Source of the DNA: Candidatus Latescibacterota bacterium
Lineage (GTDB): Bacteria > Latescibacterota > UBA2968 > GCA-2709665
NCBI GenBank assembly: GCA_963667175.2
Contig: CAXXXF010000003.1
Location: 256,001-320,000 of the forward strand
DNA: 64,000 nt
Direction of reading: 5' to 3'
Shown here: positions 1 to 64,000 of the stretch, piece after piece
How the letters are laid out: each line of letters begins with the position of its first letter
Numbering within the stretch: the stretch's first letter is position 1
Notes under the pieces: model-generated
Told to the model about the DNA's origin: nothing
What the model saw: the letters and a program-made list of their open reading frames with translations, nothing else
Databases searched by the model: none
Program-made: the position numbers and the translations under genes

Positions 1-155
1 TCCGGGCGTACAGGGACGTCGGTTTCACCGGCCCCATCCGTCCCGACCACGTCCCGGTGCTGTCCGGCGAGGCAAACGACCCGCCCGGCTACACCCTGAT
101 GGGCAGGCTCTATGCCATCGGCTATATGAAGGGCCTGTTGGACGGAACGGCCTGA
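1..155 (+). CDS. uxuA: Mannonate dehydratase, 3' end (partial)
   Basis: Frame from base 3 reads RAYRDVGFTGPIRPDHVP...PGYTLMGRLYAIGYMKGLL, ending at TGA 153-155; RPDH and GY..GRL.A.GY.KGL are typical of the UxuA C-terminus. Confidence 0.85.
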   Translation, partial: RAYRDVGFTGPIRPDHVPVLSGEANDPPGYTLMGRLYAIGYMKGLLDGTA

Positions 156-455
156 GGCACTCGCCCTGACCTCTTTAGCTCAAAAACCGGAACTTATATG
201 GATGGACAGGAGGAAAACCAAAGAGCACGAGAAATGCACGAGAAAACGAAGAAAACCAAAAAGCGCGACAAATGCGTGAGAGAACGAGTAAAGGCAATGC
301 ACGAGGAAGCAAGCAACTGCAGGGTCACGGCGTTACGACACACGTCGTTCCGCAGCGGTACTTTTTGTGTCTTTTGTGCCTTTTGTGGCCGATTTAACGG
401 TTGTCTCTTCTCGAATTAAGGTCAGACCCATCGACGGCGTTAAGGTCGGAAATCC

Positions 456-1430
456 ATGCGCGACATCAGAGTCGGCGCCGCCCAGTTCGAAGCGAAAGAC
501 GCCGATAAGCCCTTCAATCTGTCCCGGATCGAGGCGCTCACGAGGCGGGCCGTCGACGAGGGCGCCGAAATCGTCTCCTTCCACGAATGCTGCATTCCCG
601 GTTACACCTTTCTGCAGACCCTCTCACGCGCACGCATCGCCGAAGTGGCGGAACCCGTTCCGGGCGGCCCCTCCACGAGACGCCTGATCGAGATCGCAAG
701 GGAGCACAACGTCTCCGTGCTGGCCGGCCTTGTGGAGACGGACAACGACGCCCTGTACAACACGTACGTCGCCGTGGGTCCCGACGGCTTCATCGCGAAA
801 CACCGCAAACTGCACGCTTTCATCAGCCGGTTTATCGCGTCGGGCGATGCGTTCACTGTTTTCGACCTGTGCGACTGCCGTGCCGGCATTCTGATCTGTT
901 ATGACAATAACCTGCCCGAGAACGTGCGGCTTACCGCCATGATGGGCGCGGAAATCGTGTTCATGCCGCACGTTACCTGCGGGCTCCCTTCCGCAATGCC
1001 CGGCCGGGGCGTCATCGATCGGGCCCTCTGGGAGAACCGCCACCGCGACCCGGTGTCCCTCCGCCAGGAGTTCGACGGGCCCAAGGGGCGGGGTTGGCTC
1101 ATGCGCTGGCTGCCGGCGCGCGCCTACGAAAACGGCGTATACGCCGTATACACCAACCCGATCGGGGTTGATCACGACACCGTCAAGAACGGCAATGCGA
1201 TGATTCTGGATCCGTTCGGCGAGATCGTGGTCGAGTCAGACGCGCTCGAGGACGACGTGGTGGTGGGATTGCTCACCCCCGAGAAGATACCGGTCTCCTC
1301 CGGGTACCGCTATCTGCGCGCCCGCCGCCCCGACCTCTACGGAAAGCTGGCGGAACCCCTTCCGCCCGGTATGCACGGAGGCACGAATCCGGGGTGGAAA
1401 CTGAAGGAACCCGATGACTCCCGGTCTTGA
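456..1430 (+). CDS. Carbon-nitrogen hydrolase (nitrilase) family protein
   Basis: 324 aa with E-K-C triad motifs FHECC, HRKLH, ICYDN. Confidence 0.9.
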   Translation: MRDIRVGAAQFEAKDADKPFNLSRIEALTRRAVDEGAEIVSFHECCIPGYTFLQTLSRARIAEVAEPVPGGPSTRRLIEIAREHNVSVLAGLVETDNDALYNTYVAVGPDGFIAKHRKLHAFISRFIASGDAFTVFDLCDCRAGILICYDNNLPENVRLTAMMGAEIVFMPHVTCGLPSAMPGRGVIDRALWENRHRDPVSLRQEFDGPKGRGWLMRWLPARAYENGVYAVYTNPIGVDHDTVKNGNAMILDPFGEIVVESDALEDDVVVGLLTPEKIPVSSGYRYLRARRPDLYGKLAEPLPPGMHGGTNPGWKLKEPDDSRS

Positions 1431-1818
1431 TACCTCAAAAAAAAGACTTACATGGATGGACAGGATAGACAGGATAAGGACGAAATGAAAAAACCGGAAA
1501 ATTTGAACAATTCATAAATATGAGCCTGTTCGATATGAATATCTCACCCTTGCGCAGTCAATTCAGAAACTGCAACCGACATGGATGGACGGGATAGAGG
1601 CGCGAGCGGGAAAAGTGCTCTCGATTCCGCGGGTCAGCGATAAATCTCACCGCATCGAGTTGTAGGGGCGTCCCTTGTGGGCCTGCCTGCGGCGCCTTTC
1701 TGCGTGCCTGCCTGCGCCGAGACCTGCTCGGCAGGCAGGCGTACACGAACAGGCAGGCAGTGCGCTGCGCAGGCAGGCGACCGGCCTCTCTGGCGTTGGG
1801 ATCCACGGAAAGGAAAAG

Positions 1819-3798
1819 ATGGCGCAGCATTCGGCAGTTCAGACAGCGTCCGAGACGCACGCCGCGCCGCAAACCGACGCGGTGACGCTTCGCGCCGTCG
1901 CCATCGGCCTGCTGCTGGTGCTTGTCGTCAATTTCTGGATTTCAACCACCGAGTACGTCATCCACGCCTCGCGGATGCAACTCTCCTTCTTCCCCCTCGC
2001 CCTCTTCGCCGCGTTCCTCCTGCTGGTCATCGTCAACGGTTGCATTCGCCGTCTCCGGCCGGACAGCGCCCTCCAATCGTCCGAGTTGCTCGCCATTCTG
2101 GCAATGGGATTCGTCGGCGCCGTGGTGCCCACCTCGGGCATCACGGGCTTTCTCCTGGGCATTCTTTCCGGCGTCTACTATTTCGCCACCCCGGAGAACC
2201 AGTGGGCCAACTACCTGCATCCCAATATGCCCGGATGGGCCGTACCCTCAAACGAAAACCACGCGATGACATGGTTTTACGAGGGTCTGCCCGAGGGGCA
2301 GCAGGCGCCGTACCACGCCTGGACCGCGCCGCTCATCAGCTGGATCTTCTTTCTGTTCGCCCTCTGCACGCTCCTGTTCTGCATTTCGGTCATCCTCCGC
2401 AGGCAGTGGGTGCGGAATGAGCGCCTGGTCTTTCCGCTCGCCTCGGTGGGGGCCACGCTGACGCGTGCGTCGCGCGGCGGTTTCCTGCCCGACGCCCTGC
2501 GCGGAGGCCTCTTCTGGGGCGGCTTCGGCGTGGGATTCGGCGCCATTTCCTGGAATATCCTCAACTATTTCTGGCCGGTCGTGCCCAAAATCCCTTTGCA
2601 GGGCAAATGGGTCGTCTTTGCGAAGGGCTTTCCGCGCGTCAATACCCGCATCAACTTTCTGACAGCAGGATTCGCGTACTTCGCCAACCTGAACATCCTG
2701 TTCTCGATCTGGGTTTTCTTCGTGCTCTTCTTCTGGTTCGAAAACGGCATCATCAACCGCATCGGATACGTCATCCCGCGCAAGCCGCTCAACTTCTCCG
2801 CCGAAACCGAAGTCACGGCCTGGCAGGGGTTCGGCGCGCTGACGGCGCTCGTGCTGTGGAACCTCTGGACCGCCCGCGCCCATATCAGGGCCGTCTTCGC
2901 CCGGGCATTCGGAAGAGGCGATGCTGACGATGCCGGCGAAATGCTCTCCTACCGGTTCGCCGTGTTCGGACTCATCGGCAGCCTCGTCTTCATCTGCGCC
3001 TTCTTCTCCCAACTGGGCATGCAGGGCAAGCTCGTCGCACTGCTCGTGCCCGCCCTGATCGTCAACTACCTCTCTATCGCCCGAATCGTCTGCGAGACCG
3101 GTCTGGCCTATATGCGTACCACGTTGACCGAACAGTACGCCGCACTGTATACGATCGGCACCACAGCGCTTGCGCCCGCGAGCATGTCCGGCATCAGCCT
3201 CACGTACAGCCTTGTCTGCCAGGGCAAGGGTACCTTTATGTCGCCCTTCATGCACGCGGCGCGACTCGCGGATCTGATCCGCCGCAACCGGCGACGCCTT
3301 GTGCCCGCTCTGGCACTGGTCGTCGTCGTGGGTCTCGCGGCGGACTTCGCCCTCACCATCTTCCTCGGTTATCGGACCGGCGCGTTCAACTTCAACGCAT
3401 GGCCCTTCTCCAGCGCAGGCCGCTTCGCCTACGACCTGACGGTGACCCAGATGCGGAGTCCGTTCGATACCAGCTGGGAGCGCCTGGCGGTCTTCTGCGT
3501 GGGCGCCTCCGCAATGTCTCTGCTGACCTTTCTGCACTACCGTCTGCCGTGGTGGCCCTTTCACCCCATCGCGTTTCCGATTGCCTTTTCCTGGAACACC
3601 CAGCTCACGTTCTTCTCGATCTTTGTCGTCTGGGCGATCAAGGCCATTCTGCTCAAGGTAGGCGGCGTCAACCTGTACCGGAAGTGGCAACCCGCCTTTC
3701 TGGGTCTGCTGGCCGGATATGTTCTGGCGATCACATTGTCCTTCGTCGTCGACGCGATCTGGTTTCCCGGCCAGGGACACGGCGTGCACAACTATTAG
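1819..3798 (+). CDS. Polytopic membrane protein, DUF6785-like / putative peptide transporter
   Basis: ATG 1819 after AAGGA; many hydrophobic helices; motifs LRRQW...ERL.FP and PWWPFHP. The longer ORF start at 1675 runs through repeat DNA. Confidence 0.75.
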   Translation: MAQHSAVQTASETHAAPQTDAVTLRAVAIGLLLVLVVNFWISTTEYVIHASRMQLSFFPLALFAAFLLLVIVNGCIRRLRPDSALQSSELLAILAMGFVGAVVPTSGITGFLLGILSGVYYFATPENQWANYLHPNMPGWAVPSNENHAMTWFYEGLPEGQQAPYHAWTAPLISWIFFLFALCTLLFCISVILRRQWVRNERLVFPLASVGATLTRASRGGFLPDALRGGLFWGGFGVGFGAISWNILNYFWPVVPKIPLQGKWVVFAKGFPRVNTRINFLTAGFAYFANLNILFSIWVFFVLFFWFENGIINRIGYVIPRKPLNFSAETEVTAWQGFGALTALVLWNLWTARAHIRAVFARAFGRGDADDAGEMLSYRFAVFGLIGSLVFICAFFSQLGMQGKLVALLVPALIVNYLSIARIVCETGLAYMRTTLTEQYAALYTIGTTALAPASMSGISLTYSLVCQGKGTFMSPFMHAARLADLIRRNRRRLVPALALVVVVGLAADFALTIFLGYRTGAFNFNAWPFSSAGRFAYDLTVTQMRSPFDTSWERLAVFCVGASAMSLLTFLHYRLPWWPFHPIAFPIAFSWNTQLTFFSIFVVWAIKAILLKVGGVNLYRKWQPAFLGLLAGYVLAITLSFVVDAIWFPGQGHGVHNY

Positions 3799-3966
3799 CC
3801 ACTGAGAGTCAACAACAGGAACTCACATGGATGGACAGGATGAAAACCCAGAGACTGGAATACACTCATTTCGTGCGATAGCGTTGATTTCCTCCACCCA
3901 GGGCCGCAAATACACGGGGCCGACGAATGTCTCGTCGGCCCCTTTTTGTCACGGTTACGGCTACCG

Positions 3967-6000
3967 TCACGGCATCACCCGGAACACCGCGGAACTCGTC
4001 GCCCGGCTCTTTGCCCGCAAGTCCTCCACGACCACCCTGAAGGCCCAGGGACCGGGCTTCGACCCTTCCATGTCCAGGGTGAGATAGTGCGGCTGCCAGT
4101 CCCGGGTCTCGTCGTACAAGTTGGTCACGGCCGTGGTCCACTCCGGAATCGCGTCGTCGTCTTCCTTCCACTTCTCCGGCAGCAGGCGGGTCTGGTACGT
4201 GATCCGGTACCTTGTGGCGCCGAACTCATTCCGCTTCAGATTGTAAACCTCGAAATAGAACGACATGCTTGCGTCCCGCTGGCACTGCTTCAAAGGATTG
4301 GGCAACACCATAAATCGGTCCCGGCCGAACGGCCGGTCGTCGTGTTCGACGACCCGCTGAGCCAGCAGCAGATCGCTGATCTGCAGTCTGTCTCTGCCGA
4401 ATCCGCTGATCTCAAGCGACTCGCGAAAGGTCCCGAGGCTGTGCCGGCTGAGATCCTCCGTCTCGACCGACAGGTGGTACGTCCCCGGATCCATCGACAG
4501 ACGCTCGCCCCAGAAGAGGTATCCGTCCCGAACGGCGTTGCCTTCGATCCACGGCATTCTGTGAATGGGCGAGATGGTCTTTCGGACTTCCTTCCACCCC
4601 GCGTCAAACAGAAACAGGCCCTGCTTGAGATCCACTGCCTGTATACCGGAACTGACCTCCCGGTGCGCCACGTGTTCGCCGGCAAGCGCATAGTACAGCT
4701 CCACGCGGGTTTTGCCGTTCTCTCCCCGGAACTGCGCGATCTCGAACGGCGCATCGTACCGCTTCAGCCAGTACGGGTCGCTGTAGTACTCGGGGATCCG
4801 CGCCAACAGGTCCTTGAACTTGCTTCTGACCGAACCGCGGATGGCGACCTGCAGCACCTCCCAGTTTCGTTCCCCAAGGCGCTCGAACGTCACGCTGAAA
4901 CCGGGATAGCTCCACGTCTCGCGGAGCAGCACGTAATTCATCCGGTCCAGGTAGATGTTTCGCGCGTCGGGATGCCCGTATCGAATGTACACCTGGCCGC
5001 GGTCCGTCTCCCATCCCTCGACGCCCCGGTCCGGATCGGCGAACCTGAGATTGGCGTAGGCCACCCGCCTGCAGTGTTCCAGCATCCGCTCGTTCCCGGG
5101 AGTCAGAAACAACGGATCCCGTCCCGTCCAGAACCGCCGCAGCGTTTCCTCGTCCGGCAGCTCGCCGCCGTCTTTCAACGCTTCCCGGTCCGTCAACACC
5201 ACCACGGACCGGATGAACTGCTGTTCCAGCGGCGACATCAGGTCCAGACCTTCCGAATAGAGGGCGAAGGCTTTGTCCAGGTTCTCCCGATTCTGGTATC
5301 CCAGCCCCGTGAAGAAGTACGCGTCCCAGTCTTCCGGGTGGCGTTGAGCGTATTGTTCGAACAGCTCCACGAGTCGATCGGCCATGTGTCCTTCCAGGTA
5401 GACCTGGCCCAGCAGAATCCGCGCGGGACGATGTTCCGGATCCACCTCCAGCACACGGGTCAGATAGCCGATCGCCTGCTCCCGCATCCCCCTGCCGTAA
5501 TTCCCGTAGTGGAACCTTCGCTTGCGTTCCGGTCCCGACTTCAGGGTTTCCCGTTCCAGATTGTACATCATTTCCCGGGCCGCGTATCTGCCGGCCTGAT
5601 AGAGGGCGTCGGCGTCGTTCGGCGACAGCGCGATCGCCCGCCGGATATGCGCGTAGAACTCCTTACGGGACCCCGCCTGCCAGTAGATTTCCGCGTACGT
5701 CTTCACGTAAGCCGCGTTCTCCGGCTCCCGCTTCATCGCCCGTTGCGCCCACTGCCGGGCGAACCGCCTGGACAACACGGAGCCGCGACGCAGATAGTGT
5801 CTGGCCAGGGCGTGCATCGCCCGTCCGGACGGATCGTATCGAACCGCCCGCTCCATCAGCGATACGCGCTTCATGTGCGACAGAGAGGTATCCGCCGCGG
5901 AGGCAAGAAGGGCCGCCACTTTATACGCGTCCCTTTTGGCGGCCGGCAACGGCGCGGCGAAGCAAAGGATGGTCGGGATCAACAGCGCAAAACGCAACAT
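3967..6000 (-). CDS. GWxTD domain protein with N-terminal TPR repeats, secreted
   Basis: Signal peptide MLRFALLIPTILCFAAPLPA, TPR-like helices, FW..RDP...PGNE...EH.RR and GWETDRGQVYIRYG motifs, C-terminal Ig-like YFEVYNL domain. Confidence 0.9.
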   Translation of the reverse strand: MLRFALLIPTILCFAAPLPAAKRDAYKVAALLASAADTSLSHMKRVSLMERAVRYDPSGRAMHALARHYLRRGSVLSRRFARQWAQRAMKREPENAAYVKTYAEIYWQAGSRKEFYAHIRRAIALSPNDADALYQAGRYAAREMMYNLERETLKSGPERKRRFHYGNYGRGMREQAIGYLTRVLEVDPEHRPARILLGQVYLEGHMADRLVELFEQYAQRHPEDWDAYFFTGLGYQNRENLDKAFALYSEGLDLMSPLEQQFIRSVVVLTDREALKDGGELPDEETLRRFWTGRDPLFLTPGNERMLEHCRRVAYANLRFADPDRGVEGWETDRGQVYIRYGHPDARNIYLDRMNYVLLRETWSYPGFSVTFERLGERNWEVLQVAIRGSVRSKFKDLLARIPEYYSDPYWLKRYDAPFEIAQFRGENGKTRVELYYALAGEHVAHREVSSGIQAVDLKQGLFLFDAGWKEVRKTISPIHRMPWIEGNAVRDGYLFWGERLSMDPGTYHLSVETEDLSRHSLGTFRESLEISGFGRDRLQISDLLLAQRVVEHDDRPFGRDRFMVLPNPLKQCQRDASMSFYFEVYNLKRNEFGATRYRITYQTRLLPEKWKEDDDAIPEWTTAVTNLYDETRDWQPHYLTLDMEGSKPGPWAFRVVVEDLRAKSRATSSAVFRVMP

Positions 6001-6177
6001 GACGCAGCCCACGTGAATCGGCGGAGACGGAAGAACGGCGACCGGCGGGATGAAGGCGCGCGCCGCATCCGCTTACGGTACGTATCCCGTGTACCTTTTG
6101 TAGACCCTGAAATGGAACGAAAGGTTCCGCTGGCTTGAGTACCGACGCTTCGACCGGAGGGGCCGGCCGCGCGCCGG

Positions 6178-8298
6178 CTACCATCGCACGCGAAAACGGG
6201 TCATGGATTCGGCCTCGGCGTCCGCCAGCAGGTCCTCGACGATCACCCGGAAGGCGCGCAATCCCGGCGCGGTATCGGCCATATCCACCCGCAGATACCG
6301 GGGTTCCCAGTCCCGAACGCCCCGGTACGTATAAGAAACCGCCGTGGTCCACTCCGGCCGCGGGTCATCCAGCCGGCTCCTCTCGGGGATCACCTGGGTC
6401 TGATAGCCAATCCTGTAGTGCGTGGCGCCGAAGGGATCGCGCGCCAGGTTGTACACCTCAAAATAAAACCACGCGCTTCCGTCGCGCGAGCACTCCCGCA
6501 GCGGGTTGGGCAGCACCATGAAACGGGCGCGGACCATCGGCCACTCGTCCCGCTCCACGATGCGCCGCGCCATCAGCAGGCTGCTGATTTCCAGCGAATC
6601 GGCGGTGAACCGCCTGACCCGCAACCGGTCCCGGAACGTGCCCACTTTCCTCGTCGCCTGGTCCTCCGCCTCTCCCGCCAGGTGATAGTCTCCGGGCGCC
6701 AGCGTCAGCTGCTCGCTCGCGAGAAGGTATCCCCTTCTGGTCGAGACGTAGTGTATCCAGGGCATCCGGCGCACGCGCCCAACCTCCCGCCGCAGCGTAT
6801 CCCACGCCGCGTCGAACAGGAACATCGCCTGCAGCACGTCCACCGCGCGGACCCCGGGGTTGACCTCTTCATGCGCGACCTGGTCGCCCGGAAGCGCGTA
6901 GTATACCTCCACGCCGGTCTTCCCGCCGTCTCGCCGGAACTGAGCAATCTGATGCGGAACGCCGTACTGATACGGGTAGCGGTAGTGGTCCGGGACCGCC
7001 TCGACAAGCTCGCTGAAATTGAGCGTCCGCCCGCCCAGCTTCGACTTGCCGAATCGCCACGAATCCCAGGAATTGGTGTTCAGGAACGACACCTCGAATC
7101 CCTCGTACGTCCACGTATCCTTTCGAGGATGGAATTCGAAGATCCCGCCTGACGGGCGCCATTGCCGCCTCCTCATCTCCGCTTCCTCTTCCAGGGTCTT
7201 TGTCAGGCCAAGATCGATGTCCGCGGGCGTCATGTGCCGCGCGACGGGGTCGCCGTACCGGATGTACGCCTGCCCCCGGGCCGTTTCCCATCCCGCGTAC
7301 CCGTTGATCGGGTCGCCGAACCGCAGGTTGGCGAAGGCCACCCGCCGGCATTGCTCCAGCATCCGTTCGTTGACCTCGCTGAGATACAGCGGATCCTTCC
7401 CGAACCAGAATTTCCGGATCTCCTCCTCGTCCGGCGGCGGCTCGTCGTTCTTCCAGGATTTCCTGTCCCGCATCAGAAAGACCGACTGCATGAACCGGCG
7501 CTGCCGGTCGGACAACTGCGCCAGCCCGTCCACGTAGGCGCGGTAGGCCGCTTCCGGGTCACCCTTCGCCTGGTGGCCGAGCCCCTTGAAGAAATAGGCG
7601 TCCGCGCGGCCCGGATTGCGTTCGATATCGTCCTTGAACAGGGAGATCAGCGCATCCGGCATGCGCGCCAGATAGTATGCCAGCCCAAGGTGCGCGCGGG
7701 ACGGCCAGTGGTCCGGATCCAGCCACAGGGCGCGGCTCAGATAGTCGATCCCGACGTCCACGTCCACGTCCGCGTACCCGCGCTGCGCGAACGTGCGCCC
7801 CGCGGTCACGTCTCCGTCGCCTGCCACACGAGTCTCGTCGCCCGCCGCCTCCCGCGTGAAGAACGTCATTTCCCACGACCAGACCACGAACCGTCCCGCC
7901 CAATAGTGCGCGCGCACGTTCTCGGGGTCCAGCGCGATGGCCTCCCGCGCCCTCTTGTACGAGCCGGACCGGGGGCCGGTGCGCCAGAGCAGTTCCGCGA
8001 AGGTCGCCACGTATTCCGAGTTATCGGGTTCGCGCCCCAGCGCCCGCTTCAAGAGCGACCGCGCCTGCTGGCGCGAAAACGTCGTGCCTTTCTCCAGCCG
8101 CAACCGCGCGAGCGCATGCAGGGCTCTTCCCGTCCGGTCGAGTTCGATCGCGTCCTTCAGCAGGTCCCGGCGTCTGTCCATCTCCAGCGAGGTGTCCGTG
8201 GATGCCTGAACGAGCGAATCCACCGTCGCCGGGTCCCCCTGCGCGGCCTGCGCGAGGACCGTTAGCGACAACAGGCAAACGAACGTGGTTCGAATCAT
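6178..8298 (-). CDS. GWxTD domain protein with TPR repeats, secreted
   Basis: Signal peptide MIRTTFVCLLSLTVLAQAAQG; GWETARGQAYIRYGDP; paralogous to 3967-6000. The first ~395 codons of the listed 1101-aa ORF are an alternative frame of the upstream enolase gene. An alternative start at 8340 is possible. Confidence 0.85.
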   Translation of the reverse strand: MIRTTFVCLLSLTVLAQAAQGDPATVDSLVQASTDTSLEMDRRRDLLKDAIELDRTGRALHALARLRLEKGTTFSRQQARSLLKRALGREPDNSEYVATFAELLWRTGPRSGSYKRAREAIALDPENVRAHYWAGRFVVWSWEMTFFTREAAGDETRVAGDGDVTAGRTFAQRGYADVDVDVGIDYLSRALWLDPDHWPSRAHLGLAYYLARMPDALISLFKDDIERNPGRADAYFFKGLGHQAKGDPEAAYRAYVDGLAQLSDRQRRFMQSVFLMRDRKSWKNDEPPPDEEEIRKFWFGKDPLYLSEVNERMLEQCRRVAFANLRFGDPINGYAGWETARGQAYIRYGDPVARHMTPADIDLGLTKTLEEEAEMRRRQWRPSGGIFEFHPRKDTWTYEGFEVSFLNTNSWDSWRFGKSKLGGRTLNFSELVEAVPDHYRYPYQYGVPHQIAQFRRDGGKTGVEVYYALPGDQVAHEEVNPGVRAVDVLQAMFLFDAAWDTLRREVGRVRRMPWIHYVSTRRGYLLASEQLTLAPGDYHLAGEAEDQATRKVGTFRDRLRVRRFTADSLEISSLLMARRIVERDEWPMVRARFMVLPNPLRECSRDGSAWFYFEVYNLARDPFGATHYRIGYQTQVIPERSRLDDPRPEWTTAVSYTYRGVRDWEPRYLRVDMADTAPGLRAFRVIVEDLLADAEAESMTRFRVRW

Positions 8299-8363
8299 GC
8301 GCGTCTCCGAAATCCCGGCGGATTTCGATTCTCCCGGCATCGATTCATCCGATTCGTCGCCGG

Positions 8364-9479
8364 CTACGCGGCGTGAATCGTCTCGTGCGCGCGGCTGTAC
8401 CGCTCCAGGGCCGTCAAATCCAGTTCGCATCCCAGCCCGGGGTCCATGGGAACCGGCGCGAATCCTTCCGCAAAAGCGATCTGCTCCCGGATCAGGTTGC
8501 TTTCCCGGACCCAGCTTCCCACGACGTCCGACGCCATGGTGCAGTTGGGCGTCGCCGAAATCGCGTGCACGTACGACGCTTCCAGGATTCCCAGATCCAC
8601 GCCCGATCCGTGCCAGCAGCGCAGCCCGGCCGCCTGCGCCACGGCGGCGCTCTTTACGAAGCCCGTCATGCTCCCGCCCAGGTTCACGCAGTCCACCACG
8701 CCTGCCTTCACCGCCCGAATCACGTCCGGACCGCTCCCCAGGTGCATCGCAATCGGGACGTTGACGGCCTCGTAGATCGCAACGTAGCCCTCCAGGTCCG
8801 ACTTGGGTATCGGGTCTTCGAATACCTCGACGTTGCCCAGGGGCTCGAGTTGCCCGGCGAGCTCGATCGTCTGTTCGGCCGTGCGGAACCGCTCGTTGGG
8901 GTCGACGGTGACCTTGAATTCCGGGCCGGCGACGTCCCGGATCGCCCGCAGCCGTTCCACCATCGGTTCCTCGATCCTGCACTTGATCTTGATCCCCTTG
9001 AAGCCGTGTTCGAGCGCCCGCGCGACCGTCCGCTTTCCGTCCTCGGGCGTCTGGGACCCCATCCAGTAGTCCGCCCGCACCCGGTCGCGCACGGCCCCGC
9101 CGAGCAGGGCGTGCACGGGAAGTCCGCGCGCACGGCCGATCAGGTCGAATACCGCCGTCTCGAGGGCGTGATACGCCGGACCCGTTCCCGCTTCCAGCAT
9201 CGTCTCGGCGCCGTCGGCGCGGGACTCGTAGATATTCTGCAGCGTCACCGTTTCGGGGTCCCGACCCAGCACCAGGTCCGCGCCCGCGCGCACGTCCTCG
9301 ATGGGCACGCCCCGGCCGGTCTCTCCCAACCCGCAGGTTTCGGTGTCCGTATTGAGCCGGAGGATATGCTTGGGCACGACGTCCCACCCGACTTCGGGGA
9401 CCCATTCGGGGCTGTTCACGCGCCCCGGAAGACTCGGCACCACCACGGTCCACACGTCCATTGACGTCATCTTCATCAT
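8364..9479 (-). CDS. Mandelate racemase/muconate lactonizing enzyme (enolase superfamily)
   Basis: GLGE, A.FDLIGR..GLPVH.LLGG..RDRV, KIK, VDPNE, EDP and PGLG.E motifs. Confidence 0.88.
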   Translation of the reverse strand: MMKMTSMDVWTVVVPSLPGRVNSPEWVPEVGWDVVPKHILRLNTDTETCGLGETGRGVPIEDVRAGADLVLGRDPETVTLQNIYESRADGAETMLEAGTGPAYHALETAVFDLIGRARGLPVHALLGGAVRDRVRADYWMGSQTPEDGKRTVARALEHGFKGIKIKCRIEEPMVERLRAIRDVAGPEFKVTVDPNERFRTAEQTIELAGQLEPLGNVEVFEDPIPKSDLEGYVAIYEAVNVPIAMHLGSGPDVIRAVKAGVVDCVNLGGSMTGFVKSAAVAQAAGLRCWHGSGVDLGILEASYVHAISATPNCTMASDVVGSWVRESNLIREQIAFAEGFAPVPMDPGLGCELDLTALERYSRAHETIHAA

Positions 9480-9685
9480 TCACTCCTCGATTTGGGGTGT
9501 TCGGAATATGAATGTATCCGTCATTCGTCCGCCCTTACTGTGATGCTGAGAAATCCGACGTGAGGGTGGGGCCTGCCTGCGCCAGGCGAAGCGCGGCAGG
9601 CAGGCAGACGTTCCCGTCTGCCCGCTTCGCACAAACTGCCGTCCTTCGCCAGCCCGAGAAAACCGTTTGCCATCCGCCGGCGCAA

Positions 9686-9717
9686 ACTGTATATTGATAG
9701 TAATACACTAATACACT
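9686..9717 (+). promoter_or_regulatory. Probable YtrA/GntR operator overlapping an AT-rich promoter
   Basis: ACTGTA-N12-TACACT plus repeated TAATACAC directly upstream of the GntR gene; resembles TGTA..TACA operators of the YtrA subfamily. Confidence 0.6.
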
Positions 9718-9731
9718 TTGGAGAATCCGCA

Positions 9732-10118
9732 ATGCTGATATCAATCGACCACCACAGCGGCGTGCCGGTCTACCGGCAGTTGATGGACCAGATCAAGTTT
9801 CATATCGCCAGCGGTCTGCTGAGATCGGGTGAAAAACTGCCCGCCACGCGCGCCCTTTCCGCGGAACTTGGGGTCAACCCGATGACGGTCAGCAAAGCCT
9901 ACGGCTTTCTGGAAGCCGAGGGCGTCGTGGAACGGCGCCGCGGACGTCCTCTGACCGTGAGTTTCCTGAAACCTGAAAAGATCCACGTGCACAAACTGGA
10001 CCGGTTGAAGCAGAGCCTGGCGCCCATCGTGGCGATCGTCAGGCAGCTGGGAATCGAAAAGTCGCAGGCCCTGGACGCGTTCGGCGCAATGCTGGACGAC
10101 GCCGGGGACATGGGATGA
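9732..10118 (+). CDS. GntR family transcriptional regulator, YtrA subfamily
   Basis: 128 aa; PVYRQL..QIK..IASG.L..GEKLP..R.LS.ELGVNPMTV.KAY winged HTH; precedes an ABC transporter. Confidence 0.92.
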   Translation: MLISIDHHSGVPVYRQLMDQIKFHIASGLLRSGEKLPATRALSAELGVNPMTVSKAYGFLEAEGVVERRRGRPLTVSFLKPEKIHVHKLDRLKQSLAPIVAIVRQLGIEKSQALDAFGAMLDDAGDMG

Positions 10119-11011
10119 ATCATAATATGCAAACGGCATTCGAAGTCAAGAACCTTACACGCCTGTTCGGAGACGTCACCGCGCTGGACAACGTGAGCGC
10201 GTCCGTGCCCAAACCCTCGGTTGTGGGCCTCATCGGCAGAAACGGAAGCGGCAAGACGACCCTGCTCCGGCACGTCATCGGTCTCTGCCTGCCCACGAGC
10301 GGGTCCTGCGTCACCCTGGGACGCCCGAGCGATCAGCTGGGCCCCGGCGAACTGTCGCGCATTGGCGTAGTCCACCAGGAGAACCGGTTCCTGGAATGGA
10401 TGAAGGTGGAACAGCAACTGCGCTACGTCGGCTCGTTCTATGAAACCTGGGACCGGGACCTGGAACGGCGAATGCTCGATGAACTGGAATTGGACCCCTC
10501 CGCCCGCGTCGGCGCGCTTTCGCCCGGCAAAGCGCAGAAACTGAGCATCATGCTGGCCGTCTGCCACCGCCCCGACCTGCTGATCCTGGATGAGCCCATC
10601 AGCTGGCTGGACCCGATCGCCCGTAAGCGGTTCCTGAAATTCCTCCTCGAACTCCTCCAGCAGGACGCGAATACGATCGTGATATCGTCTCACGTTTTGC
10701 ACGACGTGGAAAAGATCATCAACCGGGTGATCTGCCTGGACCGGGGCCGGATCCGGGCGGACGCGCCGCTCGACGATCTCCAGGAACGATTCGCCGAGTG
10801 GCGGGTCAACGTCAAGGCCGGCAGACTTCCCCCGCGCTTCGACGAGGACTTCGTGCGGTCCCAGCAGGGGGACAGCTACCAGGCCCGGCTCCTTGTGGAG
10901 GGCGCTTCGGACAGGCTGGAGGCGTTCAGAACCCGGCACGGCGTGGACGTGGTCAGCCGCCCGCTCAACCTGGAGAGGATGTTTCCGCTCCTCGTGCAGG
11001 AGGACGGATGA
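10115..11011 (+). CDS. ABC transporter ATP-binding protein (ABC-2 exporter type)
   Basis: Walker A GRNGSGKTT, signature LSPG, Walker B LLILDEP, ISSH; ATGA overlap with the gntR stop. Confidence 0.93.
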   Translation: MNHNMQTAFEVKNLTRLFGDVTALDNVSASVPKPSVVGLIGRNGSGKTTLLRHVIGLCLPTSGSCVTLGRPSDQLGPGELSRIGVVHQENRFLEWMKVEQQLRYVGSFYETWDRDLERRMLDELELDPSARVGALSPGKAQKLSIMLAVCHRPDLLILDEPISWLDPIARKRFLKFLLELLQQDANTIVISSHVLHDVEKIINRVICLDRGRIRADAPLDDLQERFAEWRVNVKAGRLPPRFDEDFVRSQQGDSYQARLLVEGASDRLEAFRTRHGVDVVSRPLNLERMFPLLVQEDG

Positions 11012-12384
11012 TGGCGTTCGTCTCGATGTGCCGCCTGCTCGGGCGCCGGGCAAACCTGAGCCGCCTGGCGATGCTGGGATTCGTGGCGTCCTGGAGTCTG
11101 TTTGTCTACCAGGACCCGGAGTTGACGCTCGATCATCCGCGACCCGGGGGTTTGAACCTGTTCGTCCTGGCGACTTCGGCGCTGGCGGGTCACTTTTTCG
11201 CGGGACTCGGCGTGGTCGAACTCCAGCACGCGTCGTTTTCATGGACCCTGCCGAACCTGCGCCGACGTCTTCTTGCGTCGGTCCTCCTGCTGGGCGTCGT
11301 CACCGCCTTCCTGCTGGTTGGCGTGTACGTCCGGCTGGGCGGACCGGCCCCGTGGCTGCCGGTCTTCACGTCCGGGCTTCTCTGGTACAGCGTGGGAATC
11401 GTCATCGCCGCGGGCGACGTTCGGGGCGGTTCGGACCGGCCCTGGCGTCCGTACCTGGCCGCGACGCTCGCGATCGCCGCGCTCTTTGCCGCGGGCGTCT
11501 TTATCAATCGCATCGCCGAACTGTACGGCGTGCAACCGTTTCTCTTCGCCGCGTTGACCCTGGCCGGCGCGTCGCTGTGTCTGTTCCTGGTCTTCAACGT
11601 CGGCGCCGCCCGACAAAAATCGCTGGTTCCGACGCCCCTCGGGGGTCTGGGCGACCCAGGGTCCCTGGAGCGCGCGGCGGCGGCCCACAGGAGAACGCCG
11701 AAGCGGACCTGGCGGCTGAAGGGGCCGGTCAAGGGCCTGTTCGACTGGGTCCGCGCCGGTGAATATGAGAATTTCGCCTCGGTTCGCGGAGGATGGGCCG
11801 CGGGCGCCGTTCGGTTTTCAGCCGTTGCGGCGCTGATCGTGATTGCCCTGCCCTACGTGACGGAGGCGCCCGGCCTTTCCTACCTGAAGGGGCTGATGTC
11901 GATCGCGCCGTGCGTCCCCGCGTTCCTGGCGATGGGCTATTGCGCGAACAATTCGTTCTTCCTGCAGAAAGGCTGGCTCTATCCGCTTTCCCGCGCGCAG
12001 CTGGCGAGACTGGCGTACTGGAGCAGTCTCTCTTACAACGCGGCGATTTGCGGGATCATGTTGCTGACGTTCGCGTTGCTGGCGAGCGCGTCGGCGATTG
12101 AGGAACGGGTTGACTTCATCCGTCCGCTGGTCCTGATCTTCGTCTTCAACCCGTTCTTTCAGTGGCTGCGCCTGCGACACGGCCCGCTCTTTTTTCAGGT
12201 CCCCATCGCCGGTCTGCTCTATTTCGCCGGCGGGGTGGGCTGTGTGGGTCTGTTCCGGCTGGCCGAGAATACGGGCATGCCGTTGCCGTACGAAGCCGCC
12301 GCGGCCGCGGGCCTGGCGCTCCTGTCTCAGGGCCTGTTTCGCTACAAGATCGAGGCCTGTTTTCGAACCCGGGACCTCGTCTGA
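11008..12384 (+). CDS. Polytopic membrane protein, probable ABC exporter permease
   Basis: ATG 11008 overlaps the ATPase stop after GGAGG; about 10-12 hydrophobic segments. Confidence 0.7.
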   Translation: MMAFVSMCRLLGRRANLSRLAMLGFVASWSLFVYQDPELTLDHPRPGGLNLFVLATSALAGHFFAGLGVVELQHASFSWTLPNLRRRLLASVLLLGVVTAFLLVGVYVRLGGPAPWLPVFTSGLLWYSVGIVIAAGDVRGGSDRPWRPYLAATLAIAALFAAGVFINRIAELYGVQPFLFAALTLAGASLCLFLVFNVGAARQKSLVPTPLGGLGDPGSLERAAAAHRRTPKRTWRLKGPVKGLFDWVRAGEYENFASVRGGWAAGAVRFSAVAALIVIALPYVTEAPGLSYLKGLMSIAPCVPAFLAMGYCANNSFFLQKGWLYPLSRAQLARLAYWSSLSYNAAICGIMLLTFALLASASAIEERVDFIRPLVLIFVFNPFFQWLRLRHGPLFFQVPIAGLLYFAGGVGCVGLFRLAENTGMPLPYEAAAAAGLALLSQGLFRYKIEACFRTRDLV

Positions 12385-12494
12385 TCCGCGCGTCTGCGCC
12401 GGCAGGCGGGAATCTGTTGCAAAATGCGACAGTTGTGCGTTCGCCCGGATTGTCATCCATGTATCCAAACAGAAAGACGAAAGGAGGAACACCC

Positions 12495-13148
12495 ATGAAA
12501 CACCCGTTGAAATCCATCGTCCTGTGCGGCGTCGCCGCGGCGGTCATGCATTCCGGGCCCGCGCTGAGCCAGACCAAGCTCGGCGTCCGCGCCGGTCTGA
12601 GCCGGGCCACGGCGAGCGGCGTCAAGGTCGTGACGGGCGCGGCGAACGTGACGGCGCGCACCGGCCTTTCCCTCGGCGTTTCCGGGACGCTTCCGCTGCA
12701 GGACAGCTTCAGGCTCCGGGTCGACGGCGCGTACGTGCAGAAAGGGTACGGCGGCATGCTTGGTTGGGGGCGGCTCGAATTCAATCTCGGTTACATCGAG
12801 GTTGCGGGCATGGGCCTTATGGACTTCGCGCCGGACGGCGCGCCGGCCTCCTTCTACGCGCTCGCCGGCCCGTCGTTCGCGGTCAAAACCGGATGTGAAT
12901 ACACTCGGACCGGCGAGGAATCCGGCGAGTTGGAGGCCGGCGGTTCCTGCGGCGAAGACGTCAGGGGCATCGACCTGGGGATTACCGGAGGCGTTGGCGC
13001 GGAGATGCCGTTTTCGGACGACATGACGGTCTCGGCGGAACTGCGCTACACGCTGGGGTTCATGTCGATTCTCAAGGACAGCGACGAGGCCATCAAAAAC
13101 CGAAACCTCGTCCTTCAGATCGGCGTAGGCTTTCCCATTGGCGATTAG
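12495..13148 (+). CDS. Outer membrane beta-barrel (porin / PorT-like family)
   Basis: AAGGAGG RBS, signal peptide, G.RAGL, amphipathic strands, Y.QKG, LRY.LG and terminal aromatic GVGFP. Confidence 0.82.
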   Translation: MKHPLKSIVLCGVAAAVMHSGPALSQTKLGVRAGLSRATASGVKVVTGAANVTARTGLSLGVSGTLPLQDSFRLRVDGAYVQKGYGGMLGWGRLEFNLGYIEVAGMGLMDFAPDGAPASFYALAGPSFAVKTGCEYTRTGEESGELEAGGSCGEDVRGIDLGITGGVGAEMPFSDDMTVSAELRYTLGFMSILKDSDEAIKNRNLVLQIGVGFPIGD

Positions 13149-13152
13149 GACG

Positions 13153-13215
13153 CGCCCGCCTGCAAAGGGACCCCTGCCTGCCCGCGCGGGGAGCGGCCCG
13201 GCAGGCGGGTTTTTG
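13153..13215 (+). terminator. Hairpin with U-tract after the porin gene, containing a GCCTGCC palindrome
   Basis: CCCGCCTGC...GCAGGCGGG followed by TTTTT. Confidence 0.5.
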
Positions 13216-13668
13216 ATTTCTGACCCATCGGAGGATGCGCGTCCCCGGAATCGGCGACGGGCGCGACCGGGCCGGCGCTTTCTGCTCGCTCCGGAATTTC
13301 AGCGCCGCCCGGCGCCCCGCCGTCCGCGGGAAAGAGCATTCCCCAGCTTTCAGAAATCACATCCCCCGTCCCGATAAAGGCAGTGGTTAGTGATCAGTGG
13401 TTAGAAAAAGGCGGTGAGACGGCGAAAACATCGGGCGTATATCAATTCGCGGCTGCCTGATTCTATTGTAGGGGCGGCCGGCCGCCCTGCAGACGCAAGG
13501 CCGGTGGGGGGCGCTTATGGAACCGTCCATGCAGGTCAGGTTTTCCGAACGAGCGTAGCGTGACGCAGGATGAAGCGGACAACTATCGCAAAATGCGACA
13601 TTACAAAGACGGCGTTGGCGGCCGATCCGTCCACGGCGTCGGGGCCGCGTTTTCACAAGGAGGCAGCG

Positions 13669-14478
13669 ATGTTGACACGATTTCTGGTATCCGTATGCGC
13701 GGGACTCGTCTGGGCCGCCGCCGCATCGGCCGGCGAACTGACGAGCGGGTTGACCATCCGCGGAGGAAAGAACGCGCTTGCAGGCCTCAAGCTGGAGCGC
13801 GTGAACGACCCCGCCGAAGCCGACGGCACACTCACCATCCGCGTGTCGGTCGCGCGGGCGAAGGACCTGAAGGGGTACGGGTTGTCGCTCGAATACGACG
13901 CGGCGAAGTACGCGTTCGTGGAAGCCAGGGAGGCGGCCGGGAACCTGCTCGCGTCCGGCGCGGGCCGGCAGACGCTGTTTCTCTCGTCGGACCGGACGCC
14001 CGGCAGGGTGGACGTCAGCGCGTTGAAGGTGGACGGCCCGGGCGCCAGCGGCGAGGGCCGGCTGGCGGACCTTGTGTTCAGGACCGGCGGCACGCCCTCG
14101 GCGTCCGACTTCAGGGTCTCGGATGGCGTGCTGGTGGGGCTTGACGGCGCCCTCGACCTGCTGTCGCGCGTCGAGATCGGCAACCTGAAGCCACTGCCGG
14201 ACCGCTTCGGCCTGGACCAGAACGCGCCGAACCCGTTCAATCCCGCCACCGTGATCGGATATCAGCTCGCAGAGGCCGGCTCGGTCAGGCTGGCCGTGTA
14301 CAACCTGTTGGGACAGGAGGTGCGCGTGCTGGTGAACGAGACCATGGCGGCGGGATCCTTCACGGCCGCGTGGGACGGGACGGACGCGCTGGGCCGCGAC
14401 GTGGCCAGCGGCGTGTATCTGTATCGGATTCAGGCCGGGGACTTCTCCGCGTCGCGGCGCATGCTGCTGCTGAAATAG
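13669..14478 (+). CDS. Secreted cohesin-like domain protein with C-terminal FlgD-Ig / T9SS type A-like sorting domain
   Basis: AAGGAGG RBS; signal peptide; cohesin-like pattern LKGYGLSLEYD...GEGRLADLVF; C-terminus F.L.QN.PNPFNP.T.I.Y.L...VYNLLGQEV...WDG.D..G..VASGVYLYRI...MLLLK. Confidence 0.8.
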   Translation: MLTRFLVSVCAGLVWAAAASAGELTSGLTIRGGKNALAGLKLERVNDPAEADGTLTIRVSVARAKDLKGYGLSLEYDAAKYAFVEAREAAGNLLASGAGRQTLFLSSDRTPGRVDVSALKVDGPGASGEGRLADLVFRTGGTPSASDFRVSDGVLVGLDGALDLLSRVEIGNLKPLPDRFGLDQNAPNPFNPATVIGYQLAEAGSVRLAVYNLLGQEVRVLVNETMAAGSFTAAWDGTDALGRDVASGVYLYRIQAGDFSASRRMLLLK

Positions 14479-14635
14479 GGGCACCCTCACCCACCGGCCC
14501 CGTCTCCCAATGGAAGAAGGAAGAAGGAAGAAGGCCGCCCCGCGTCCACCGGAAAACGGCAGGGCCGGGCGATATCAATTCGCGGATGTAGAGTTTATCG
14601 AAGTGTTTTTCAATCGTATCAAGGAGGCGTGGGCT

Positions 14636-14785
14636 GTGTCCATCTTCAAACGAAATCCGGCGCTATCGGTGATCGGGCTTGCGGTGATCGCGTGCCTCGC
14701 CCTCGTCTGTTTCGCGCTCTGCGGACGATTCTGCGGGCGCGGGGCCCGGGGCGAATGTGAAAGTCGAGAGTCCCGGGAGCAATAG
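14636..14785 (+). CDS. Putative 49-aa single-pass membrane protein
   Basis: AAGGAGG at 14621-14627, GTG at 14636; MSIFKRNPALSVIGLAVIACLALVCFALCGRFCGRG... Confidence 0.45.
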   Translation: MSIFKRNPALSVIGLAVIACLALVCFALCGRFCGRGARGECESRESREQ

Positions 14786-14935
14786 CAGCGTCCAAACCAA
14801 ATCCGAACCACAAGGCGGCAATCCTTGGGGCCCGCCTGCTGCCGGCGGGTGAACCTGCGGAAAGGGGGATATCCCTCGGGAACAGAGTCGTGAAACCGTC
14901 GTCCATCGTTCATTCTGACGAAAGGAGCAACACGC

Positions 14936-15520
14936 ATGTATTCGACCAAGCAATTCACCGGCGTTGTCGCGGTTCTGCTGGCCATGGCCGCCACGCCGCT
15001 CTGGGGCCAGGAAATCGGATCGCGCGTTCGCGTGACAACGATGAACGGTCTGATGATCGGGACCGTTGAAAACAAGGGCTCGGATCAATTCAACCTCAAT
15101 CTGGAAGGCGGCATTTCCCGAACCGTCGCGTTCCGCGAAATTCAGGTGTTGGAGCTGAGCCTCGGAAAACGCAGCAATGCAAAGAAGGGATTCATGATCG
15201 GCGCCGGCGCCGGGGTGCTGGCTGGAGTATTGTACGGATTGGCGGTTTCCGACAATTGCAGCGATATCGCGGATGCCTTTGGGGGCAACGACCTCGGGTG
15301 CAAGGAAACCGGCGCGTCGACGATGGTGTTGGCCGCTGCGATATGGGGCGGGGTATTGGGTCTCGGTGGCGCGGGCATCGGCCACCGGCTGAAGTCCGAA
15401 TCATGGGAGGAGGTCAGGGTGCCGACGGCAAGTCGACGCTTTCAGGTCCGTCCCATGGTCGAACTGGCGTCTCTGAACGGAAACCGCCGCGCGCTGTTGG
15501 GCGCCCGCGTTCGCTTTTGA
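14936..15520 (+). CDS. Hypothetical secreted/membrane protein with glycine-zipper-like helices
   Basis: AAGGAG RBS; signal peptide; GxxxG-rich segments GFMIGAGAGVLAG and GGVLGLGGAGIG; terminal RF. Confidence 0.75.
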   Translation: MYSTKQFTGVVAVLLAMAATPLWGQEIGSRVRVTTMNGLMIGTVENKGSDQFNLNLEGGISRTVAFREIQVLELSLGKRSNAKKGFMIGAGAGVLAGVLYGLAVSDNCSDIADAFGGNDLGCKETGASTMVLAAAIWGGVLGLGGAGIGHRLKSESWEEVRVPTASRRFQVRPMVELASLNGNRRALLGARVRF

Positions 15521-15936
15521 TGCGGCAGGCCAACGAAAACCAGCGTTCGGCGATCAGCCGTCAGCTTGAAGCAAAAGCGAACCAGCCATCCGCCCCGCTG
15601 ACCTCTCCCCCCGGCCCCGTAAAGGCAGTGGTCAGGAAAAGCAGTGGTTAGTGATCAGTGGTTAGAAAAAGGCGGTGAGACGGCGAAAACACCGGGCGTA
15701 TATCAATACGCGGATGCCAGATTTTATCGTAGGGCCGGCCGGCCGGTCGCCCCTACAATTGCAACGCCTGCGCTACGAAGGTCGGTAGCCGTCCGCCTTT
15801 GCCTTTCATCCCGTCCGACCTTGTAAGACCCGTTTTCTGGACGAATCGGGTTACGCAGGCTGAAGTCGACGACTGTCGCAGAATGCGTCACGTCGGTCCC
15901 CAACCTCCCAGGGTGGAAAGGCAGCGGTCAGCGAAA

Positions 15937-16083
15937 GGCGGTGAGACGGTAGACGTGAGAGGTAAGAGATTGCCCGCCTCGTGCGGTTTCATTTCTTGCC
16001 GGAGGCATATAGGAATAAACAATTCGGCAATGACGTCTTCTACCGTCTCCCGTCTCCCGTCTCCCGTCTTACGTCTCACCGCC
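15937..16083. repeat. ~150-bp long inverted-repeat (MITE-like) element, copy 1
   Basis: GGCGGTGAGACGGTAGACGTGAGA ... TCTCCCGTCTTACGTCTCACCGCC with inner stem TTGCCGGA/TTCGGCAA; second copy at 31022-31147. Confidence 0.7.
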
Positions 16084-16385
16084 GTCAGGCGACCTCTCCC
16101 CCCAACCTGCCTGCGCCTGCCTGTCCCGTTGGAGCGGCAGACAGGCCGAGTTCCGCTCGGCAGGCAGGCCCCCTCTCCCAGGGGGAAAAGCAGTGGTCAG
16201 TGGCCGGTGGTCAGTAAAGGCAGCGATCGGCGGTCAGCCGTCAGCTTGAAGCAAAACCAGGACACCTTGAGCGGATCACCGTTCCCCCCTTCTCGTGGGA
16301 AGGGGGAAAGGGGGTAGGTCTGGGAGGCGGTGAAAGGGAGAAAAAAACCAGGGTGTATATCAATTCGCGGCTGCCTGATTCTATT

Positions 16386-16413
16386 GTAGGGGCGACCGGC
16401 CGGTCGCCCCTAC
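16386..16413. repeat. GTAG-type REP palindrome
   Basis: Perfect 28-bp palindrome GTAGGGGCGACCGGCCGGTCGCCCCTAC; variants at 1662, 13468, 15729, 27849, 28030 and 54670. Confidence 0.85.
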
Positions 16414-16506
16414 AGACGCAAGGCCGGTGGGGGGCGTTTTCGCAACCATCCATATAAATTCCGTTTTCTGAATGAGGGTAGCGTTACGCAGGCCGAAGCT
16501 GACAAC

Positions 16507-16523
16507 TGTCGCAAAATGCAACA
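16507..16523. promoter_or_regulatory. Palindromic operator-like site, consensus TGTCGCA-N3-TGCGACA
   Basis: Copies with 1-2 mismatches start at 12415, 13584, 15874, 16507, 28149, 31537 and 36208; all but 15874 lie 60-85 bp upstream of a start codon. Confidence 0.7.
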
Positions 16524-16567
16524 TCTTTCTCGCACGCAAACAGCTCCGCATATAAGAGGATCTTGCC

Positions 16568-19528
16568 ATGAACAGTCGAGGAAAAGTTGCCATCGGGTTG
16601 CTGATCGCGATGGGCGCGGTATTCGCGGGGGTTGGGTCCGTTTCCGCGCAGACCGCTGGGGACGCGGATTTTGACGACAGCGGCGAGGTGGGCTTTCAGG
16701 ACTTCCTGCTGTTTGCGGCGAAGTTCAATACCGCGAGGGGCGACGCCAATTACGACGCCAGGTTCGACCTGGACGACAGCGGCGCGGTGGGGTTTGCGGA
16801 TTTCCTCGCGTTCGCGCGGTTTTTCGGCGAGACTGTGCCCGTGCCTGCGCTGGCGCTGACCGGGATCGCGCCGTCGGAAGGGATGCCCGGAACGCTGATC
16901 GAGCTGGTGGGGCAATTTGACGCCAATACGGCGTATCAGGTGAAATTCGGCACGGTCTTGTTGCCGGTGTTCGCGCAAGACGCGGAGCGGATTACCGCCA
17001 TGGTGCCCGTGTTGGAAAGCGGGTCCGTGCCGGTGCTCGTGGTTGACCCGTCGGGCCGGGAATCTGATCCCATGTCGTTTGAGGTGCTGGCGCTCTCTGA
17101 ACCGCGGATGAACGTCGAGCAGTTGCAACAGACAGTGTCGGACGTCGGGGACGGCATCGGAAACGTGCTGGCGCCGGTGATTGACGCCGGTGTGTTTCCC
17201 AACGACGCGGACGCGGCGTTGTTCAACCAGGAAATGGATAAGCTGAACGCGGCGTGGGACATCCTCGGGCAGCGGATCGCGGCGCTGCCGCCGGAGGACG
17301 CGGCGCTGTTGACGCAACTTCTGGACAACAGCGGCGCGTTGGGGATTCTGGAGGGCCTGGGACAAATCGACTTAAGCGCGTCGAAGGTACCGGCGGAGAG
17401 CAGTTCGACGCATCAGATATTTTTTCGTGTGGATATCGTCAGTGCGCTCTTGGGCTATGCCGCCGACGTGACCATGGCATTGACGATAGCGAACGCGTTC
17501 TTCCCGGAACCGTTGTTCACGAAAGCCATGACCGCCGCACTGGGGGGGTTCAGCACGTTCATCGGTGTGGTGAAATCCGGAATTGACGCGGCCATACCAA
17601 CGGATTTGCAACGCGTCAGCAAAGTAGAGATAAATCCGACGCCGGTGCTGGTGGGGGGCGTATCCGACGTGGCGTTTTACGGGGAGTTCAAGACGGAGAG
17701 TAATTTGCTCGCTGAGCTGGGATCAGAGGGGGTTGGCAAGGGGATGGAAGAGATCGTGAAGGTCTTCATTCTCAGGAAGAAAGGCGAGAAGTTCCTGGAG
17801 GAGTTACAGGAGAACCCGGTGGTGTCCGACGCGGTCGACGAAATTGTCGGCTTTTTCTCGGGCATCCTCTCGAACGTCGGTTTTGGCGTGACGGGGTTGG
17901 AGAACCTCTTTAATAAAGTAGCGCTGCCGCGGGATGACGTGCGATTGGATATGTCGCTGTACCGTCTCAGCGCGCCAAGCATAATAAAGTGGCTAATACC
18001 GCCGTTCCCCGCCGAAGAGATTGACAAGATGTTGCGCGTTCTGGAAAGAGTCGGAATTGACGTGGTTTCCGAATCGGTGGAGGTCGTGGATCGTGACGAC
18101 GACGTGAATGAAGACGTGGCGGTGTATGATCCTGCAAAGGTTCAACTGACGGGAAAGACAGCGGGCGTGATGCGGCTGAAGATGCGGGCATTTCGGTTTG
18201 TGGAGCCGGGAGGCGAGTCGGGTGATGAGCCGGGAGAAGAAAACAGGAGTTTTTGGGGCCGTGTGTGGGATCGCGCGAAGCAAATCGCGGCAATTCCGTT
18301 GGACTTTCTGAAAAACCTTCATCCTATCTTTCGATTTTCCAATTCGATGGAGCGTCTGGATCCAGTGTACGTTGAATTTGCGGTGAAGGAGCCCGGGTCC
18401 GACGTCGAGGGACCCCTCGAGGTCGAGTCGATACGTAGACTGACCAACTTCAACAGTGGCAATGTCAAGGATTACCAATGGTCGCCGGACGGTCGTCATA
18501 TCGCATTCGATCTGGTTTTTTACGACGAACGCATCGAAAGAGACCGAGAGATCTACGTGGTTGGATTGGACGGGAGTAATCCTCGCAACCTGACCAACAG
18601 CGATTCCTTGGACACAGGTCTCGTTTGGTCTCCTGACAGCCGCCACATTGCCTTCTACTCCAACCGGGACGGCAATACGGAGATCTACCTGATAGGATCG
18701 GACGGGAGCGACCTGCGCAACCTGACCAACAATGACGCCCCGGACGGACATCCCTCGTGGTCGCCTGACGGGCGGCACATCGCCTTTACATCCAAACGCG
18801 ACGGCGACGGCGAGATCTACGTGATGCGTTCGGACGGGAGCAGGCTGCGCAACCTGAGGTACCTCCGCCTTAGCTCTGAATTCTCTCCCGTTTGGTCGCC
18901 GGACGGCCGGCACATCGCGTGCTCATCCTATCGCGACCGCAAACACGAGATCCGCGTGATAGGATCGGACGGGAGGAACCAGCGCAGATCGTCAAACAGC
19001 CACTACCCATTGTGGCCATTCTGGTCGCCGGACGGCAGTCATATCGCCTTCGAATTTTACAACGACCGCTCAAGAGATCGCGAGATTCGCATATTGAGAT
19101 TGGACCCGCACAAATGGGTCACAATGTACCAGTTTTCTAATTCGTTTATTCAACTCAGTTGGTCGCCGGACGGTAGTCATATCGCCTTCGTTAACAAAGC
19201 CACGAGAGGCAGCCGGGCGGGAACCTCTAGCATCAACGTAGCGAGATCGGACGGTAGCGGCAGGTTCAACCTGACAGAGAATGCTACCTCGAGAAACCAT
19301 TGGCCCGTCTGGTCGCCCGATGGCCGGCACATCGCATACGTCTCCCGAAGCGGTAGTTACTTTGCGATTCACATGATGAGGTCGGATGGGAGCGACCTGC
19401 GCAGACTGACCAGCTACGTTGCCTACGACCAGAGGCCCTCGTGGTCTCCTGATGGCCGGCACATCGCCTTCGGTTCCGAGCGCGACCGCGATCTCTACCT
19501 GATCACATTTAAGGGCGGCGGACAATAG
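16568..19528 (+). CDS. Array protein A: signal peptide, dockerin-like EF-hand pair, IPT/TIG, helical region, PD40/TolB-like beta-propeller
   Basis: 986 aa; DFDDSGEVGFQDF / DLDDSGAVGFADF repeat; 8 WSPD repeats; ends GGGQ. Confidence 0.9.
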   Translation: MNSRGKVAIGLLIAMGAVFAGVGSVSAQTAGDADFDDSGEVGFQDFLLFAAKFNTARGDANYDARFDLDDSGAVGFADFLAFARFFGETVPVPALALTGIAPSEGMPGTLIELVGQFDANTAYQVKFGTVLLPVFAQDAERITAMVPVLESGSVPVLVVDPSGRESDPMSFEVLALSEPRMNVEQLQQTVSDVGDGIGNVLAPVIDAGVFPNDADAALFNQEMDKLNAAWDILGQRIAALPPEDAALLTQLLDNSGALGILEGLGQIDLSASKVPAESSSTHQIFFRVDIVSALLGYAADVTMALTIANAFFPEPLFTKAMTAALGGFSTFIGVVKSGIDAAIPTDLQRVSKVEINPTPVLVGGVSDVAFYGEFKTESNLLAELGSEGVGKGMEEIVKVFILRKKGEKFLEELQENPVVSDAVDEIVGFFSGILSNVGFGVTGLENLFNKVALPRDDVRLDMSLYRLSAPSIIKWLIPPFPAEEIDKMLRVLERVGIDVVSESVEVVDRDDDVNEDVAVYDPAKVQLTGKTAGVMRLKMRAFRFVEPGGESGDEPGEENRSFWGRVWDRAKQIAAIPLDFLKNLHPIFRFSNSMERLDPVYVEFAVKEPGSDVEGPLEVESIRRLTNFNSGNVKDYQWSPDGRHIAFDLVFYDERIERDREIYVVGLDGSNPRNLTNSDSLDTGLVWSPDSRHIAFYSNRDGNTEIYLIGSDGSDLRNLTNNDAPDGHPSWSPDGRHIAFTSKRDGDGEIYVMRSDGSRLRNLRYLRLSSEFSPVWSPDGRHIACSSYRDRKHEIRVIGSDGRNQRRSSNSHYPLWPFWSPDGSHIAFEFYNDRSRDREIRILRLDPHKWVTMYQFSNSFIQLSWSPDGSHIAFVNKATRGSRAGTSSINVARSDGSGRFNLTENATSRNHWPVWSPDGRHIAYVSRSGSYFAIHMMRSDGSDLRRLTSYVAYDQRPSWSPDGRHIAFGSERDRDLYLITFKGGGQ

Positions 19529-19774
19529 CCGAGAAGCAGAAGGCAGCAATAAGCGGTCAGCATTCAGCCGTCAGCTTGAATCAAGAGTCAAACCTCCCAT
19601 CCGCCCCGCAGACCTCACCCCCCGGCCCCCTCTCCCAGAGGGAGAGGGGGAGCAGACAGCTTAAAGCAAAACCAGGACACCGCGAGCGGATCACCGTTCC
19701 CCCCTTCCCTCCGGGAAGGGGGATAGGGGGTAGGTCGCACGGAAACCGCTCCGCATACAAGAGGAGATCTCGCC

Positions 19775-22700
19775 ATGAACAGTAAAGGAAGATTTGTCAT
19801 CGGGTTGCTGATCGCGATGGGCGCGGTATTCGCGGGGGTTGGGTCCGTTTCCGCGCAGACCGCTGCGGACGCGGATTTCGACGACAGCGGCGAGGTGGGC
19901 TTTCAGGACTTCCTGCTGTTTGCGGCGAAGTTCAATACCGCGAGGGGCGACGCCAATTACGACGCCAGGTTCGACCTGGACGACAGCGGCGCGGTGGGGT
20001 TTGCGGATTTCCTCGCGTTCGCGGGTCTGTTCGGGCAGCCTGCGCCGCGAGGCAAGCCCCCGGTTGCGGACGCGGGAGCGTACCAGAGCGTGGACACGGG
20101 CGACGTGGTCACGCTCGACGGCTCGAACAGCAGCGACCCGGAAGGGCAGCCGCTGACCTTCGCGTGGCGTCAGATCGACGGGCCGCTCGTCGCGCTATCG
20201 GACGCAAGCGTTGCGCGTCCCACGTTTCGCACCGGCCAGGCCGGGCATTATACGTTCGAGCTTATCGTAAACAACGGCGCGGCTGAGAGCCTGCCCGATA
20301 CGGTTGCCGTCGACGCGGCGACGATCTCGGAGGCGGCGGTGTTTGCGGGCGGCCCCGACGCGTCGTTTACGTATAAGGAGACGTCGGGCGATCAGATGGT
20401 CTTTGCGGTGGGGTCGGGCGCGCCCGAGGTGCAGGTGGGCGCGGTGATGGTCAACACCGTGGATCCGTTCTTCCTGAAGAAGGTGACGCGCGTGGTCAGC
20501 CGGGATGCGGCCGAGCTGGTCGTCGAAACCGAAGACGCCGCACTCACCGACGTCGTGGAAGAGGCCTCGGTACGACAGACGCTCACGTTTCCGGATCCGG
20601 CGTCGAAGGTGGCCCTGATCGACCTTGTCAGCGACCCCAGGCAGGTGTGCACGGACGAGACGGAGGCGTTGTGCGCCACGGCTTCGAACATCAGCCTGTC
20701 TCCCAGAATCCATTTCGATATCAATATCGAGGACGGGGGCGTCGATAGCCTTGTCGTTGCGGCCGGGGTCGAGTTCAAGGCCGATTTCGAGTTCCAAATG
20801 GAAGCGGCCGCGGGCTTCAGCCGGGAGCGCGAAGTCGATCTGAAATTGGGTCCATTGGCAGAGAAGCTGAAGGGCGCCCTTAAGTTCGGTCAGAGTCTGT
20901 CCATCCCGGTAAACGTGACGCCCGAACTGGGCTTTGGTGTGAAAGGAAGCATCCAGGTGGCCGGCAAGTTCAAGGCCGGCGTTAACGTCAACAGAACCAT
21001 CAACGTGGGCATCAAGTACAAGGACGGCCAATTCCACAACTTCGGCACGGGGGACGACGGAGACGCGCAGGACGGGATCTCCCCTGAAATCGGCCTGTAC
21101 GGGAGCGTCAATCTGAGCGCCTACGCGTACGGGAGGCTCAACGTCGGGTTGGGCAAAGGCACCGGCAACTGGGAGGCCGGGGTGGGCGCAGTCAGTTTCG
21201 GACTGGTTCCGTACGTGGGATTTGACGCTGAAGCCAGCGCGACGTCCAGCCGGCGGCAACCGACCCTGGATTGGGCAATCAGCATGGGGGTCAACGCGGA
21301 AGTGAGTGTGAACGGCCCTTATGTCAGGTTTTTCAGCTTGTCACTCGAGACGTTTGCCAGAGATTGGGAATTTGCCCTGTTTCAGGTGACCCTCTCGAAT
21401 GGGAACGCGCCCGTGAGGACGGGACCGGTATTGGTGGACCTTAATCTGGAAGGCGTCACGTATCATGGCGGCGATTTATATGCGCTCTATGCGAAGGAAA
21501 ACGGCGGCAGGGTCTACGCGGAGCGACGGAACCCATGTGGTTCATGGGAATATCGGGAGCTGTTTGATCTTGCAACGGTGGAACATCTGACAGATCGAGA
21601 AAAGGAGCTGAACCGGCGTATCTTTTACGCGATGGGGATCGCCTCTGCCAGCCCCGGTCCGAGCACGAAGATCCTATACGTGGTTGGGCTGGACGACATG
21701 CCGGTCGGGGATGGCGTGAATAGCGTCCCGAGGCTGTATAAATACCAGAATCACAGGACGGAACAGGGATGGGAGGGATGGAAACAGGCTAACGTCTACC
21801 ATTTGTCCGAAGAAAATGGGTTCCCTGTGGGTATCGCCTACGATAACGAAGGGCACTTCTATGTCGTTGACCGCGAGACAAAAAAGGTCCACGTGTATTC
21901 GGAATCCGCAAAGGACGGCATGAACCTCACGTCGGTCAGGACCTTCGATCTGGACTCCGGGAATGGCATTCCGTACGGCATCGTGTACGGCGAAGACCGA
22001 ATCTACGTGGTGGATCGCGCCGGCGACAAGGTCTTTGCATACGCCCGTTCCGGCGAGCGCGTAACGGGCGCGGACTTCAGTCTGGATGACGACAACGGCG
22101 ATCCGTCCGGTATCGCGTATGCCAACGGCGGCTTCTACGTGGCGGATTCCGAAGACGGGATATTCTATGAATACGCGGGTACGGTGACAGTACTTTCAGT
22201 ACGCAGACTGACGAACAACGACGCCGGGGACAGTGGTCCCCAGTGGTCGCCTGACGGCCGGCAGATCGCCTTCAATACCGACCGCGACGACGGCAATTCT
22301 GAGATCTACGTGATGGAATCGGACGGGAGCGACCCGCGCAACCTGACCAACAATGACGCTTCGGACTTTCATCCCTCGTGGTCGCCTGACGGCCGTCAGA
22401 TCGCGTTCACCTCCTATCGCGACGGCGATTCTGAGATCTACGTGATGGGATCGGACGGGAGCGACCCGCGCAACCTGACCAACAACCACAGCGACGACGA
22501 CGAACCTTTTCCGGGGTGGTCTTCGGACGTTAATCCCTGGTGGTCTCCCGATGGCCGACAGATCGCCTTCAGATCCAGACGCACAGTTTTTGGCTATTAT
22601 GATCGCCGGCACCGGCCCTGGAATGTCTGGGTGATGGAATCGGACGGGAGCAACCCGCGCAGTATTTCCTATAACATTACACTGTGGGCCAACAGTTCAG

Positions 22701-23236
22701 GTTGGCCTTACCCCTGGTCGCCTGACGGCCGGCTTCTCGCGTTCACCGACAAAGACGACGAGCACGGCCATATCTACGTGACTGATTCGTATGGGAGCTT
22801 TCGCCGCGCACTGAACGGCGGCGCCTCCGTTCACGCCAGTAACTCTCATCCCTCGTGGTCGCCTGACGGCCGTTATATCGCCTTCCATTCCGACGATTGG
22901 GTGTACAGAGAAGGGGTGGAAATCTACGTGATTGGGCCGGATGGTCGCAACCCGTGCAACCTGACCAACAACAGCAGGAGGGCCTACGAACGCGATCCCT
23001 CGTGGTCGCCTGACGGCCGGTATATCGCGTTCACCTCCTATGGCGACGGCAACAGCGAGATCTACGTGATGGGATCGGACGGGAGCGACCCGCGCAACCT
23101 GACCAACAATGACGGTAATGACGGGTACCCCGTCTGGTCTCCCGATGGCCGGCGGATCGCGTTCATCTCCGATCGCGACGGCAACGTCGAGATCTACGTG
23201 ATCGATCTGCAGATCGTCAACGCAGGCGGGCAATAG
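19775..23236 (+). CDS. Array protein B: signal peptide, dockerin-like, PKD-like, beta-rich region, NHL-like propeller, PD40 propeller
   Basis: 1153 aa; same N-terminus as A, then PVADAG...TLDGSNSSDPEG.PLTFAWRQ (PKD-like); GIAY..G.FYVVD repeats; 7 WSPDG repeats. Confidence 0.9.
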   Translation: MNSKGRFVIGLLIAMGAVFAGVGSVSAQTAADADFDDSGEVGFQDFLLFAAKFNTARGDANYDARFDLDDSGAVGFADFLAFAGLFGQPAPRGKPPVADAGAYQSVDTGDVVTLDGSNSSDPEGQPLTFAWRQIDGPLVALSDASVARPTFRTGQAGHYTFELIVNNGAAESLPDTVAVDAATISEAAVFAGGPDASFTYKETSGDQMVFAVGSGAPEVQVGAVMVNTVDPFFLKKVTRVVSRDAAELVVETEDAALTDVVEEASVRQTLTFPDPASKVALIDLVSDPRQVCTDETEALCATASNISLSPRIHFDINIEDGGVDSLVVAAGVEFKADFEFQMEAAAGFSREREVDLKLGPLAEKLKGALKFGQSLSIPVNVTPELGFGVKGSIQVAGKFKAGVNVNRTINVGIKYKDGQFHNFGTGDDGDAQDGISPEIGLYGSVNLSAYAYGRLNVGLGKGTGNWEAGVGAVSFGLVPYVGFDAEASATSSRRQPTLDWAISMGVNAEVSVNGPYVRFFSLSLETFARDWEFALFQVTLSNGNAPVRTGPVLVDLNLEGVTYHGGDLYALYAKENGGRVYAERRNPCGSWEYRELFDLATVEHLTDREKELNRRIFYAMGIASASPGPSTKILYVVGLDDMPVGDGVNSVPRLYKYQNHRTEQGWEGWKQANVYHLSEENGFPVGIAYDNEGHFYVVDRETKKVHVYSESAKDGMNLTSVRTFDLDSGNGIPYGIVYGEDRIYVVDRAGDKVFAYARSGERVTGADFSLDDDNGDPSGIAYANGGFYVADSEDGIFYEYAGTVTVLSVRRLTNNDAGDSGPQWSPDGRQIAFNTDRDDGNSEIYVMESDGSDPRNLTNNDASDFHPSWSPDGRQIAFTSYRDGDSEIYVMGSDGSDPRNLTNNHSDDDEPFPGWSSDVNPWWSPDGRQIAFRSRRTVFGYYDRRHRPWNVWVMESDGSNPRSISYNITLWANSSGWPYPWSPDGRLLAFTDKDDEHGHIYVTDSYGSFRRALNGGASVHASNSHPSWSPDGRYIAFHSDDWVYREGVEIYVIGPDGRNPCNLTNNSRRAYERDPSWSPDGRYIAFTSYGDGNSEIYVMGSDGSDPRNLTNNDGNDGYPVWSPDGRRIAFISDRDGNVEIYVIDLQIVNAGGQ

Positions 23237-23634
23237 CCGAGAAGCGGGGGGACCTTCATTCGGGGAAAGGCAGTGGCCGGTAGAGGCAGTGGACAGTGGT
23301 CAGCGAAAAGCAGCAATCAGCATTCAGCCGTCAGCTTGAAGCAAGAGCGAACCAATTGCACTAAGCGCCGGGACGTGGCAGGAATAAACGGAACGTGGCC
23401 CTCACCCCCCGGCCCCCTCTCAAAGGGGAAAGGCAGTGGTCAGTGGTTAGTGGCCAGAGAGAGGCGGTGAGGATATCGACTGTCACTCCCCCCTTGGGGG
23501 GGAGTCGGCAAGGCAAGGGCGCCAGCCCGAAGGCGCGCCGGAGGGGGGCGCTTTCGGGTCTACCCATGTAAATTCCGTTTTCCGAACACAGAGGTTGACG
23601 CAAGCCGCCCAGCATACACGAGGGAAATCTCGCC

Positions 23635-26600
23635 ATGAAAAACAAAAGAAAATTCGTCATCGGGTTGCTGATCGCGATGGGCGCGGTATTCGCGGGGGTT
23701 GGGTCTGTCTCCGCGCAGACCGCTGCGGACGCGGATTTCGACGACAGCGGCGAGGTGGGCTTTCAGGACTTCCTGCTGTTTGCGGCGAAGTTCAATACCG
23801 CGAGGGGCGACGCCAATTACGACGCCAGGTTCGACCTGGACGACAGCGGCGACGTGGGGTTTGCGGACTTCCTCACGTTCGCGCGGTTTTTCGGCGAGAC
23901 TGTGCCCGTGCCTGCGCTGGCGCTGACCGGGATCGCGCCGTCGGAAGGGATGCCCGGAACGCTGATCGAGCTTGTGGGGCAATTTGACGCCAATACGGCG
24001 TATCAGGTGAAATTCGGCACGTTCTTGTTGCCGGTGTTCGCGCAAGACGCGGAGCGGATTACCGCCATGGTGCCCGTGTTGGAAAGCGGGTCCGTGCCGG
24101 TGCTCGTGGTTGACCCGTCGGGCCGGGAGTCTGAGCCCACGTCGTTTGAGGTGCTGGCGCTCCCCGAGCCGCGGATGAACCCCGAGCAACTGCAACAGGC
24201 GGTGTCGGGGGTCGGGGACGGCATCGGGAACGTGCTGGCGCCGTTGACCGCGCCGGACAGTCTGTTCAGCGCGGCGGACGCGGCGATGATCAAGGATGAA
24301 ATGGGCAAGCTCAACGCGGCGTGGGGCATCCTGGGGCAGCGGATCGAGGCGCTGCCGCCGGAGGACGCGGCGCTGTTGACGCATCTTCTGGACAACAGCG
24401 GCGCGTTGGGGATTCTGGAGGGTCTGGGAACAATCGACCTGAGCGCGTCGAAGGCGGTGGAGCTGGGCGCCGCCTTCCGTCATCAGAAGTTGTTCCAGGC
24501 GGACGTGGTGAGCTTTCTGATGGGGAACGCCAGCGCCGCGACTTCAGCAGCCACGTTGATCGCGGCGGTGGTTCCTGGCGGGCAGGCCTTACTCCCGATT
24601 CTGGCGGCCATCGACGCCGTCAGCGGCGTGACGAAAACGGTCATCGACGCGATCTTTCCAACGGATCTGGAGAACCTCAGGGTCGAAATATCTCCGACGC
24701 CGGTGGCGGTGGAGGGCGCGTCCGACGTGTCGTATTACGGGGACTTTGTCACGGAGAGCGACGCCATACGCGCGCTGGGGGACAAACTGCTGGAGGGCGC
24801 CGTAGAGGAACTGTTGGACGAATTCCTCAAGATACCGAAGGTGTCCGAGAAGGCGGCGGAGGAAATCGTCGGTTTTGTCACCGGCATCCTTACTTCTGCG
24901 GGTATGAAGGGATTCGATTGGGCCCTGCGCGGCGCGACGATAAGCCCCGCGCTGAAGGACGTGCCATTGGATATGTCGGTGTATCGACTCAGCATATTCG
25001 ACGTTCTGCAGGTCGTACCGACGTTGCCGGGCAAGGAGACGGCGGACGCGATCGAGTATCTGCTGGGAAAGGCCGGGATCGACGTGACGTTCTTCGATCC
25101 GGTGGTGGTCGAGAACGAGGCGGTGGCGGCGTACGACAAGCTGAATGCTCGGCTGACGGGAAAGACGGCGGGGGCAACGCGGCTGACGGTGCGGGCGATA
25201 CGATTTGTGGAGTGGGACTCCTGGTGGAATTGGCTCGGTATCTGTGTGTGGGAGACGGTCGGGCCCGTGTATCAAAATATCAACGTCGGGACGACGTCAA
25301 CCAGCCCACCCTTTGATCTGGATAGCGACAACACTTGGCCGCATGGGATCACGTATGTCAACAACCGGTTCTACGTGGTTGATGATCGGCATGATAAGGT
25401 TTTCGCGTATACGGTTTCGGGGCAGCGTGACGCGGCTTCGGAGTTCGATCTGAATGACGAAAACGGGTCTCCGAAAGGTATCACGTATGCCAACAACCGT
25501 TTCTACGTGATTGATAGTTGGCCTGATGATAAGGTTTTTGCGTATACGGTTTCGGGGCAGCGTGACGCGGCTTCGGAGTTCGATCTGAATGACGAAAACG
25601 GGTCTCCGAAAGGTATCACGTATGCCGACAACCGGTTCTACGTGGTTGATAGTTGGCATGATAAGGTCTTTGCGTATACGGTTTCGGGGCAGCGTGACGC
25701 GGCTTCGGACTTCGATCTGGATAGCGGAAGGGCATATCCGCGAGGTATGACGCATGACAACGATCAACCCGCCGGTATCACCTACGCGAACAACCGGTTC
25801 TACGTGGTTGATGATTATGATGCTAAGGTCTATGTGTATACGGTTTCGGGGCAGCGTGACGTGGCTTCGGAGTTCGATCTGAATAGCGACAGCCGTACTC
25901 CGCATGGGATTACGTATGCCAACGATCGATTCTACGTCGTTGATTATTCCGTGGAAAGGATCTTCGTGTACAAACATTCAGGCCAGTATAGAGCGAGACC
26001 GGACCTGGTTGCGCAATCTTCGACCAGTGAGGGTCTATTGACGCCTGGCCAATCATTCACCCTCTCCGCGACTGTAGAGAACGTCGGGGACGCGCAAGCG
26101 TCTTCCACAATGCTGCGCTACTATTACTCCGACGATTGGTCTATTTCGCAGAACGACACGCTTCTGGGGTCGGCTGCAGTGGGCGTTCTGAATCCATCGG
26201 ACAGGAGCCTTGTCAACGTAACGTTAACCGCGCCATCGGCAGTAGGTACGTATTACTACCGGGTATACGCAGACGTGGTTGATGGGGAAGAAATAACGTA
26301 TAACAACCCTTCGGTGGCATCGGTTGTCTCCGTATCTTCGGAGACGCCTGCAACCACGGGTTTTTCTATCGCTACCAACGTTCATCCAACCAGCATCACG
26401 TATGCCAACGACCGATTTTACGTGGCTGATTTGCTTAAAAGAAAAATCTTCGCGTACATGAGTTCGGGCGAGCGTGATGAGGCTTCGGACTTCGGGGTCA
26501 ATGTTGCTTCGTATGGTATCACGTATGCCAATGACCGATTCTTTGTCGCCGGTCCCGACACCGTCTATGCGTACACGGTCTCCGGTCAGCGAGATGCGGC

Positions 26601-27693
26601 TTCGGATCTGCCTTTCGGCAGTAATCGTTTGACGGGTATCACGTATGCCAACGACCGATTTTACGTCGTACATGACTATTCCGATAAGGCCATTGCGTAT
26701 ACGAGTTTGGGTCAGCGAGACAGTCGTTCAGACTTCAGTTTGCAATACGATGGACCGGCGGGAATCACCTATGCCAACGGGCAGTTCTACGTGGCCAACA
26801 ATGATCTGGGCGGCGGTTGGCAAAAACTCGAGGTCCATGCGTATGGAAGTTCCGGCGGGCGTGCCGCGGCTTCAGATTTCGTTCCGAGATATGGCCCGTT
26901 CTTTGACACCTTTTCCGGAGGTATCACGTATGCCAACGATCGGTTTTACATTGTTTCAGCGGGCAAAGTTGACAAGCTCGGCGACGAGGTAGTCCGTGCG
27001 TATTCAAGCTCCGGTGGGCGTCATTCAGCTTCAGACTTCAGGTTGGAGTTAACTCTTCCGAATGGCATCGCCTATGGCAACAACCGATTCTACGTCGCTG
27101 ACGACTCGCGCAGGGTACTTGTGTACACGAATTCGGGGACGCGTGACGCCGCCTCGGACTTTCTCGTCCGCTATGGTAATCCAACTGGCATCACGTATGC
27201 CAACAATCGACTCTACGTCGTTCATCGCAATTCCAGTACGGTCAGCGTGTATACGCGTTCGGGGCAGCTGGAATCGGATTCAGGCTTCCGTCTGAGTTCC
27301 AACAACGACAAACCGGCCGGTATCACGTACGGCAACCACCGATTCTACGTCATTGATGATAATGATAATAATACTCGTACCTTTGTTTACACGAGATCGG
27401 GAGAGTATTTGGAGACCTTCGATACGGATCGCGCCCTCGAGCCGGGCGGCATCACCTACGTCAACGGCAAACTCTACGTCCCCGACACGTATACGACCTA
27501 CGTGTACACGGATTTGGGACTTCGTGATGCAGATTCGGAGTTCACGCATGGTTTTCAGTCGACTGGAATCGCGTATACGGATAACCGGTTGTTTGTCGTC
27601 GGTCTGTCCTATGGTAAAGTTAGTCCATCGCGCGGTTGGAGTGATATTGCATTTGGCGGCATCGTGAGGGCGTACACGCTTTCCGGGCAATAG
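23635..27693 (+). CDS. Array protein C: signal peptide, dockerin-like, IPT/TIG, helical region, NHL-like propeller, CARDB, NHL-like propeller
   Basis: 1352 aa; many GITYANNRFYV...VYAYT.SGQRDAASDF repeats; PDLV...FTLSATVENVG CARDB-like domain. Confidence 0.9.
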   Translation: MKNKRKFVIGLLIAMGAVFAGVGSVSAQTAADADFDDSGEVGFQDFLLFAAKFNTARGDANYDARFDLDDSGDVGFADFLTFARFFGETVPVPALALTGIAPSEGMPGTLIELVGQFDANTAYQVKFGTFLLPVFAQDAERITAMVPVLESGSVPVLVVDPSGRESEPTSFEVLALPEPRMNPEQLQQAVSGVGDGIGNVLAPLTAPDSLFSAADAAMIKDEMGKLNAAWGILGQRIEALPPEDAALLTHLLDNSGALGILEGLGTIDLSASKAVELGAAFRHQKLFQADVVSFLMGNASAATSAATLIAAVVPGGQALLPILAAIDAVSGVTKTVIDAIFPTDLENLRVEISPTPVAVEGASDVSYYGDFVTESDAIRALGDKLLEGAVEELLDEFLKIPKVSEKAAEEIVGFVTGILTSAGMKGFDWALRGATISPALKDVPLDMSVYRLSIFDVLQVVPTLPGKETADAIEYLLGKAGIDVTFFDPVVVENEAVAAYDKLNARLTGKTAGATRLTVRAIRFVEWDSWWNWLGICVWETVGPVYQNINVGTTSTSPPFDLDSDNTWPHGITYVNNRFYVVDDRHDKVFAYTVSGQRDAASEFDLNDENGSPKGITYANNRFYVIDSWPDDKVFAYTVSGQRDAASEFDLNDENGSPKGITYADNRFYVVDSWHDKVFAYTVSGQRDAASDFDLDSGRAYPRGMTHDNDQPAGITYANNRFYVVDDYDAKVYVYTVSGQRDVASEFDLNSDSRTPHGITYANDRFYVVDYSVERIFVYKHSGQYRARPDLVAQSSTSEGLLTPGQSFTLSATVENVGDAQASSTMLRYYYSDDWSISQNDTLLGSAAVGVLNPSDRSLVNVTLTAPSAVGTYYYRVYADVVDGEEITYNNPSVASVVSVSSETPATTGFSIATNVHPTSITYANDRFYVADLLKRKIFAYMSSGERDEASDFGVNVASYGITYANDRFFVAGPDTVYAYTVSGQRDAASDLPFGSNRLTGITYANDRFYVVHDYSDKAIAYTSLGQRDSRSDFSLQYDGPAGITYANGQFYVANNDLGGGWQKLEVHAYGSSGGRAAASDFVPRYGPFFDTFSGGITYANDRFYIVSAGKVDKLGDEVVRAYSSSGGRHSASDFRLELTLPNGIAYGNNRFYVADDSRRVLVYTNSGTRDAASDFLVRYGNPTGITYANNRLYVVHRNSSTVSVYTRSGQLESDSGFRLSSNNDKPAGITYGNHRFYVIDDNDNNTRTFVYTRSGEYLETFDTDRALEPGGITYVNGKLYVPDTYTTYVYTDLGLRDADSEFTHGFQSTGIAYTDNRLFVVGLSYGKVSPSRGWSDIAFGGIVRAYTLSGQ

Positions 27694-28212
27694 CCGCGAT
27701 GCGGGGGGGACCGTTACCAGGGGAAAGGCAGTGGCGAGGAAAAGCAGTGGTTAGTGGCCAGTGGTCAGTAAAGGCAGCGTTCAGCCGTCAGCCACGACCT
27801 GTTGACGATAGGGATTGGCGATAACAATTCAGGAAAATCCGTCGGTTTGTAGGGGCGGTTCGCGAACCGCCCGATTTGCGCAGAGCTCTCCCCCCGGCCT
27901 GCCTGCGCCTGCCTGTCCCGTTGGAGCGGCAGACAGGTCGAGTTCTGCTCGGCAGGCAGGCCCCCTCTCCCAAAGGGAGAGGGGGAGCAGGACAGAGTGT
28001 ATATCCATTCGCGGATGCCTGGATCTTGTGTAGGGGCGGCCGGCCGGTCGCCCCTACAGATGCGACGCCGGTGGGGGGCGTTTTCGCAACCATCCATATA
28101 AACTCCGTTTTCTGAACACAGAGGTTGACGCAGGCCGAAGCCGACAACTGTCGCAAAATGCGTCATCTTAACTCGCACGGAAACCGCTCTCCATACAAGA
28201 GGAGGTCTCGCC

Positions 28213-30927
28213 ATGAACAGTAAAAGAAAAGTCGTCATCGGGTTGCTGATCGCGATGGGCGTTGTCTTCGCGGGGGTCGGGTCTGTTTCCGCGCAGACCG
28301 CTGCGGACGCGGATTTTGACGACAGCGGCGAGGTGGGGTTTCAGGACTTCCTGCTGTTTGCGGCGAAGTTCAATACCGCAAGGGGCGACGCGGATTACGA
28401 CGCCAGGTTCGACCTGGACGACAGCGGCGAGGTGGGGTTTGCGGATTTCCTCACGTTCGCGCGGTTTTTCGGCGAGACTGCGCCCGTGCCGGCGCTGGCG
28501 CTGACCGGGATCGCGCCGTCGGAAGGGATGCCCGGAACGCTGATCGAGCTTGTGGGGCAATTTGACGGCGATACGGCGTATCAGGTGAAATTCGGCACGG
28601 TTTTGTTCCCGGTGTTCGCGCAAGACGCGGAACGGATTACCGCCATGGTGCCCGTGTTGGAAAGCGGGTCCGTGCCGGTTCTCGTGGTTGACCCGTCGGG
28701 CCCGGAATCTGATCCCATGTCGTTTGAGGTGCTGGCGCTCCCTGAACCGCGGATGAACGTCCAGCAATTGCAACAGACCGTGTCGGACGTCGGGGCGGGT
28801 ATCGGGAATGCCCTGGCGCCGGTGATGGACGCCGGTGTGTTTCCCAGCGACGCGGACGCGGCGTTGTTCAGCCAGGAAATGGATAAGCTGAACGCGGCGT
28901 GGGGCGTCATCGGGCAGCGGATCGCGGCCCTGCCGCCGGAGGACGCCGCGCTGTTGACGCAACTTCTGGACAACAGCGGGGCGTTGGGCATTCTGGAGGG
29001 CCTCGGGAAAATCGATCTGAGCGCGTCGAAGGTACCGGCGGAGAGCAGTTTGACGCATCAGGTATTTTTTCGGGTGGATATCGTCAGTGCGCTCTTGGGC
29101 TATGCCAGTGAAGTGACCATGCTAATCACGATAGTTTCGGCGGTGGCGCCGGAACCGTTGTTCACGAAAGCCGCAGCCGGCGCACTGGGGGGTATAGGTA
29201 TATTAACCGGTACGTTGAAACTTGCAATTGACGCGGCCATTCCAACGGATTTGCAACGCGTCAGCAGAGTGGAGATAACTCCGACGCCGGTGCTGGTGGA
29301 GGGCGTATCCGACGTGGTGTTTTTCGGGGAGTTTAAGACGGAGAGTAATTTAGCCAGTGAGCTGGCGTCGCAGAAGATTGATGAGGGGATTACGACAATT
29401 TTGGAATTTGTTATCAAAAGGAAGATACCGGCAGCCAAGAAGCTGCTGGAAGATAGAGATAAAGGGATAGAGTCGCCGGCGAGCGAAGCGCTGGATGAAA
29501 TTGTCGGCTTTTTCTCGGGCATCTTCTCAGAGATCGGTATTGACGAGACGGGGTTGAATACCCTCTTGGAGAAAGTGGAACTGTCGCGCAATGACGTGCG
29601 ATTGGATATGTCGCTATACCGTCTCAGTGTGCCAAGCATAATAAAGTGGGGTATACCGATATTCCCCGCCGAAGAGATTGACAAGATGCTGGGCGTTCTG
29701 GAAAAAGTCGGAATTGACGTGGTTTCCGAATCGGTGGAGGTCGTGGACAGTCGGGACGTCGCAAATGAAGACGTGGCGGTGTATGATCCTGCAACGGTTC
29801 AACTGACGGGAAAGACAGCGGGCGTGATGCGGCTGAAGATGCGGGCATTTCGGTTTGTGGAGCCGGGAGGCGAGTCGGGTGATGAGCCGGGAGAAGAAAA
29901 AAAAGGACTTTTGGGCCGCCTGTGGGATCGCGCGAAGCAAATTGCGACAATTCCGTTGGACTTTCTGAAAAACCTTCATCCTATCTTTCGTTTTTTCAAT
30001 TCGATGGAGCGTCTGGATCCAGTGTACGTTGAATTTGCGGTGAAGGTGTCCGGCTCCGACGTCGAGGAACCCCTTGTGGTCGAGTCAATACGCAATCTGA
30101 CGCGAGGCCATGACGGCTTAGGACCCTCGTGGTCGCCCGATGGAAGGCGCATCGCCTTCTCATCCGAGCGTGGCGCCAACTACGAGATCTACGTGATGGG
30201 CTCAGACGGAAGCAATCCGCGCAGCCTTACCAACGCCATTGGAAGCGACATGGACCCCTCGTGGTCGCCCGATGGAAGGCACATCGCCTTCTCATCCGAG
30301 CGTGACGGCAACGACGAGATCTACGTGATGGGCTCAGACGGAAGCAATCCGCGCAACCTTACCAACGCCATTGGAAGCGACAGGTACCCCTCGTGGTCGC
30401 CCGATGGAAGGCACATCGCCTTCTCATCCACTCGCGACGGCAGATTGGAGATCTACGTGATGGGCTCAGACGGGAGCAATCCGCGCAGACTCACCAACCA
30501 CAGTGGAGGCGGCTGGGACCCCTCGTGGTCGCCCGATGGAAGGCACATTGCCTTCACATCCGGGGGTGATGTCAACTCCTTTTGGGAGTCCGAGATCTAC
30601 GTGATGGGCTCAGACGGGAGCAATCCGGGCAACCTTACCAACCAAAGTGGAATCGACATGGGCCCCTCGTGGTCGCCCGATGGAAGGCGCATCGCCTTCA
30701 CATCCGACAGTGGCGCCAACTACTACAACATCTACGTGATGGGCTCAGACGGAAGCAATCCGCGCAGCCTTACCAACGCCATTGGAAGCGACAATGACCC
30801 CAATGTAATGGACAGGTACCCCTCGTGGTCGCCCGATGGAAGGCACATCGCCTTCTCATCCTTACGCGACTTCGACTTTGAGGTCTTCCAGATCTACGTG
30901 ATCACCTTTCAGGGCGGCGGGCAATAG
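28213..30927 (+). CDS. Array protein D: paralog of A with a different PD40 propeller
   Basis: 904 aa; collinear with A up to 'VESIR', then 6 PSWSPDG repeats; ends GGGQ. Confidence 0.9.
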   Translation: MNSKRKVVIGLLIAMGVVFAGVGSVSAQTAADADFDDSGEVGFQDFLLFAAKFNTARGDADYDARFDLDDSGEVGFADFLTFARFFGETAPVPALALTGIAPSEGMPGTLIELVGQFDGDTAYQVKFGTVLFPVFAQDAERITAMVPVLESGSVPVLVVDPSGPESDPMSFEVLALPEPRMNVQQLQQTVSDVGAGIGNALAPVMDAGVFPSDADAALFSQEMDKLNAAWGVIGQRIAALPPEDAALLTQLLDNSGALGILEGLGKIDLSASKVPAESSLTHQVFFRVDIVSALLGYASEVTMLITIVSAVAPEPLFTKAAAGALGGIGILTGTLKLAIDAAIPTDLQRVSRVEITPTPVLVEGVSDVVFFGEFKTESNLASELASQKIDEGITTILEFVIKRKIPAAKKLLEDRDKGIESPASEALDEIVGFFSGIFSEIGIDETGLNTLLEKVELSRNDVRLDMSLYRLSVPSIIKWGIPIFPAEEIDKMLGVLEKVGIDVVSESVEVVDSRDVANEDVAVYDPATVQLTGKTAGVMRLKMRAFRFVEPGGESGDEPGEEKKGLLGRLWDRAKQIATIPLDFLKNLHPIFRFFNSMERLDPVYVEFAVKVSGSDVEEPLVVESIRNLTRGHDGLGPSWSPDGRRIAFSSERGANYEIYVMGSDGSNPRSLTNAIGSDMDPSWSPDGRHIAFSSERDGNDEIYVMGSDGSNPRNLTNAIGSDRYPSWSPDGRHIAFSSTRDGRLEIYVMGSDGSNPRRLTNHSGGGWDPSWSPDGRHIAFTSGGDVNSFWESEIYVMGSDGSNPGNLTNQSGIDMGPSWSPDGRRIAFTSDSGANYYNIYVMGSDGSNPRSLTNAIGSDNDPNVMDRYPSWSPDGRHIAFSSLRDFDFEVFQIYVITFQGGGQ

Positions 30928-31021
30928 CCGCGAAGCAGGGTGACCCTCATCGGGGGAAAGGCAGTGGTCGGGAAAAGCAGTGGCCAGTGATCAGTGGTCA
31001 GTAAAGGCAACGGCCAGTAAA

Positions 31022-31147
31022 GGCGGTGAGAGGGTAGACGGGAGATGATATGAATGCCTCGTGCGGTTTCATTGCTTGCCAAGGGCATAACGGGAAGGTC
31101 ATCCGGGCAAGGATCTCTTCTCCCGTCTAACGTCTTCCGTCTCACCG
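31022..31147. repeat. Long inverted-repeat (MITE-like) element, copy 2
   Basis: CGGTGAGAGGGTAGACGGGAGA ... TCTCCCGTCTAACGTCTTCCGTCTCACCG; shares GCCTCGTGCGGTTTCATT with copy 1. Confidence 0.65.
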
Positions 31148-31600
31148 ATTTCAGGTTTTTCATCTACCGTCCACATGCGGCTTACCGCCGTCGGGCGACC
31201 TCTCCCCCCGTCCCCCTCTCCCAGGGGGAGAGGGGGAGAACAGCAGGCGTTTCGCCATCAAGAGACTTCGCGTGTGGTTGTTGCGTCACTCGAAGCGTGT
31301 TCAGCAGGCGACAATTCCCCCCTTCCCCCCGGGAAGGGGGAAAGGGGGTAGGTCTGGGAGGCGGTGAGAGGGGGAGAAAACCGGGCGAGGGTATCGACTA
31401 TCACTCCCCCCTTGGGGGGGAGTCGGCAAGGCAAGGGCGCCAGCCCGAAGGCGCGCCGGTGGGGGGCGTTTCCGCAACCATCCATATAAATTCCGTTTTC
31501 TGAACACAGAGGTTGACGCAAGCCGTAACCGACAACTGTCGCAAAATGCGTCACCTGATCTCGCACGCAAACCGCTCTCCATACAATAGGAGGTCTCGCC

Positions 31601-34600
31601 ATGAATAATAAAAGAAAAGTCGTCATCGGGTTGCTGATCGCGATGGGCGTTGTCTTCGCGGGCGCCGGGTCCGTTTCCGCGCAGACCGCTGCGGACGCGG
31701 ATTTTGACGACAGCGGCGAGGTGGGCTTTCAGGACTTCCTGCTGTTTGCCGCGAAGTTCGGGCTGAGCCAGGGCGACGCGGATTACGACGCCAGGTTCGA
31801 CCTGGACGGCAGCGGCGCGGTGGGGTTTGCGGATTTCCTCGCGTTCGCGCGGCTGTTCGGCGAGACTGTGCCCGTGCCTGCGCTGGCGCTGACCGGGATC
31901 GCGCCGTCGGAAGGGATGCCCGGAACGCTGATCGAGCTGGTGGGGCAGTTCGACGCCGATACGGCGTATCAGGTGAAATTCGGCACGGTCTTGTTGCCGG
32001 CGTTCGCGCAGAACGCGGAGCGGATGACCGCCATGGTACCCGTGTTGGAAAGCGGGTCCGTGCCGGTGCTCGTGGTTGACCCGTCTGGCCGGGAGTCTGA
32101 GCCCACGTCGTTTGAGGTGCTGGCGCTCCCCGAGCCGCGGATGAACCCCGAGCAACTGCAACAGGCGGTGTCGGGGGTCGGGGACGGCATCGGAAACGTG
32201 CTGGCGCCGTTGACCGCGCCGGACAGTCTGTTCAGCGCGGCGGACGCGGCGATGATCAAGGATGAAATGGATAAGCTGAACGCGGCGTGGGGCATCCTGG
32301 GGCAGCGGATCGAGGCGCTGCCGCCGGAGGACGCGGCGCTGTTGACGCATCTTCTGGACAACAGCGGGGCGTTGGGCATTCTGGAGGGTCTGGGAACAAT
32401 CGACCTGAGCGCGTCGAAGGCGGTGGGGCCGGGCGCCGCCTTCGGTCATCAGAAGTTATTCCAGGCGGACGTGGTGAGCTTTCTGATGGGGAACGCCAGC
32501 GCCGCGACTTCAGTGGCCACGGTGATCGCGGCGGTGGTGCCCGGCGGGCAGGCCCTGGTCCCGATTCTGGCGGCCATCGACGCCGTCAGCGGCGCGACGA
32601 AAGCGGTCATCGACGCGATCTTCCCAACGGATCTGGAGAACCTCAGGGTCGAAATATCTCCGACGCCGGTGCCGGTGGAGGGCACGTCCGACGTGTCGTA
32701 TTATGGGGACTTTGTCACGGAGAGCGACGCCATCAGCGCGCTGGGGGGAAAATTGCTGGAGGACGCCGTAGAGGAACTGTTGGAAAGCTTCCTCAAGATA
32801 CCGAAGGTGTCCGAGGCCGCGGCGGAGGAAATCGTGGGCTTCGTCTCCGGCATCCTGTCGGCTGCGGGTATGAAGGGATTCGATTGGATCACGGGCGGCG
32901 CAACGATAAGCCCCGCGCTGAAGGACGTGCCATTGGATATGTCGGTGTATCGACTCAGCGTATTCGATCTCCTGCAGGTCATACCGACGTTGCCTGGCAA
33001 AGAGACGGCGGACGCGATCGAGTATCTGCTGGGAAAGGCCGGGATCGACGTGACGTTCTTCGATCCGGTGGTGGTCGAGAACGAGGCGGTGGCGGCGTAC
33101 GACAGGCTGAATGCTCGGCTGACGGGAAAGAGGTCGGGCGCGACGCGGCTGACGGTTCGGGCAATACGATTTGTGGAGTGGGACTCCTGGTGGAATTGGC
33201 TCGGTGTCTGCAAGTGGGAGACGGTCGGGCCCGTGTATCCGAACGTCAACGTCGGGACGATGGCAACCAGCTCTCCCTTCTATCTGGATGACCAAAACGA
33301 CCGTCCGAGAGGTATCACGTATGCCAACAACCGGTTCTACGTGATTGGTGGCAAGGTCTATGCGTATACGGCTGCGGGTCAGCGTGACGCGGCTTCAGAC
33401 TTCTATATGGATCACGTGTTTCGGCGAGGTATCACGTATGCCGATGACAGATTCTTCGTCTTAGGTCACGATAAGGTCCACGCGTATATGAATTCAGGTC
33501 AGCGTGACGCGGCTTCAGACTTCGATCTGGATGACGACTACGAATCTCTCGAAAAGATCACGTATGCCAACGACCGACTCTACGTCGTTGCTGAGCCCAA
33601 AAAGTTACATACGGAATACGAAAGGAAGTTGTACGCGTACACGGTTTCGGGTCAGCGTGACGCGGCTTCAGACGTCGAACTGCTTAGACCAAATGCTCTC
33701 CCGTTCGGAATTGGGATTACGTATGGCGCCAGTGATACGTACGGTATCACGTACGTCAATAACCGATTCTTTCTCGTACGTCGCGACAAGGTCTACGCGT
33801 ACACGAATTCGGGTCAACGTGACGCGGCTTCAGACTTCGATCTGGATTTCCGGATCACCCATTTTGTTTCCGCCGTATATCCGCGAGGGATCACGTCTGC
33901 GAACAACCGATTCTATGTCCTCGAAGACTCCACCCATATCGATGCAGACCCCAATGACAGGGTCGGCGTATACGAGTATTCCGGCCGGTTTCGTCCGAGT
34001 CCCGACCTGATTGTGAATACGTCCGTCAGAGAAAAGGCCCTGGCGCCAGGGCAATCCTTCACACTCTCGGCAACTGTGAAGAACGTCGGGGACGCGCAAG
34101 CGTCTTCCACAACGTTGCGCTACGTTCGTTCCGATGATTGGTCTATTTCCCAGGACGACACGCAGGGTGGCTCGGCCGCCGTAGGCGTTCTCGATCCATT
34201 GGACACGAGCCCCGTGAACGTCACCCTGACTGCGCCGTCGACAGCGGGAACGTATTATTACTGGGCGCATGCAGACGTGTTGGAACAGGAAGAAATCGAG
34301 TACAACAATTACTCGGAGGTCGCGCAGGTCTCCGTTTACGATGTTGGCACGCCCACGAGCACGGACTTTGAACTGGCGAACAACAACAGTCCCTCCAGTA
34401 TCACGTATGCCAACGACCGATTTTACGTCGCAGATTTGGAGGATGGGAAGATTTACGCGTACACGGTTTCGGGTCAGCGTGATACGGCTGCAGACTTCAA
34501 GTTGGAGCCGCACGTCGTGCCGCTTGGTATCACGTACGCCAATAGGCGATTCTACGTCGCGGATGTCTCCGGAGGCAAGGTCTACGCGTACACGGTTTCG

Positions 34601-35788
34601 GGTCAGCGTGACGCGTCTGCAGACTTCGCGGTGAGTGACAGTGCGCTCACCGGGATTACGTATGCCAACGACCGATTCTTTGTCGTTCATGCCTCGGATG
34701 ATAAGGTCTATGCGTACACGGGATCGGGGCAGCGTGACGCGGATTCAGACTTCGAGCTGGATGGCGACTTTTCGCCGTTTGGTCTCACGTATGCCAACGA
34801 TCGATTCTATGTCGCAAAAAAGCGGTGGGACAGTCGTCGTGGGAATGTGACGGTCTATGCGTACACGAGTTCGGGGCAACGTGACCCGGATTCAGACTTC
34901 ACGCCGAGGCATTGGAGTATTTCCCCTTTTCTTGGAGGTCTCACGTATGCCAATGGCCGATTCTACGTCATCACGACCATCGACAGGTATGGGCGTGGCT
35001 CTAGAGATTTTTCGGGAGCCGGCAGTTGGAGTGCCGAAGTGTTCGGAACTTCAGGAGGTTCGTTCTTTCTGGATATTAACGATGATCCAGTGAGTATCGC
35101 GTATGGCAACAATCGATTCAACGTCTTAGAATCCGTAGGAAAAGTCTATACGTACAAGAGTTCGGGGCAGCGTGACCCGGATTCAGATTTCGAGTTGATC
35201 GATAGCCATTCGGGCATGACGCATGCCAACAATCGATTCTACGTCGTCACCCGTGACGACAGGGGCCGCGGTTTTGCGTACGTATACACGAGTTCGGGCG
35301 AGCGTGACGAGGCTTCAGATTTCAAACTGTCTCATGGCGGGTTTTCTAGTATCACGTATGCTAGTATCACGTATGCCGACAACCGATTCTACGTCGTCGG
35401 TTAGCCTGATTCGGATGGCAACAGACGGTATGGTACGTATACGCGTTCCGGAGAGGTTCTTGAAGTGGATCCGGACACCGATCTGGCAAGAAAGATGGCC
35501 CGCATTTCGGGGAGAATCGCTTATGGAAACAACCGATTCTACGTTGCGGATGCCGCCGGAGGCAAGATCTACGCGTACGCGAGTTCTGGTGAGCGTGACG
35601 AGGCTTCAGACATCGATGTGATTGGTACTCCTTCCTGCATGACGTATGCCAACAACCGACTATACGTTGTCGTTTCGCGTACTCGTCAACGTCGCCTTCC
35701 TCAACTTGCTCCCGGCGATGGTTTCCCTCAACTCAGCGCAGATTATCGCTATGATGTCGTCGAGGTGCACACGCTTTCCGGGAAGTAG
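31601..35788 (+). CDS. Array protein E: paralog of C, interrupted by one in-frame TAG at 35402-35404 (truncated allele or readthrough)
   Basis: ORFs 31601-35404 and 35465-35788 are in the same frame; sequence after the TAG continues the same repeats and ends TLSGK* like TLSGQ* of C. Confidence 0.82.
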
Positions 35789-36271
35789 CCTCGAAGCGGG
35801 GGAACCCTCGCCGCCCAACACCCCGGAGGGGAAAGGCAGTGGTTAGTGGCCAGTGGTCAGTAAAAGGCGGTGATCAGCTTGAAGCAAAAGCGAACCACCC
35901 ATCCGCCCCGCAGACCTCTCCCCCCAACCCCCTCTCCCAGGGGGAGAGGGAGCAGAACCGGGCGTATATCAAGCGATGACAGTTCCCCCCTTCCCCCCGG
36001 GAAGGGGGAAAGGGGGTAGGTCTGGGAGGCGGTGAGAGGGGGAGAAAACCGGGGCGAGGGTATCGACTATCACTCCCCCCTTGGGGGGGAGTCGGCAAGG
36101 CAAGGGCGCCAGCCCGAAGGCGCGCCGGTGGGGGGCGTTTCCGCAACCATCCATATAAATTCCGTTTTTTGAATGAGCGTAGCGTTACGCAGGCCGTAGT
36201 CGACAACTGTCGCAAAATGCATCACCTGATCTCGCACGTAAATCGCAGCGCATACAACAGGAGATCTCGTC

Positions 36272-39200
36272 ATGAACAAGAAGGCAGGATTTGTCATCGG
36301 GTTGCTGATAACGATGGGCGTTGTCTTCGCGGGCGCCGGGTCCGTTTCCGCGCAGACCGCTACGGACGCGGATTTTGACGACAGCGGCGACGTCGGGTTT
36401 GGGGACTTCGTGCTGTTTGCCGCGAAGTTCGGGCTGAGCCAGGGCGACGCCAATTACGACGCCAGATTCGACCTCGACGACAGCGGCGACGTGGGGTTCG
36501 CGGACTTTGTCGCGTTCGCGCGGTTATTCGGCGAGACCGTGCCCCTGCCCCCGCTGGCGCTGACCGGGATCGCGCCTGCGGAAGGGATGCCCGGAACGCT
36601 GATCGAACTTGTGGGGCAATTTGACGCCGATACGGCGTATCAGGTAAAATTCGGGACGGTCTTGTTGCCGGTGGACGCGCAAGACGCGGAGCGGATGACC
36701 GCCATGGTACCCGTGTTGGAAAGCGGGTCCGTGCAAGTGCGCGTGGTCGAGGCGTCGGGCCGGGAATCCGAGCCGACGTCGTTTCGGGTGCTGGCCCTGC
36801 CGGCGCCGCGGATGAACGCCGAGCAGTTGCGGCAGACCGTTGCGGACGTGGGGAAAGGCATCGGGAACGCGTTTGTGCCGTTGACGGGCGCCGGCGAGGT
36901 TTTCAACGCGGCGGACGCGGCGCTGTTCAACCGGGAGATGGGCAAGCTGAACGCGACGTGGGGCGTCATCGGGGAGCGGATCGCGGCGCTGCCGCCGGAG
37001 GAGGCGGCTTTGTTGTCGAACCTTCTGGACAACAGCGGCGCCCTGGGGATTCTGGAGGGCCTGGGAAAAATCGACCTGAGCGCGTCGAAGGTGGCAGCGG
37101 ACGCCGACGTTCTGTTGCATCACCTGTTTTATCAGCTGGATCTGATCAGCTTTGCGCTGGGCAACGTCACGGCCGTCCTTGACGTGGTGACCGTCGTCAG
37201 CGCGGTTGCCGCCGTGACCGGGGTCGGGACGCTTGTGTCGGGTCTGTCGGCGGTCACCAGCATCACCCTCTCTTTGACGCAAGTTGCGATAAACTCGTTC
37301 ATTCCAACGGACTTGAAAGAGCTTGAGGTGGAAATAGCGCAGACCCCGGTGCCGGAGAGGGGCCGGTCCGACGTCGCGTTTTTCGGGGTCTTCAAGACGG
37401 AGAATGACGCGGGGGTGGGCGGGGTGGCGAGCGTGACGTTAAATGCGGCCATCAGCAAACTATTGGAAAAGTACATCAAGTCGGAGGAGATGGCGGATGA
37501 GGCGGCGCATGCCATTGAAAATTACGTCAGAGGCGTCTACTCGCAGGTCTTTGGGGATGCGGTAGGTAGTCTCGTGAAGATTGAGTTGTCGGATCTGGAT
37601 TCCGAGCTTCGCGTGCGGTTGGATATGGGGATCTACCGCAAAGGTCTGTTGGACACCATCTTTGATGTCGTGCCGGTGATCGGGACCGCAATAGGCTCGT
37701 TGCTGGAAAAGCTCGGCATTGACCCGACGTATCATGAACCGGTGACGGTTCAGGATACGGACGTGGCGACGTATCAACCGAGGACGGATCAACTTGAGGG
37801 GATCAAAGCGGGCAAGACACTGCTGACGGTGCGGGCGTACCGGTTCGAGGAGTACGCGATTACCGTTGTTATTCCCTTTACGGATCACACGGTTACGTTG
37901 GCCAGTATCTGGAAACCGGCGGGGGTGGCGACGCAGGCGCCGTTTGAAGTGACCCGATCGTTCAACTTTCAGGGGATCGCCCATGATGATAGGGACGGCG
38001 ATTTCTATACGCTTCACGCGGCCGAAGGGCGTGGCGGCGGCGTCTGGGGCGCGCACAAGAAGCCGGATGGTTCCTGGGAGTATAACGAGCTTTTCAACCT
38101 GTCAACCGTTGGACATTTAACCGGATCTCAGAGGGAGCAGGACAGGCGTGTTTCGTTGCCGCTTGGCATCACGTTCGGCAGCACGGGTCAGTCTAACCGG
38201 CAGCTGTACGTGGTTGGGATGGAGACCGTCGGGGAAGGGGAGGCCGCGAAATACGTCGCGGCGCTGTTTAATTATATGAGCACCAGGGATAACCCCAGTG
38301 ACAAGTGGGGCGAATGGCAGCAGAGAGCCGTCTATACGCTGCCCGGTGAAAACGTCGCGCCGTTTGGCGTCGCCTTTGTCAACGGCCACTTTCACGTGGT
38401 GGACGCGGAGGCATTGCGGGTCTACGCGTATACCGCGTCCGGTTCGGGCTTGAACCTGCAGCGTGACAGGACCTTCAATCTGGTTTCGGACAATGGTTTT
38501 CCCGGAGGCATCACGTACGCCGACGGGCGCTTCTACGTGGTGGACCTGGAGGACGAAAGGATCTACGCGTACGCGCGCTCCGGAGATTCGTGGGCGCATG
38601 ACGCCTTGTCAGATTTCAAACTGGACAACGACAACAGCCATCCGAGCGGTATCACGGTTGCCAACGGCCTGCTCCACGTGGTCAACTCGGGCGACGGGAA
38701 GATCCACGAGTACGGACCGAATCCGGTTGTGGAATCGCTTGCGGCCGACGACAGCACCCTGACCACGGGAAGGACGCTCACGCTGCGGGCCGTGATTCGC
38801 AACCGGGGCATTGCGGCGGGGCCTTCGGGCACGTTGCGGGTTTACCGACGCACCCATACACGAATGGCGGGTACCGAGTGGTGGAATCCTGGACGTGCGA
38901 TGGAAATCGCCACGAACGACTTCAACGGTCTCAAGCCGGGAGAAGCAAGGGCCCAAACGATCGACCTGGGGGCGCCGAAAGAAGGGAGGTACGATTACTA
39001 CGCGTGCGTGACGGACGACGAAGGCGCGGATCGCAATTGCTCGAAGGAGGTGGGCGTGTCGGTTGTGTTCGGCGGCGCGCCGGCGCCCGAGGGCGTTGCG
39101 GTCTATCGTCTGGACCCTGACAACGGTCTTCCGGCGGGTGTCACCTCTGCCGAGGGCGAATTCTACGTGGTGGACGCGGATTCCACGGTCTACGCGTATG

Positions 39201-40771
39201 ACTCCAGCTGGAACCGGGCTTCGAGTTCAGACTTCAAACTGACCGCCGCCAACGGTTTCCCGGAAGGGATCGCCGCTGCCGCCGGCCGATTCTACGTGGT
39301 TGACCGGGGCAGTCCTCGCGTTGCAAACAACAAGGTCTTCGTGTATGCCGGTTCCGGAACGTCGGCGTCTCAGGGCTTTTCGTTGCGGACGGGCGCCCCG
39401 CCGCGGGGTGTGGTCTATGCCGATGGGCGGTTCCGCGTGGTTCATTCGGACCGGAGAGCGCTCGTCTCCGCTTTTGCGTACGATTCCGGCGGGTTTCGGA
39501 ACCTGTCCGATGAATTCCCGCTCGAAGAAGACAACGACGCTCCGGCGGGCATCGCCTACGCCGACGGCCTCTTCTTCGTGGTTGACAGCGAGTTTGAGAA
39601 AGTCTACGCGTACGACGGTTCCGGGATGCACAAGCCGACGCTGGACTTCGCGCTGCATTCCTCGAATGCCGACCCGTCCGGTATCGCGTACGCCAACAAC
39701 CGGTTCTACGTGGTCGACGCGAGGGACTCGCTGGTCTACAGGTATCCGAAGCCCGAAAAGCCGGACCTGACTGTGGAATCGCTCGTAGCCAGCGCCGACA
39801 CGCTGGCCCCGGGGGAGGCCTTCACGCTGATCGCGACGGTGAAGAACGTCGGAAACGCGGCCTCGGACGCGACGACGCTGCGCGGTTCCGCTGGCGGCGG
39901 GGAATTCGTGGTCGAGTCGATACGCAGACTGACCAACCGCAGTTATGGCGAAATCGACCCCGCGTGGTCTCCCGATGGTCGGCACATCGCCTTCGCATAC
40001 GAACCGGCCGACGGCAGCATTTCCTCGAACCGCCACAAACTCTACGTGATGGAATCGGACGGAAGCAATCCACGCATCCTGACAAACGACCCTGCGGGGT
40101 CCATCCAACCCGCGTGGTCGCCCGATGGCCGGCGCATCGCCTTCGCATCCAATCGCGACGGCAACTGGGATATCTACGTGATGGAATCGGACGGAAGCAA
40201 TCCACGAAACCTCACAAACTACGTTGCCGGACGCGAAGAGTACCCCGCGTGGTCTCCCGATGGCCGGCACATCGCCTTCGCATCCAATCGCGACGACAAC
40301 AATGATATCTACGTGATGGAATCGGACGGAAGCAATCCACGAAACCTCACAAACAACGCGAACGCTACCGGAGACTCCCGTTCGTATATACCCGCGTGGT
40401 CTCCCGATGGCCGGCACATCGCCTTCGAATCCTGGCGCGACGGCAACTATGATATCTACGTGATGGAATCGGACGGAAGCAATCCACGAAACCTCACAAA
40501 CGACCGCAGTGCGGGGTACCGGGACCCCGCGTGGTCGCCCGATGGCCGGCACATTGCCTTCGTATCCTATAGCGACGCCTACGGCTTTGATATCTCCGTG
40601 ATGGGATCGGATGGAAGCAATCCACGCAACCTGACAAACACAAACAGCTGGACCGAAATCGAAGTGTCGCCCACGTGGTCTCCCGATGGCCGGCACATCG
40701 CCTTCGACAAACGGAGCAACGGCTCTGCTTCCGCTATCTACGTGATCACGTTTCAGCGCGGCGGGCAATAG
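36272..40771 (+). CDS. Array protein F: signal peptide, dockerin-like, IPT/TIG, helical region, NHL-like propellers, CARDB, truncated CARDB, PD40 propeller
   Basis: 1499 aa; mosaic of modules seen in B, C and A/D; ends RGGQ. Confidence 0.9.
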   Translation: MNKKAGFVIGLLITMGVVFAGAGSVSAQTATDADFDDSGDVGFGDFVLFAAKFGLSQGDANYDARFDLDDSGDVGFADFVAFARLFGETVPLPPLALTGIAPAEGMPGTLIELVGQFDADTAYQVKFGTVLLPVDAQDAERMTAMVPVLESGSVQVRVVEASGRESEPTSFRVLALPAPRMNAEQLRQTVADVGKGIGNAFVPLTGAGEVFNAADAALFNREMGKLNATWGVIGERIAALPPEEAALLSNLLDNSGALGILEGLGKIDLSASKVAADADVLLHHLFYQLDLISFALGNVTAVLDVVTVVSAVAAVTGVGTLVSGLSAVTSITLSLTQVAINSFIPTDLKELEVEIAQTPVPERGRSDVAFFGVFKTENDAGVGGVASVTLNAAISKLLEKYIKSEEMADEAAHAIENYVRGVYSQVFGDAVGSLVKIELSDLDSELRVRLDMGIYRKGLLDTIFDVVPVIGTAIGSLLEKLGIDPTYHEPVTVQDTDVATYQPRTDQLEGIKAGKTLLTVRAYRFEEYAITVVIPFTDHTVTLASIWKPAGVATQAPFEVTRSFNFQGIAHDDRDGDFYTLHAAEGRGGGVWGAHKKPDGSWEYNELFNLSTVGHLTGSQREQDRRVSLPLGITFGSTGQSNRQLYVVGMETVGEGEAAKYVAALFNYMSTRDNPSDKWGEWQQRAVYTLPGENVAPFGVAFVNGHFHVVDAEALRVYAYTASGSGLNLQRDRTFNLVSDNGFPGGITYADGRFYVVDLEDERIYAYARSGDSWAHDALSDFKLDNDNSHPSGITVANGLLHVVNSGDGKIHEYGPNPVVESLAADDSTLTTGRTLTLRAVIRNRGIAAGPSGTLRVYRRTHTRMAGTEWWNPGRAMEIATNDFNGLKPGEARAQTIDLGAPKEGRYDYYACVTDDEGADRNCSKEVGVSVVFGGAPAPEGVAVYRLDPDNGLPAGVTSAEGEFYVVDADSTVYAYDSSWNRASSSDFKLTAANGFPEGIAAAAGRFYVVDRGSPRVANNKVFVYAGSGTSASQGFSLRTGAPPRGVVYADGRFRVVHSDRRALVSAFAYDSGGFRNLSDEFPLEEDNDAPAGIAYADGLFFVVDSEFEKVYAYDGSGMHKPTLDFALHSSNADPSGIAYANNRFYVVDARDSLVYRYPKPEKPDLTVESLVASADTLAPGEAFTLIATVKNVGNAASDATTLRGSAGGGEFVVESIRRLTNRSYGEIDPAWSPDGRHIAFAYEPADGSISSNRHKLYVMESDGSNPRILTNDPAGSIQPAWSPDGRRIAFASNRDGNWDIYVMESDGSNPRNLTNYVAGREEYPAWSPDGRHIAFASNRDDNNDIYVMESDGSNPRNLTNNANATGDSRSYIPAWSPDGRHIAFESWRDGNYDIYVMESDGSNPRNLTNDRSAGYRDPAWSPDGRHIAFVSYSDAYGFDISVMGSDGSNPRNLTNTNSWTEIEVSPTWSPDGRHIAFDKRSNGSASAIYVITFQRGGQ

Positions 40772-41127
40772 CCGCGAAGCAGGGTGAAAATCATCCGGGG
40801 AAAGGCAGTGGTCAGAAAAAGCAGCAATCAGCGGTCAGCATTCAGCCATCAGTTTGAAGCAAAAGCGAACCACCCACCCGCCCCGCAGACCTCTCCCCCC
40901 GTCCCCCTCTCCCAGGGGGAGACGGGGAGAACAGCAGGCGTTTCGCCATCAAGAGACTTCGCCTGTGGTTTGTGCATCAATCGAAGCGCGTTCGGCTGGC
41001 GACAGTTCCCCCCTTCCCCCCGGGAAGGGGGATAGGTCTGGGAGGCGTTGAGACGGGAGAGGACTGCACCGCTGAGATCGGATAACGAAATGGCATGGCG
41101 ATGTCAATTTATGGAGACAATAACGCA

Positions 41128-42675
41128 ATGACCCTCCCCAAACGCGTCACGAGTCTTGTCGTTCTCGCCCTCGCGGCGTCGATCTGCATGCCGTCTTTCG
41201 CGTCGCGCGTGACGGGGGTGTTTTCGGGGGCGTCGCTTCAGGTGGATGCCAGAGTCGAGAGTACGCCGCAAAACGACGCGGTGCGGACCTTGCCGCCGCC
41301 GCAAGCGGGCGATACCGTCTCGTTTCAGTTGTTCGCGGCCGCCGCCGCCGGACAGTCGACCAACGGCTACGTGATCGAACTCGATCTGCCGGGCCGGACG
41401 TTTTCGAGCGATATCGGAACCCTTTGGGGCGTGGACTGGAACGGCGACGCGCTGGTGAGCGCGGGGCCGGCCGGGTTGTCCGCGCTGTTCCTCTCCCCGG
41501 CGACGGCGCCGTCCACGGGGTATCTGGGTCAGATCAACGTGCCCGTGACAACCGCCCTCGACTCTGGCGACGTCCTCAGGGTCAAGCGCATGACGATGAC
41601 CAGCGGGAACGACCTGGATCAACTGGACGTGTCCGCGGCGGCGATCGCCTTTTCGACCGGCGGCAATCCCGGCGATTTCGACAACGACGGAACGGTGGGC
41701 CTTTCGGATTTCCTGATGTTTGTGAGAGTCTTCGGGACGTCCTCGTCGGACGCGGGATTTGACGGCAGGATGGACTTCGACGACGACGGGACGGTGGACC
41801 TGACGGATTTTGAGGCGTTTGTGAAGGTTTTCGGCACGACGTACGCGCGCGACGACCGGCCCCTCGCGGGCGGGTCGATACGCAGGCTGACCAACCATAC
41901 CGCGGACGACCGGGCGCCCGCCTGGTCGCCCGACGGTCGGTACGTCATCTTCACGTCCAACCGTGACGACAACGACCAGATCTACGTGATGGAAGCGGAC
42001 GGGAGCGATCCGCGCCGGCTGACCCGCCACGATGCCTACGACGCCGAACCCGCCTGGTCGCCGGACGGCCGGCACATCGTCTTCATGTCCGACCGCGACG
42101 GCCACGCCGATATCTACGTAATGGGGGCGGATGGGAGCGACCCGCGCAGGTTGACCCGCCACGATGCCTATGACGCCGAACCCGCCTGGTCGCCGGACGG
42201 CCGGCGCATCGCCTTCATGTCCGACCGGGACGGCCACGCCGATATCTACGTGATGGGGGCGGACGGGAGCGACCCGCGCCGGCTGACCCGCGACGATGCC
42301 TACGATTCTCAACCCGCCTGGTCGCCGGACGGCAGGCACATCGCCTTCACGTCCGACCGCGACGATTACTTCGACGTCTACGTGATGGGGGCGGACGGGA
42401 GCGATCCGCGCCGGCTGACCCGAAACGAGGCCTACGACTCTCAACCCGCCTGGTCGCCCGACGGCCGGCGTATCGCCTTCGTTTCGGATCGCGACGGCAA
42501 CGACGAGATCTACGTGATGGAGGCGGACGGGAGCGACCCGCGACGGCTGACCGACGTCGAGGCGCTTGACGTGAGTCCCGCCTGGTCGCCCGATGGTCGC
42601 CGCATCGCCTACTCCTCCTTGTCGGACAGCGATTGGGAGATCTACGTAATCGCGCTTCAGGACGGAGGGCCGTAA
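41128..42675 (+). CDS. Array protein G: signal peptide, beta-sandwich (possibly cohesin-like), dockerin-like pair, PD40 propeller
   Basis: GGAG RBS then ATG 41128; GDFDNDGTVGLSDF / DFDDDGTVDLTDF; 6 near-identical 44-aa PAWSPDG repeats. Confidence 0.85.
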   Translation: MTLPKRVTSLVVLALAASICMPSFASRVTGVFSGASLQVDARVESTPQNDAVRTLPPPQAGDTVSFQLFAAAAAGQSTNGYVIELDLPGRTFSSDIGTLWGVDWNGDALVSAGPAGLSALFLSPATAPSTGYLGQINVPVTTALDSGDVLRVKRMTMTSGNDLDQLDVSAAAIAFSTGGNPGDFDNDGTVGLSDFLMFVRVFGTSSSDAGFDGRMDFDDDGTVDLTDFEAFVKVFGTTYARDDRPLAGGSIRRLTNHTADDRAPAWSPDGRYVIFTSNRDDNDQIYVMEADGSDPRRLTRHDAYDAEPAWSPDGRHIVFMSDRDGHADIYVMGADGSDPRRLTRHDAYDAEPAWSPDGRRIAFMSDRDGHADIYVMGADGSDPRRLTRDDAYDSQPAWSPDGRHIAFTSDRDDYFDVYVMGADGSDPRRLTRNEAYDSQPAWSPDGRRIAFVSDRDGNDEIYVMEADGSDPRRLTDVEALDVSPAWSPDGRRIAYSSLSDSDWEIYVIALQDGGP

Positions 42676-42706
42676 CCGTCCGGCTGCTGCGGCCTTGGGA
42701 CGTATC

Positions 42707-45700
42707 CTACGGCAGCGCGTCGAACTCACTCCAGATGGCGCCCGCTTTTGCCGCTTCGAGTCCGGTGGTCGGCAGCATGAAAAAGAGCGCTTGAATCCGT
42801 TCCCCGGGCCCCATCCACCGGTCCATGTTGCCACTGAGAAAGCATCCGACCTCGCCCAGCGCGAACCCTCCCGCGCGGGCGCCTTCCCCGGTTGCGCTCA
42901 CGAACAACACCTCTCCGTTCTTCCCGACGATCCCGCCCCAGTCCCAGTTCCCGCCGCTGGTCCAGTGGGGCGCCGCAAGCGTTGAGACGGACTCTTCGGT
43001 CGCGTTATGGAACGCCGCGGTCCCGGGCGAGGCGGCGAACGCCGGCCAGACGGCGAAGCCCACGTCTCCATCGGCGCCGAGTCCGAGTTCGTCGCGACAC
43101 GTCACGAGAATGGCAAGCACGTCCGCCCCGGGCGTCAGCAGGTATTCCAATGCGATCGACTGCCCGCGGGCGTGCTCCTGCGCGATGCGGCAGTGGACGC
43201 GCACCCCGCGCCAGACCAGGCCCTGGCGCCCCTTCCGTTCGATCACCCGGTACCGGAACCGCTCCTTGTAGAGCGTATCTTCCAGCCGGTCGTACTCCGG
43301 CGAGATGCCGCCGTGCCAGGGGTTCATCCAGGCGCGTGGCTCCGCGTCCGGATACGGGCTGTTGAGATACTCCAGGCCCTCCCGCCGGAGAGAAATCACG
43401 GATCCCAGGAAAGCAGGCGCGACCCTCACGGCCAGGATCCCGTTGTCGACCAGGATGACGCGTCCCTTTTCCTGGCGCGACACCCGCACCCGGCCGGCAT
43501 CCGGGGGAAGAACCAGCGCCCTATGCGTGAACCTGTAGACCGCCTCCACCGTCTCGAATCGAACGCTGATGTCCTTCGCTCCCGGCCGTGTCCGGCTCGT
43601 GGGCCGAATGGCCACCTTCTGCACCACCGGCTTTGACTCGCAGAGCCCGTGGACCCTGACGGCCGTAACGCCCGCGCGCAGACCGCCGGATGGTTTGACA
43701 ATGAGTTCGCCGTCCAGCGTGTGCCTGCCAACGTGATCGAGCCGCAACGTCGCGTCGGCGCGCTCGTCCGCCACGATCAGCGGGCGCGGCTCGATGCGGC
43801 ACTCGATCGGCCTTCGCTCCGGCGCAGCAGGCGTCTCGATTTCCGGAACGCGGTCGAACAGGGTCCGCCACCACGCCCGGACGGTCTGCCAGTTCCCATC
43901 GCCCACAAAGACGTAAAGGGGTTCCAGCGACATTGACGCGCCAGGCGCCACGCGGACGGCCCCGGTTCGAAGGCTCCCCCATGGACCGGGGCTCACCCGC
44001 TCGGCCTTGCCCCAGAGCATCCCGGCGGCGCAGCCATCCTCTTTTTCGGCGCAGAACCATCCTTCGGGCCACGAATCCGCCTCCTCCGAAAGCCTGAGTT
44101 CGTCCAGGTCGCGTCCGCCCGAACCGGAGGCCTGTCGGACCACCCCCGGTTTTCCCGGCACGACCAGCGACGCGTTGCGTGAGATATCCATCCACCAGTT
44201 CTGCGACACGGCAAGTTCCAGCGGCAGCGTCGATCCGTTGACGACCGTATCCATCACACTCACCAGCGGACCCTGGCCGACCAGGATTCGTCTGTCCAGC
44301 GAAACGCCCGGCCGAAGCACGGACCGTGTACGCTGCCGCAGCGCAACCCCGAAGGCGTCCCGTTCGACCCACGCCTCGGCCTTCTCCTGAAACAGATCGC
44401 CGCCGGAAAACGGAGGCCCCAGCCTCGGTCCGTGCAGGCTGATTCTTCGGGACCTCAGCGCGCGGAGTCTGTGGAAGATCGATACGCCCCCATTGCGCAA
44501 ATCAGCGCTGACCATCAGTCCGCCGCCGCGAAGCAGGGCGCCGTCCGCCCCAATTCCTCCGGACACGCCCCCTGGCTCAACTGCAAGCAGATCGAGGCGT
44601 TTGGTCTTGACCGGAATGGCCCTGCCGCCCGTCGCGGCGGTCGTCTCAACGTCAATGGCAACCGGCCCGGCCCCGGGCGCCGTCACCGGTACCGCCAACT
44701 CGGCCCCGCCCTTCGGGTCGAGCGTCACCTGCTGTTCGTCCGCGATGACGTCGACGCCGCCCGCGGGCATGACCCGCAACCGCGCCGTGCAGGCCTCGTC
44801 CAGGTTCGACCGCAGGGTCAGCTTCGCTTCCTGGGGAATTCCTGGCGTCAGGATCGACCGTACGACGTCCATGGAAACGTCCACGGCCTGCCTGGCGGCG
44901 ATCCCGGCCGCCAGTTCGATCCCCATTCCATCAATCACCAGGTCGGTCCGGAGCACGGCCGCTTTGGGCTCACGCGTCTTCTCTTCGATACTCGGATCGA
45001 TGACGAACGAGCCTTCGATTTCCGCGGCGTCCGTGACGTCCAGCGCCTTTCGCGTTTCGACCTTGACGCCCGGATCCCCGGACGCGGCGAGAAAGACGCG
45101 CGCCGGATGCGGCTTCCTGTTTTCGATGCGCCAGCGGACGGCGTGCGGGACGCCCGCGATCAGCTTCTCATCGAACAGGCTGCACGTCGCCACCAGATCG
45201 CTGGTCTCGATCTCGATGATCCCCCAGCTCTGCCGGTCGAATACCAGTCTGAGCAGGTCGCCGTCGGGCGCGCGCCAGAGGTACTCGTAAACCTTCACCC
45301 TGCCCCGCGTCATCACGTCCTCTTCGAGACTGAGTTCCCGCACCTGGGTGTCGTACCAGTCGTGCCTGGCGAAGAAAGAGGCGGCGAGCGGGTGCCGGCG
45401 GGCGGCGGGCGTGAAGTTCTCCATGTGCACGGATGAGTCGGGCCGCCACATGAAGCCCATTTTCTTGTACAGGGGAACGGCCTGCAGGTTTCCCGGCCAG
45501 GTGTAGAGATCGACCTTCCGGCATCCCGCCTCGAACGCGCGGTCCATCGCGCCCCACAGCGCCGACTTGCCGTGCTTCTTCCCGTGGTAATCCGGATGGC
45601 AGTTGAGGTGCGGGATAAACGCCTGCGCCTTCTGTCCGGGCGTTGTCCTGATCGTGCACAGGCTGATGATACGCTCTTCATTCTCCGTGACGATCGCGCC

Positions 45701-45895
45701 CAGCAGGTTGCTCTCCCGGATGCTTCGCTCCTGCTCCTCGGGACTCGTCTGCCAGCCGCCGCCGCCCGGCCAGCCCACGTCCGCTTCCATTTTGAGCGCG
45801 GCCAGTTTTTCGGCGTCGCCTTCCCGCCAGTCCTCCACGAGGTTTCGGGTCTTATGGAGCAACGGCTCCTCCCTCTTCTTCAGCCCTGATCTCAT
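42707..45895 (-). CDS. Large GNAT-family N-acetyltransferase domain protein
   Basis: 1062 aa; N-terminal LNCHPDYHGKKHGK (motif A) and TWPGNLQAVPLYKKMGF (motif B); long beta-rich C-terminal region. Confidence 0.85.
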   Translation of the reverse strand: MRSGLKKREEPLLHKTRNLVEDWREGDAEKLAALKMEADVGWPGGGGWQTSPEEQERSIRESNLLGAIVTENEERIISLCTIRTTPGQKAQAFIPHLNCHPDYHGKKHGKSALWGAMDRAFEAGCRKVDLYTWPGNLQAVPLYKKMGFMWRPDSSVHMENFTPAARRHPLAASFFARHDWYDTQVRELSLEEDVMTRGRVKVYEYLWRAPDGDLLRLVFDRQSWGIIEIETSDLVATCSLFDEKLIAGVPHAVRWRIENRKPHPARVFLAASGDPGVKVETRKALDVTDAAEIEGSFVIDPSIEEKTREPKAAVLRTDLVIDGMGIELAAGIAARQAVDVSMDVVRSILTPGIPQEAKLTLRSNLDEACTARLRVMPAGGVDVIADEQQVTLDPKGGAELAVPVTAPGAGPVAIDVETTAATGGRAIPVKTKRLDLLAVEPGGVSGGIGADGALLRGGGLMVSADLRNGGVSIFHRLRALRSRRISLHGPRLGPPFSGGDLFQEKAEAWVERDAFGVALRQRTRSVLRPGVSLDRRILVGQGPLVSVMDTVVNGSTLPLELAVSQNWWMDISRNASLVVPGKPGVVRQASGSGGRDLDELRLSEEADSWPEGWFCAEKEDGCAAGMLWGKAERVSPGPWGSLRTGAVRVAPGASMSLEPLYVFVGDGNWQTVRAWWRTLFDRVPEIETPAAPERRPIECRIEPRPLIVADERADATLRLDHVGRHTLDGELIVKPSGGLRAGVTAVRVHGLCESKPVVQKVAIRPTSRTRPGAKDISVRFETVEAVYRFTHRALVLPPDAGRVRVSRQEKGRVILVDNGILAVRVAPAFLGSVISLRREGLEYLNSPYPDAEPRAWMNPWHGGISPEYDRLEDTLYKERFRYRVIERKGRQGLVWRGVRVHCRIAQEHARGQSIALEYLLTPGADVLAILVTCRDELGLGADGDVGFAVWPAFAASPGTAAFHNATEESVSTLAAPHWTSGGNWDWGGIVGKNGEVLFVSATGEGARAGGFALGEVGCFLSGNMDRWMGPGERIQALFFMLPTTGLEAAKAGAIWSEFDALP

Positions 45896-45956
45896 TGGGC
45901 CAACGGTTTAATATTATTTAATTAATGTGGAACACCACGTGTGTTTCGGCTGTCTG

Positions 45957-48290
45957 CTACTTCACCACGAACGCCGCGTCCTTCGTGACGGTCTCGCCGC
46001 TGTTCACGTCCGTGACTGAAACCTGCAGCACCTGCCGTCCGGTGTTTTGACGTCCCAGTTGGAACGCGACGTACTCCACCTCCGAGCGTTCCGTCCCAAC
46101 CTGCTCGGTTTCCACCTCGACCTCGGCCCGCCGGTTTCCACGCAACCTCACCAGACGTGCGATGTTGCTCACCTCGGGATTTCCCTTTTCACCTACGGTA
46201 TAGGCCACACGGTATTTTGTACGTCCGAACGTGTCTCTGACCAGATTGTAGATTTCGTAGTAAACGTAGATGCTGTGTCCCTTGCCGTAGGTTCGGGTCG
46301 GCATCGGTACGACGTGCAATTCCCCTTTGCTGAATTTGCCACTCTCGTCGTCTTCCGTGATTCGCCAGGCCAGCGCCAGGTCGCTCATCCGAAGACCGGT
46401 CTCCGGGTACGCCTCCACCTGGATCGTCTGCCGGTACCGGCCGAGCTTGCCGGTGCGTCTGTCCCTGGCTTTCACCTCCATCCGGTAGTGGCCTGGCGGA
46501 ACCTCCAGCCGAACGACGTCCGGAACAAACGCCCCCTCCTGTTGCCTCACGTCTCCATCGTGACGGAACCGAACGTCGCCGTTCACGCGGTGCACGGCGC
46601 CGGTTTCCTTGTTCAGCACGGCGACAGTCCTTTCGACTTCGAGCGTCGTCACGTCCTCGGCCTCCAGGTACTGCGCTGCCTGCTGTGGAATCCCCGCGTA
46701 GACTTCCAGTGCGGACGCCGCTTCAGCCTGCCCTCGGAAATCCGCCAGATCGTAATAGAACTCCAGAGGATCGTCGTTCTCGGGCGGCTGGTAGTAGTCG
46801 GGATATCGCGCCGCCGTTCGCATGCTTACATTTCTTGGACTCAACCGGTTGAACGCGGCCAATTTTCGAATGTCGATATCCACGTCGACGGGCGGCGGCG
46901 CGTAATCGAAAGCGCCGTTCAACATCTCATCCGTAAACGTCACCTCCATACCGCCGCCCACGCCGTCATTGACGTAGACCCAGCTTTCCCACGGGACCGT
47001 CGACGTATCCATTTCATTGGCAAGCACGGGCCTGTAGGCGGGGGCCATGAAGCCGCCAAGTTCGCTATCTACGGGGATGCTTCGAACCGGAAAAGAGACC
47101 AGGATGTCTCCCCAACTCGCAACCTCCCCCGCGCCGTGGATCTGTATTGCAAGCGCCTCCTTAACCCTGTGCACGTCCACGCTCTGCTGGAAATTCATCC
47201 AGTCCGACCTGGAACGGTGGTCCGGCTCTCCGAATCTCACGTATACTTCTCCCCGCGTATCCCAGGGCTGCCGTGATTTGGAAAAATGCTGTCGCGCGAA
47301 CCACACTCGCCGGTAGTGTTCCAGTCGCCGCTCGTTGGCAGCCGTTGTCAGATCAGTGTCCCGGTCTCCCCAGAACCGGGTAAGAAATGCGTCCCTCTCG
47401 TGCGCCTGCGTAAAAGCCTCGTATTCGTCGGCAGAAGCCAGGAGCCGGATATCCTCATACAGCATCCGTTCCGCCGGTTCACAGGCTTCGAGATACCTCT
47501 CGAACGTGACCTCGGCCATGTCCAGGGAATCCAGCTCGATATAGGCGTTCGCGAGGACGGGCGCCATTTCGATCGCATCAGGATGGTTCTGCATCTGCGC
47601 GCGCATCAGGTCCACAACGCGAGCGTGGTCTCCGGCTTCAGCGAGCGCACCGGCAAGGAGCAGCGTGACGTCCGGATCTTCGGGCCGTAGAGACAGGAAT
47701 CGTTCGTAGTGCTCCGCCGCGCGCAGATGATCTTGCTTGAAGGTCTCATACCATTCCCCGAGCAGCCGGTGCGCAGGCGCAAACGCGGCATCCATCCGGA
47801 TCAGTTTTTCCGCTTCGCGCTTTACATCGTATTCTCCCAACGCGTACCTCGCCTCGGCGACGTGGTATCGCGCTTCCAGGTAGCTCCGGTCATATTGCAG
47901 CGCCTTCTTGAAGTAGTCGATCGCGGCGTACAGACCCTTCGGTTTTTCCCGCCACACAAGGCCGAGTCCGTTGTACGCCGGAGCGTATCTGTGCTGCTTC
48001 CGCCGCGCATCCATAAAGGCCCGTTCGGCGGCGTTCAAATCGCCATCCTTCAGGTATACGTGGCCCAGACCGACGTGCGAAGGCGCATGTTTCCCGTCAA
48101 TTTCGATTGCCGCGCGGAATTTTGACGCTGCCGCGTCCAGGCTGTCGCTGTCGAGCAGATCCATCCCCTCGATGTAGAGGCGCTTAACCAACGCCCGCTC
48201 CTCATTGGACGTCGACGTCGCCATGGCCTCCGAGTTGAAGAACGTCACCGCGACAGTGGCCAGAACCCTCAAAACCGTTGCAGATCTCAT
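45957..48290 (-). CDS. GWxTD-like domain protein with TPR repeats, secreted
   Basis: GGAGG RBS; signal peptide; TPRs; FW..RD....ANERRLEHYRRV...PWDTRGEVYVRFGEP; YYEIYNL C-terminal domain. Confidence 0.87.
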   Translation of the reverse strand: MRSATVLRVLATVAVTFFNSEAMATSTSNEERALVKRLYIEGMDLLDSDSLDAAASKFRAAIEIDGKHAPSHVGLGHVYLKDGDLNAAERAFMDARRKQHRYAPAYNGLGLVWREKPKGLYAAIDYFKKALQYDRSYLEARYHVAEARYALGEYDVKREAEKLIRMDAAFAPAHRLLGEWYETFKQDHLRAAEHYERFLSLRPEDPDVTLLLAGALAEAGDHARVVDLMRAQMQNHPDAIEMAPVLANAYIELDSLDMAEVTFERYLEACEPAERMLYEDIRLLASADEYEAFTQAHERDAFLTRFWGDRDTDLTTAANERRLEHYRRVWFARQHFSKSRQPWDTRGEVYVRFGEPDHRSRSDWMNFQQSVDVHRVKEALAIQIHGAGEVASWGDILVSFPVRSIPVDSELGGFMAPAYRPVLANEMDTSTVPWESWVYVNDGVGGGMEVTFTDEMLNGAFDYAPPPVDVDIDIRKLAAFNRLSPRNVSMRTAARYPDYYQPPENDDPLEFYYDLADFRGQAEAASALEVYAGIPQQAAQYLEAEDVTTLEVERTVAVLNKETGAVHRVNGDVRFRHDGDVRQQEGAFVPDVVRLEVPPGHYRMEVKARDRRTGKLGRYRQTIQVEAYPETGLRMSDLALAWRITEDDESGKFSKGELHVVPMPTRTYGKGHSIYVYYEIYNLVRDTFGRTKYRVAYTVGEKGNPEVSNIARLVRLRGNRRAEVEVETEQVGTERSEVEYVAFQLGRQNTGRQVLQVSVTDVNSGETVTKDAAFVVK

Positions 48291-48504
48291 TTTGAACCTC
48301 CAGGGAAAAACAGTCCTTTCGAAGATTTGGAGCCGTTTCACGTGAGCAGGTCTGGGTCTACTCTTCCGATTGGACCGGAAATAACCACAATACGGTGCGG
48401 CGCGTGTCCGCAATTCGCTAACCGCTGGTTTTTTTCTTTGTGCCTTCGTGTCTTTGTGTGAGATGAATTCCGGTAATCTATCTCCCGATCGGATACGTCG
48501 ATGC

Positions 48505-51500
48505 CTACTCCAGCACCAGTTCAACCGTCTTTTCACGCTCGGCGCCGGCGTGGTTGTCGCGCACCCTGACAGTGAGCAGAAACTCCCCGCTTCCGGCCTT
48601 GCTCAGGTCCAGCGAGCGATATTCCCTCGTATCCGGCGTATCGCCCAGTTGCGAGACGCTAACGGTGGTCGCGGGTTTCTTCCCGCTGCCGAAGATTCTG
48701 AGCAGCCTCCTGACGCCCCTCTGCTTCAGTCGGGTCAGTCCGTACGAAATATCGAACGAAGTCGTGCCCCGCAGGTCGGGCGTCAGGTTGTAGAGCTCGA
48801 AGTAAATGTAAACCGGATCCTTGCGGGAGAAACGAAGCGAGGGATTGGGTACGGCATTGAGTCCACGAACGTTGAACCCTTCGTTTCCCTCCACGTCGGG
48901 CCAGATCACATGCGCCGGTACGACGCTGCTCATCTCCAGATCCGTCTCCGAGAAGTGCGGAATTCGCACGTCCTGCTTCCAACCTCCCAGACGGTTGCCC
49001 CGCAAGGGCCGCAGGAAAAACGCCGCATGGCTTGAATCGGGGCTCGTGGAAAGCCGAAGTAAGCCCAGACTCCGGTCCTCGTAACGCGACCGTTCCACCT
49101 GCGCCTTGCGTACGTATCCGGTCAGGTTTTCGAACCGGTTCCATTGCAGGTCGTGCAGCGACAACCCGTACTCGTAGACCGCCGACGTATCGGGCAACTG
49201 GTTGTAGTCTTTTTTCAGCGCCTTGAAGGGCATTCCATAGTACAGCTCAACGTCGCCCTTACCTCCTTCGCCCTTGAAATACGCCAGGTAGGACTCGTAA
49301 TCCAGTTCGTCCACGTCGTCCTTCCATGAGTGCCGGTCCGTCTGCAACCCCGTCTCCACGGACCGGCGCGCTTCACGCCTGTATTTCTCGTTTTCCCATC
49401 GGAGCCGCGCGCCATAGTTCCCCGAGCCGGACAGGGACTCCACGAGCCGCCAGTTGGAACCCATGCTGCTCGGCGTGGCGACGAAATTGAACACCATCTT
49501 CGGAAAGGCATCCGTCTTCCAGTAGTGCCAGACTTCCTGCATCGAGAACTTCTGCGTATCGGACGCCCGCCCGTGCCGAATGTAAATCAGGCCCGGATCG
49601 TTGAACCGGTCGTTTAACTCAACCGTACTCGGGTATGGGATGTCATCGCCCTGGTCGGGATCGTAGAACCAGGTACGAAATCCGTCGTAAATGTAATATC
49701 GCTCGGCATACAGGATCCGCCGATAGTGCTCCGCAAGCCGTACGTTGGGAAACACCGCGGGCGTGGGGTCCCTGCTCACCCAGACCTTGCGGAAGAACTC
49801 CCGAAAAGACGTCTGCGTTTCGAGCCTGGAAAACGCATCCATCTCCTCGACGCTTACGATATATTTCACGTCTTCATACATCAGTCGGGCGTCCAGGGAG
49901 TCTCGAATGCTCTCCACCGCCTCGTTGTAATAGCCCTCACCCTTCTCAACCTCTTCCTGTCCGTAGGCAATGCGCGCCAGGGAAAGATAGGCCGGTATCA
50001 CGCTCAATGACGGATCCGACGCAAGCCACGCCCGCAACACCGTATCTGCCCGCGCCGTCCGCCCGGCGAGCCGCAGGGCATCGCCCTCGAAGTAGCGCGC
50101 GAATTCGGAACCATGCCTGCGCATCCACTTCAGTGCGTCCTTCGGATCCGTATTGTCCAGGAAATACAGGTACAGACGCCGCAACCTGCGCCGGTGCACG
50201 GGTTCGTCCGGCTTTCTCCGGACCTGGTTCTCGCCAAGCCGTACCGCCTCGATGAATGCCTTGTCATAGCGTTTGAGGACCGCGTACTGATAAAGGGCGT
50301 CACGGTATTGCGGCGCTTTGTCCAGCAGTTGTCTGAAGTGCCGGTCCGATCGCCGCCAGTCCAGCCAGCGTGCAACCGTCCCCTTGAACTTGCCGGCTTC
50401 GCGGTAGGCGATCGCCCGTCGATAGAGTGCTTTCGGATTGTCAGGATCCCTCTCCAGAATCCGCCCTGACCATTTCTTCTGGTCGCCCCAGTTCTCCTCC
50501 GCCATCGCCACGTCGCTCAAAGCCATCAGCGCCGAAGGCGATTCCGGCGCCCGCTTCAGCGCCCGCTTCAGGGTATATTTGGCGTCTTCCCAGGCGTCCT
50601 GTTGCAAATACGTCCTTCCCAACCCCACATAGGCCGGCGCGTACCCGTCGTCCTCAGAAATCGCGTCTTCGAATCGCTGCTTCGCCTCGTCGAGTTTGCC
50701 CGCGGCCAGCATTCCGATCCCCTGGTTGTACGCCGCCGGCCCTTCGGGGTCTGCCGCCAGCGTCCCTCTGGACGCCGGGGGTCCGCCGGCGCCCGCCGGA
50801 GAAGAACCCCGTTCCCGTATCTGTCGCGGAACGCGACGGGGCCGAACGCCCGTTCCAGGGCCCGTCGCCCGCTCGAATTCCGTGCGCCGCGTCCCGGGGT
50901 TGGCGTTAAGGCGTCGCACAAGCGTGTCGCTGTCGACGAGATGGATCAGGCGGACGCCCTCCAGGTCGCGAGTTGCAACGGGTTCCGCGCCGTCCAGCAG
51001 CAGCCGTTCGGGCCGCGGCACCATCGTGGACGGGAACACCAGCACGCCGCGCGCGGGCGGGTCCGCGGCGGTCGCGCCCGGCTGCGCGTGGGCGGCGGCG
51101 GGATCCGAGACCGAGACGACCGTGATCGACCCGATCATGCCCCCGCCTTGGGCTTCATCGAGGCCTTCTACCGCGGCAGCAACCGCCTCGGCGCCGTATA
51201 CGGACACCTCCGCCGTCACGTCTGCCGCCCTCTCCAGCGCATTTTCATCCGGCATCGCCTCCTTCGCGAATCCCGAGAACGCCGGAACGTAGACCACGCG
51301 GATGGTATCCGTATCCCAGACGTCTGCGGCCATCTGGCCGCGGGTACGATTCACCACCAGCACGTTCGGCGTGGCCGGCGCCGGCATGATCAGATGGACG
51401 GGAGCGCTCCACCGACCGGACAGGTCGTCATCCTTCGCAACGCGGTTCATGAACCCCATGAGGTTCAGGCTCACGCGCGCGTCGATCCGGCGCATCCGGA

Positions 51501-51831
51501 TGTCGGCCAGCAGCAGCCGGGTCTCATCCGCGCCGACCGAGCCCGCCTCCAGCGCCAGGTTCATCGCGTCGACGTCCCGCTTGAGATCCAGAAGCGTCTT
51601 ACGGTTCTGTATCCGCAGGTCCTTGAGTATCTCCTCGAAGTGGCCAACGGGGGAACCCCTGGTCGGACGGGGCTTTTCGACGCGAAGAGACCGCCGCCCA
51701 TCCAACTTCAGATGGATGCTGTCCACCGGTCCTCCCATGCCCCGGACCCGCACGTCCAGCGAATCCCCATGCGCGGCATTCGCGCCTGCCAGTATCAGAT
51801 AGAACAAAACAACAGGTGTCACGGATCGCAT
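48505..51831 (-). CDS. TPR + degenerate GWxTD-like domain protein with long N-terminal extension
   Basis: Signal peptide MRSVTPVVLFYLILAGANAAHG; W.SRDPTP...N.RLAEHYRR; NDPGLIYIRHG; YFELYNL domain. Confidence 0.82.
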   Translation of the reverse strand: MRSVTPVVLFYLILAGANAAHGDSLDVRVRGMGGPVDSIHLKLDGRRSLRVEKPRPTRGSPVGHFEEILKDLRIQNRKTLLDLKRDVDAMNLALEAGSVGADETRLLLADIRMRRIDARVSLNLMGFMNRVAKDDDLSGRWSAPVHLIMPAPATPNVLVVNRTRGQMAADVWDTDTIRVVYVPAFSGFAKEAMPDENALERAADVTAEVSVYGAEAVAAAVEGLDEAQGGGMIGSITVVSVSDPAAAHAQPGATAADPPARGVLVFPSTMVPRPERLLLDGAEPVATRDLEGVRLIHLVDSDTLVRRLNANPGTRRTEFERATGPGTGVRPRRVPRQIRERGSSPAGAGGPPASRGTLAADPEGPAAYNQGIGMLAAGKLDEAKQRFEDAISEDDGYAPAYVGLGRTYLQQDAWEDAKYTLKRALKRAPESPSALMALSDVAMAEENWGDQKKWSGRILERDPDNPKALYRRAIAYREAGKFKGTVARWLDWRRSDRHFRQLLDKAPQYRDALYQYAVLKRYDKAFIEAVRLGENQVRRKPDEPVHRRRLRRLYLYFLDNTDPKDALKWMRRHGSEFARYFEGDALRLAGRTARADTVLRAWLASDPSLSVIPAYLSLARIAYGQEEVEKGEGYYNEAVESIRDSLDARLMYEDVKYIVSVEEMDAFSRLETQTSFREFFRKVWVSRDPTPAVFPNVRLAEHYRRILYAERYYIYDGFRTWFYDPDQGDDIPYPSTVELNDRFNDPGLIYIRHGRASDTQKFSMQEVWHYWKTDAFPKMVFNFVATPSSMGSNWRLVESLSGSGNYGARLRWENEKYRREARRSVETGLQTDRHSWKDDVDELDYESYLAYFKGEGGKGDVELYYGMPFKALKKDYNQLPDTSAVYEYGLSLHDLQWNRFENLTGYVRKAQVERSRYEDRSLGLLRLSTSPDSSHAAFFLRPLRGNRLGGWKQDVRIPHFSETDLEMSSVVPAHVIWPDVEGNEGFNVRGLNAVPNPSLRFSRKDPVYIYFELYNLTPDLRGTTSFDISYGLTRLKQRGVRRLLRIFGSGKKPATTVSVSQLGDTPDTREYRSLDLSKAGSGEFLLTVRVRDNHAGAEREKTVELVLE

Positions 51832-51836
51832 AGCCG

Positions 51837-52310
51837 CTATCTCCACTGTTGCTCCAGTTCAGCTTCCATTTCCAGGATTGACGCCTTGATCTGCGCCAGT
51901 TCCTTCCGAACGGGCGCGGAACTTCCGTTTCCGGTGGGATAAACCGGTCCGTACATCTCCAATCCCCAGATCGCGAGCATCAAGGCGGCGGCCACCGCCG
52001 CCGGCGCGAGCACCCCGCGGGGAATCCTGTCGGCCAGGTCCGACGGGCGCCATGGATTGCGCCCCGGCCTCGCGGGCAGTCGTTCCGACAGGCTGTCCCA
52101 GAACCCCGCCGGGACCGTTTCGTTCCCCACGGTCGCCGCAAAGTGGCGCCGGACCGCGTCGTCGCTCTGGCGCAGTCGCTCAAAAGCCCGCGCGCAATCC
52201 ATGCACCGCGCCGCGTGAGACCGCATCGCCTCTTCCTCAATCGGGGACAAATCGCCGTCCAGATAGATGTGCATCCGCCTTCTGGTTTCACGACACGCAA
52301 GATTCGGCAT
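51837..52310 (-). CDS. Zinc-finger (zf-HC2/ZAS) transmembrane anti-sigma factor
   Basis: YLDGDL...HAARCMDC (HxxxCxxC), followed by one TM helix; directly downstream of the ECF sigma gene. Confidence 0.9.
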   Translation of the reverse strand: MPNLACRETRRRMHIYLDGDLSPIEEEAMRSHAARCMDCARAFERLRQSDDAVRRHFAATVGNETVPAGFWDSLSERLPARPGRNPWRPSDLADRIPRGVLAPAAVAAALMLAIWGLEMYGPVYPTGNGSSAPVRKELAQIKASILEMEAELEQQWR

Positions 52311-52333
52311 GTTGCAACCCTTTCTCGTTTCGA

Positions 52334-52894
52334 TCAATCCAACAGACCCTGTCTCTCGATCTCTTTCTGCAATTTTTCTCTGGCACGGTACAGACGGGAC
52401 TTTACCGTACCCTCGGGAACGTTGAGGATTTCCGCAACTTCACTGCATGTAAGTTCCTGCAGATAGGTCAACACCACAACCTCGTGGAGCTTACCCGGCA
52501 GCCGATCGATGATCGACCGCAGGCGAATCCGCGCGTCTCGCTTCGCAAACACGGCGTCTGGCGCTTCCGTCGCGGCGGAGGCCAGACCTCCGAACCAGGA
52601 GGGGGGGGTCAGTCGCTCGAGGCGCCGACGCCGGCGCCGACGCCGCGCGTTCAATGCGGTTCGAACCGCGATCCGGTAAAGCCAGGCCTGAAACGGAACC
52701 TGCCCCGAAAACGAACCCAGTCCCCGGAAGGTCCGAACAAAGGCGTCCTGGGCCGCTTCTTCCGCCTCTTCGCGACTGCCCAGAACCGAAAGCGCAACGC
52801 GGAAGACAAAGTCCTGGTGGGGTTCGATCAGCCTCCGGAACGCGTCCCGATTTCCCGAAAGACACTGCTGGATCAGGTCCCGCTCCTGGGGCAT
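52334..52894 (-). CDS. ECF RNA polymerase sigma-70 factor
   Basis: AEEAAQDAF, FQAWLYRIA (region 2), EVAEILNVPEGTVKSRLYRAR (region 4); ATG 52894 after GGAG. Confidence 0.93.
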   Translation of the reverse strand: MPQERDLIQQCLSGNRDAFRRLIEPHQDFVFRVALSVLGSREEAEEAAQDAFVRTFRGLGSFSGQVPFQAWLYRIAVRTALNARRRRRRRRLERLTPPSWFGGLASAATEAPDAVFAKRDARIRLRSIIDRLPGKLHEVVVLTYLQELTCSEVAEILNVPEGTVKSRLYRAREKLQKEIERQGLLD

Positions 52895-53272
52895 TGTGGA
52901 CTCCGGCGTCTTGGCCTGCTGATGAATCGCGATCGTGAAATGCCTTTGTAGTTCTGCGGATAACACTTTTTTTCCCTGAACCGGCGGAGGACGGAAGCGC
53001 TGATTGCCATGTCTCACAACCTGCAAGACACGGCTTCTGTCGAACAGGTTCGATAAAATTTCACCAGTTTCGGTCAAAAAGCAACCACTATCACGGGGAA
53101 GCGAGACACGTGCGATTCCTGTATGCGCGTGGGAGGATGGGTCTCGCTGTCCACCGCCGAATAATCCCTTGACGCGTCGGGTCCATGTTCCTACTTTTTT
53201 GACGTGGCGGCCTGAGAAAACGGGAATCGCGCCCGCCCTGAGCTTTCTCACCATCTTCACGGAGATTATACG

Positions 53273-54643
53273 ATGCCGGATCCGAAATACCTTCTCGACG
53301 ACAGGAAGATGCAGGAATTCATCGCCAATGGATTCATCACGATCAAGGTCGACCTCCCGCCCGGGTTCCACGAGGAAATCTACAGGAAGACCGACGAAGT
53401 GTTCCGGAAGGAAGGGAACCCCGGCAACAACGTCCTGCCGCGCATTCCCGAAATCCAGACCGTTTTCGACCAGCCCGAAGTCCGGGGCGCGTTTTCGTCG
53501 ATCCTCGGGCGCGACCATACCATGCACGTCCACCGCCACTGCCACTTCAACGTGCCCAACGGCAAGGGTGGGGGATGGCACAAAGACAGCTACTGGGGCT
53601 ACTATAAGCTGCGTTACCTCCGCAACCGGTGGGCGATGGCGTTTTACTACCCGCAGGACGTGGAGCTCGAGAACGGGCCAACGGGCGTTATCCCCCACAC
53701 GCACTGCTACGTGGACCGGCTGAAGGACCCGGACGAGGCCGGAATTTCCGTTTGCGGCGAAGCGGGAACGATCGCGATCGTCCACTTCGACATCTGGCAC
53801 CGGGCCATGCCCAACCTGGCGGACAAGCGGCGGTATATGATGAAATTCCAGTTCACGCGGATGTCCGAGCCCACGCAGCCGGATTGGAACCACAATGACG
53901 GCGCCTGGCGCAACGCGGACGTCGGAAACCGGCACCCGTTCGTATGGAACAGCATCTGGGAATGGTCTCGAGGCGGGAACGCCAACGGCCACGCGGGCAA
54001 CGTGGCCGCGCTTGCGCGGACCCTTCAGGACGGCGACGAGCCCGCCCGGCTCAACGCGGCATACGAGCTCGCTGCGACGGGCGAACAGGCTGTCGGACCG
54101 CTTTCGCGCGCCCTTCGTTCGGCCGACGACGGCGTCAAACTCCACGCCGCGTACGGTCTGGCTGCCGTGGGAGAACCCGCCGTTTCCGATCTCGTCGCCG
54201 CGCTCGGAGATGACGATGAAAAGGTGCGCGGTCACGCCGCCTTCGCGCTGGGCGATGCCGGTCCCGCCGCGGCCGGGGCGGTGTCCGCCCTTGCAGGCGC
54301 GATCAACGATCCCTCCGAATGGGTGCGCCACCACGCGGCCGAGGCCATGGGTACCATCGCCCGCGACCCGGACGAGGCCGTGCCCGCTCTGGCAAACGCG
54401 TTGAAAGACGACGACGGCCAGGTCCGTTACAACGCGGCGTATTCCCTGGCGCGGTTCGGGTCAGACGCCGAAGCGGCCGTCCCGGCTCTCGGCGAAGCCC
54501 TGGAGGACGAAAATCGATACGCGTCGGGGCACGCGGCGGTGGCGCTGGAGTATATCGGCACGCCCGGAGCGCTCAACATCCTCCTGGACCATCTCGCCAC
54601 GGCCCGGTGGTGCCCCATCACCACGCGCGAGGACCTTTATTAA
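53273..54643 (+). CDS. PhyH-like Fe(II)/2-oxoglutarate dioxygenase fused to HEAT/PBS-lyase repeats
   Basis: WHKD ... WHRA facial triad, NGPT.VIP; C-terminal L.D.D..VR..AA.AL repeats. Confidence 0.9.
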   Translation: MPDPKYLLDDRKMQEFIANGFITIKVDLPPGFHEEIYRKTDEVFRKEGNPGNNVLPRIPEIQTVFDQPEVRGAFSSILGRDHTMHVHRHCHFNVPNGKGGGWHKDSYWGYYKLRYLRNRWAMAFYYPQDVELENGPTGVIPHTHCYVDRLKDPDEAGISVCGEAGTIAIVHFDIWHRAMPNLADKRRYMMKFQFTRMSEPTQPDWNHNDGAWRNADVGNRHPFVWNSIWEWSRGGNANGHAGNVAALARTLQDGDEPARLNAAYELAATGEQAVGPLSRALRSADDGVKLHAAYGLAAVGEPAVSDLVAALGDDDEKVRGHAAFALGDAGPAAAGAVSALAGAINDPSEWVRHHAAEAMGTIARDPDEAVPALANALKDDDGQVRYNAAYSLARFGSDAEAAVPALGEALEDENRYASGHAAVALEYIGTPGALNILLDHLATARWCPITTREDLY

Positions 54644-54773
54644 GTACTCTCCGCGCCGTCGTTTCGTTTGTAGGGGCAACCCTTGTGGTTGCCCGCATTG
54701 ACGTCGATTGTTTCGCTTTTCTCTGTGTCTTCGTGTCTTTGTGTGAGTGGTGTTTTCCGGATCGGTTCTGGCT

Positions 54774-55901
54774 ATGACAACCGACTTCTGCAAACTGATT
54801 TCCAGTCTCGCCGCGCTGATTCTCTTCTCGGCCTGCGGAGGCAAGGAAACGCCCCCTGCCTCCGATCCGGCGCCTGCCGAACCGACGGGCGGACGGGACG
54901 TGAGCAACCGCGCGCTGCTATCCGACGACAACTTCGGGGCGGACGCGAATCCCACCGGCAATCCCATCGGCGGCGGCGAGGGCTACGATCAGCTGGTGGT
55001 GGAGTACGACTATCTGGTTACAAATCGCGCGGAACTTCTGGACGCGCTCACGAAGGCGACCGGGGGGCAGGTGGTCTACGTGGCGGACACCGCCAGGGTG
55101 GACCTGACGGGCGACACGGATATCGAAATCCGGGCGGGCGTTACGCTGGCCAGCGGCCGGGGCAAGTCCGATTCCGAGGGGGGCCTTATCTTCTCAGAAC
55201 AACTGGATACGGCCCCTCTGTTTGTCGCCAGCGGTCCCGACGTCCGCCTTACCGGCCTCAGGCTGGAGGGACCGGACTCGATGCGGCGCACGGAACAGAT
55301 GAAACAGCTCCTGTCTGAAGGGCGGTATTACAGCATCCCCAACTCCAGGGCCATCGAGACCTTCCAGCCCAGGCTGGAAGTGGACAACTGCGAACTCTGG
55401 GGCTGGAGCCACGGCGCGATCTTCCTCCGGCGGAATTCCACGGACAACCATATCCACCACAACTACATCCATCACAATCAGCGCCACGGTCTCGGGTACG
55501 GCGTGGTGATGGACGATTCCGAGGCGCTCATCGAAGCCAACCTGTTCGACTGGTGCCGGCACCACATTGCCGGCACCGGCAGGCCGAACACCAGCTACGA
55601 GGCCAGATACAACATGGTTCTGGAGAACGCCAACAGCCACAGCTTCGACATGCACGGCGGCCGGGACCGGGACGACGGAACGGACGTCGCAGGAAACCTC
55701 ATTCTCATTCACCACAACACGTTTCTGGCCGTGGACGTGGAGGCGGTGGTCATCCGGGGCATACCGCGGGATATCTGCGACGTCTACAACAACTGGTTTA
55801 TCCACTGGCTCCCGGCAACGGCGATCAGACAGGTCTACGCCACGGGAAACATGAGAAACTACTCCAACCAGTACACGCACACCCGGGTCGTGAAGGACTG
55901 A
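54774..55901 (+). CDS. Lipoprotein with right-handed parallel beta-helix (pectin lyase-like)
   Basis: Lipobox FSAC; beta-helix ladders IHHNYIHHN, IEANLF, IHHNTF. Confidence 0.8.
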   Translation: MTTDFCKLISSLAALILFSACGGKETPPASDPAPAEPTGGRDVSNRALLSDDNFGADANPTGNPIGGGEGYDQLVVEYDYLVTNRAELLDALTKATGGQVVYVADTARVDLTGDTDIEIRAGVTLASGRGKSDSEGGLIFSEQLDTAPLFVASGPDVRLTGLRLEGPDSMRRTEQMKQLLSEGRYYSIPNSRAIETFQPRLEVDNCELWGWSHGAIFLRRNSTDNHIHHNYIHHNQRHGLGYGVVMDDSEALIEANLFDWCRHHIAGTGRPNTSYEARYNMVLENANSHSFDMHGGRDRDDGTDVAGNLILIHHNTFLAVDVEAVVIRGIPRDICDVYNNWFIHWLPATAIRQVYATGNMRNYSNQYTHTRVVKD

Positions 55902-55936
55902 GCGAACCACGCGTTGTCGCGAAAGGAGTCCGGCGA

Positions 55937-56389
55937 ATGCCGAAGCAGTGGAAGGTATACCTGGCCGGCGAAATCCACAGCGACTGGCGGGACCGGATCA
56001 TCAGCGGCGCCGCGGAGAAGGAACTTCCTGTTGCGTTCACGACGGCGGTCACGGACCACGCGGCGAGCGACAACTGCGGCGTGGATATCCTCGGCCCGGA
56101 GGACTCCTCGTTCTGGAAGGACCACAAGGGCGCGAAGATCAATGCCATCCGGACGCGAACGCTCATTGGCGACGCCGATATCGCGGTCGTGCGCTTCGGA
56201 GACAAATACCGTCAGTGGAACGCGGCGTTCGACGCGGGGTTCGCAGCGGCTCTCGGCAAACCCGTTGTCGTGATTCACGATTCTGCGAATGCTCACGCGC
56301 TGAAGGAGGTCGACGCGGCCGCGATGGCGGTGGCGGAGACGCCCGAACAGGTCGTGGACGTGCTCGCCTACGTGACCCGCGGAACCTGA
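55937..56389 (+). CDS. YtoQ family protein (nucleoside 2-deoxyribosyltransferase-like)
   Basis: VYLAGEIHSDWR, RFGDKYRQWNAAFDAG, HALKEVDA; AAGGAG RBS. Confidence 0.92.
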   Translation: MPKQWKVYLAGEIHSDWRDRIISGAAEKELPVAFTTAVTDHAASDNCGVDILGPEDSSFWKDHKGAKINAIRTRTLIGDADIAVVRFGDKYRQWNAAFDAGFAAALGKPVVVIHDSANAHALKEVDAAAMAVAETPEQVVDVLAYVTRGT

Positions 56390-56450
56390 ATGGCGCGGTC
56401 CACGCGCGTAGTCCACCCTGGATCCCGCATGCTGCCGCATAAAAATCCCC

Positions 56451-56479
56451 TTGAAAGATGAACAAAGATGCACTATATT
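56451..56479 (+). promoter_or_regulatory. Sigma-70-type promoter upstream of parE
   Basis: TTGAAA-N17-TATATT. Confidence 0.6.
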
Positions 56480-56627
56480 ATAGTGCTGGCTTTCCCCTTT
56501 ATTTCCCCGTAGTTATGCTCTTGACAGGCCCCGTTCCGTCCTGATCCCGCGTCAGGCGCCCAGGTCTCCCCTTTCGCATCATCGCCGCGCGGGATTGCGC
56601 GTTCCAGCGATCCCGAAAAGGTGTGCT

Positions 56628-58529
56628 ATGCCCGAAACCAGACCGACAATCCGGAATGCGAGTCAGCTGTCGCTTTCCATCAACGGGAAACCCGCCTCCA
56701 CCCCGAGGTCCACCCGCAAGCGCAAGAATGGCGCATCGCCGGAACACGGGTACGACGAGTCCAAGGTCAAGACGCTCAGCTCGCTGGAGCACATCCGCCT
56801 CCGCACCGGAATGTACATCGGCCGGCTCGGCGACGGGTCCAATCCGGACGACGGCATCTACGTGCTGCTCAAGGAAGTCATCGACAACGCCGTCGACGAA
56901 TTCATCATGGGCTACGGAAAGAAGATCGACGTCAGCATCGAAGAAAACCGGGTCCGGGTCCGGGACTACGGCCGCGGCATTCCGCTGGGCAAGGTGATCG
57001 ACTGCGTTTCAATCATCAATACAGGCGCCAAGTACAACGACGACGTGTTCCAGTTCAGCGTGGGCCTGAACGGCGTGGGCACCAAGGCCGTGAATGCCCT
57101 TTCCTCGGACTTCCGGGCGGTTGCGTTCAGGGACGGCAGTTTCTTCGAAGCGCGTTTCGAACGCGGCCGTCTGAAAGAGAAAATCGAGGGCCGGAAACCC
57201 GGCGAACCCGACGGGTCCTGTTTCGAGTTCCTGCCCGATGTACAGATTTTCGGCGAAGACTTCGCGTTCAATTTCGATTTCGTCCGGCATCGCCTGTGGA
57301 ACTACGCCTGTCTGAACAGCGGGCTTTCGCTCGTTTTCAACAAGGAGCGATTCGTATCCAGGCACGGATTGCTGGACTTCCTTAGCCGCGAAGTCGGCGA
57401 GACGGCCCTTTACGAACCGTTGTATCACAAGTCCCAATACCTCGAGTTTGCGTTCAGCCACACGGTCAGCTATGGCGAAACGTACTTCTCTTTCGTCAAC
57501 GGCCAGCACACCAGCGACGGCGGCGCCCACCAGAGCGCCTTTCGCGAGGGCATCCTCAAGGGCGTGAACGAATTCTACAAGAAGAACTACAACGGCATCG
57601 ACGTTCGTGAGAGCATCTCCGGCGCCGTATCGGTCAAGCTCAAGGCGCCTGTTTTCGAGTCGCAGACCAAGAACAAACTGGGGAATACGGACATTCGGGG
57701 ATGGATTGTCTCGGAGGTCAAGAGCGCCGTGGTCGACCTCCTTCACAAGAACCAGACCGCGGCCCGGCGCCTGTCCGAGAAAATCGCCCAGAACGAAAAA
57801 TTGAGAAAGGAACTCAACGCCGTCAAGAAAGAGGCCAAGGAGGCCGCGCGGAAGATCGCAATCAAGATTCCGCACTTCAAAGACTGCAAGTTCCACCTGG
57901 GCCACAAGAAGCACGGCGAAGACTCAACCATCTTCATTACCGAGGGCCCTTCGGCGGCGGGGTCCATGGTTTCCGCGCGCGACGTCTATTCCCAGGCCAT
58001 CTTCGGCCTTAAGGGCGTTCCGCTGAACGTCTTCGGCAAGAACAAAGCCGCAGTGTACAAGAACGAGGAGCTCTACAACCTGATGATGGCGTTGGGCATC
58101 GAAGACAACATCGAAAACCTGCGCTTCAACAGGATTGTCATCGCCACCGACGCCGACCACGACGGTTACCACATTCGCTATCTGCTCCTCACCTATTTCC
58201 TGAATTACTTCGAAGAACTCGTGCTCGCGGGACACCTCTATATTCTCGAAACCCCGCTCTTCCGCGTCCGGAACGGCAAGGTCACCCGGTACTGCTACAA
58301 CAATAAGGAACGGGACAGCGCCCTGGAGGAGGTAAAGAACCCTGAGATCACCCGCTTCAAGGGCCTCGGGGAGATCTCGCCGAAGGAATTCGGTCAGTTC
58401 ATCGGCGACGATATGCGGCTGGTCAAAGTCAACATCAGGTCCATCTCCGAAATCGCCGATACGCTCAGCTTCTACATGGGCAAGAACACCCCCGAACGCA
58501 GGGACTACATCATCGATAACCTGATCTGA
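56628..58529 (+). CDS. parE: Type IIA topoisomerase B subunit (topoisomerase IV subunit B)
   Basis: EHIRLRTGMYIG, EVIDNAVDE, GRGIP, GLNGVG, TDADHDG, RFKGLGE. Confidence 0.9.
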   Translation: MPETRPTIRNASQLSLSINGKPASTPRSTRKRKNGASPEHGYDESKVKTLSSLEHIRLRTGMYIGRLGDGSNPDDGIYVLLKEVIDNAVDEFIMGYGKKIDVSIEENRVRVRDYGRGIPLGKVIDCVSIINTGAKYNDDVFQFSVGLNGVGTKAVNALSSDFRAVAFRDGSFFEARFERGRLKEKIEGRKPGEPDGSCFEFLPDVQIFGEDFAFNFDFVRHRLWNYACLNSGLSLVFNKERFVSRHGLLDFLSREVGETALYEPLYHKSQYLEFAFSHTVSYGETYFSFVNGQHTSDGGAHQSAFREGILKGVNEFYKKNYNGIDVRESISGAVSVKLKAPVFESQTKNKLGNTDIRGWIVSEVKSAVVDLLHKNQTAARRLSEKIAQNEKLRKELNAVKKEAKEAARKIAIKIPHFKDCKFHLGHKKHGEDSTIFITEGPSAAGSMVSARDVYSQAIFGLKGVPLNVFGKNKAAVYKNEELYNLMMALGIEDNIENLRFNRIVIATDADHDGYHIRYLLLTYFLNYFEELVLAGHLYILETPLFRVRNGKVTRYCYNNKERDSALEEVKNPEITRFKGLGEISPKEFGQFIGDDMRLVKVNIRSISEIADTLSFYMGKNTPERRDYIIDNLI

Positions 58530-58967
58530 ACACCGGGTCAGTGTTCGGTCTCGGAAATAAGTTGCCTGAATTCGGCCGGAGAAAAGCAGCAATCAGCTAT
58601 CAGCACTCAGCCGTCAGCGAAAATCAAAAGCAAAAATCAGCTCACACAAAGACACGAAGACACGAAGAAAATCAAAACAGCTATCAGCGGTCAGCATTCG
58701 GCAATCAGCTTGAAGCAAGAACGAAAGTCAAAAACACAGAACGTCGAAATCCGCGGCGTCTGAGCGGCCTGCCTGCGCCGAAGCCTGCTCGGCAGGCAGG
58801 CGCGGTTCTTTTTGGTCCTTTTTCTTACGCGCTATAAGAAAAAGGACGAAGAAGAAAAAAGAAACGGGAGAGGTAAAGTTCGGGACCGCCCGGAACGCAG
58901 TTTCAGTGCGTGTTCTTCCGGCGACAGGCGACGACCTGTTGATGCAGTAAGTGAAGAGGGAAAAACC

Positions 58968-60857
58968 GTGGCATACGTCGACACGTTGTACGAAGAGTAC
59001 TATCTCGAATTCGCCTCCTATTCCATCAAGAACCGGGCAATTCCCAGTATTGACGACGGCTTCAAACCGGTCCAGCGGCGCATTCTGCATGCCCTCCATG
59101 AGATGGACGACGGCAAGTACCACAAGGTCGCCAACGTCGTGGGCCAGACCATGCGGTACCATCCCCACGGTGATCTCTCGATCTTCGGCGCCCTGGTGAA
59201 CCTGGCCAACAAGGAGCTGTTCATCGACAGGCAGGGCAACTTCGGCAACGTCTTCACCGGCGACGAGGCCTCCGCCGCCCGGTATATCGAATGCCGCCTC
59301 ACGCCGCTCGCACGCGAGGTTCTCTTCAACCCGGAGACAACCGAATTCGAGGATTCTTACGACGGCCGCAACCGGGAGCCGCTCGCTTTTCCCGCGAAGA
59401 TCCCCGTCCTGCTCGCCATAGGCTCGGAGGGCATCGCAGCCGGGATGACCACCCGGATTCTCCCGCACAACCTCGTCGAACTGCTCGAGGCGCAGATTGC
59501 CTGCCTTCAGGACAGACCCTTCCGGATTCACCCCGACTTTCTCACCGGCGGGCTGGCGGACGTCTCGCAATATGACGACGGCAACGGGAAGGTCCTGGCC
59601 CGCGCCAAACTGGACACCCGGGATCCGAAACGCATCGTCGTGCGGGAACTGCCCTACGGAACGACAACCGAAACCCTCATTGCCTCCATTGAAGACGCGG
59701 TCAAAAAAGGCAAACTGAAAATTTCCGGCATCAGCGACTATACGACCGATCAGGTGGAAATCGAGATTCAACTCGCCCGCGGCGTGCATACCAAAGATAC
59801 GATCCACGCACTGTACGCATTTACGGACTGTGAAACGTCGATCGCGGCGAATCTGCTGGTGATTCGGGACAACCGGCCGCAGATTACCACAGTGACCGAA
59901 GTGATCGAATACAACACGAGCCGCCTGGTCGACCTTCTCAAGGCCGAACTCAAACTCGAAGAACGCCGGCTTAAAGCGCGGCATCACGCAAAAACGCTCG
60001 AGCAGATCTTCATCGAAAACCGGATTTACAAGCGCATCGAAGACGAGACCACCGCCGAGGACGTCTACCGTGCCGTGTTCGACGGTCTGGAACCGTTCCG
60101 AGAGCACATCAGGGCGGAAGTATCGCGGGAGGACGTGGAGAACCTGCTCAAAATCCCGATCCGGCGGATCTCACTCTACGATATCAACAAGGCCCAGGAG
60201 GAGATGCAGGAAATCCGCGGACGCCTCAGGGAGGTCCGGGCGAACCTGCGCGGCATCCAGGCCTTCGCCATTGCGTTTCTCCAGGACGTCATCGAGAAAT
60301 ATCGCAACGATCACCCCCGAAGAACAGAGATTGCGAGCATCCAGAAAGTTGACGTCCGGGAGGCCGCGCAGCGCAATCTCAAGCTGCGCTACGACAAGAG
60401 CACCGGTTACCTTGGCCACGAGGTCAACGGCGCCGCCCTTTTCGACGTGTCCCCGTACGACCGTGTCCTGGTGATCCGAAAGTCCGGAACGTACTCCGTG
60501 GTGGACGCGCCCGAAAAGCTCTTCGTGGACAAAGGCATGCTTTTCTGCGGCTTCGTGGACGAAAGTCGCGTCTACAATATTCTCTACAAGGAAAACAGGA
60601 CCGGATATCTCTACGTCAAACGGTGCAAGATCGGCAAGTTCATCCTGAACCGGGGGTACGAACTGGCGCCCGAGGGTTGCCGGATCCTGAAACTCACGAC
60701 CAAAAGCGACCGTAAAATCCGGGTCCACTTCAAGCCCAAACCCCGCGTGAGGATCACCGAAGAGGATTTCGCAATAGGGGACTATCCCGTTCGCGGCAAC
60801 AAAGCCAGGGGCATTCGCCTGGCCGCCCGCGAAGTCCAATCCGTCAAGTTCATTTGA
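58968..60857 (+). CDS. parC: Type IIA topoisomerase A subunit (short ParC type)
   Basis: GTG start after GAGGG; RAIP..DDGFKPVQRRIL, YHPHGD, catalytic AARYIE; short CTD and no GyrA box seen. Confidence 0.9.
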   Translation: MAYVDTLYEEYYLEFASYSIKNRAIPSIDDGFKPVQRRILHALHEMDDGKYHKVANVVGQTMRYHPHGDLSIFGALVNLANKELFIDRQGNFGNVFTGDEASAARYIECRLTPLAREVLFNPETTEFEDSYDGRNREPLAFPAKIPVLLAIGSEGIAAGMTTRILPHNLVELLEAQIACLQDRPFRIHPDFLTGGLADVSQYDDGNGKVLARAKLDTRDPKRIVVRELPYGTTTETLIASIEDAVKKGKLKISGISDYTTDQVEIEIQLARGVHTKDTIHALYAFTDCETSIAANLLVIRDNRPQITTVTEVIEYNTSRLVDLLKAELKLEERRLKARHHAKTLEQIFIENRIYKRIEDETTAEDVYRAVFDGLEPFREHIRAEVSREDVENLLKIPIRRISLYDINKAQEEMQEIRGRLREVRANLRGIQAFAIAFLQDVIEKYRNDHPRRTEIASIQKVDVREAAQRNLKLRYDKSTGYLGHEVNGAALFDVSPYDRVLVIRKSGTYSVVDAPEKLFVDKGMLFCGFVDESRVYNILYKENRTGYLYVKRCKIGKFILNRGYELAPEGCRILKLTTKSDRKIRVHFKPKPRVRITEEDFAIGDYPVRGNKARGIRLAAREVQSVKFI

Positions 60858-60946
60858 TCCCGATCACGGGGTCAAATCGGGAAGTATCAAAGCGGCCGGA
60901 GGCGCATCCGTCAGCATCTTTCCGCGCCACGGAGAAAGAAGGCTGT

Positions 60947-61711
60947 ATGTCACCCAAGCCCCTTGCAGACCTTCTGGACCTGTCCGGACAGGTCGCAATC
61001 GTCACCGGCGCCAGCCGGGGCATCGGAAAGAGCATTGCCGAGGTCTTTCACCAGGCGGGCGCCGGGCTCATGCTGGTCGCGCGCAATGCCGGCCCTTTGC
61101 AGACGGTCGCCGATGCGCTATCCGGGCGGGGCGACGTGCTCGCGGCGCCGGCCGACGTTGCGGTCGAGGCGCAGGTCAACGCCTTCGTACAAAAGACTGT
61201 CGATGCCTTCGGGCGCGTTGATATCCTGGTCAATAACGCCGGCGTATCCAGCCCGGGGCCCTATACCGGCGTCGACCATGCCGAGTGGCAGCGGGTGATC
61301 GGCGCCAATCTCACCGGCGCGTACCTCTGCTGCCTGGCGGCGGCGCCCCACATGGAAGCACAGAAGAGCGGCCGGATCATCAACGTTTCCTCCATCAGCG
61401 GCCAGACCGGGGGCGTCGCGGGCGGGGTCCACTATGGAAGTTCGAAGGCCGGCATGCTGGGTATGACCAAAACCCTGTCGCGCGACCTGGCATCGAGCAA
61501 CGTCACCGTCAACGCCATTACCCCGGGGGTGATTGAAACCAGCATGCAAATCCCTCCCGAGACCCGCAGCCGAATCAACGAACTCATTCCGCTGGGGTAC
61601 GTCGGCCAACCCGAGGAAATTGCCTACGCCGCCCTCTTCCTGGCCTCGCGGATGGGCGCATACATCACCGGCGCCACGATCGACGTGAACGGCGGGATTT
61701 TGAAAAGATAA
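60947..61711 (+). CDS. Short-chain dehydrogenase/reductase (FabG-like)
   Basis: TGASRGIG, LVNNAG, YGSSK, PG.I.T. Confidence 0.93.
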   Translation: MSPKPLADLLDLSGQVAIVTGASRGIGKSIAEVFHQAGAGLMLVARNAGPLQTVADALSGRGDVLAAPADVAVEAQVNAFVQKTVDAFGRVDILVNNAGVSSPGPYTGVDHAEWQRVIGANLTGAYLCCLAAAPHMEAQKSGRIINVSSISGQTGGVAGGVHYGSSKAGMLGMTKTLSRDLASSNVTVNAITPGVIETSMQIPPETRSRINELIPLGYVGQPEEIAYAALFLASRMGAYITGATIDVNGGILKR

Positions 61712-61883
61712 AGGCAGCGGTCAGCGATCAGCATTCAGCTACAAACCAAAACCAATCCAGTTGACGGCAGCGCCGTGAAGTGGCAGGGCCAGAAGGACGC
61801 AGACCTCTCCCCCCGGCCTGCCTGCCGGCAGGCAGGCCCCCTCTCCCGGAGGGAAAGGGGGAGGAAGAACAAAGGAGAATGAT

Positions 61884-63074
61884 ATGACAGTTCGTAAGGA
61901 TGAATGGAAGCCAGGTCCTGAAACGATTGAATCGCTGTCCTCGCTGATCCGGTCGAAACCCGAGGAAGTGCGGTGGACCGAAATCGGATGGGAGATAGAT
62001 CTCTGGACGGCACGGCGTCGCGCGGCCGCGGTGAACAGACCGATGTTCATCTGGGCGATGAACGGCAACCCGCTCGGCTGCGTCTGAAACAACGGCATCG
62101 CGGGCCGTGAGTCCGTTTTCTCCCATCCCGACATCATCCGGATCCTCAACGATTCGTATGTTTCCGTCGCGGACAACTGCAGCTATACCCAGACGCAGAA
62201 AGACGCCAAGGGCGAATTTTTCCGCCTCGTGGCGGAACAGGGTCATTACGGCGGGCGCACCGAACCCACGGCCACCCGCCAGGGCCTGTACGCGTGTACC
62301 TCGGACGGCGAGTTGCTGGGGTCCATCAACACGCGGGATGCCGCCCCCCTCCTGGAACTGCTCGAGCAGAGCCTGGAGAGGTGGCGCAAGCGCCCGGCCT
62401 GGGGCGCGTCCGACGATATTCCCGAATCCTATCCCATCGATCCCGGACTCGGATGGTCCTATCCGGACAACGGCCTGGCGCTCAAAGTCACGGTCCGGGA
62501 CCTCCCGCGGAATTCCGATGGTCTGGACGCGCGGCACAACATCGACTTCGCATGGTTTACGGAAGAAGAGGTTCGGGCTCTGGTACCCGGGAACGCCCGG
62601 CCCGGGCAGACCTGGCGCGCGCCGGATTTCTTCACCAAACGCCTCGCCCTGCGCCATTTCATCGACACGGTCCGCGGCCAATCGCCGGGATGGCGGGAAG
62701 CCAACCTGAAGGTAGGAGAGTTCCGGATGACCGTCGAGTCCGCCGAAGCCGGCCTCATCCGGCTCCGCATGGAAGGACGCATCCACCTCGAAGCCGAACC
62801 CACGTATGAAACCAATCCCTTCAGCAAGCTTACGGTGGACAAGCCACGGGGTCTGAACCTGACCCTCTACGGCATTCTCGCGTTCGATTCCCGGCGGCGG
62901 ACGGTCGAATCCTTCGACGCCGTCGCGACGGGCGACCGCTGGGGATATACCACCTACAACGTGCGCTTCGACGATCCCGGCCCCGCGCCCATCGGTTTCG
63001 CCTTCGAGCGCGCGTCGGACGATCCCATCGAACGCACCCCTCCCGCCTCCATCGGGCGGAATTACTTCGCCTGA
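61884..63074 (+). CDS. Probable selenoprotein with thioredoxin-like N-terminal domain (C-x-U; TGA 62085-62087 read as Sec)
   Basis: AAGGAG RBS; ORFs 61884-62087 and 62229-63074 are in frame with no other stop; reads ...IWAMNGNPLGCV[U]NNGIAGRESVFSHPDIIRILNDSYVSV... Confidence 0.8.
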
Positions 63075-63105
63075 CGCGTCATCCTCAAAACACGTACAGC
63101 AAAAC

Positions 63106-63146
63106 ACGCCCCCGCAACGGATTGTCGACACGTTGCGGGGGCGTTT
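63106..63146 (+). terminator. Strong hairpin downstream of the selenoprotein gene
   Basis: 14-bp perfect stem ACGCCCCCGCAACG / CGTTGCGGGGGCGT followed by a short U-tract. Confidence 0.7.
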
Positions 63147-63485
63147 GTGAAGGTGGGGCCTGCCTGCGCCAAGCGGAGCGCGGCAGGCGTGCAAACGGAC
63201 CGGCCGCTTCCTTCGTTGCGGCTCACAAATAAAACACCTTTACAGGCCATGTTGTCACAGCATCGTCACGCATAGACGTGTATATTTGACTCGACGTATT
63301 TGAGCGAAATTGGTCGGAAATATCCGCAAGAACGCAGACGTCGGGAGGAGATGATTCTTCGGCTCACCGGACGTGGACGGAAGAACACTGCAATTCAATG
63401 GAAGGAATATCTGTTTTCATCCGGCTTAGCTATGCTTTGGACCGTGTATTTCTGACGAATTGAGGCGAAAACGGAGGAGAAAAAT

Positions 63486-64000
63486 ATGTCTGTCAAGAGA
63501 TTGATAATAATAACGCGACCGCTTGTGACAATTGCCACGATATTATTTTATCTTGCGATTAGAAGTAGCTTGAGTTGGACTGAAGTAGGAATAATCGTGA
63601 TCGGCGCAATTATCCTCATACCTCTAAATTACCTAACATATTCAGGACGTACAGTTGCCGCAGGTGGGACTGGTTCTGAAGGGAGACTCGTTTCTGAAAA
63701 GAGAGTCGCCACAGTGCCTGTGGGTTCAATCACGATGCTTTTTGTGCTTGCATTTGGTGGCTGGTTAGATCACTTTCGAGGTATTATCTTAGGTTTTATA
63801 GTCGGGCTTATTATTGCACGGATTTTCGCCGGAATGTGTTTTCGCAGTTTGAAGAAAGATCAGGCTGTTCTACTTGATTTTATACGTACGAAAACAAACG
63901 TAGACGAGGCAGATATAACGGCCAATTCATATCTCGGTTGGAGCGGGAGAATATACCTCAGGGTCACGCTTTTAAATCAAACCTTGCGTACTTATCACCA
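63486..64000 (+). CDS. Low-GC hypothetical membrane protein (partial, runs off window)
   Basis: GGAGGA RBS; ATG 63486 open to the window end: MSVKRLIIITRPLVTIATIIFYLAIR...; about 4 hydrophobic segments. Confidence 0.7.
   Translation, partial: MSVKRLIIITRPLVTIATILFYLAIRSSLSWTEVGIIVIGAIILIPLNYLTYSGRTVAAGGTGSEGRLVSEKRVATVPVGSITMLFVLAFGGWLDHFRGIILGFIVGLIIARIFAGMCFRSLKKDQAVLLDFIRTKTNVDEADITANSYLGWSGRIYLRVTLLNQTLRTYH

Follow-up and report, generated by a model that had tools for sequence, protein, structure and literature searches.

The 64,000-nucleotide stretch of DNA analysed here (the window) probably contains a cargo cluster of an order-wide, non-cellulosomal cohesin–dockerin display system that relies on type IX secretion (T9SS), in which a small cohesin protein, encoded at 13669, would act as a detachable tag. 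Dozens of Sec-exported proteins would bear a type II-like dockerin in place of a T9SS signal of their own, and a minimal protein consisting of a cohesin and a C-terminal domain (CTD) would provide that signal in trans. The features concerned are as follows.

12415..12431, forward strand: palindrome copy before 12495, TGTCGCA-N3-TGCGACA, 17 bp, 1 mismatch
12495..13148, forward strand: single-copy gene for a small outer-membrane β-barrel (PF13568/PF13505)
13409..13601, forward strand: upstream block of 13669, matching the 16568 block, with palindrome 13584-13600 and a dispersed palindromic repeat
13669..14478, forward strand: stand-alone adaptor, 269 aa; signal peptide, cohesin, T9SS type A CTD
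13774-14196, forward strand: cohesin of 13669 (aa ~36-176), placed by fold searches
14200-14475, forward strand: FlgD-Ig/T9SS type A CTD of 13669 (aa ~178-269), placed by TIGR04183 and a fold match to the PorU CTD
15670..15890, forward strand: orphan partial block with palindrome (15874), no clear gene downstream
16325..16524, forward strand: upstream block of 16568, with palindrome 16507-16523
16568..19528, forward strand: cargo 1, 986 aa; signal peptide, dockerin (16661-16843), TIG, helical domain, PD40/TolB-type propeller
19775..23236, forward strand: cargo 2, 1153 aa; signal peptide, dockerin, PKD, unique middle, NHL-type repeats, PD40 propeller
23635..27693, forward strand: cargo 3, 1352 aa; signal peptide, dockerin, TIG, helical domain, NHL-type repeats, CARDB, NHL-type repeats
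28213..30927, forward strand: cargo 4, 904 aa; signal peptide, dockerin, TIG, helical domain, PD40 propeller
31601..35788, forward strand: cargo 5; signal peptide, dockerin, TIG, helical domain, NHL-like repeats, CARDB, NHL-like repeats
36272..40771, forward strand: cargo 6, 1499 aa; signal peptide, dockerin, TIG, helical domain, NHL-like repeats, CARDB, PD40 propeller
41095..42675, forward strand: cargo 7, 526 aa; signal peptide, CohB (41221-41655), internal dockerin, PD40 propeller

The adaptor had been described from its sequence as a cohesin-like domain followed by a FlgD-Ig/T9SS-type sorting domain, and both assignments are borne out, with a hydrophobic N-terminus that we judged by eye to be a signal peptide. 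As modelled (pLDDT 82.5), the first domain has a cohesin fold: by structure comparison, the top 18 of 48,161 chains were cohesin entries (Z 10.5-14.0), the best alignment spanning 131 residues with an rmsd of 3.0, and Foldseek also places the domain with cohesins. The Pfam cohesin model, PF00963, falls below threshold on 13669 itself and above it on paralogues C15:819888 (30.1 bits) and C15:372910 (40.5 bits), and is precomputed for 14 of the 120 homologues listed; the cohesin of 13669 shares 60-61% identity with its two paralogues. The C-terminal domain scores 32.4 bits with TIGR04183, against a cut-off of 23, and matches the PorU CTD with Z 10.3, while a PDB sequence search with 13669 returned FlgD chains alone. 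Complex prediction with the cohesin (aa 34-177), the 16568 dockerin and two Ca ions scored 0.05 (mark 0.32), a value uninformative either way.

All seven array proteins carry the duplicated Ca-loop repeat reported for them, and none has a sorting domain by CTD profile, Pfam FlgD_ig or TIGR04183, again as reported. The form DFDDSGEVGFQDF...DLDDSG.VGFADF is N-terminal in six of the seven; in 41095 the copies have diverged and lie inside the protein, at aa ~194 and ~227, behind an additional domain that the preliminary description overlooked. Across an alignment of 36 domains, the dockerin comprises a duplicated Ca-loop and helix of ~22 residues (DxDxDG.V...D) joined by a short linker. PF00404 matches 31 of the 36 at E<=0.05, mostly weakly, and within the window reaches its cut-off on 41095 alone. 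The dockerin profile best matched 2y3n_B (8.6e-13), 4wi0_B (5.6e-11) and 4u3s_B (1.6e-10), with EF-hand proteins (calmodulin/calcineurin) scoring lower, at 3.8e-7 and weaker. The 4wi0 and 4u3s dockerin chains come from type II complexes; 2y3n, 5k39 and 2b59 are type II complexes by their PDB titles. By profile comparison the array dockerin thus appears closest to type II rather than to type I, the class first proposed.

No catalytic domain was found above cut-off in the seven proteins with Pfam or NCBIfam, and the propeller proteins of the window are most likely binding heads on the surface. The five with PD40 propellers score 207-299 bits with TIGR02800 (TolB; cut-off 343) over the propeller portion only and, having no match to the TolB N-terminal domain, do not appear to belong to TolB/Tol-Pal. 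The middle domain of cargo 1, ~380 aa and mostly helical, represents a rare unnamed family; it gave no usable Atlas match, and fold searches on a protein carrying it matched the TIG portion alone and barely covered the remainder. Membrane insertion by this domain was considered and rejected, as its hydropathy peaks (1.5-2.1) are too low for such a call. In 31601, an in-frame TAG at 35402-35404 ends the ORF at 1267 aa, and the frame runs on through more repeats to 35788; the stop may be either a nonsense change or a read error. The CohB domain of 41095 is a probable cohesin-like domain of a second family, its cohesin identity being a lead only (Atlas lead 0.88; PF00963 on 13% of members); hhalign gave 61% between CohB and CohC and none between CohB and CohA.

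The same division of modules extends across the genome, which encodes three stand-alone cohesin-CTD adaptors. None of its 48 dockerin ORFs is also one of its 14 CTD ORFs; the sole link is a frameshifted cargo-Doc / Coh-CTD pair, and 47 of the 48 dockerin proteins lack a CTD. A crude signal-peptide filter passed 35 of the 48. The 41 dockerin ORFs outside the window have the same conserved positions, and among the 38 of these scanned with Pfam, five carry peptidase (S8, M10) or heparinase II/III-like domains and 17 have no match at 1e-5. The idea of propellers displayed instead of enzymes therefore holds within the window and fails genome-wide. No glycoside hydrolase family was found in the seven window proteins or in those 38, and each cohesin-family ORF found has one full cohesin, with no multi-cohesin primary scaffoldin among them, although divergent cohesins could escape. 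With neither such a scaffoldin nor cellulase-dominated cargo, the system reads as non-cellulosomal.

We followed both modules through 121 genomes with dockerin and cohesin profiles built from the window's own genome, the sensitivity of which falls with distance. Cohesins occur in 93 genomes, all with dockerins, and in none of the 16 dockerin-negative genomes, in agreement with the co-distribution that had been anticipated, though the genomes are kin to each other and neither these counts nor those of gene neighbourhoods are independent. Twelve of the 105 dockerin-positive genomes, with 1-9 dockerins each, have no cohesin match. Among the matches listed, all 22 near-complete genomes of the order examined encode one syntenic core adaptor, core and extra copies being told apart by shared housekeeping neighbours, independently of dockerins; by this measure 13669 is an extra copy, the core copy of its genome lying at G000:C16:305993-306838. 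Again among the matches listed, a dockerin ORF lies within about 10 kb of 4/22 core adaptors and 27/27 extra adaptors, against an own-genome background of 14%. These 49 loci are the stand-alone matches among the best 150 of 366, in 22 same-order genomes of at most 5 contigs; loci L053, L054 and L067, in more fragmented genomes, were left out. The first 33 adaptor loci were partly chosen after dockerin matches had been seen nearby, and 19 further loci were added against this bias; the adaptor–dockerin distance is below 300 bp in 16 of those 33. Co-orientation holds for 67 of 72 dockerin ORFs, as against 266 of 363 other genes. Extra adaptors occur in two families, and the very short branches in one (f2), together with the dockerins adjoining extra adaptors in both, point to repeated recent duplication.

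Covalent linkage of the two modules was also found: at 40 loci in relatives, a CTD is present in 9 of 60 dockerin ORFs, each of these nine showing the order cargo-Doc-Coh-CTD with a linker of 16-20 aa. An own-genome paralogue of the fused protein stops just past its dockerin. Outside the order, 7 of 137 cohesin matches lie in frames shorter than 350 aa (44 of 51 cohesin-positive genomes). The fused proteins bear on an alternative in which the dockerins bind other cohesins (those of fused Doc-Coh-CTD proteins, or CohB/CohC) or serve as Ca-binding anchor tags in their own right, the small adaptor has a different ligand, and adaptors stand beside dockerin genes because both gather in islands of secreted-protein genes. 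Several cohesin-type families do coexist in the genome (adaptor, large fused protein, CohB and CohC), fused cohesins fall into one clade and stand-alone cohesins into another (support 100/100), EF-hand models match 34 of the 36 dockerin sequences, and the NCBIfam model 'GC-type dockerin domain-anchored protein' weakly matches 41095 (23 bits, under its cut-off of 29); the fused large protein, CohB or CohC could be the true dockerin partners, a point against our preferred explanation. Nevertheless, the invariable adjacency of extra adaptors to dockerin genes, in two families with recent duplications, and the linkage of the same cohesin family to dockerin in every fused protein make this alternative unlikely.

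Profile searches found SprA, PorV-like (four matches above cut-off) and PorU genes in the window's own genome, the last encoding a PorU-like C25 protein with a CTD, and in this host 13669 has the signal peptide and type A CTD of a T9SS type A substrate. No secretin was found in this genome, nor in any genome searched of the two main genera (0/14 and 0/16), and no T2SSF was found. Searches of the own genome did not detect GldM, PorP/SprF or full-length PorZ, which might suggest that the T9SS is reduced, that the FlgD-type domain does not function as an export or anchor signal, and that the complex is periplasmic or released; the GldM and PorP/SprF results are weak, as control genomes also gave no match, and the PorZ model matched CTD parts only. 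Our literature search likewise found no experimental T9SS study of the phylum. SprA is nonetheless present in 113 of the 121 genomes, adaptor and dockerin genes adjoin porU in six genomes of the genus, and the polymer-degrading enzymes and HmuY-family protein among the non-window cargo fit an outside location better, so that we regard a periplasmic or released complex as decidedly improbable. Most improbable of all is a locus-specific adhesin or host-interaction scaffold whose adaptor serves the seven non-catalytic propeller proteins alone, a reading favoured by the long upstream block confined to this locus, by the lack of catalytic domains and by the helical middle domain, found in only 2 of 41 genomes of the order, and contradicted by the dockerin ORFs elsewhere in the genome, enzymes included, by the conserved core adaptor and by the 60-61% identity of the adaptor cohesin to its paralogues.

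In the preferred explanation of a shared adaptor, the signal peptides of cargo and adaptor and the type A CTD of the adaptor support the first step. Dockerins would then bind the adaptor cohesin in a Ca2+-dependent manner, one cargo per adaptor and with little selectivity, since the genome's dockerins share one Phe-rich helix pattern. By analogy with Bacteroidota, the adaptor would cross SprA/PorV, shed its CTD and remain on the surface, the anchoring chemistry after CTD loss presumably being that of Bacteroidota T9SS. The conserved core adaptor would serve the entire dockerin proteome, and growing cargo clusters would gain an adaptor copy of their own, here with a copied upstream region. Least certain, and evenly balanced in our judgement, is whether adaptor and cargo already bind in the periplasm, so that cargo would be co-exported as a hitchhiker; against this, cargo of 900-1500 aa would have to traverse SprA while held non-covalently. 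We speculate, tentatively and with rather more doubt than belief, that in this order the dockerin has become a general export and display tag, the adaptor capturing cargo in the periplasm, carrying it through SprA and holding it on the surface. Some 50 to more than 100 unrelated proteins per genome, both enzymes and WD40/LRR/NHL/PD40 repeat proteins, would then use the T9SS although they themselves lack a CTD, and the system may have originated by splitting an older cargo-dockerin-cohesin-CTD tail.

The closest parallel is the CTD-anchored cohesin system predicted for 'Ca. Stygibacter' (Cloacimonadota) by Williams et al. 2021 (PMC8542988). In the available text, that system, itself a prediction only, resembles ours in its diderm-type lineage, in dockerin proteins with signal peptides, including an S8 peptidase, and in a cohesin protein whose conserved CTD is proposed to attach it to the surface; it differs in having a single scaffoldin of 3,755 aa with tandem cohesins and CBMs and few dockerin enzymes. 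Here, by contrast, a 269-aa monovalent cohesin-CTD protein accompanies ~50+ dockerin proteins per genome, mostly non-glycosidase, the adaptor duplicates within cargo clusters, and fused cargo-Doc-Coh-CTD forms occur. Single-cohesin anchoring scaffoldins such as C. thermocellum SdbA (type II, 2bm3) and OlpA/OlpC (3ul4/4dh2) and R. flavefaciens ScaE (2zf9), the clostridial anchoring classes treated in the available text of PMC11557425, likewise combine one cohesin of the same fold with a surface-sorting module, and the dockerin partner in our system resembles those of type II. Their anchor is SLH or LPxTG rather than a T9SS CTD, and our searches found no primary multi-cohesin scaffoldin among the cohesin families and no cellulase among the Pfam matches; in our system cargo and anchor are separated by an outer membrane, which makes export a problem to be overcome.

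As in Bacteroidota T9SS type A substrates, a Sec signal is combined with a folded C-terminal domain, and SprA, PorV-like and PorU homologues are present. The CTD in cis is described as needed for export in the available text of PMC10994853 and PMC9251779, whereas nearly all dockerin proteins here would obtain it in trans. Tat 'hitchhiker' co-translocation, in which signal-less subunits cross the membrane bound to a signal-bearing partner (PMC4273604, available text), offers a precedent, but concerns the inner membrane and fixed enzyme subunits, not, as putatively here, the outer membrane, a generic tag and unrelated cargo. Tethering of a secreted protein at a diderm surface by a cohesin–dockerin pair has been proposed for the adjacent, co-expressed Chlorobium chlorochromatii genes Cag_2037/Cag_2038 (bioRxiv 10.64898/2026.03.19.712371); as far as that text is available, this is one giant pair with proposed T1SS export and the cohesin on the cargo, and, unlike here, has neither a CTD adaptor nor a genome-wide dockerin set. 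In the literature found, mostly open-access texts, titles and abstracts, with supplements aside, there was no report of cohesin–dockerin modules in Latescibacterota or of CTD-less T9SS co-export; cohesin, dock and cellulosom have 0 occurrences in PMC4454575. Many NHL, WD40 and LRR repeat proteins have been reported in Latescibacterota genomes (PMC12993501, whose main text mentions neither cohesin, dockerin nor secretion), and our model, if true, would give them a concrete surface route. It would also extend the T9SS beyond signals in cis to signals that are split and interchangeable, and change secretome prediction for uncultured FCB-group bacteria, with 14 CTD as against 48 dockerin proteins in this genome. 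At 140 and 65 aa the modules are small and readily tested, and a working pair would constitute a new orthogonal cohesin–dockerin class as well as a plug-in tool for surface display on Gram-negative cells.

The β-barrel gene 12495 and gene 14936 were considered as fixed parts of the system and rejected, each having a homologue near the adaptor in 1 of 52 loci in relatives. The upstream block said to be shared by 13669 and the array genes is present in part of the array: the 13669 block matches that of 16568 over 200 nt (82%, E 8e-54), that of 28213 over 170 nt (76%), those of 31601 and 36272 over ~100 nt and that of 23635 in two short pieces, with no match before 19775 or 41095. By genome search the long match is restricted to this locus, and the block's ~30-nt palindromic repeat occurs also on at least 8 other contigs. 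The 17-bp palindrome is common to 12495 and 13669, as described, and to 16568, 28213 (at 28149), 31601 (at 31537) and 36272 (at 36208, with 2 mismatches), and is absent before 19775, 23635 and 41095. Being absent before three of the seven array genes and mostly located elsewhere in the genome, it was rejected as a mark of a cohesin–dockerin regulon; six of its 24 sites genome-wide lie in the window, and only one of the other 18 has the start of a dockerin or CTD ORF less than or equal to 700 bp away. The palindrome is probably a regulator site, those 24 sites with at most 1 mismatch comparing with 4 in one triplet shuffle.

The adaptor gene at 13669 encodes a 269-residue protein with a signal peptide, a cohesin and a T9SS type A C-terminal sorting domain (CTD), and its AlphaFold2 model (55 sequences, pLDDT 82.5) comprises two β-sandwiches. 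The preliminary description had called the domain ahead of the CTD cohesin-like, and the 18 best of 48,161 PDB chains are indeed cohesin entries (Z 10.5–14.0), with Foldseek in agreement; since these are the best structural matches, the objection of a different fold falls. Residues 178–269 match the PorU CTD (Z 10.3), and the TIGR04183 score is 32.4 (cut-off 23), in keeping with the FlgD-Ig/T9SS-type sorting domain first read from the sequence. PF00963 gave no match on 13669 and exceeds its cut-off on a paralogue and on a fused form. Close homologues carry the label Gemmatimonadota or Candidatus Latescibacteria in their source records.

Features of the cohesin–dockerin system in the source genome (positions within the window, C3:256001–320000, unless a contig, C, is named).
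12415, 13584, 15874, 16507, 28149, 31537, 36208: palindrome copies
13669, C16:305993, C15:819225: the three stand-alone cohesin–CTD genes of the genome
16568–42675, + strand: array of seven long genes (16568, 19775, 23635, 28213, 31601, 36272, 41095), each coding for a signal peptide plus a single duplicated Ca-loop repeat
17090–18247, + strand, in 16568, with paralogues in 23635, 28213, 31601 and 36272: rare, unnamed helical domain behind TIG
C15:370988–377681 (locus L004): gene pair that includes one large protein with dockerin, cohesin and CTD behind its cargo, which a frameshift at a G run divides

The duplicated Ca-binding repeat occurs in all seven array proteins, as proposed, at the mature N-terminus in six and internally in 41095, where a ~145-residue domain precedes it; a C-terminal sorting domain was found in none of the seven by CTD profile, Pfam or TIGR04183, again as described. 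Their C-terminal parts comprise PD40/TolB-type propellers in five proteins and NHL-type repeats spaced by CARDB or PKD; the frame of 31601 is broken by a TAG at 35402. Five proteins share a TIG domain and a ~380-residue domain, confidently modelled (pLDDT 78.6, pTM 0.79), which is largely helical and includes a hydrophobic hairpin of helices. This domain is rare: a search of 1.84 billion proteins gave 31 representatives at E ≤ 0.001, and within the order it is present in 2 of 41 genomes. Because it precedes varied domains in its homologues (PD40, LRR, WD40, vWA, FGE-like or fn3), heads are swapped on a shared stalk. Three stalk homologues (P0132, P0137, P0145) have the inverted order: a FlgD/CTD-like domain lies close to the N-terminus (residues ~36–177), and a type I-like dockerin comes after it.

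Built from 36 of the genome's repeat domains, a profile found its best matches in the solved dockerins 2y3n_B (8.6e-13), 4wi0_B and 4u3s_B, with calmodulin-type EF-hands behind. Dockerin type I had been proposed for comparison, whereas the best-matching dockerins come from type II complexes: 2y3n, 5k39 and 2b59 by their entry titles, and also 4wi0 and 4u3s. The Pfam type I model matches 31 of the 36 domains weakly, and EF-hand models match 34. Throughout the genome, the repeats' helix positions are rich in Phe and hardly vary, suggesting a single specificity class.

In the source genome (5.5 Mb, 95% complete), 48 ORFs carry a dockerin and 14 a CTD. A Pfam scan covered 38 of the 41 dockerin ORFs outside the window, leaving out three close paralogues, and identified two S8 peptidases, one M10 peptidase, two heparinase II/III-like and four FGE-sulfatase-like proteins, alongside HmuY, Cache, WD40, LRR, NHL and FG-GAP proteins; 17 of the 38 had no match at 1e-5. 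Propellers in place of enzymes is thus true of the window cluster and fails genome-wide, because dockerin ORFs elsewhere include peptidases and heparinase II/III-like proteins. The cohesin–dockerin system is real and conserved, broader than the preliminary description held and less tied to adhesion. A second tandem cargo array (C4:356858–371808, L022) encodes five FGE-sulfatase-like proteins, each with an N-terminal dockerin of the short-linker kind, and no adaptor-type cohesin was found on contig C4. Three proteins (C6:253469, C6:569813, C6:576138) each carry a C-terminal single half-dockerin repeat. Secreted Cache-like proteins (C18:135703–141608, C15:548891, C15:814870) end in a CTD or a dockerin, the latter in C15:814870, hinting that the two tags may be interchangeable on such cargo.

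A paralogue 5 kb from the large fused protein ends just past its dockerin. Relatives carry an intact fused form: at 40 loci, 9 of 60 dockerin ORFs carry a CTD, all nine as cargo–dockerin–cohesin–CTD, and the dockerin–cohesin spacing in fused proteins is 16–20 residues. The large cargo had no Pfam match and is a candidate main surface-layer protein. The protein belongs to a conserved gene pair (L004 and L068–L074; 7 of 7 loci fetched), in which the gene for a 1,250–2,050-residue fused protein is followed by one for a 500–730-residue CTD protein, with a CohB-type N-terminus in two. CohB and CohC, two further cohesin-like families, lie directly ahead of dockerins; CohC reached the PF00963 cut-off once, and CohB as a cohesin is only a lead. 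In each of the nine fused linkers (L068–L074; C15:372568 start), a lysine stands in a small-small-K-hydrophobic setting, such as GSKLA, ATKPL or AGKSL, and five array proteins have a comparable ASK(V/A) motif behind their first helical bundle (residue ~270 of 16568). Speculatively, this could be a processing site; if cut there, fused cargo would remain attached through dockerin–cohesin alone.

Among 121 genomes of the phylum, dockerins occur in 105 and an adaptor-type cohesin in 93, all 93 with dockerins; cohesin is absent from the 16 dockerin-negative genomes, so the gene types are not independently distributed, although kinship and profile sensitivity inflate this co-occurrence. The 12 dockerin-positive genomes without a cohesin match have 1–9 dockerins each. 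Outside the order, 7 of 137 cohesin matches (44 of 51 positive genomes) lie in frames below 350 residues, and with so few the minimal adaptor belongs mainly to the order. A local neighbourhood test on 22 same-order genomes in at most five contigs is stronger evidence. Among the matches listed, which include 49 stand-alone copies, every genome has exactly one core copy in a conserved housekeeping neighbourhood (mreB-, purN- and hemA-like genes, by eye). A dockerin ORF lies within ~10 kb of 4 of the 22 core copies, near the source genome's 14% background, and of all 27 extra copies. Nearby dockerin ORFs share the adaptor's orientation in 67 of 72 cases, versus 266 of 363 other conserved genes. 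The adaptor and dockerin genes have been co-duplicated repeatedly: extra copies arose in both families of the adaptor tree, with very short branches in f2. Adaptor and dockerin genes adjoin porU in six genomes of the genus. In the source genome, the C16 gene is the core copy, 60 kb from the nearest dockerin, and 13669 is an extra copy, 2.1 kb from the first cargo gene.

The common upstream block holds for 13669 and 16568 (200 nt at 82%), shrinks to shorter stretches between 13669 and 28213, 31601, 36272 and 23635, and does not extend to 19775 or 41095. The long match, which contains a dispersed ~30-nt palindromic repeat, is confined to the array locus, so 13669 did take over the region upstream of the cargo genes. 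The 17-bp palindrome TGTCGCA-N3-TGCGACA precedes 12495, 13669 and four of the seven array genes. It has 24 mostly intergenic genomic sites at up to one mismatch, against 4 in one shuffle, and just 1 of the 18 outside the window is close to the start of a dockerin or CTD gene; it is probably a regulator site belonging to a broader regulon. Such a 7-3-7 layout resembles Fis/NtrC-type operator sites. The intergenic regions 13340–13560, 15560–16400, 19530–19740, 35800–36120 and 40800–41090 are mosaics of short dispersed REP-like palindromic repeats, which may promote array duplications; the 30-nt element has further copies on C2, C4, C8, C10, C14, C15, C16 and C18.

For export, the source genome encodes SprA and a PorU-like C25 protein and gave four PorV-like matches above the cut-off; SprA is found in 113 of the 121 genomes. 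Motor and PorP/PorZ genes were not detected in the source genome by searches in which GldM and PorP controls also gave no match. Neither secretin nor T2SSF was found there, control genomes being positive; within the order, secretin occurs in 6 of 41 genomes and in none of the relatives in the two main genera (0/14 and 0/16), which have 44 to >51 dockerins per genome, with scoring limited to 51 candidates. In Bacteroidota, T9SS substrates stay on the surface after CTD removal, and the adaptor would be kept there likewise. Its cohesin would bind dockerins in a Ca-dependent manner, displaying their cargo on the surface, a model that we consider likely. Least certain is how cargo arrives: it may reach the surface otherwise and dock there, or be captured in the periplasm and co-exported, one adaptor per cargo. 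The missing secretin and the gain of an own adaptor by cargo clusters favour co-export without proving it, and to this tentative route we give about half the weight of the display model itself. The T9SS carries folded proteins and requires a folded CTD, according to PMC9251779 and PMC10994853.

The adaptor would work like a single-cohesin anchoring scaffoldin of Clostridia; it differs from a cellulosome in that neither a multi-cohesin scaffoldin nor glycosidase cargo was found in the source genome. Predictions have been made of a CTD-bearing scaffoldin with dockerin enzymes in 'Ca. Stygibacter' (PMC8542988) and of a cohesin–dockerin tether in Chlorobium (bioRxiv 10.64898/2026.03.19.712371). 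Cohesin–dockerin modules go unmentioned in two Latescibacterota genome papers (the main text of PMC12993501, and PMC4454575), and a cohesin–CTD adaptor or CTD-less T9SS co-export was not found in the paper listings and abstracts searched. What is distinctive is a minimal, repeatedly duplicated cohesin–CTD adaptor for a large dockerin proteome.

Among other window genes, 14936–15520 encodes a 194-residue signal-peptide protein of no family, with a Gly/Ala-rich hydrophobic stretch and a C-terminal Phe; one homologue lies near an adaptor (L093). A large GNAT protein is encoded at 42707–45895, and two TPR and GWxTD-domain genes (45957–52337 and 52334–54334, − strand) lie behind zf-HC2 anti-sigma and ECF sigma factor genes.

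Follow-up and report, generated by a model that had tools for sequence, protein, structure and literature searches.

Core exchange in a tandem array of secreted-protein genes within an accessory island of a Latescibacterota bacterium

Six consecutive genes of a Latescibacterota bacterium begin alike and go on to different downstream modules, which raises the question of how such a family comes by its variety. An earlier note on this DNA proposed that recombination between shared blocks generates a variable repertoire, analogous to antigenic-variation or polymorphic-protein loci. We followed up this proposal in the window, that is, the whole 64,000-nucleotide stretch that was analysed.

Layout of the island and the array

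The island that carries the array (Table 1) is absent from all 10 informative congeners, in which the ABC permease and GNAT genes adjoin with a gap of ~35-40 nt (nine printed ends; L023 was placed via tblastn only). Counted were congeners with both flanks in 20-kb stretches; an 11th stretch was uninformative and three congeners were left out. As the earlier note had stated, ORFs A-F are consecutive and all lie on one strand (+; 16568-40771). Gene G, directly after them, is a seventh gene with a dockerin (Dockerin_1, E=1e-4) and PD40 (E=4e-78). The source genome is a 95%-complete metagenome assembly, and two sponge-metagenome runs from one study, which may be the source sample, contain 0.65 and 0.62 of the sequence words, pointing to a sponge association.

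Table 1. Positions of the island and its features in the window
Feature	Position	Strand	Remarks
30.3-kb island	12385..42706	.	flanked by ABC permease gene and GNAT gene
Outer-membrane beta-barrel gene	12495..13148	+	island's first gene; OMP_b-brl_2 E=1.9e-11
Gene U, candidate docking anchor	13669..14478	+	signal peptide, cohesin-like domain, FlgD-Ig/T9SS-like C-terminal domain
Palindrome TGTCGCA-N3-TGCGACA	16507..16523	.	before A
Gene A (986 aa)	16568..19528	+	head, core type 1, PD40 propeller
Five spacers, 246-673 nt	19529..36271	.	E-F spacer counted from 35790
Gene B (1153 aa)	19775..23236	+	signal peptide, dockerin-like, PKD, beta-rich module, NHL-like, PD40
Gene C (1352 aa)	23635..27693	+	head (mosaic), core type 2, NHL/CARDB/NHL
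Core hairpin of gene C, hydrophobic and helical	24505..24657	+	aa 291-341, between conserved Asp and PTDL motif
Gene D (904 aa)	28213..30927	+	head, core type 1, PD40
Gene E	31601..35788	+	head (mosaic), core type 2, NHL/CARDB/NHL; in-frame TAG
Gene F (1499 aa)	36272..40771	+	head, core type 3, NHL-like, Ig, NHL-like, shortened CARDB, PD40
Gene G (526 aa)	41095..42675	+	island's last gene; differing N-terminus, internal dockerin, PD40

Pfam confirmed the modules previously listed, namely PD40 (A, B, D and F), NHL (B and C), CARDB (C, E and F) and PKD (B), but a beta-rich module of 362 aa in gene B (aa 186-547; 20330-21415), which has no Pfam match, had been overlooked. For gene F, the composition given likewise missed the second of two NHL-like blocks, an additional Ig-like domain and the shortening of CARDB to ~55 aa. 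Gene E as read (31601-35404) stops at an in-frame TAG (35402-35404) after 1267 aa, and beyond it the frame stays open for 127 further codons (to 35788) and ends like C. The two contigs across this TAG each depart from the window at one unlisted letter, a rate equal to the background, and thus speak neither for nor against the stop.

Dispersed repeats found across the genome make up the spacers (single positions have up to 60 genome hits), along with an upstream block and an end block that the spacers have in common. The palindrome recurs at 12415, 13584, 15874, 28149 and 31537 (one mismatch each) and at 36208 (two mismatches), and none was seen before B, C or G. Sites with at most one mismatch number 24 in the genome versus 0, 4 and 2 in three shuffles, and the island holds 6 of these 24; the palindrome is likely an operator. 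The window contains no Rfam match, scans for sigma-70 promoters (10 vs 7.4) and terminators (22 vs 17.5) stayed at chance level, and no RNA dataset with array sequence was found among the runs listed.

Exchange between heads, cores and tails

A signal peptide and a dockerin-like head with paired EF hands are common to all six genes. Gene B departs from the shared block at ~codon 88-91, and A, C, D, E and F also have the IPT region and a helical stretch in common, up to IDLSASK. This sharing stands, but the description of the DNA as near-identical was too strong: identity is 76-100% in the head (90-nt windows) and drops to 67-77% in the stretch before IDLSASK between genes of unlike type. The duplicated dockerin motif is visible in A-F; Pfam Dockerin_1, unreported for these six at E<=0.01, is reached by G and by relatives such as P0020. 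Two heads are mosaics, that of C being A/D-like to ~codon 162 and then E-like (max-chi 56.5 and 58.3, p=5e-4 each), and that of E being F-like to ~codon 57 and then C-like (max-chi 42.2, p=5e-4). A PHI-like permutation test detected a pattern beyond chance in the heads (p=2e-4, 76 informative sites) and gave no sign of recombination within the core (p about 0.5).

At fourfold sites, A and C differ at 1/74 positions in the head versus 20/61 in the core (p=2e-7), and the counts were 4/74 versus 18/59 for A-E and 5/73 versus 18/58 for C-D. For the same-type pairs C-E and A-D this step was absent (p=0.79), and their dS jumps at the core-tail border, from 0.14 to 0.6-1.1 and from 0.24 to 1.16, respectively. 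In trees of 26 rows, the five window heads and P0018 formed one clade (97/91), and the cores clustered by type across lineages. The AU test, applied to clades picked after the trees had been inspected, rejected the window clade for cores (p=1.7e-6) and, for heads, a clade of type 1 (p=2.6e-6) and one of type 3 (p=2.6e-12). The module trees are incongruent, with congruence rejected both ways, and the proposed recombination between shared blocks is thereby borne out. The results show that the heads were homogenised among the paralogs after the core types had diverged, and that core types 1-3 are common to other lineages bearing other heads.

The core is the most clearly exchanged cassette. The earlier note was right that modules are exchanged, but it had placed the shuffling in the C-terminal modules, and tail shuffling happened long ago. 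Because the tails are far diverged (51-67% aa identity for C/E, dS 0.6-1.1; 45% aa identity for the B/F NHL block) and F-like and A/D-like architectures also occur in another lineage (P0013, P0016), they are not the clearest exchanged unit. Tail modules come from a common pool of NHL, PD40, WD40, LRR, CARDB and VWA. The most recent exchange within the genome has a dS of about 0.03, so there is no sign of present-day switching.

Relatives likewise show cores replaced between near-identical flanks. The flanks of P0117 are 96-100% identical to P0006 and its core is 98-100% identical to P0014; in P0015 the swap is the same but its 5′ break lies earlier, and two members of this P0006/P0015/P0117 cluster lie on 6.3-Mb contigs. 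P0247 matches P0011 at 95% in the head, 88% in the tail and 55% in the core, the head of P0249 is 98% identical to that of P0020 and its core is closest to D, and P0018 joins an A core to an E/F-like dockerin. These clean swaps come from assemblies of other lineages, several of them on short contigs, and individual ones could be assembly chimeras. P0003/P0013 was dropped as a clean strain swap, the tails being only 25-78% identical.

In the contigs from sequencing runs, all of them short, the listed joints have short sides, mostly within repeats. X1 variants on D were rejected as an A/D chimera and look like another homologue. Run X2 covers D and E and barely covers A, B and C, which hints at copy-number variation, although contigs cannot show absence.

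The core domain, proposed docking and rival explanations

The three helical types distinguished by the earlier note did not hold up as distinct domains; they are old variants of one unannotated domain, 29-40% identical between types. A first model of this core, built from six sequences, was unusable (pLDDT 37). The later model (pLDDT 88.5) combines a split Ig fold with a bundle of helices that includes a conserved hydrophobic hairpin (helices 190-221 and 226-249). In gene C the hairpin has 36 uncharged residues; the median uncharged run is 27, with at least 20 in 57 of 70 aligned relatives, and the 19-residue Kyte-Doolittle mean is at least 1.6 in 53 of the 70. The core is a confidently modelled domain without a family name, present in about 100 distant clusters (103 at 50% identity). 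It was found in 3 of the 168 genomes of the phylum searched. GTDB contigs yielded one relative and JGI metagenomes none. PDB and NCBIfam gave no sequence-family match, and the ESM Atlas none except an RTX cluster at 0.75, below the usable level. Searches with the core model by Foldseek (PDB and viral) and in a VIA second look returned IPT matches in the top rows, and no pore-former stood among the 50 VIA-wide rows listed. A homodimer prediction scored 0.00, which is evidence neither way. A crude lipobox count (32/82), made without a control, was set aside. We found no earlier account of the array or the core domain in a literature search that covered few subscription papers.

The island also contains a candidate anchor for these proteins. 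A family profile of gene U (13 homologues) found cohesin-bearing proteins in 12 of 12 PDB rows (best E=7.9e-4), and Pfam Cohesin matches 11 of the 13 family members (best 3.6e-13), with U itself below the cut-off at 0.081; FlgD_ig matches U at E=1.4e-9. Gene U stands under the same upstream palindrome as array genes, and the genome encodes RecA, SprA, PorV-like genes and three cohesins. From these sequence features, the dockerin-like heads of A-F probably dock on U. A-F themselves lack a T9SS tail, a point against their proposed passage across the outer membrane.

The explanation that we favour, and regard as fairly probable, is that the accessory island houses a tandem family of secreted proteins, each full-length, whose variability is maintained by homologous recombination and which the cell probably displays on its surface. 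Exchange would run on gene conversion of the ordinary RecA-dependent kind, together with unequal crossing-over, at identical blocks of 40-144 nt and without a dedicated recombinase. A-F would leave the cytoplasm via Sec, the constant head would bind cohesin proteins such as U, whose sorting tail is T9SS-like, and the outward-pointing parts would be the variable core and the propeller tails, altering binding or recognition by host cells, phages or neighbours. A possible although not likely reading is that the core is an alpha-helical pore-forming or translocation-like domain that inserts into membranes and is aimed by the tails, the array being a membrane-active repertoire. It would fit the Gly/Ala-rich hydrophobic hairpin of ~50 aa kept in 70 relatives, which may resemble colicin or diphtheria T-domain hairpins, the amphipathic helices that flank it in the confident model, its dN/dS of ~1.0 for A-D and the coupling of the domain to many binding modules (VWA, lectin, fn3, CUB, RCC1, LVIVD, PKD and Lcl_C in relatives; 41/103 scanned). 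Rather doubtful is the wider version, in which the core would be a widespread unnamed membrane-inserting domain of several old types, swapped, propeller-coupled and cohesin-dockerin docked, without immunity genes. Neutral birth and death, in which tandem duplication and passive gene conversion leave variety as a by-product and not as a selected repertoire, is unlikely: the dispersed repeats in the spacers promote unequal crossing-over, E is broken, F's CARDB is cut and few genomes of the phylum carry the core, but the same core types last in several lineages, the pattern of same flanks and different core is repeated in relatives, five of the six ORFs are intact, and heads and tails both show dN<dS.

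Programmed antigenic or phase variation, with one expression site often refilled or switched from silent cassettes, appears highly unlikely. B and C have no upstream palindrome, E is broken, and one sample contains a variant resembling E that shows 26 differences over 817 nt and carries a paralog's base at 7 of the 13 differences listed; the conserved 5′ and 3′ blocks around each gene also recall the UHS/DHS of relapsing-fever Borrelia, as described in the available text of PMC4534519. Against it, each of the six genes is preceded by a purine-rich ribosome-binding stretch and opens with a start codon and signal peptide; the full upstream block is present in four, and the whole set faces one way. 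As the earlier note had said, the window holds no recombinase gene; tyrosine recombinase, resolvase, serine recombinase, IS110 and reverse transcriptase are all absent. The genome's three tyrosine recombinases are on other contigs, resolvase and PF07508 matches number 0, the sole IS110 match on the window's contig lies ~270 kb off, and none of the 13 reverse transcriptase matches is on that contig. No headless silent cassette was found in the 95%-complete genome; a genome-wide search located five core copies, all in this array and in genes with full heads. Sponges are not known to have adaptive immunity. A mis-joining of strain variants is extremely unlikely: this is a metagenome assembly with 4.75% contamination, no short contig extends over two whole genes so as to show their order and B-F are each a single cluster member, but the copies differ throughout. 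Contigs from the runs of two studies, either of which may have supplied the source sample, agree with parts of A-E, most of the listed pieces showing 0-5 differences, and X1 pieces continue past the ends of genes B and E into the spacers. The contigs of P0013, P0114 and P0120, all 37,503 long, suggest a second array by this shared length only. Because the longest exact repeat among the copies is only 144 nt, the array is very probably real and no assembly artefact.

Relation to known systems and biological meaning

The earlier analogy holds for the outcome, since recombination probably results in a changeable set of surface proteins, but not for the machinery: the genes are full-length, and headless cassettes, a linked recombinase and immunity genes are missing. 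The array is neither a classical antigenic-variation nor a polymorphic-toxin locus. According to the available text of PMC4534519, Anaplasma msp2, Borrelia vlsE/vmp and Neisseria pilE/pilS also replace a central cassette between conserved flanks by homologous recombination, but they have a single expression site, promoterless truncated donors and adaptive host immunity, all absent here, and the divergence in the array is far older. The same source describes the Ehrlichia outer-membrane family as tandem full-length paralogs without a donor-pseudogene library, which, unlike these multi-domain proteins shaped by conversion, vary by differential expression. The vpma genes of Mycoplasma agalactiae and vsa genes of M. 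pulmonis are also clustered surface-protein genes in which chimeras, duplications and deletions arise even without the recombinase; as far as PMC5634654 and PMC4534519 describe them, these loci are equipped with a site-specific recombinase (Xer1 for vpma) and a unique promoter; neither was seen in the array, where invertible cassettes are likewise missing. A diversity-generating retroelement does not fit either, the differences being block-like. Polymorphic toxins, in the available text of PMC3482391, share a constant N-terminal part and downstream modules varied by recombination, whereas the C-termini here are PD40/NHL propellers with no adjacent immunity genes or stand-alone cassettes, the spacers being dispersed-repeat mosaics.

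As in cellulosomes, the island combines paired EF-hand dockerin-like heads with a cohesin-domain gene, but here non-catalytic proteins form the cargo, U carries a single cohesin, unlike a multi-cohesin scaffoldin, and the dock is a prediction from sequence. Cellulosome-affiliated enzymes of Latescibacteria are mentioned in the accessible part of PMC7081726. NHL and PD40 are enriched in sponge symbionts according to the available text of PMC9531527, and the array places both in secreted proteins of a sponge-associated microbe; NHL relatives occur in MAGs of Acidobacteria, Rhodospirillaceae and Gammaproteobacteria. The eukaryote-like repeat proteins of sponge symbionts (PMC9531527, PMC8163846, PMC5524777) resemble the array in their tail repeat classes, their signal peptides and their sponge habitat, but the available portions of these sources give domain counts and no array, docking head, exchangeable core or recombination.

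Such repeat proteins are usually just counted; this locus shows their variety arising via cassette exchange between conserved anchors. It also suggests how they may stay on the cell, by a cohesin-dockerin dock exported by type IX secretion. If the membrane-inserting reading of the core were true, sponge symbionts would possess a plug-in, recombining repertoire of membrane-active surface proteins. Cassette exchange in an antibody-free host raises the question of whether phages, innate host receptors or neighbouring microbes may be the selecting agent.

Architecture and integrity of the array

The coordinates claimed in the earlier note for six array genes, A to F, were correct. All six encode a signal peptide followed by a paired EF-hand, dockerin-like head. 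As described, the shared region of A, C, D, E and F extends past the head across IPT and a helical segment as far as IDLSASK; gene B departs from the common block to PKD at codon ~90. The sharing of DNA stood but not its description as near-identical: 90-nt windows are 76-100% identical across the heads and 67-77% just upstream of IDLSASK between genes of different type, and the longest exact matches between array genes are 144 nt. Three helical variants do exist, although not as separate kinds, being homologues at 29-40% identity; this central core is, within this genome, confined to the array.

Several features had been overlooked: a 362-aa, beta-rich module of gene B without a Pfam match, which 4 of 52 further genomes of this order also encode, joined to dockerin or PKD heads and to different tails (C-terminal repeat modules); a second NHL block and a shortened CARDB in gene F; an in-frame stop in gene E; and gene G. 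Placed behind PKD with varied tails, the gene B module represents a second unnamed exchangeable core.

Coordinates of features in the window
Feature	Position	Remark
TPR genes, two pairs	3967-9483, 45957-51846	GWxTD matches in 3 of 4 ORFs
ABC permease copy	11000-12384	one copy kept, then island
Island	12385-42706	between ABC permease and GNAT genes
Palindromes	12415-36224	upstream of OMP gene, U, A, D, E, F
Gene U	13669-14478	cohesin-like domain, FlgD/T9SS-like tail
Island ORF	14957-15520	187 aa, small, secreted-looking, no Pfam match
Genes A-F	16568-40771	same strand
Gene B module	20330-21415	
Gene E stop	35402-35404	then 127 open codons
Gene F CARDB	39752-39916	~65-70 residues missing vs relatives P0003 and P0013, in frame; runs straight into PD40 linker
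Gene G	41095-42675	seventh dockerin+PD40 gene
ECF sigma factor	52334-54334	adjoins second TPR pair
GyrB/ParE-like and GyrA/ParC-like	56595-60857	divergent pair

The array is most likely not an assembly artefact. Its copies differ from end to end, and contigs from two studies align to portions of A-E, in most cases with 0-5 differences; no piece establishes the order of whole genes, and F is covered at its first codons only. Contig pieces from one sequencing run (X1) run on from B and from E into the spacers that follow.

Recombination of heads, cores and tails

Synonymous sites are the cleanest evidence of recombination in this genome. Between A and C, 1 of 74 fourfold sites differs in codons 28-165 and 20 of 61 in the core (p=2e-7). 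The head-core synonymous step appeared in 6 of 6 between-type pairs tested (p 2e-7 to 0.04) and was absent from both same-type pairs, and a second dS step marks the core-tail border (C-E, 0.14 to 0.6-1.1; A-D, 0.24 to 1.16). Protein-level selection cannot make such steps. Head informative sites were clustered in a PHI-like test (p=2e-4, 76 sites), core sites were not (p ~0.5), and max-chi breaks fell at codon ~162 of C and codon ~57 of E (p=5e-4 each, uncorrected over 30 triplets).

A search with the core recovered 17 proteins out of 8000 candidates, 3 being the window's own, with PD40, NHL, WD40, LRR or VWA tails. In trees of 26 rows (P0116, P0118, fragments and distant relatives excluded), heads grouped by lineage, one group (97/91) uniting every window gene with the relative P0018, and cores grouped by type across lineages. 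With groups named after the trees were seen, AU tests rejected the head grouping on the core partition and the core grouping on the heads; congruent module trees, which the earlier note had set against its proposal, are thus rejected both ways. Among the related proteins, P0117 resembles P0006 in its flanks (96-100%) and P0014 in its core (98-100%), P0015 carries the same core swap with an earlier break, and P0247/P0011 and P0249/P0020 repeat the flank-core pattern. Two members of the P0015 cluster lie on 6.3-Mb contigs. Clustered head sites, max-chi breaks, fourfold-site and dS steps and conflicting trees thus bear out recombination between shared blocks. P0021 and P0027, on contigs of 32,605 each, are pieces of a gene of the type-2 family, perhaps a split member from another lineage.

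The proposed tail shuffling held for older exchange but not for rapid shuffling: another lineage has the F-like and A/D-like architectures too (P0013, P0016), and tail identity within the window is 45-67% at best. P0003/P0013, despite the look of a clean swap, are old paralogs.

Genomic setting

The genome measures 5.5 Mb (completeness 95%), with the window on a 578-kb contig; two sponge-metagenome runs from one study contain 0.65 and 0.62 of sampled words and may be its source. To the right of the array lies a GNAT gene that all 15 genomes of the genus carry. In the 20 kb beside it, compared for 11 of 14 congeners, it directly follows the ABC permease gene in 10, the remaining one being uninformative. 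Because the two genes adjoin in these 10 congeners, we regard the interval separating them here as an island. The core occurs in 3 of 168 phylum genomes, with 5 copies here and 1 each in G003 and G092, that of G003 being solitary in a different gene context. In the congener stretches L016-L025, the ABC ATPase and GNAT genes apparently enclose two or three tandem ABC-permease-like genes that have diverged, some sharing only ~26-35% identity with this genome's copy; they form a second variable tandem family where the island is inserted.

Probable mechanism, known systems and putative docking

Duplicated units probably recombine via 40-144-nt identical blocks and repeat-rich spacers, RecA, present in the genome, being the simplest candidate engine. 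Conversion holds heads alike and shifts cores between flanks; tails were exchanged in older events. Searches linked no site-specific recombinase, IS110 or reverse transcriptase to the array, in agreement with the claim that the window holds no recombinase gene. Three reverse-transcriptase matches elsewhere in the genome (G000 C7:45084-46995, C16:404260-404643) are unlike its ten 463-aa intron-type copies.

The suggested analogy to antigenic-variation or polymorphic-protein loci holds for cassette replacement and for the varied repertoire that results. Going by excerpts of the cited papers, msp2/vlsE-type systems share such replacement, but the array is without their silent donors and expression site and is closer in layout to tandem full-copy families (PMC4534519); vpma has a recombinase and a unique promoter (PMC5634654) and polymorphic toxins have toxin tips and immunity genes (PMC3482391), whereas the array has none of these. 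By the same excerpts, its tails fall in repeat classes reported for sponge-symbiont proteins (PMC9531527, PMC8163846, PMC5524777), and cellulosome-affiliated enzymes are mentioned for Latescibacteria (PMC7081726). The literature searched, supplements aside, yielded no description of the array or core.

Gene U combines a cohesin-like domain with a FlgD/T9SS-like tail, and the genome carries SprA, PorV-like genes, three cohesins that reach or exceed the cut-off and 45 ORFs with the dockerin-like motif. Short paralogs with dockerin heads, 343-410 aa long, form a second group at G000 C4:356858-371778, with five within 15 kb, and C6:458110-459252. The palindrome TGTCGCA-N3-TGCGACA, with 24 genome sites at <=1 mismatch, 18 of them outside the island, against 0-4 in shuffles, suggests from its placement joint regulation of the genes that it precedes. 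Putative docking of the heads on cohesin would explain why the head is constant.

The array is a real, recombining paralog family built on an unnamed domain. Within the model of a surface-docked recombining array, we hold the recombination part to be very probable and lean only slightly towards the predicted docking; the boldest reading, a docked repertoire of membrane-active proteins, seems unlikely. On balance, the recombining paralogs would probably yield a set of proteins that are docked on the cell surface and change their outer faces.

What the first reader, a model, noticed from the sequence alone, without database searches (positions are those of the whole stretch)
19514..40812. Shared 3' DNA junction spanning the stop codon of all six cassette genes, regardless of C-terminal domain
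Seen: A, B, D and F (PD40 ends) and C and E (NHL-like ends) all finish with GG(G/A)(CAA/AAG)TAGCC.CGA/GAGA..GC. In B-F this is followed by GGGGAAAGGCAGTGG, and in all six by heptamer repeats. The protein tails are GGQ*, SGQ* or SGK*. Unrelated domains converging on one terminal sequence implies a fixed right-hand recombination boundary or a short C-terminal processing signal (inference).
Basis: seen in the sequence. Interest (0 to 1): 0.7.

Follow-up and report, generated by a model that had tools for sequence, protein, structure and literature searches.

The report
Shared gene-end sequence in paralog array
Six neighbouring copies of a secreted binding-protein gene share the same short stretch of DNA across their stop codon because they are recent duplicates that keep exchanging sequence, and this is an ordinary by-product of gene-family evolution rather than a special signal.

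Summary
All six tandem genes end in GG(G/A)(CAA/AAG)TAGCCnnGAnGC. This 18-nt pattern occurs 6 times in the 5.52-Mb genome, only at these stops (0.14 expected). GGGGAAAGGCAGTGG follows in B-F, and 7-nt repeats follow in all six.

Only about 37 nt are specific to the array, from -9 to about +28. The GGGGAAAGGCAGTGG box and the heptamers belong to repeat families found across the genome.

The "unrelated domains converge" puzzle dissolves. A, B, D and F share a homologous PD40 tail...ITFQGGGQ*. C and E are sister genes, and their NHL-like repeat carries the motif YAYTxSGQRD. Both stop exactly after the SGQ of a last copy. One recombination at the shared Gly-Gln codons (GGGCAA) in the C/E ancestor explains both classes.

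The junction is 65-92% identical between copies, no more than synonymous sites in the 5' ends (72-98%). I found no conserved RNA fold, terminator, recombinase gene or readthrough frame, and no amino-acid conservation in relatives.

Verdict: this is the inherited 3' end of a duplication unit in a paralog array under gene conversion. It is not a processing signal or a dedicated recombination site. Interest is low.

The parts
16568..19528 (+). Gene A (986 aa): signal peptide, dockerin-like EF-hand pair, TIG, unknown module, PD40 propeller; tail ...LITFKGGGQ*
19775..23236 (+). Gene B (1153 aa): shares only its first ~272 nt with the others, then PKD, NHL-like repeats and PD40; tail ...QIVNAGGQ*
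23635..27693 (+). Gene C (1352 aa): N-terminal module, NHL-like propeller, CARDB, second NHL-like propeller; ends VRAYTLSGQ*
28213..30927 (+). Gene D (904 aa): N-terminal module and PD40 propeller; tail ...VITFQGGGQ*
31601..35788 (+). Gene E: sister of C, interrupted by an in-frame TAG at 35402-35404; ends VEVHTLSGK*
36272..40771 (+). Gene F (1499 aa): N-terminal module, NHL-like repeats, CARDB and PD40 in one protein; tail ...VITFQRGGQ*. This is the architecture from which a C/E-type end could arise by deletion
19520..19549 (+). Junction A (-9 to the start of the heptamers); shortened by a ~36-nt deletion between AAGCAG repeats
23228..23276 (+). Junction B: last 2 codons, TAG, array-specific flank and the GGGGAAAGGCAGTGG box
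27685..27734 (+). Junction C
   Evidence: (X6 record 25, 27567-27719, no differences) covers the -9 boundary
30919..30967 (+). Junction D
35780..35842 (+). Junction E, with CAA>AAG and an extra stretch of about 16 nt (GCCCAACACCCCGGAG; the E junction is 63 nt against 49-50 in B, C, D and F)
   Evidence: (X1 record 4, 35197-35903) bridges it
40763..40811 (+). Junction F; no family gene follows, so the element belongs to the 3' end of the upstream gene
   Evidence: (X3 record 22, 40731-41030) bridges it
27664..27690 (+). Last copy of the NHL-like repeat motif in C (VRAYTLSGQ), cut off where internal copies continue with RD..SDF
35759..35785 (+). Last copy of the same motif in E (VEVHTLSGK)
27745..27769 (+). 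Example of a CAGTGGT heptamer tract behind a junction. Others are at 19544-19575, 23434-23457, 30962-31018, 35837-35861 and 40822-40852. These repeat families occur genome-wide
41095..42675 (+). Gene G: PD40 protein outside the family. Its tail ...IYVIALQDGGP* TAA CCG is homologous to the family tail through the stop to +3, then unrelated. It serves as the outgroup showing that the GG(Q/P)-stop end belongs to the PD40 module
15528..16567 (+). Gene-less stretch upstream of A built from the same intergenic modules. A 5'UTR-like module (to ~15884) is joined to a module like that downstream of D (from ~15911), a probable scar of a deleted array member

Best explanation
The junction is the inherited 3' end of a tandemly duplicated gene unit. 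It comprises the last two codons, the TAG and about 28 nt of array-specific 3' flank. Behind it lie heptamer and palindromic repeats of families spread over the genome.

Four genes (A, B, D, F) keep it together with a homologous PD40 tail (...ITFQ-GGGQ-stop). The other two (C, E) descend from one ancestor in which the C-terminal part was removed. The removal was a recombination or deletion between the Gly-Gln codons of its NHL-like repeat motif YAYTxSGQ|RD (TCG GGG CAG/CAA) and the Gly-Gln-stop of the PD40 tail (GGC GGG CAA TAG). SGQ is the natural end of that propeller domain, so the product stayed intact.

Gene conversion among the copies, evident at the 5' ends, keeps the flanks alike.

Shown: the sequence facts, genome-wide uniqueness, motif truncation, mosaic identity, and lack of structure or amino-acid conservation. 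Inferred: the direction and single-event nature of the C/E recombination, and that conversion rather than selection maintains the flank.
For: (1) Uniqueness. The 18-nt pattern occurs 6 of 6 times at these stops in the genome. A profile of -12..+30 finds only B-F, plus A weakly. Copy-number profiling gives 0 copies outside the array for the first ~35-45 nt after each stop, against 10-40 copies for modules further downstream.

(2) C and E stop inside their own repeat. 7 internal copies in C and 11 in E read xYxYxxSG(Q/E)RD; the last copy reads ...AYTLSGQ* / ...VHTLSGK*. The first propeller of C and E also ends ...HSGQ / ...YSGR just before the CARDB domain.

(3) Homology between C and the PD40-type genes starts at -9/-10, at CGGGCAATAG.

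(4) C and E are sisters (83-99% per 100-nt window), so one event suffices.

(5) The PD40 tail is native to the PD40 module. Gene G ends ...ALQDGGP* and aligns through the stop to +3. Relatives end ...NGGGK and ...EEGGQ.

(6) There is no excess conservation: junction 65-92% against synonymous-type sites 72-98%. Indels are tolerated in A and E.

(7) Gene conversion is shown by incongruent blocks. A-C is 95-98% at +21..520, 77-81% at 521-720 and about 50% beyond 820. B shares only the first 272 nt.

(8) The expansion is lineage-specific: 1 copy in 1 of 40 relatives, ending differently and without the flank.

(9) Short public contigs from three runs bridge the C, E and F junctions.
Against: D and F are 34 of 36 nt identical over their last 12 codons and 92% over the junction, while the PD40 coding sequence just upstream aligns at only ~70%. 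That local excess needs a recent conversion tract or some constraint, and I cannot tell which.

No PD40-bearing ancestor of C/E is available, so the deletion is a reconstruction.

The Ser codon of the last repeat is TCC, whereas 13 of 18 internal copies have TCG. The exact crossover point is therefore uncertain.

Two of four foreign PD40-type relatives also end GG(K/Q), which leaves room for weak protein-level preference.

Only one genome carries the array, and no population data of useful quality were obtained.
Confidence: 0.7

Rival explanations
1. The ~37-nt junction is a selected 3'-UTR element acting on the mRNA of each paralog, for example in stability, processing, small-RNA or protein binding, or termination.
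For: It is present behind all six genes and nowhere else in the genome. It belongs to the 3' end of the upstream gene, since it is present after F and absent before A. D, F and B are 86-92% alike there.
Against: RNAalifold finds no conserved structure and 0 compensatory pairs. The one candidate hairpin (CCGCGAAGCGG) has no covariation, and 5 of 22 cells are unpaired. No terminator-like site lies at any junction; 17 were found in 18 kb against 15.7 expected. A has lost about two thirds of the element and E carries extra bases of about 16 nt. Conservation does not exceed synonymous sites.
Confidence: 0.1
2. The junction is the right-hand arm of a cassette-exchange system. Conserved 5' and 3' arms let the cell swap or truncate propeller modules between copies, either through a dedicated site-specific recombinase or by frequent homologous exchange.
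For: Blocks of identity are incongruent between the 5' end, the body and the 3' end. B is a chimera after nt 272. The C/E end is a recombination joint. A gene-less scar lies upstream of A. In other assemblies the same N-terminal module is fused to PD40, NHL, LRR, WD40 and VWA modules.
Against: I found no integrase, recombinase or transposase among 21 large ORFs of the window at E<=1e-5. The junction has no inverted repeat or hairpin. All six copies have their own start, signal peptide and conserved upstream region, so there is no expression site with silent cassettes. Only one event is needed to explain the 3' ends. Joints seen in public contigs have sides of 34 nt or less and are not trustworthy.
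Confidence: 0.1
3. GGQ/SGQ/SGK is a short C-terminal peptide signal for processing, sorting or attachment, selected at the protein level.
For: All six proteins end G-(Q/K). Two foreign relatives end GGGK and EEGGQ. Among frames of at least 500 codons only 8 of 1302 end GQ, and 5 of those 8 are these genes.
Against: The non-coding bases after the stop are as conserved as the last codons. The same-genus orthologue ends VEVGNE*, P0003 ends GDGE and gene G ends DGGP*. Of the 48 open frames of at least 300 codons that end GQ or GK, only one outside the array matched my rough dockerin-like pattern; it ends ...NTGK with TGA. The roughly 45 dockerin-module loci were not checked one by one. Pfam finds no sorting domain at any C-terminus. 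In C/E the SGQ is simply the repeat's own motif.
Confidence: 0.03
4. The array, or some of its junctions, is an assembly artefact produced by mis-joining at repeats in a metagenome-derived genome.
For: The genome is in 18 contigs at 95% completeness. The array is rich in repeats, and E has an unexplained in-frame TAG.
Against: The junction copies differ from one another (65-92%), so they are not one collapsed repeat. Contigs assembled independently from public runs bridge the E and F junctions and the -9 boundary of C with 0-3 differences (records 4, 22, 25). One of these runs may, however, be the source sample.
Confidence: 0.04

Closest known systems
Tandem paralog arrays of surface or secreted repeat proteins evolving by duplication, gene conversion and domain loss (concerted evolution)
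   Same: Six same-strand neighbours have 5' ends homogenised to 85-98%, incongruent identity blocks, variable repeat-domain bodies and shared non-coding flanks. The expansion is lineage-specific: one copy in one of 40 relatives.
   Different: Nothing essential differs. The one particular point is that the joint in C/E falls on Gly-Gln codons shared by two unrelated domains.
Integron gene cassettes with attC sites at the 3' end (features recalled from general knowledge, not from a call)
   Same: A conserved element sits at or across the stop codon of each gene in a one-directional array.
   Different: There is no imperfect-palindrome hairpin and no integrase in the window. The genes have their own conserved upstream regions and share 5' coding sequence. 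The element is ~37 nt with no GTTRRRY-type core on direct reading.
Gene-conversion antigenic-variation systems with conserved flanks around variable cassettes (pilE/pilS, vlsE; recalled)
   Same: Conserved 5' and 3' segments flank variable middles, and there is evidence of conversion between copies.
   Different: All copies are complete genes with start codon, signal peptide and upstream region. There is no single expression site, and no evidence of ongoing switching.
STRR, the short tandemly repeated repetitive heptamers of filamentous cyanobacteria (passage read in PMC2670836: usually 7-bp repeats, function unknown)
   Same: Several families of tandem 7-nt units are dispersed over the genome. 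TRF reports 295 rows with period 7 at low stringency. At 2.9 copies or more, CAGTGGT arrays number 14 on 8 contigs and AAGGAAG arrays 28 on 10 contigs.
   Different: The host is not a cyanobacterium; a same-genus relative's protein is labelled Gemmatimonadota by NCBI. The unit sequences are not those of the cyanobacterial STRR families I recall. In the library searched, the phrase appears in 8 papers; the 7 listed are mainly about cyanobacteria, none deals with this lineage, and I read a passage in only one of them.
Eukaryote-like repeat proteins of sponge symbionts (search listing and start of abstract only: PMC13747020, PMC5524777)
   Same: These are secreted proteins with NHL-like, PD40/WD40-type and LRR modules. 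Parts of the locus are held by runs labelled sponge metagenome.
   Different: Those papers concern protein function in host interaction, not 3' junctions. Nothing here tests such a function.

Membership tests
Integron cassette / attC | 3' element is an imperfect inverted repeat that folds as a hairpin | tested here: not met
   RNAalifold on six junctions gave -3.99 kcal/mol with 0 compensatory pairs. The named 4-bp hairpin had 77% of cells paired and no covariation.
Integron cassette / attC | Integrase gene (intI) next to the array | tested here: not met
   No integrase or recombinase family among 21 large ORFs of the 64-kb window at E<=1e-5. The rest of the genome was not searched for intI.
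Integron cassette / attC | Cassettes are promoterless and unrelated at their 5' ends | tested here: not met
   All six share 5' coding sequence (81-94% over the first 270 nt), and about 40 nt (B) to 300 nt upstream of the start is also shared.
C-terminal sorting signals (PEP-CTERM, LPXTG, T9SS CTD, GlyGly-CTERM; names recalled) | A recognisable C-terminal domain or motif with a hydrophobic segment | tested here: not met
   Pfam at E<=0.01 shows PD40, NHL and CARDB up to the end and no sorting domain. Only 3-4 residues follow the last beta-strand.
C-terminal sorting signals | Conserved at the amino-acid level in relatives with diverged DNA | tested here: not met
   Tails of relatives: VEVGNE, DAEEGDGE, NGGGK, GDEEGGQ, DGGP.
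Intrinsic terminator | GC-rich hairpin followed by a T run | tested here: not met
   None of the 17 terminator-like sites in 19000-37000 lies at a junction; 15.7 were expected by chance.
STRR-like heptamer repeats | Tandem 7-nt units in several families, dispersed genome-wide | tested here: met
   TRF on the genome gave 295 period-7 arrays. CAGTGGT-type arrays number 14 on 8 contigs; the window arrays are.
STRR-like heptamer repeats | Cyanobacterial host | tested here: not met
   A same-genus relative's orthologue is labelled Gemmatimonadota bacterium by NCBI. So these are like STRR, not members.
Gene-conversion cassette (antigenic-variation type) system | One expressed locus plus silent, promoterless partial cassettes | tested here: not met
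   All six have ATG, signal peptide and conserved upstream sequence. Only E is broken, by one in-frame TAG.
Gene-conversion cassette (antigenic-variation type) system | Ongoing variation between cells or strains at the conserved arms | tested here: inconclusive
   Logan contigs of 4 runs are short. Listed joints have sides of 20-34 nt (one of 95 nt lies in gene G), below or near the tool's trust limit.
Tandem paralog array under concerted evolution | Mosaic, incongruent identity blocks between copies | tested here: met
   A-C is 95-98% at +21..520, 77-81% at 521-720 and about 50% beyond 820. C-E is 83-99% throughout. B is homologous only to nt 272.
Tandem paralog array under concerted evolution | Lineage-specific expansion | tested here: met
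   The N-terminal module was found in 2 of 41 related genomes including this one and in 3 of 168 in the phylum. It is single-copy in G003.

The most novel reading that the evidence does not exclude
The array is a self-diversifying set of dockerin-anchored secreted binding proteins in a sponge-associated bacterium. The homogenised 5' arm (about 520-820 nt), the 3' junction, and the Gly-Gln codon pair that recurs at the end of every NHL-like blade (18 internal copies in C and E) would serve as built-in crossover points. Through them propeller modules would be swapped, added or truncated between copies at appreciable frequency, tuning what the cell binds in its host.
Probability: 0.1. Interest if true: 0.55.

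Novelty: new member of a known kind. Interest (0 to 1): 0.22.

Why it matters
The main value is as a worked example. A striking "convergent" terminal sequence on unrelated domains turns out to rest on two ordinary facts: shared ancestry of a duplication unit, and one recombination at a codon pair that both domains happened to contain. This cautions against reading short conserved gene ends as signals. The biologically more interesting object is the gene family itself. A patchily distributed carrier module (signal peptide, dockerin-like pair, TIG, and an unknown region of ~350 aa) is fused to many kinds of repeat domains and is expanded sixfold here. If the array does recombine at measurable rates, it would be a simple natural system for studying how modular binding proteins diversify in a symbiont.

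Tried and rejected
Across 220 fetched loci the junction profile scored at most 22.4 bits, against 29-38 bits for true members. No locus encodes the N-terminal module. These are chance matches, roughly the number expected for 17 fixed bases.

2. Sequencing runs: no RNA holder was listed. Four runs were laid, but they are Logan contigs, short and of low depth. Their joints have short sides and were not used as evidence. Parts without cover mean nothing.

3. Readthrough of TAG was considered. Frames after the stop differ between copies: B, D and F read in one frame and C and E in another. They end after 7-29 codons in A, C, D and E and run on past 50 in B and F. TAG is an ordinary stop here, 328 of 1302 long frames. 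Rejected.

4. Small hairpin CCGCGAAGCGG just after the stop: no covariation. Rejected.

5. A mobile-element or MITE origin for the junction was considered. The junction has 0 copies outside the array, whereas the repeats behind it are generic. Rejected for the junction itself.

6. The resemblance of C's tail (WSDIAFGG) to the PD40 motif (WSPDGRHIAF) looked at first like a PD40 remnant. It lies in a loop insertion of the last NHL-like blade, so I treated it as coincidence.

7. E's in-frame TAG is followed by CCTGA, recalling TAGCCTCGA at E's true end. The loop is too diverged from C to identify the mutation. Left open.

8. Four look-ups of earlier scan notes returned nothing bearing on this locus.

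9. Structure prediction, complex prediction and Rfam were not run. The domain-boundary argument rests on sequence alone.
Full report
**What is there.** The window holds six + strand neighbours: A 16568-19528, B 19775-23236, C 23635-27693, D 28213-30927, E 31601-35788 and F 36272-40771. Pfam shows that all begin with a signal peptide, a dockerin-like EF-hand pair and a weak TIG match. A, B, D and F end in 5-6 PD40 repeats. C has NHL repeats and CARDB; E has CARDB and the same NHL-like repeats below Pfam's threshold. F has NHL-like repeats, CARDB and PD40 in one protein. E is interrupted by an in-frame TAG at 35402-35404.

All six end GG(G/A)(CAA/AAG)TAGCCnnGAnGC.
- The degenerate 18-mer has 6 matches in the window, against 0 in 100 shuffles.
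- It has 6 matches in the whole 5.52-Mb genome, all at these stops, against 0.14 expected.
- GGGGAAAGGCAGTGG follows in B-F. A lacks it because about 36 nt between two AAGCAG repeats are missing.
- Period-7 tracts follow each junction.

**What is specific to the array and what is generic.** I profiled copy number by blastn-short against the genome.
- The first ~35-45 nt after each stop have no copy outside the array.
- Modules further downstream have 10-40 copies elsewhere. These are CAGCNNT heptamers and two palindromes of the CCCCCTCTCCCAGGGGGAGAGGGGG and TTCCCCCCTTCCCCCCGGGAAGGGGG kinds.
- A profile of -12..+30 finds only B-F, plus A weakly.
- TRF finds 295 period-7 rows genome-wide at low stringency. 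At 2.9 copies or more, CAGTGGT arrays number 14 on 8 contigs and AAGGAAG arrays 28 on 10 contigs.
- The GGGGAAAGGCAGTGG box is the leading edge of the local heptamer module. It also occurs at 23425, and as variants near 15911 and 16172, away from any stop. AAGGCAGTGG has 8 of its 15 genomic copies outside the array.

The junction proper, about 37 nt from -9 to +28, is not a generic repeat. Everything behind it is.

**Why two unrelated domain types share the end.** The PD40-type tails are homologous to one another: LITFKGGGQ*, VITFQGGGQ*, VITFQRGGQ* and QIVNAGGQ*. Gene G (41095-42675) lies just downstream and is a PD40 protein outside the family. It ends IYVIALQDGGP* and aligns with D through the stop to +3, after which similarity stops. 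The Gly-Gly-(Gln/Pro)-stop end therefore belongs to the PD40 module.

C and E are built from a repeat with the motif (V/I)YAYTxSGQRDxxSDF.
- My pattern finds 7 internal copies in C and 11 in E, mostly coded TCG GGG CAG/CAA CGT GAC.
- C ends VRAYTLSGQ* and E ends VEVHTLSGK*. Both stop directly after the SGQ of a last copy.
- The first propeller of each protein ends the same way...FVYKHSGQ in C and ...VYEYSGR in E, immediately before the linker and CARDB domain. SGQ is thus the natural end of this domain.
- BLAST alignments of C with B, D and F all begin at -9, and on direct reading the identity is CGGGCAATAG.

C and E are sisters, 83-99% identical per 100-nt window over nt +21 to about +1690 of the genes. 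One event in their ancestor is enough. That event would be recombination or deletion between the Gly-Gln codons of a repeat and the Gly-Gln-stop of a PD40 tail, in a gene with an architecture like F or B (propeller, optional CARDB, then PD40). It would remove the distal part in frame. The event itself is an inference; the sequence facts are shown.

**Is the flank under selection?** Pairwise identity of the junction is 65-92%. Third positions in the first 270 nt of the genes are 72-96% identical, and 74-98% at identical four- or six-fold codons. The 35 nt upstream of the starts are 69-94% identical. The junction is therefore no better conserved than sites expected to be near neutral, and it tolerates a ~36-nt loss in A and an extra stretch of about 16 nt in E.
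- RNAalifold gives no conserved fold and 0 compensatory pairs.
- A small candidate hairpin fails, with no covariation and 5 of 22 cells unpaired.
- No terminator-like site lies at a junction.
- Frames after the TAG differ between copies, and TAG is a normal stop (328 of 1302 long frames).

One point goes the other way. D and F are 34 of 36 nt identical over their last 12 codons and 92% over the junction, while their PD40 regions align at about 70%. This calls for a recent conversion tract or some constraint.

**Gene conversion in the array.** Identity blocks are incongruent.
- A-C is 95-98% at +21..520, 77-81% at 521-720, 93% at 721-820, and about 50% beyond.
- A-D and C-E remain high beyond 820.
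- B shares only its first ~272 nt with the others, at 93% to A.
- At the 3' junction the closest pairs are D-F, B-D and B-F, a third grouping.
- Upstream of A, a gene-less kilobase (15528-16567) repeats the intergenic modules. A 5'UTR-like module runs to ~15884 and is joined to a module like that downstream of D from ~15911. This looks like the scar of a deleted member.

**Protein-level test.** The N-terminal module occurs in 2 of 41 related genomes including this one, in 3 of 132 in the class, and in 3 of 168 in the phylum.
- The same-genus copy in G003 is single. It ends ...ATFKRTVEVGNE* with TAA and has neither the flank nor heptamers behind it.
- A database search found 34 proteins. The module is fused to PD40, NHL, LRR, WD40 or VWA/CARDB parts.
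- Foreign PD40-type tails read ...ITFRRDAEEGDGE...ITFRNGGGK and ...ITLRRGDEEGGQ. The last strand is conserved; the tail is variable, and GG(Q/K) recurs in 2 of 4.
- Of the 48 open frames of at least 300 codons that end GQ or GK, only one outside the array matched my rough dockerin-like pattern, and it ends ...NTGK with TGA. I did not check the roughly 45 dockerin-module loci one by one.

A peptide signal is not supported.

**Recombination-site test.** No integrase, recombinase or transposase family appears among 21 large ORFs of the window. Each gene has its own conserved upstream region. The array is therefore neither an integron nor an expression-site system.

**Outside data.** Pattern scans of two public collections gave only chance single matches. 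Parts of the locus are held by runs labelled sponge metagenome and by two others. Their short contigs bridge the E and F junctions and the -9 boundary of C with 0-3 differences, which argues against mis-assembly, although one run may be the source sample. The joints in those contigs are too short-sided to use.

**Literature.** The STRR heptamers of cyanobacteria are the nearest named analogue of the downstream repeats. I read one passage in PMC2670836. The phrase occurs in 8 papers of the library, and the 7 listed are mainly about cyanobacteria. Papers on eukaryote-like repeat proteins of sponge symbionts were seen only as a listing. The features of integron attC sites and of sorting signals are recalled, not taken from a call.

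**Verdict.** This is a real, array-specific, DNA-level feature with an ordinary cause: the retained 3' end of a duplication unit in a gene-converting paralog array, plus one recombination at shared Gly-Gln codons. It is a new member of a known kind, and interest is low. The boldest reading still open is that the arms and the recurring Gly-Gln codons act as routine crossover points for module shuffling. I put that at about 0.1.

Noticed in passing
window 35402-35404: In-frame TAG inside gene E (...RFYVVG*PDSDG...), in a loop of an NHL-like blade. It could be a real nonsense mutation or a sequence error. The next bases (CCTGA) recall the TAGCCTCGA at E's true end.
   Followed up: partly
window 15528-16567: Gene-less kilobase upstream of A made of the same intergenic modules in tandem. 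A 5'UTR-like module is joined directly to a module like that downstream of D, the probable scar of a deleted array member.
   Followed up: partly
window 16568-18200 and equivalents in C-F (aa ~180-550): An N-terminal region of ~350 aa with no Pfam match, always behind a signal peptide, a dockerin-like pair and TIG. In other assemblies it is fused to PD40, NHL, LRR, WD40 or VWA modules. It was found in only 3 of 168 genomes of the phylum, a patchy distribution suggesting transfer.
   Followed up: partly
genome G000, about 45 loci (e.g. C3:138677, C18:209443, C6:627892): The ~60-aa dockerin-like EF-hand pair behind a signal peptide occurs in some 45 genes across the genome. This hints at a cohesin-dockerin-type display system; no cohesin partner was looked for.
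   Followed up: no
window 19610-19650, 31197-31240, 35913-35960, 40888-40930 and 30-40 sites genome-wide: Perfect or near-perfect G/C-rich palindromes (CCCCCTCTCCCAGGGGGAGAGGGGG and TTCCCCCCTTCCCCCCGGGAAGGGGG types) recur in intergenic DNA like REP elements. They may be the real transcript-end structures of these genes.
   Followed up: partly
genome G000, TRF output: Several heptamer families (AAGGAAG, CAGTGGT, GAGACGG/CGTCTCA, CAGCNNT), with arrays of up to 26 copies (C15:406263-406447). This resembles cyanobacterial STRR but occurs in a lineage labelled Gemmatimonadota.
   Followed up: partly
window 41095-42675: Gene G has the dockerin-like pair in the middle of the protein (aa ~195-245) instead of at the N-terminus, followed by six PD40 repeats. 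It is another rearranged member of the modular set.
   Followed up: no
window 52337-54334 (- strand): A 666-aa protein whose last ~170 aa are an ECF-type sigma factor, behind a long N-terminal part with no Pfam match. This is an unusually long sigma-factor fusion.
   Followed up: no

Follow-up and report, generated by a model that had tools for sequence, protein, structure and literature searches.

A thioredoxin-like fold is present in most selenoproteins, according to the available part of a 2026 review that lists 119 prokaryotic selenoprotein families with their domain identifiers and describes its own list as the most comprehensive (PMC13188914). As far as Table 1 of that review is available, the C-x-U arrangement, in which a cysteine stands two positions before selenocysteine (Sec, U), is entered for the UshA-like family (NF041198), form 3 of the rhodanese-like family (NF041203), ferredoxin-thioredoxin reductase (NF041072) and thioredoxin-like Sec.1 (PF13192) (PMC13188914). 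The UshA-like family is the only one with C-x-U in the available part of the GOS paper (PMC2398784). Among eukaryotic proteins, selenoprotein N (SELENON) is presented, in the part of the source at hand, as a redox-active transmembrane protein of the endoplasmic reticulum (ER) that carries an EF-hand and a SCUG motif (PMC8584023).

Here, we analysed a stretch of 64,000 nucleotides from a Candidatus Latescibacterota bacterium (the window), in which positions 61884-63074 of the plus strand are best read as one gene for a 396-residue selenoprotein with a C-x-U thioredoxin fold and selenol redox chemistry, a reading to which we give a probability of about 0.88. The window protein did not match any of the models NF041198, NF041203, NF041072 and PF13192 at E <= 1, and no entry in the available part of the list of 119 families corresponds to it (PMC13188914). 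Literature queries on the selenoproteins of Poribacteria, Latescibacter or Planctomycet, or on CxU, returned nothing relevant. We regard the family as uncatalogued with respect to Pfam, NCBIfam and the 119-family list, as far as the last is available; BSepDB and the supplements of the deep-Sep and groundwater selenoproteome studies may list it. The novelty lies in the family; the kind of system to which it belongs is well known.

The frame runs from an ATG at 61884, which is preceded at 6 nt by a Shine-Dalgarno-like AGGAG (61873-61877), to a TGA stop at 63072-63074, and comprises 396 sense codons with a sole in-frame TGA at codon 68 (62085-62087), very probably the codon for Sec. Under the standard code the open reading frame (ORF) listing splits it into a 67-aa ORF (61884-62087) and a 281-aa ORF with a GTG start (62229-63074). 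Inspection of the sequence between the internal TGA and 62229 revealed no ATG, GTG or TTG in frame, codon 72 being ATC in the window, and nothing resembling a Shine-Dalgarno sequence upstream of the GTG at 62229. This GTG, the first possible start, is located 48 codons past the TGA and within the predicted thioredoxin fold. The initial annotation had described a continuous 396-codon frame broken by a single TGA, with a downstream ORF devoid of its own ribosome-binding site, as a gene that pipelines would cut in two; it was right on all of these points, and the peptides that it quoted were found on both sides of the TGA. A likely transcription terminator follows at 63106-63144, 32 nt past the stop, where a 14-bp hairpin precedes UUUGUG; the hairpin has a folding energy of -30.6 kcal/mol (z -4.37), 0 of 200 shuffles being equally stable, and was missed by a consensus terminator scan because of its 11-nt loop. 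Three metatranscriptome libraries contain contigs, 90-95% alike, that run across the TGA (X18, 61802-62511; X19, 62019-62194; X20, 61826-62152). They are a weak sign of transcription and no proof of it, since DNA contamination is possible, and transcript ends or level cannot be read from them, nor does a stretch that they leave uncovered carry any meaning.

No family of the Pfam and NCBIfam collections matched the window protein at E <= 1, and PDB searches by sequence and by profile returned only protein G B1 domains (E 0.04-0.9), which we took as noise. Among 43 full-length members of the family, PF13899 (Thioredoxin_7) was found in two, with a best E of 0.12, and PF03190 (Thioredox_DsbH) in one, at E 0.0086. 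In the ESM Atlas, one database homolog (P0013) fell only in unnamed 'hypothetical protein' clusters, mostly from Planctomycetota, and its first 110 residues gave Thioredox_DsbH at 0.77, a weak lead. The AlphaFold2 model, calculated with an alignment of the 43 full-length sequences (pLDDT 90.7, pTM 0.89), is of a thioredoxin fold of the Thioredoxin_7/DsbH/AGR type at residues 29-173 (61968-62402), followed by a C-terminal beta-rich domain with long antiparallel strands at residues 198-376 (62475-63011). The predicted elements of the first domain are a strand at 54-59, a helix at 69-77, a strand at 93-98, a helix at 108-124, strands at 134-138 and 144-148 and a helix at 153-168. The closest solved folds for this domain are bacterial DsbD-like and DsbH-like domains, in agreement with Foldseek (3f9u, E 8e-5); structure comparison gave no clear solved relative for the beta-rich domain. 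The redox centre C66-V67-U68 (TGC-GTC-TGA, 62079-62087) caps the N-terminus of helix 1 (69-77) in the predicted structure, where thioredoxins carry CxxC. As the TGA separates strand 54-59 from helix 69-77, neither ORF alone could form the modelled fold, which bears out the proposal that a thioredoxin-fold start upstream of the TGA is continued downstream of it.

The surroundings of the site follow a near-invariant motif, W-[AS]-M-N-G-x-P-L-G-C-[VT]-U-N-N-G-[IV]. In the 43 full-length sequences, W36, P53, W57, M59, N60, G61 and L64 are invariant on the upstream side, as are U68 itself and, downstream, N69, N70, G71 and R75. C66 is at least 90% conserved, and the core G-C-[VT]-U-N-N-G is present throughout except in one locus (L024), which reads G-A-V-U with an Ala at 66. 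The invariant polar residues form a longer series in the same sequences (R75, E118, Q119, H121, Y122, R125, R132 and Q133), and this block suggests that the protein has a specific pocket for its substrate and is not a general reductase of protein disulfides. The substrate site would probably be made up of the invariant polar residues of the thioredoxin domain together with the C-terminal domain. By analogy with thioredoxin-fold enzymes, the U68 selenolate would attack an oxidised substrate, either a disulfide or another electrophilic centre; the adduct would then be resolved by C66 to give a selenenylsulfide, and a cellular reductant would recycle the C66-U68 pair. We lean towards such a thiol/selenol oxidoreductase role, with less assurance than we place in the identity of codon 68.

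How close is this protein to SELENON? The initial annotation had proposed a bacterial SelN-like selenoprotein, and a bacterial member or direct relative of eukaryotic SELENON, sharing its thioredoxin-like domain and Sec position, would be compatible with the reading of the locus as a selenoprotein gene. We find the relationship doubtful. The model does place Sec at the head of helix 1 in a thioredoxin fold, shortly after a Cys, many homologs are exported, which is topologically like the ER lumen, and there may be a local similarity between the window protein and SELENON downstream of Sec. Against this, the motif in the 43 full-length sequences is C-x-U-N-N-G, not SCUG; the EF-hand is absent from the window protein at E <= 1 and from the 43 members at E <= 10; an extra domain is found C-terminal to the thioredoxin fold; and the nearest solved folds are those of DsbD-like and DsbH-like domains, not of UAS. 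Furthermore, the families shared with eukaryotes, as given in the available part of the review, do not include a prokaryotic SelN (PMC13188914). Literature queries on prokaryotic or bacterial SelN, SCUG, selenoproteome and the UAS domain found no description of one, and sequence and profile searches of the PDB gave no SELENON-like chain. A profile of the first 235 residues, run against longer proteins, had seven matches at E <= 10, none of them named selenoprotein N, a weak result that does not count against homology. The selenoprotein part of the initial proposal thus stands, by virtue of the conserved TGA, the Sec machinery and the fold, and its SelN-like part is not established. That the family is a prokaryotic counterpart of the thioredoxin-like Sec domain of SELENON, with Sec at the same structural position, is a tentative idea that we would sooner bet against.

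Conservation of the internal TGA is central to the selenoprotein reading. A search of a 5.8-billion protein collection at E <= 1e-3 gave 206 relatives. Among the 120 matches listed, 118 align with no more than 82% of the query and start at or after residue 72, just past the TGA; this residue corresponds to the first codon past the TGA that is usable as a start in the genomes of those homologs, and in many of them codon 72 is ATG or GTG. In GenBank, close relatives are recorded as 'hypothetical protein' in truncated form. We then turned to the DNA, scanning one genome per prokaryotic species; from the 177 relatives that this gave, we retained the best 80 loci. TGA stands at the aligned codon in 80/80 of them (a first regex read it in 55 and a looser one in 79, and the last, L083, was read by eye). 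These loci carry the labels of at least five phyla, namely Latescibacterota, Gemmatimonadota, Poribacteria, Chloroflexota and Planctomycetota, with one from Bacillota. In the phylum of the window the gene is present in 44 of 168 genomes, and in each of the 47 matches that extend across the site there is one TGA and no more; another four rows from this phylum, C-terminal fragments, stand outside the 47. A conserved TGA in homologs, which the initial annotation had named as support for Sec, is what the relatives carry. The 16 codons before the TGA have entropies of 0.49, 0.24 and 1.08 bits at the first, second and third codon positions, respectively. With the third position the most variable, the upstream part is evidently coding, in the same frame as the downstream part.

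A candidate decoding element lies immediately downstream. The initial annotation had offered two pairings, and they fared differently. The first is a hairpin at 62100-62116, with a 6-bp stem of GCGGGC (62100-62105) and GTCCGT (62111-62116) that closes the loop CGUGA (62106-62110), the loop beginning 18 nt past the UGA. The bacterial SECIS (bSECIS) model, in the available part of the review and its Fig. 2 legend, asks for a loop of 3-9 nt, a stem of 4-16 bp, a G in the first two loop positions, a spacing of 16-37 nt and an MFE of -7.5 or below (PMC13188914). With its CGUGA loop, 6 bp, 18-nt spacing and -7.6 kcal/mol, the window hairpin falls within these limits. Its stability alone was dropped as evidence, since the fold of the 75 nt that follow the TGA is no more stable than that of shuffled sequences (z = +0.95) and, by the same simple rule, 74 of the 823 UGA triplets on the plus strand of the window (9%) have a hairpin at least as good.

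It is the comparative signal that carries the weight of the hairpin evidence, a single sequence being weak. The covariation set consisted of the 66 bases from the TGA onwards in 79 distinct sequences, aligned without gaps. In a 7-bp version of the helix, 85.4% of the cells were paired, compared with 73.2% after shuffling, and 70 double-sided changes were counted, compared with 20.6 +/- 3.4; 0 of 500 shuffles reached either value. Registers slid by 1-3 columns had only 29-46% of cells paired and 10-19 double changes. RNAalifold, unprompted, returned a single helix, pairing columns 16-21 with columns 27-32 around a 5-base loop, and double compensatory changes are seen at five of the six pairs. 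The loop G (column 23) is invariant in the 79 sequences, and the amino acids at 73-74 and 77-78 covary in a manner that keeps the pairing. Some of the unpaired cells are explained by a Planctomycetota subgroup (e.g. L066 and L083) in which the register of the hairpin is slightly shifted. The second pairing that had been suggested, AACGG with CCGTT, showed 8 double changes for 4.6 in shuffles, a value reached by 28 of 500; together with its inner stem it was rejected for want of covariation support.

The genome of the window, 95% complete, encodes the full Sec machinery, the four genes that the initial annotation had recommended looking for. selA (474.8 bits), selB (354.9 bits, for a cut-off of 242) and tRNA-Sec (73.4 bits, for a gathering threshold of 47), the selC product, are adjacent on one contig, C6; selD (360 bits) lies on another, C13, and has a single in-frame TGA of its own. 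ARAGORN found 53 tRNAs in the genome, of which tRNA-SeC alone, as the sole one with a UCA anticodon, reads UGA. Across the phylum, selB scores above the cut-off in 43 of the 44 carrier genomes, the exception being an 80%-complete assembly in 820 contigs. This co-occurrence is only mildly informative, because selB is frequent in the phylum overall (128 of 168 genomes) and related genomes are not independent. Following the established bacterial pathway, SelB carrying Sec-tRNA(Sec) would bind the hairpin at 62100-62116 when the ribosome meets the UGA at 62085-62087, and Sec would be inserted at position 68.

Could the UGA instead be read as a standard amino acid? In such a case Trp, Cys or Arg would be inserted by a near-cognate or suppressor tRNA, or the organism would use a code in which TGA means Trp or Gly. 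Two database proteins, P0056 and P0079, seem to speak for it: alone among the 120 matches listed, they run through the site, and both are recorded with W there, the residue that the initial annotation had named as evidence against Sec. Yet the genomic loci of their clade (L052, L057, L062 and L082) carry TGA, not TGG, at that codon, and the W is most likely the product of a gene caller set to a code in which TGA is Trp. The gene's own stop is also TGA, in the window as in about half of the 80 loci, and the carriers, from five phyla, all use the standard code. The presence of a complete selA-selB-selC-selD set and of tRNA-SeC as the sole tRNA with a UCA anticodon also argues against a standard residue, which would, moreover, leave a conserved hairpin at SECIS distance with no role. 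We consider decoding as a standard residue very improbable.

Less probable still is that the locus consists of two separate genes, or of one gene broken by a nonsense mutation, so that a 67-aa peptide would be followed by a protein translated from a start of its own: standard gene callers do produce precisely that split and a start is formally available at codon 72 of many homologs, but a nonsense mutation would not be fixed at one codon in 80/80 loci across phyla, the window has ATC at codon 72 and its first GTG 48 codons on with no ribosome-binding site, the predicted fold requires the upstream strand 54-59, and the codons upstream of the TGA evolve as coding sequence in the frame of the downstream part.

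With codon 68 taken as Sec, the family can be placed in a wider group. A profile run against 1.84 billion cluster representatives matched 3390 of them, non-Sec relatives included, at E <= 1e-3, 2007 at 1e-10 and 548 at 1e-30. Among the best 150 of the 3390, 136 start past the site and 14 span it. The residue at the site in these 14 distant relatives is Cys in five (three of them C-x-C), Ala, Asp and Ser in two each, and Arg, Gly and Asn in one each. Cys at the site is thus confined to distant subfamilies, the close relatives being all Sec (80/80 loci and 47/47 phylum matches). Together with the Ala66 of L024, the non-redox residues of the distant relatives indicate that the module tolerates the loss of one or both redox residues. 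Since the redox residue at the site appears dispensable in nine of the 14, the function may not be purely catalytic.

The location of the module seems to vary. Four of the spanning non-Sec proteins have an N-terminal Ser/Thr kinase domain and one hydrophobic segment ahead of the module, which by this topology would lie outside the cytoplasm. An N-terminal hydrophobic leader is found in many Sec forms from Planctomycetota and Poribacteria; none was seen in the window protein, in its Latescibacterota relatives or in the Chloroflexota forms, and the window protein is probably cytoplasmic. The gene neighbourhood gave no hint of a pathway; in the 30 loci compared, no neighbour gene recurred from one phylum to another. 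Only the window and two other loci of the 30 (L005 and L009) have an SDR gene upstream.

These results bear on the annotation of a large set of sequences. Thousands of metagenome sequence clusters (the 3390 above, non-Sec forms included) are recorded almost everywhere as truncated 'hypothetical protein' entries without their active site; in Latescibacterota, Poribacteria, Chloroflexota and Planctomycetota, a family model that places Sec at position 68 would put this right. The C-x-U spacing is uncommon in a thioredoxin fold, and the occurrence of Sec, never Cys, in the 80 close relatives suggests that selenium plays a part in the chemistry. The non-Sec forms, which appear to make up the extracytoplasmic portion of membrane Ser/Thr kinases, suggest that the module can also act as a sensor. 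If the link to SELENON were true, the family would provide a tractable bacterial model for a human muscle-disease protein of poorly defined biochemistry: its soluble relatives in bacteria would be abundant, would include naturally occurring Cys forms and sensor forms linked to kinases, and would be open to expression, assay and crystallisation.

Compared with described systems, the family resembles SELENON in having Sec near a Cys, here at the head of the thioredoxin-fold helix, and in that many of its members are exported. SELENON differs in its adjacent Cys-Sec pair (SCUG), its EF-hand and its membrane anchor, whereas the window family has C-x-U and no EF-hand, and the window's own copy has no hydrophobic segment. 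The decoding element also differs, being a hairpin within the coding region in the window family and a 3'-UTR SECIS in SELENON. With the catalogued CxU families, the window family shares the C-x-U motif and a bacterial SECIS just downstream of the UGA, but not size or two-domain architecture. In Sec-Trx, Prx-like, DsbA-like and GOS_C proteins Sec likewise replaces the attacking Cys, and Cys relatives exist; the window family differs from these in using CxU, not UxxC or CxxU, and in having an additional conserved domain, and from thioredoxin-fold selenoproteins generally in that its Cys forms are found in distant subfamilies only. The nearest relatives by structure are the Thioredoxin_7/DsbD-gamma-like and Thioredox_DsbH (DUF255) proteins, exemplified by 3f9u (the C-terminal domain of an exported cytochrome c biogenesis-related protein of Bacteroides fragilis), 3ira, 7tkv and the DsbH structure 2ju5, with which the window family shares the thioredoxin fold and a redox motif where helix 1 begins. 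Sequence identity to these examples is 11-19% and the family falls below the Pfam thresholds; in place of their CxxC it carries C-[VT]-U, and its thioredoxin domain continues into a beta-rich domain of 200 residues.

The Sec machinery of the window's own genome is encoded outside the window. The selA, selB and tRNA-Sec genes lie directly adjacent to one another on the minus strand of contig C6 (positions 264737-268028) and apparently form one cluster, while selD is found on the minus strand of contig C13 (positions 163286-164209). The selD gene carries one in-frame TGA, and SelD is therefore itself a selenoprotein in this genome.

The selenoprotein gene (window 61884-63074, plus strand) is preceded by a topoisomerase IV/gyrase subunit A-like gene (58812-60857; PF00521, 357 bits) and by a short-chain dehydrogenase gene (60854-61711), the first 4 bases of which are shared with the former. 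A gap of 173 bases separates the end of the dehydrogenase gene from the selenoprotein gene, and it is in this interval, just upstream of the latter, that a GC-rich, palindromic stretch is located (61798-61863). Numerous short contigs of the DNA run X1 are heaped on this stretch, with a summed depth of 28.7 compared to about 5 across the selenoprotein gene, and the value for the same positions in the RNA run X20 is 33.5. The contig pile-up and the X20 value thus suggest that the palindromic stretch is a repeated element. On the downstream side, a 14-bp hairpin with a loop of 11 nt, followed by UUUGUG (63106-63144; -30.6 kcal/mol, z -4.37), is likely the terminator of the selenoprotein gene; a consensus terminator scan did not pick up this hairpin.

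When window positions 61700-63200 were compared with sequencing runs, X1 and X2 were the two that contained at least half of the words of this stretch, the other runs holding small shares only. Both are labelled as sponge metagenome and belong to one common study, from which the window itself may derive.

Within the phylum, the selenoprotein gene is present as two or three paralogs in each of four other genomes (G042, G038, G082 and G089), and every one of these copies contains a single TGA; in both G082 and G089, two copies are spaced by approximately 20 kb. Two records from a public collection, P0056 and P0079, show a Trp at the Sec position, although the corresponding codon in genomic loci from their clade is TGA. 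The Trp is probably an annotation artefact that arose because the genes were called with TGA translated as Trp, and such records could misguide a Sec/Cys survey. In the Poribacteria MAG locus L024, the TGA is retained and the codon aligned to C66 encodes Ala (G-A-V-U). Because Ala replaces the conserved Cys, the Sec of this copy would be devoid of a nearby resolving Cys.

Relatives without Sec also exist. Four metagenome cluster representatives (P0132, P0205, P0209 and P0213) span the whole two-domain module, i.e. the thioredoxin fold and the C-terminal beta-rich domain, and have D, A, S and C at the Sec position. In all four the module is preceded by a Ser/Thr protein kinase domain and then one transmembrane segment, and P0132 additionally contains Kelch repeats.
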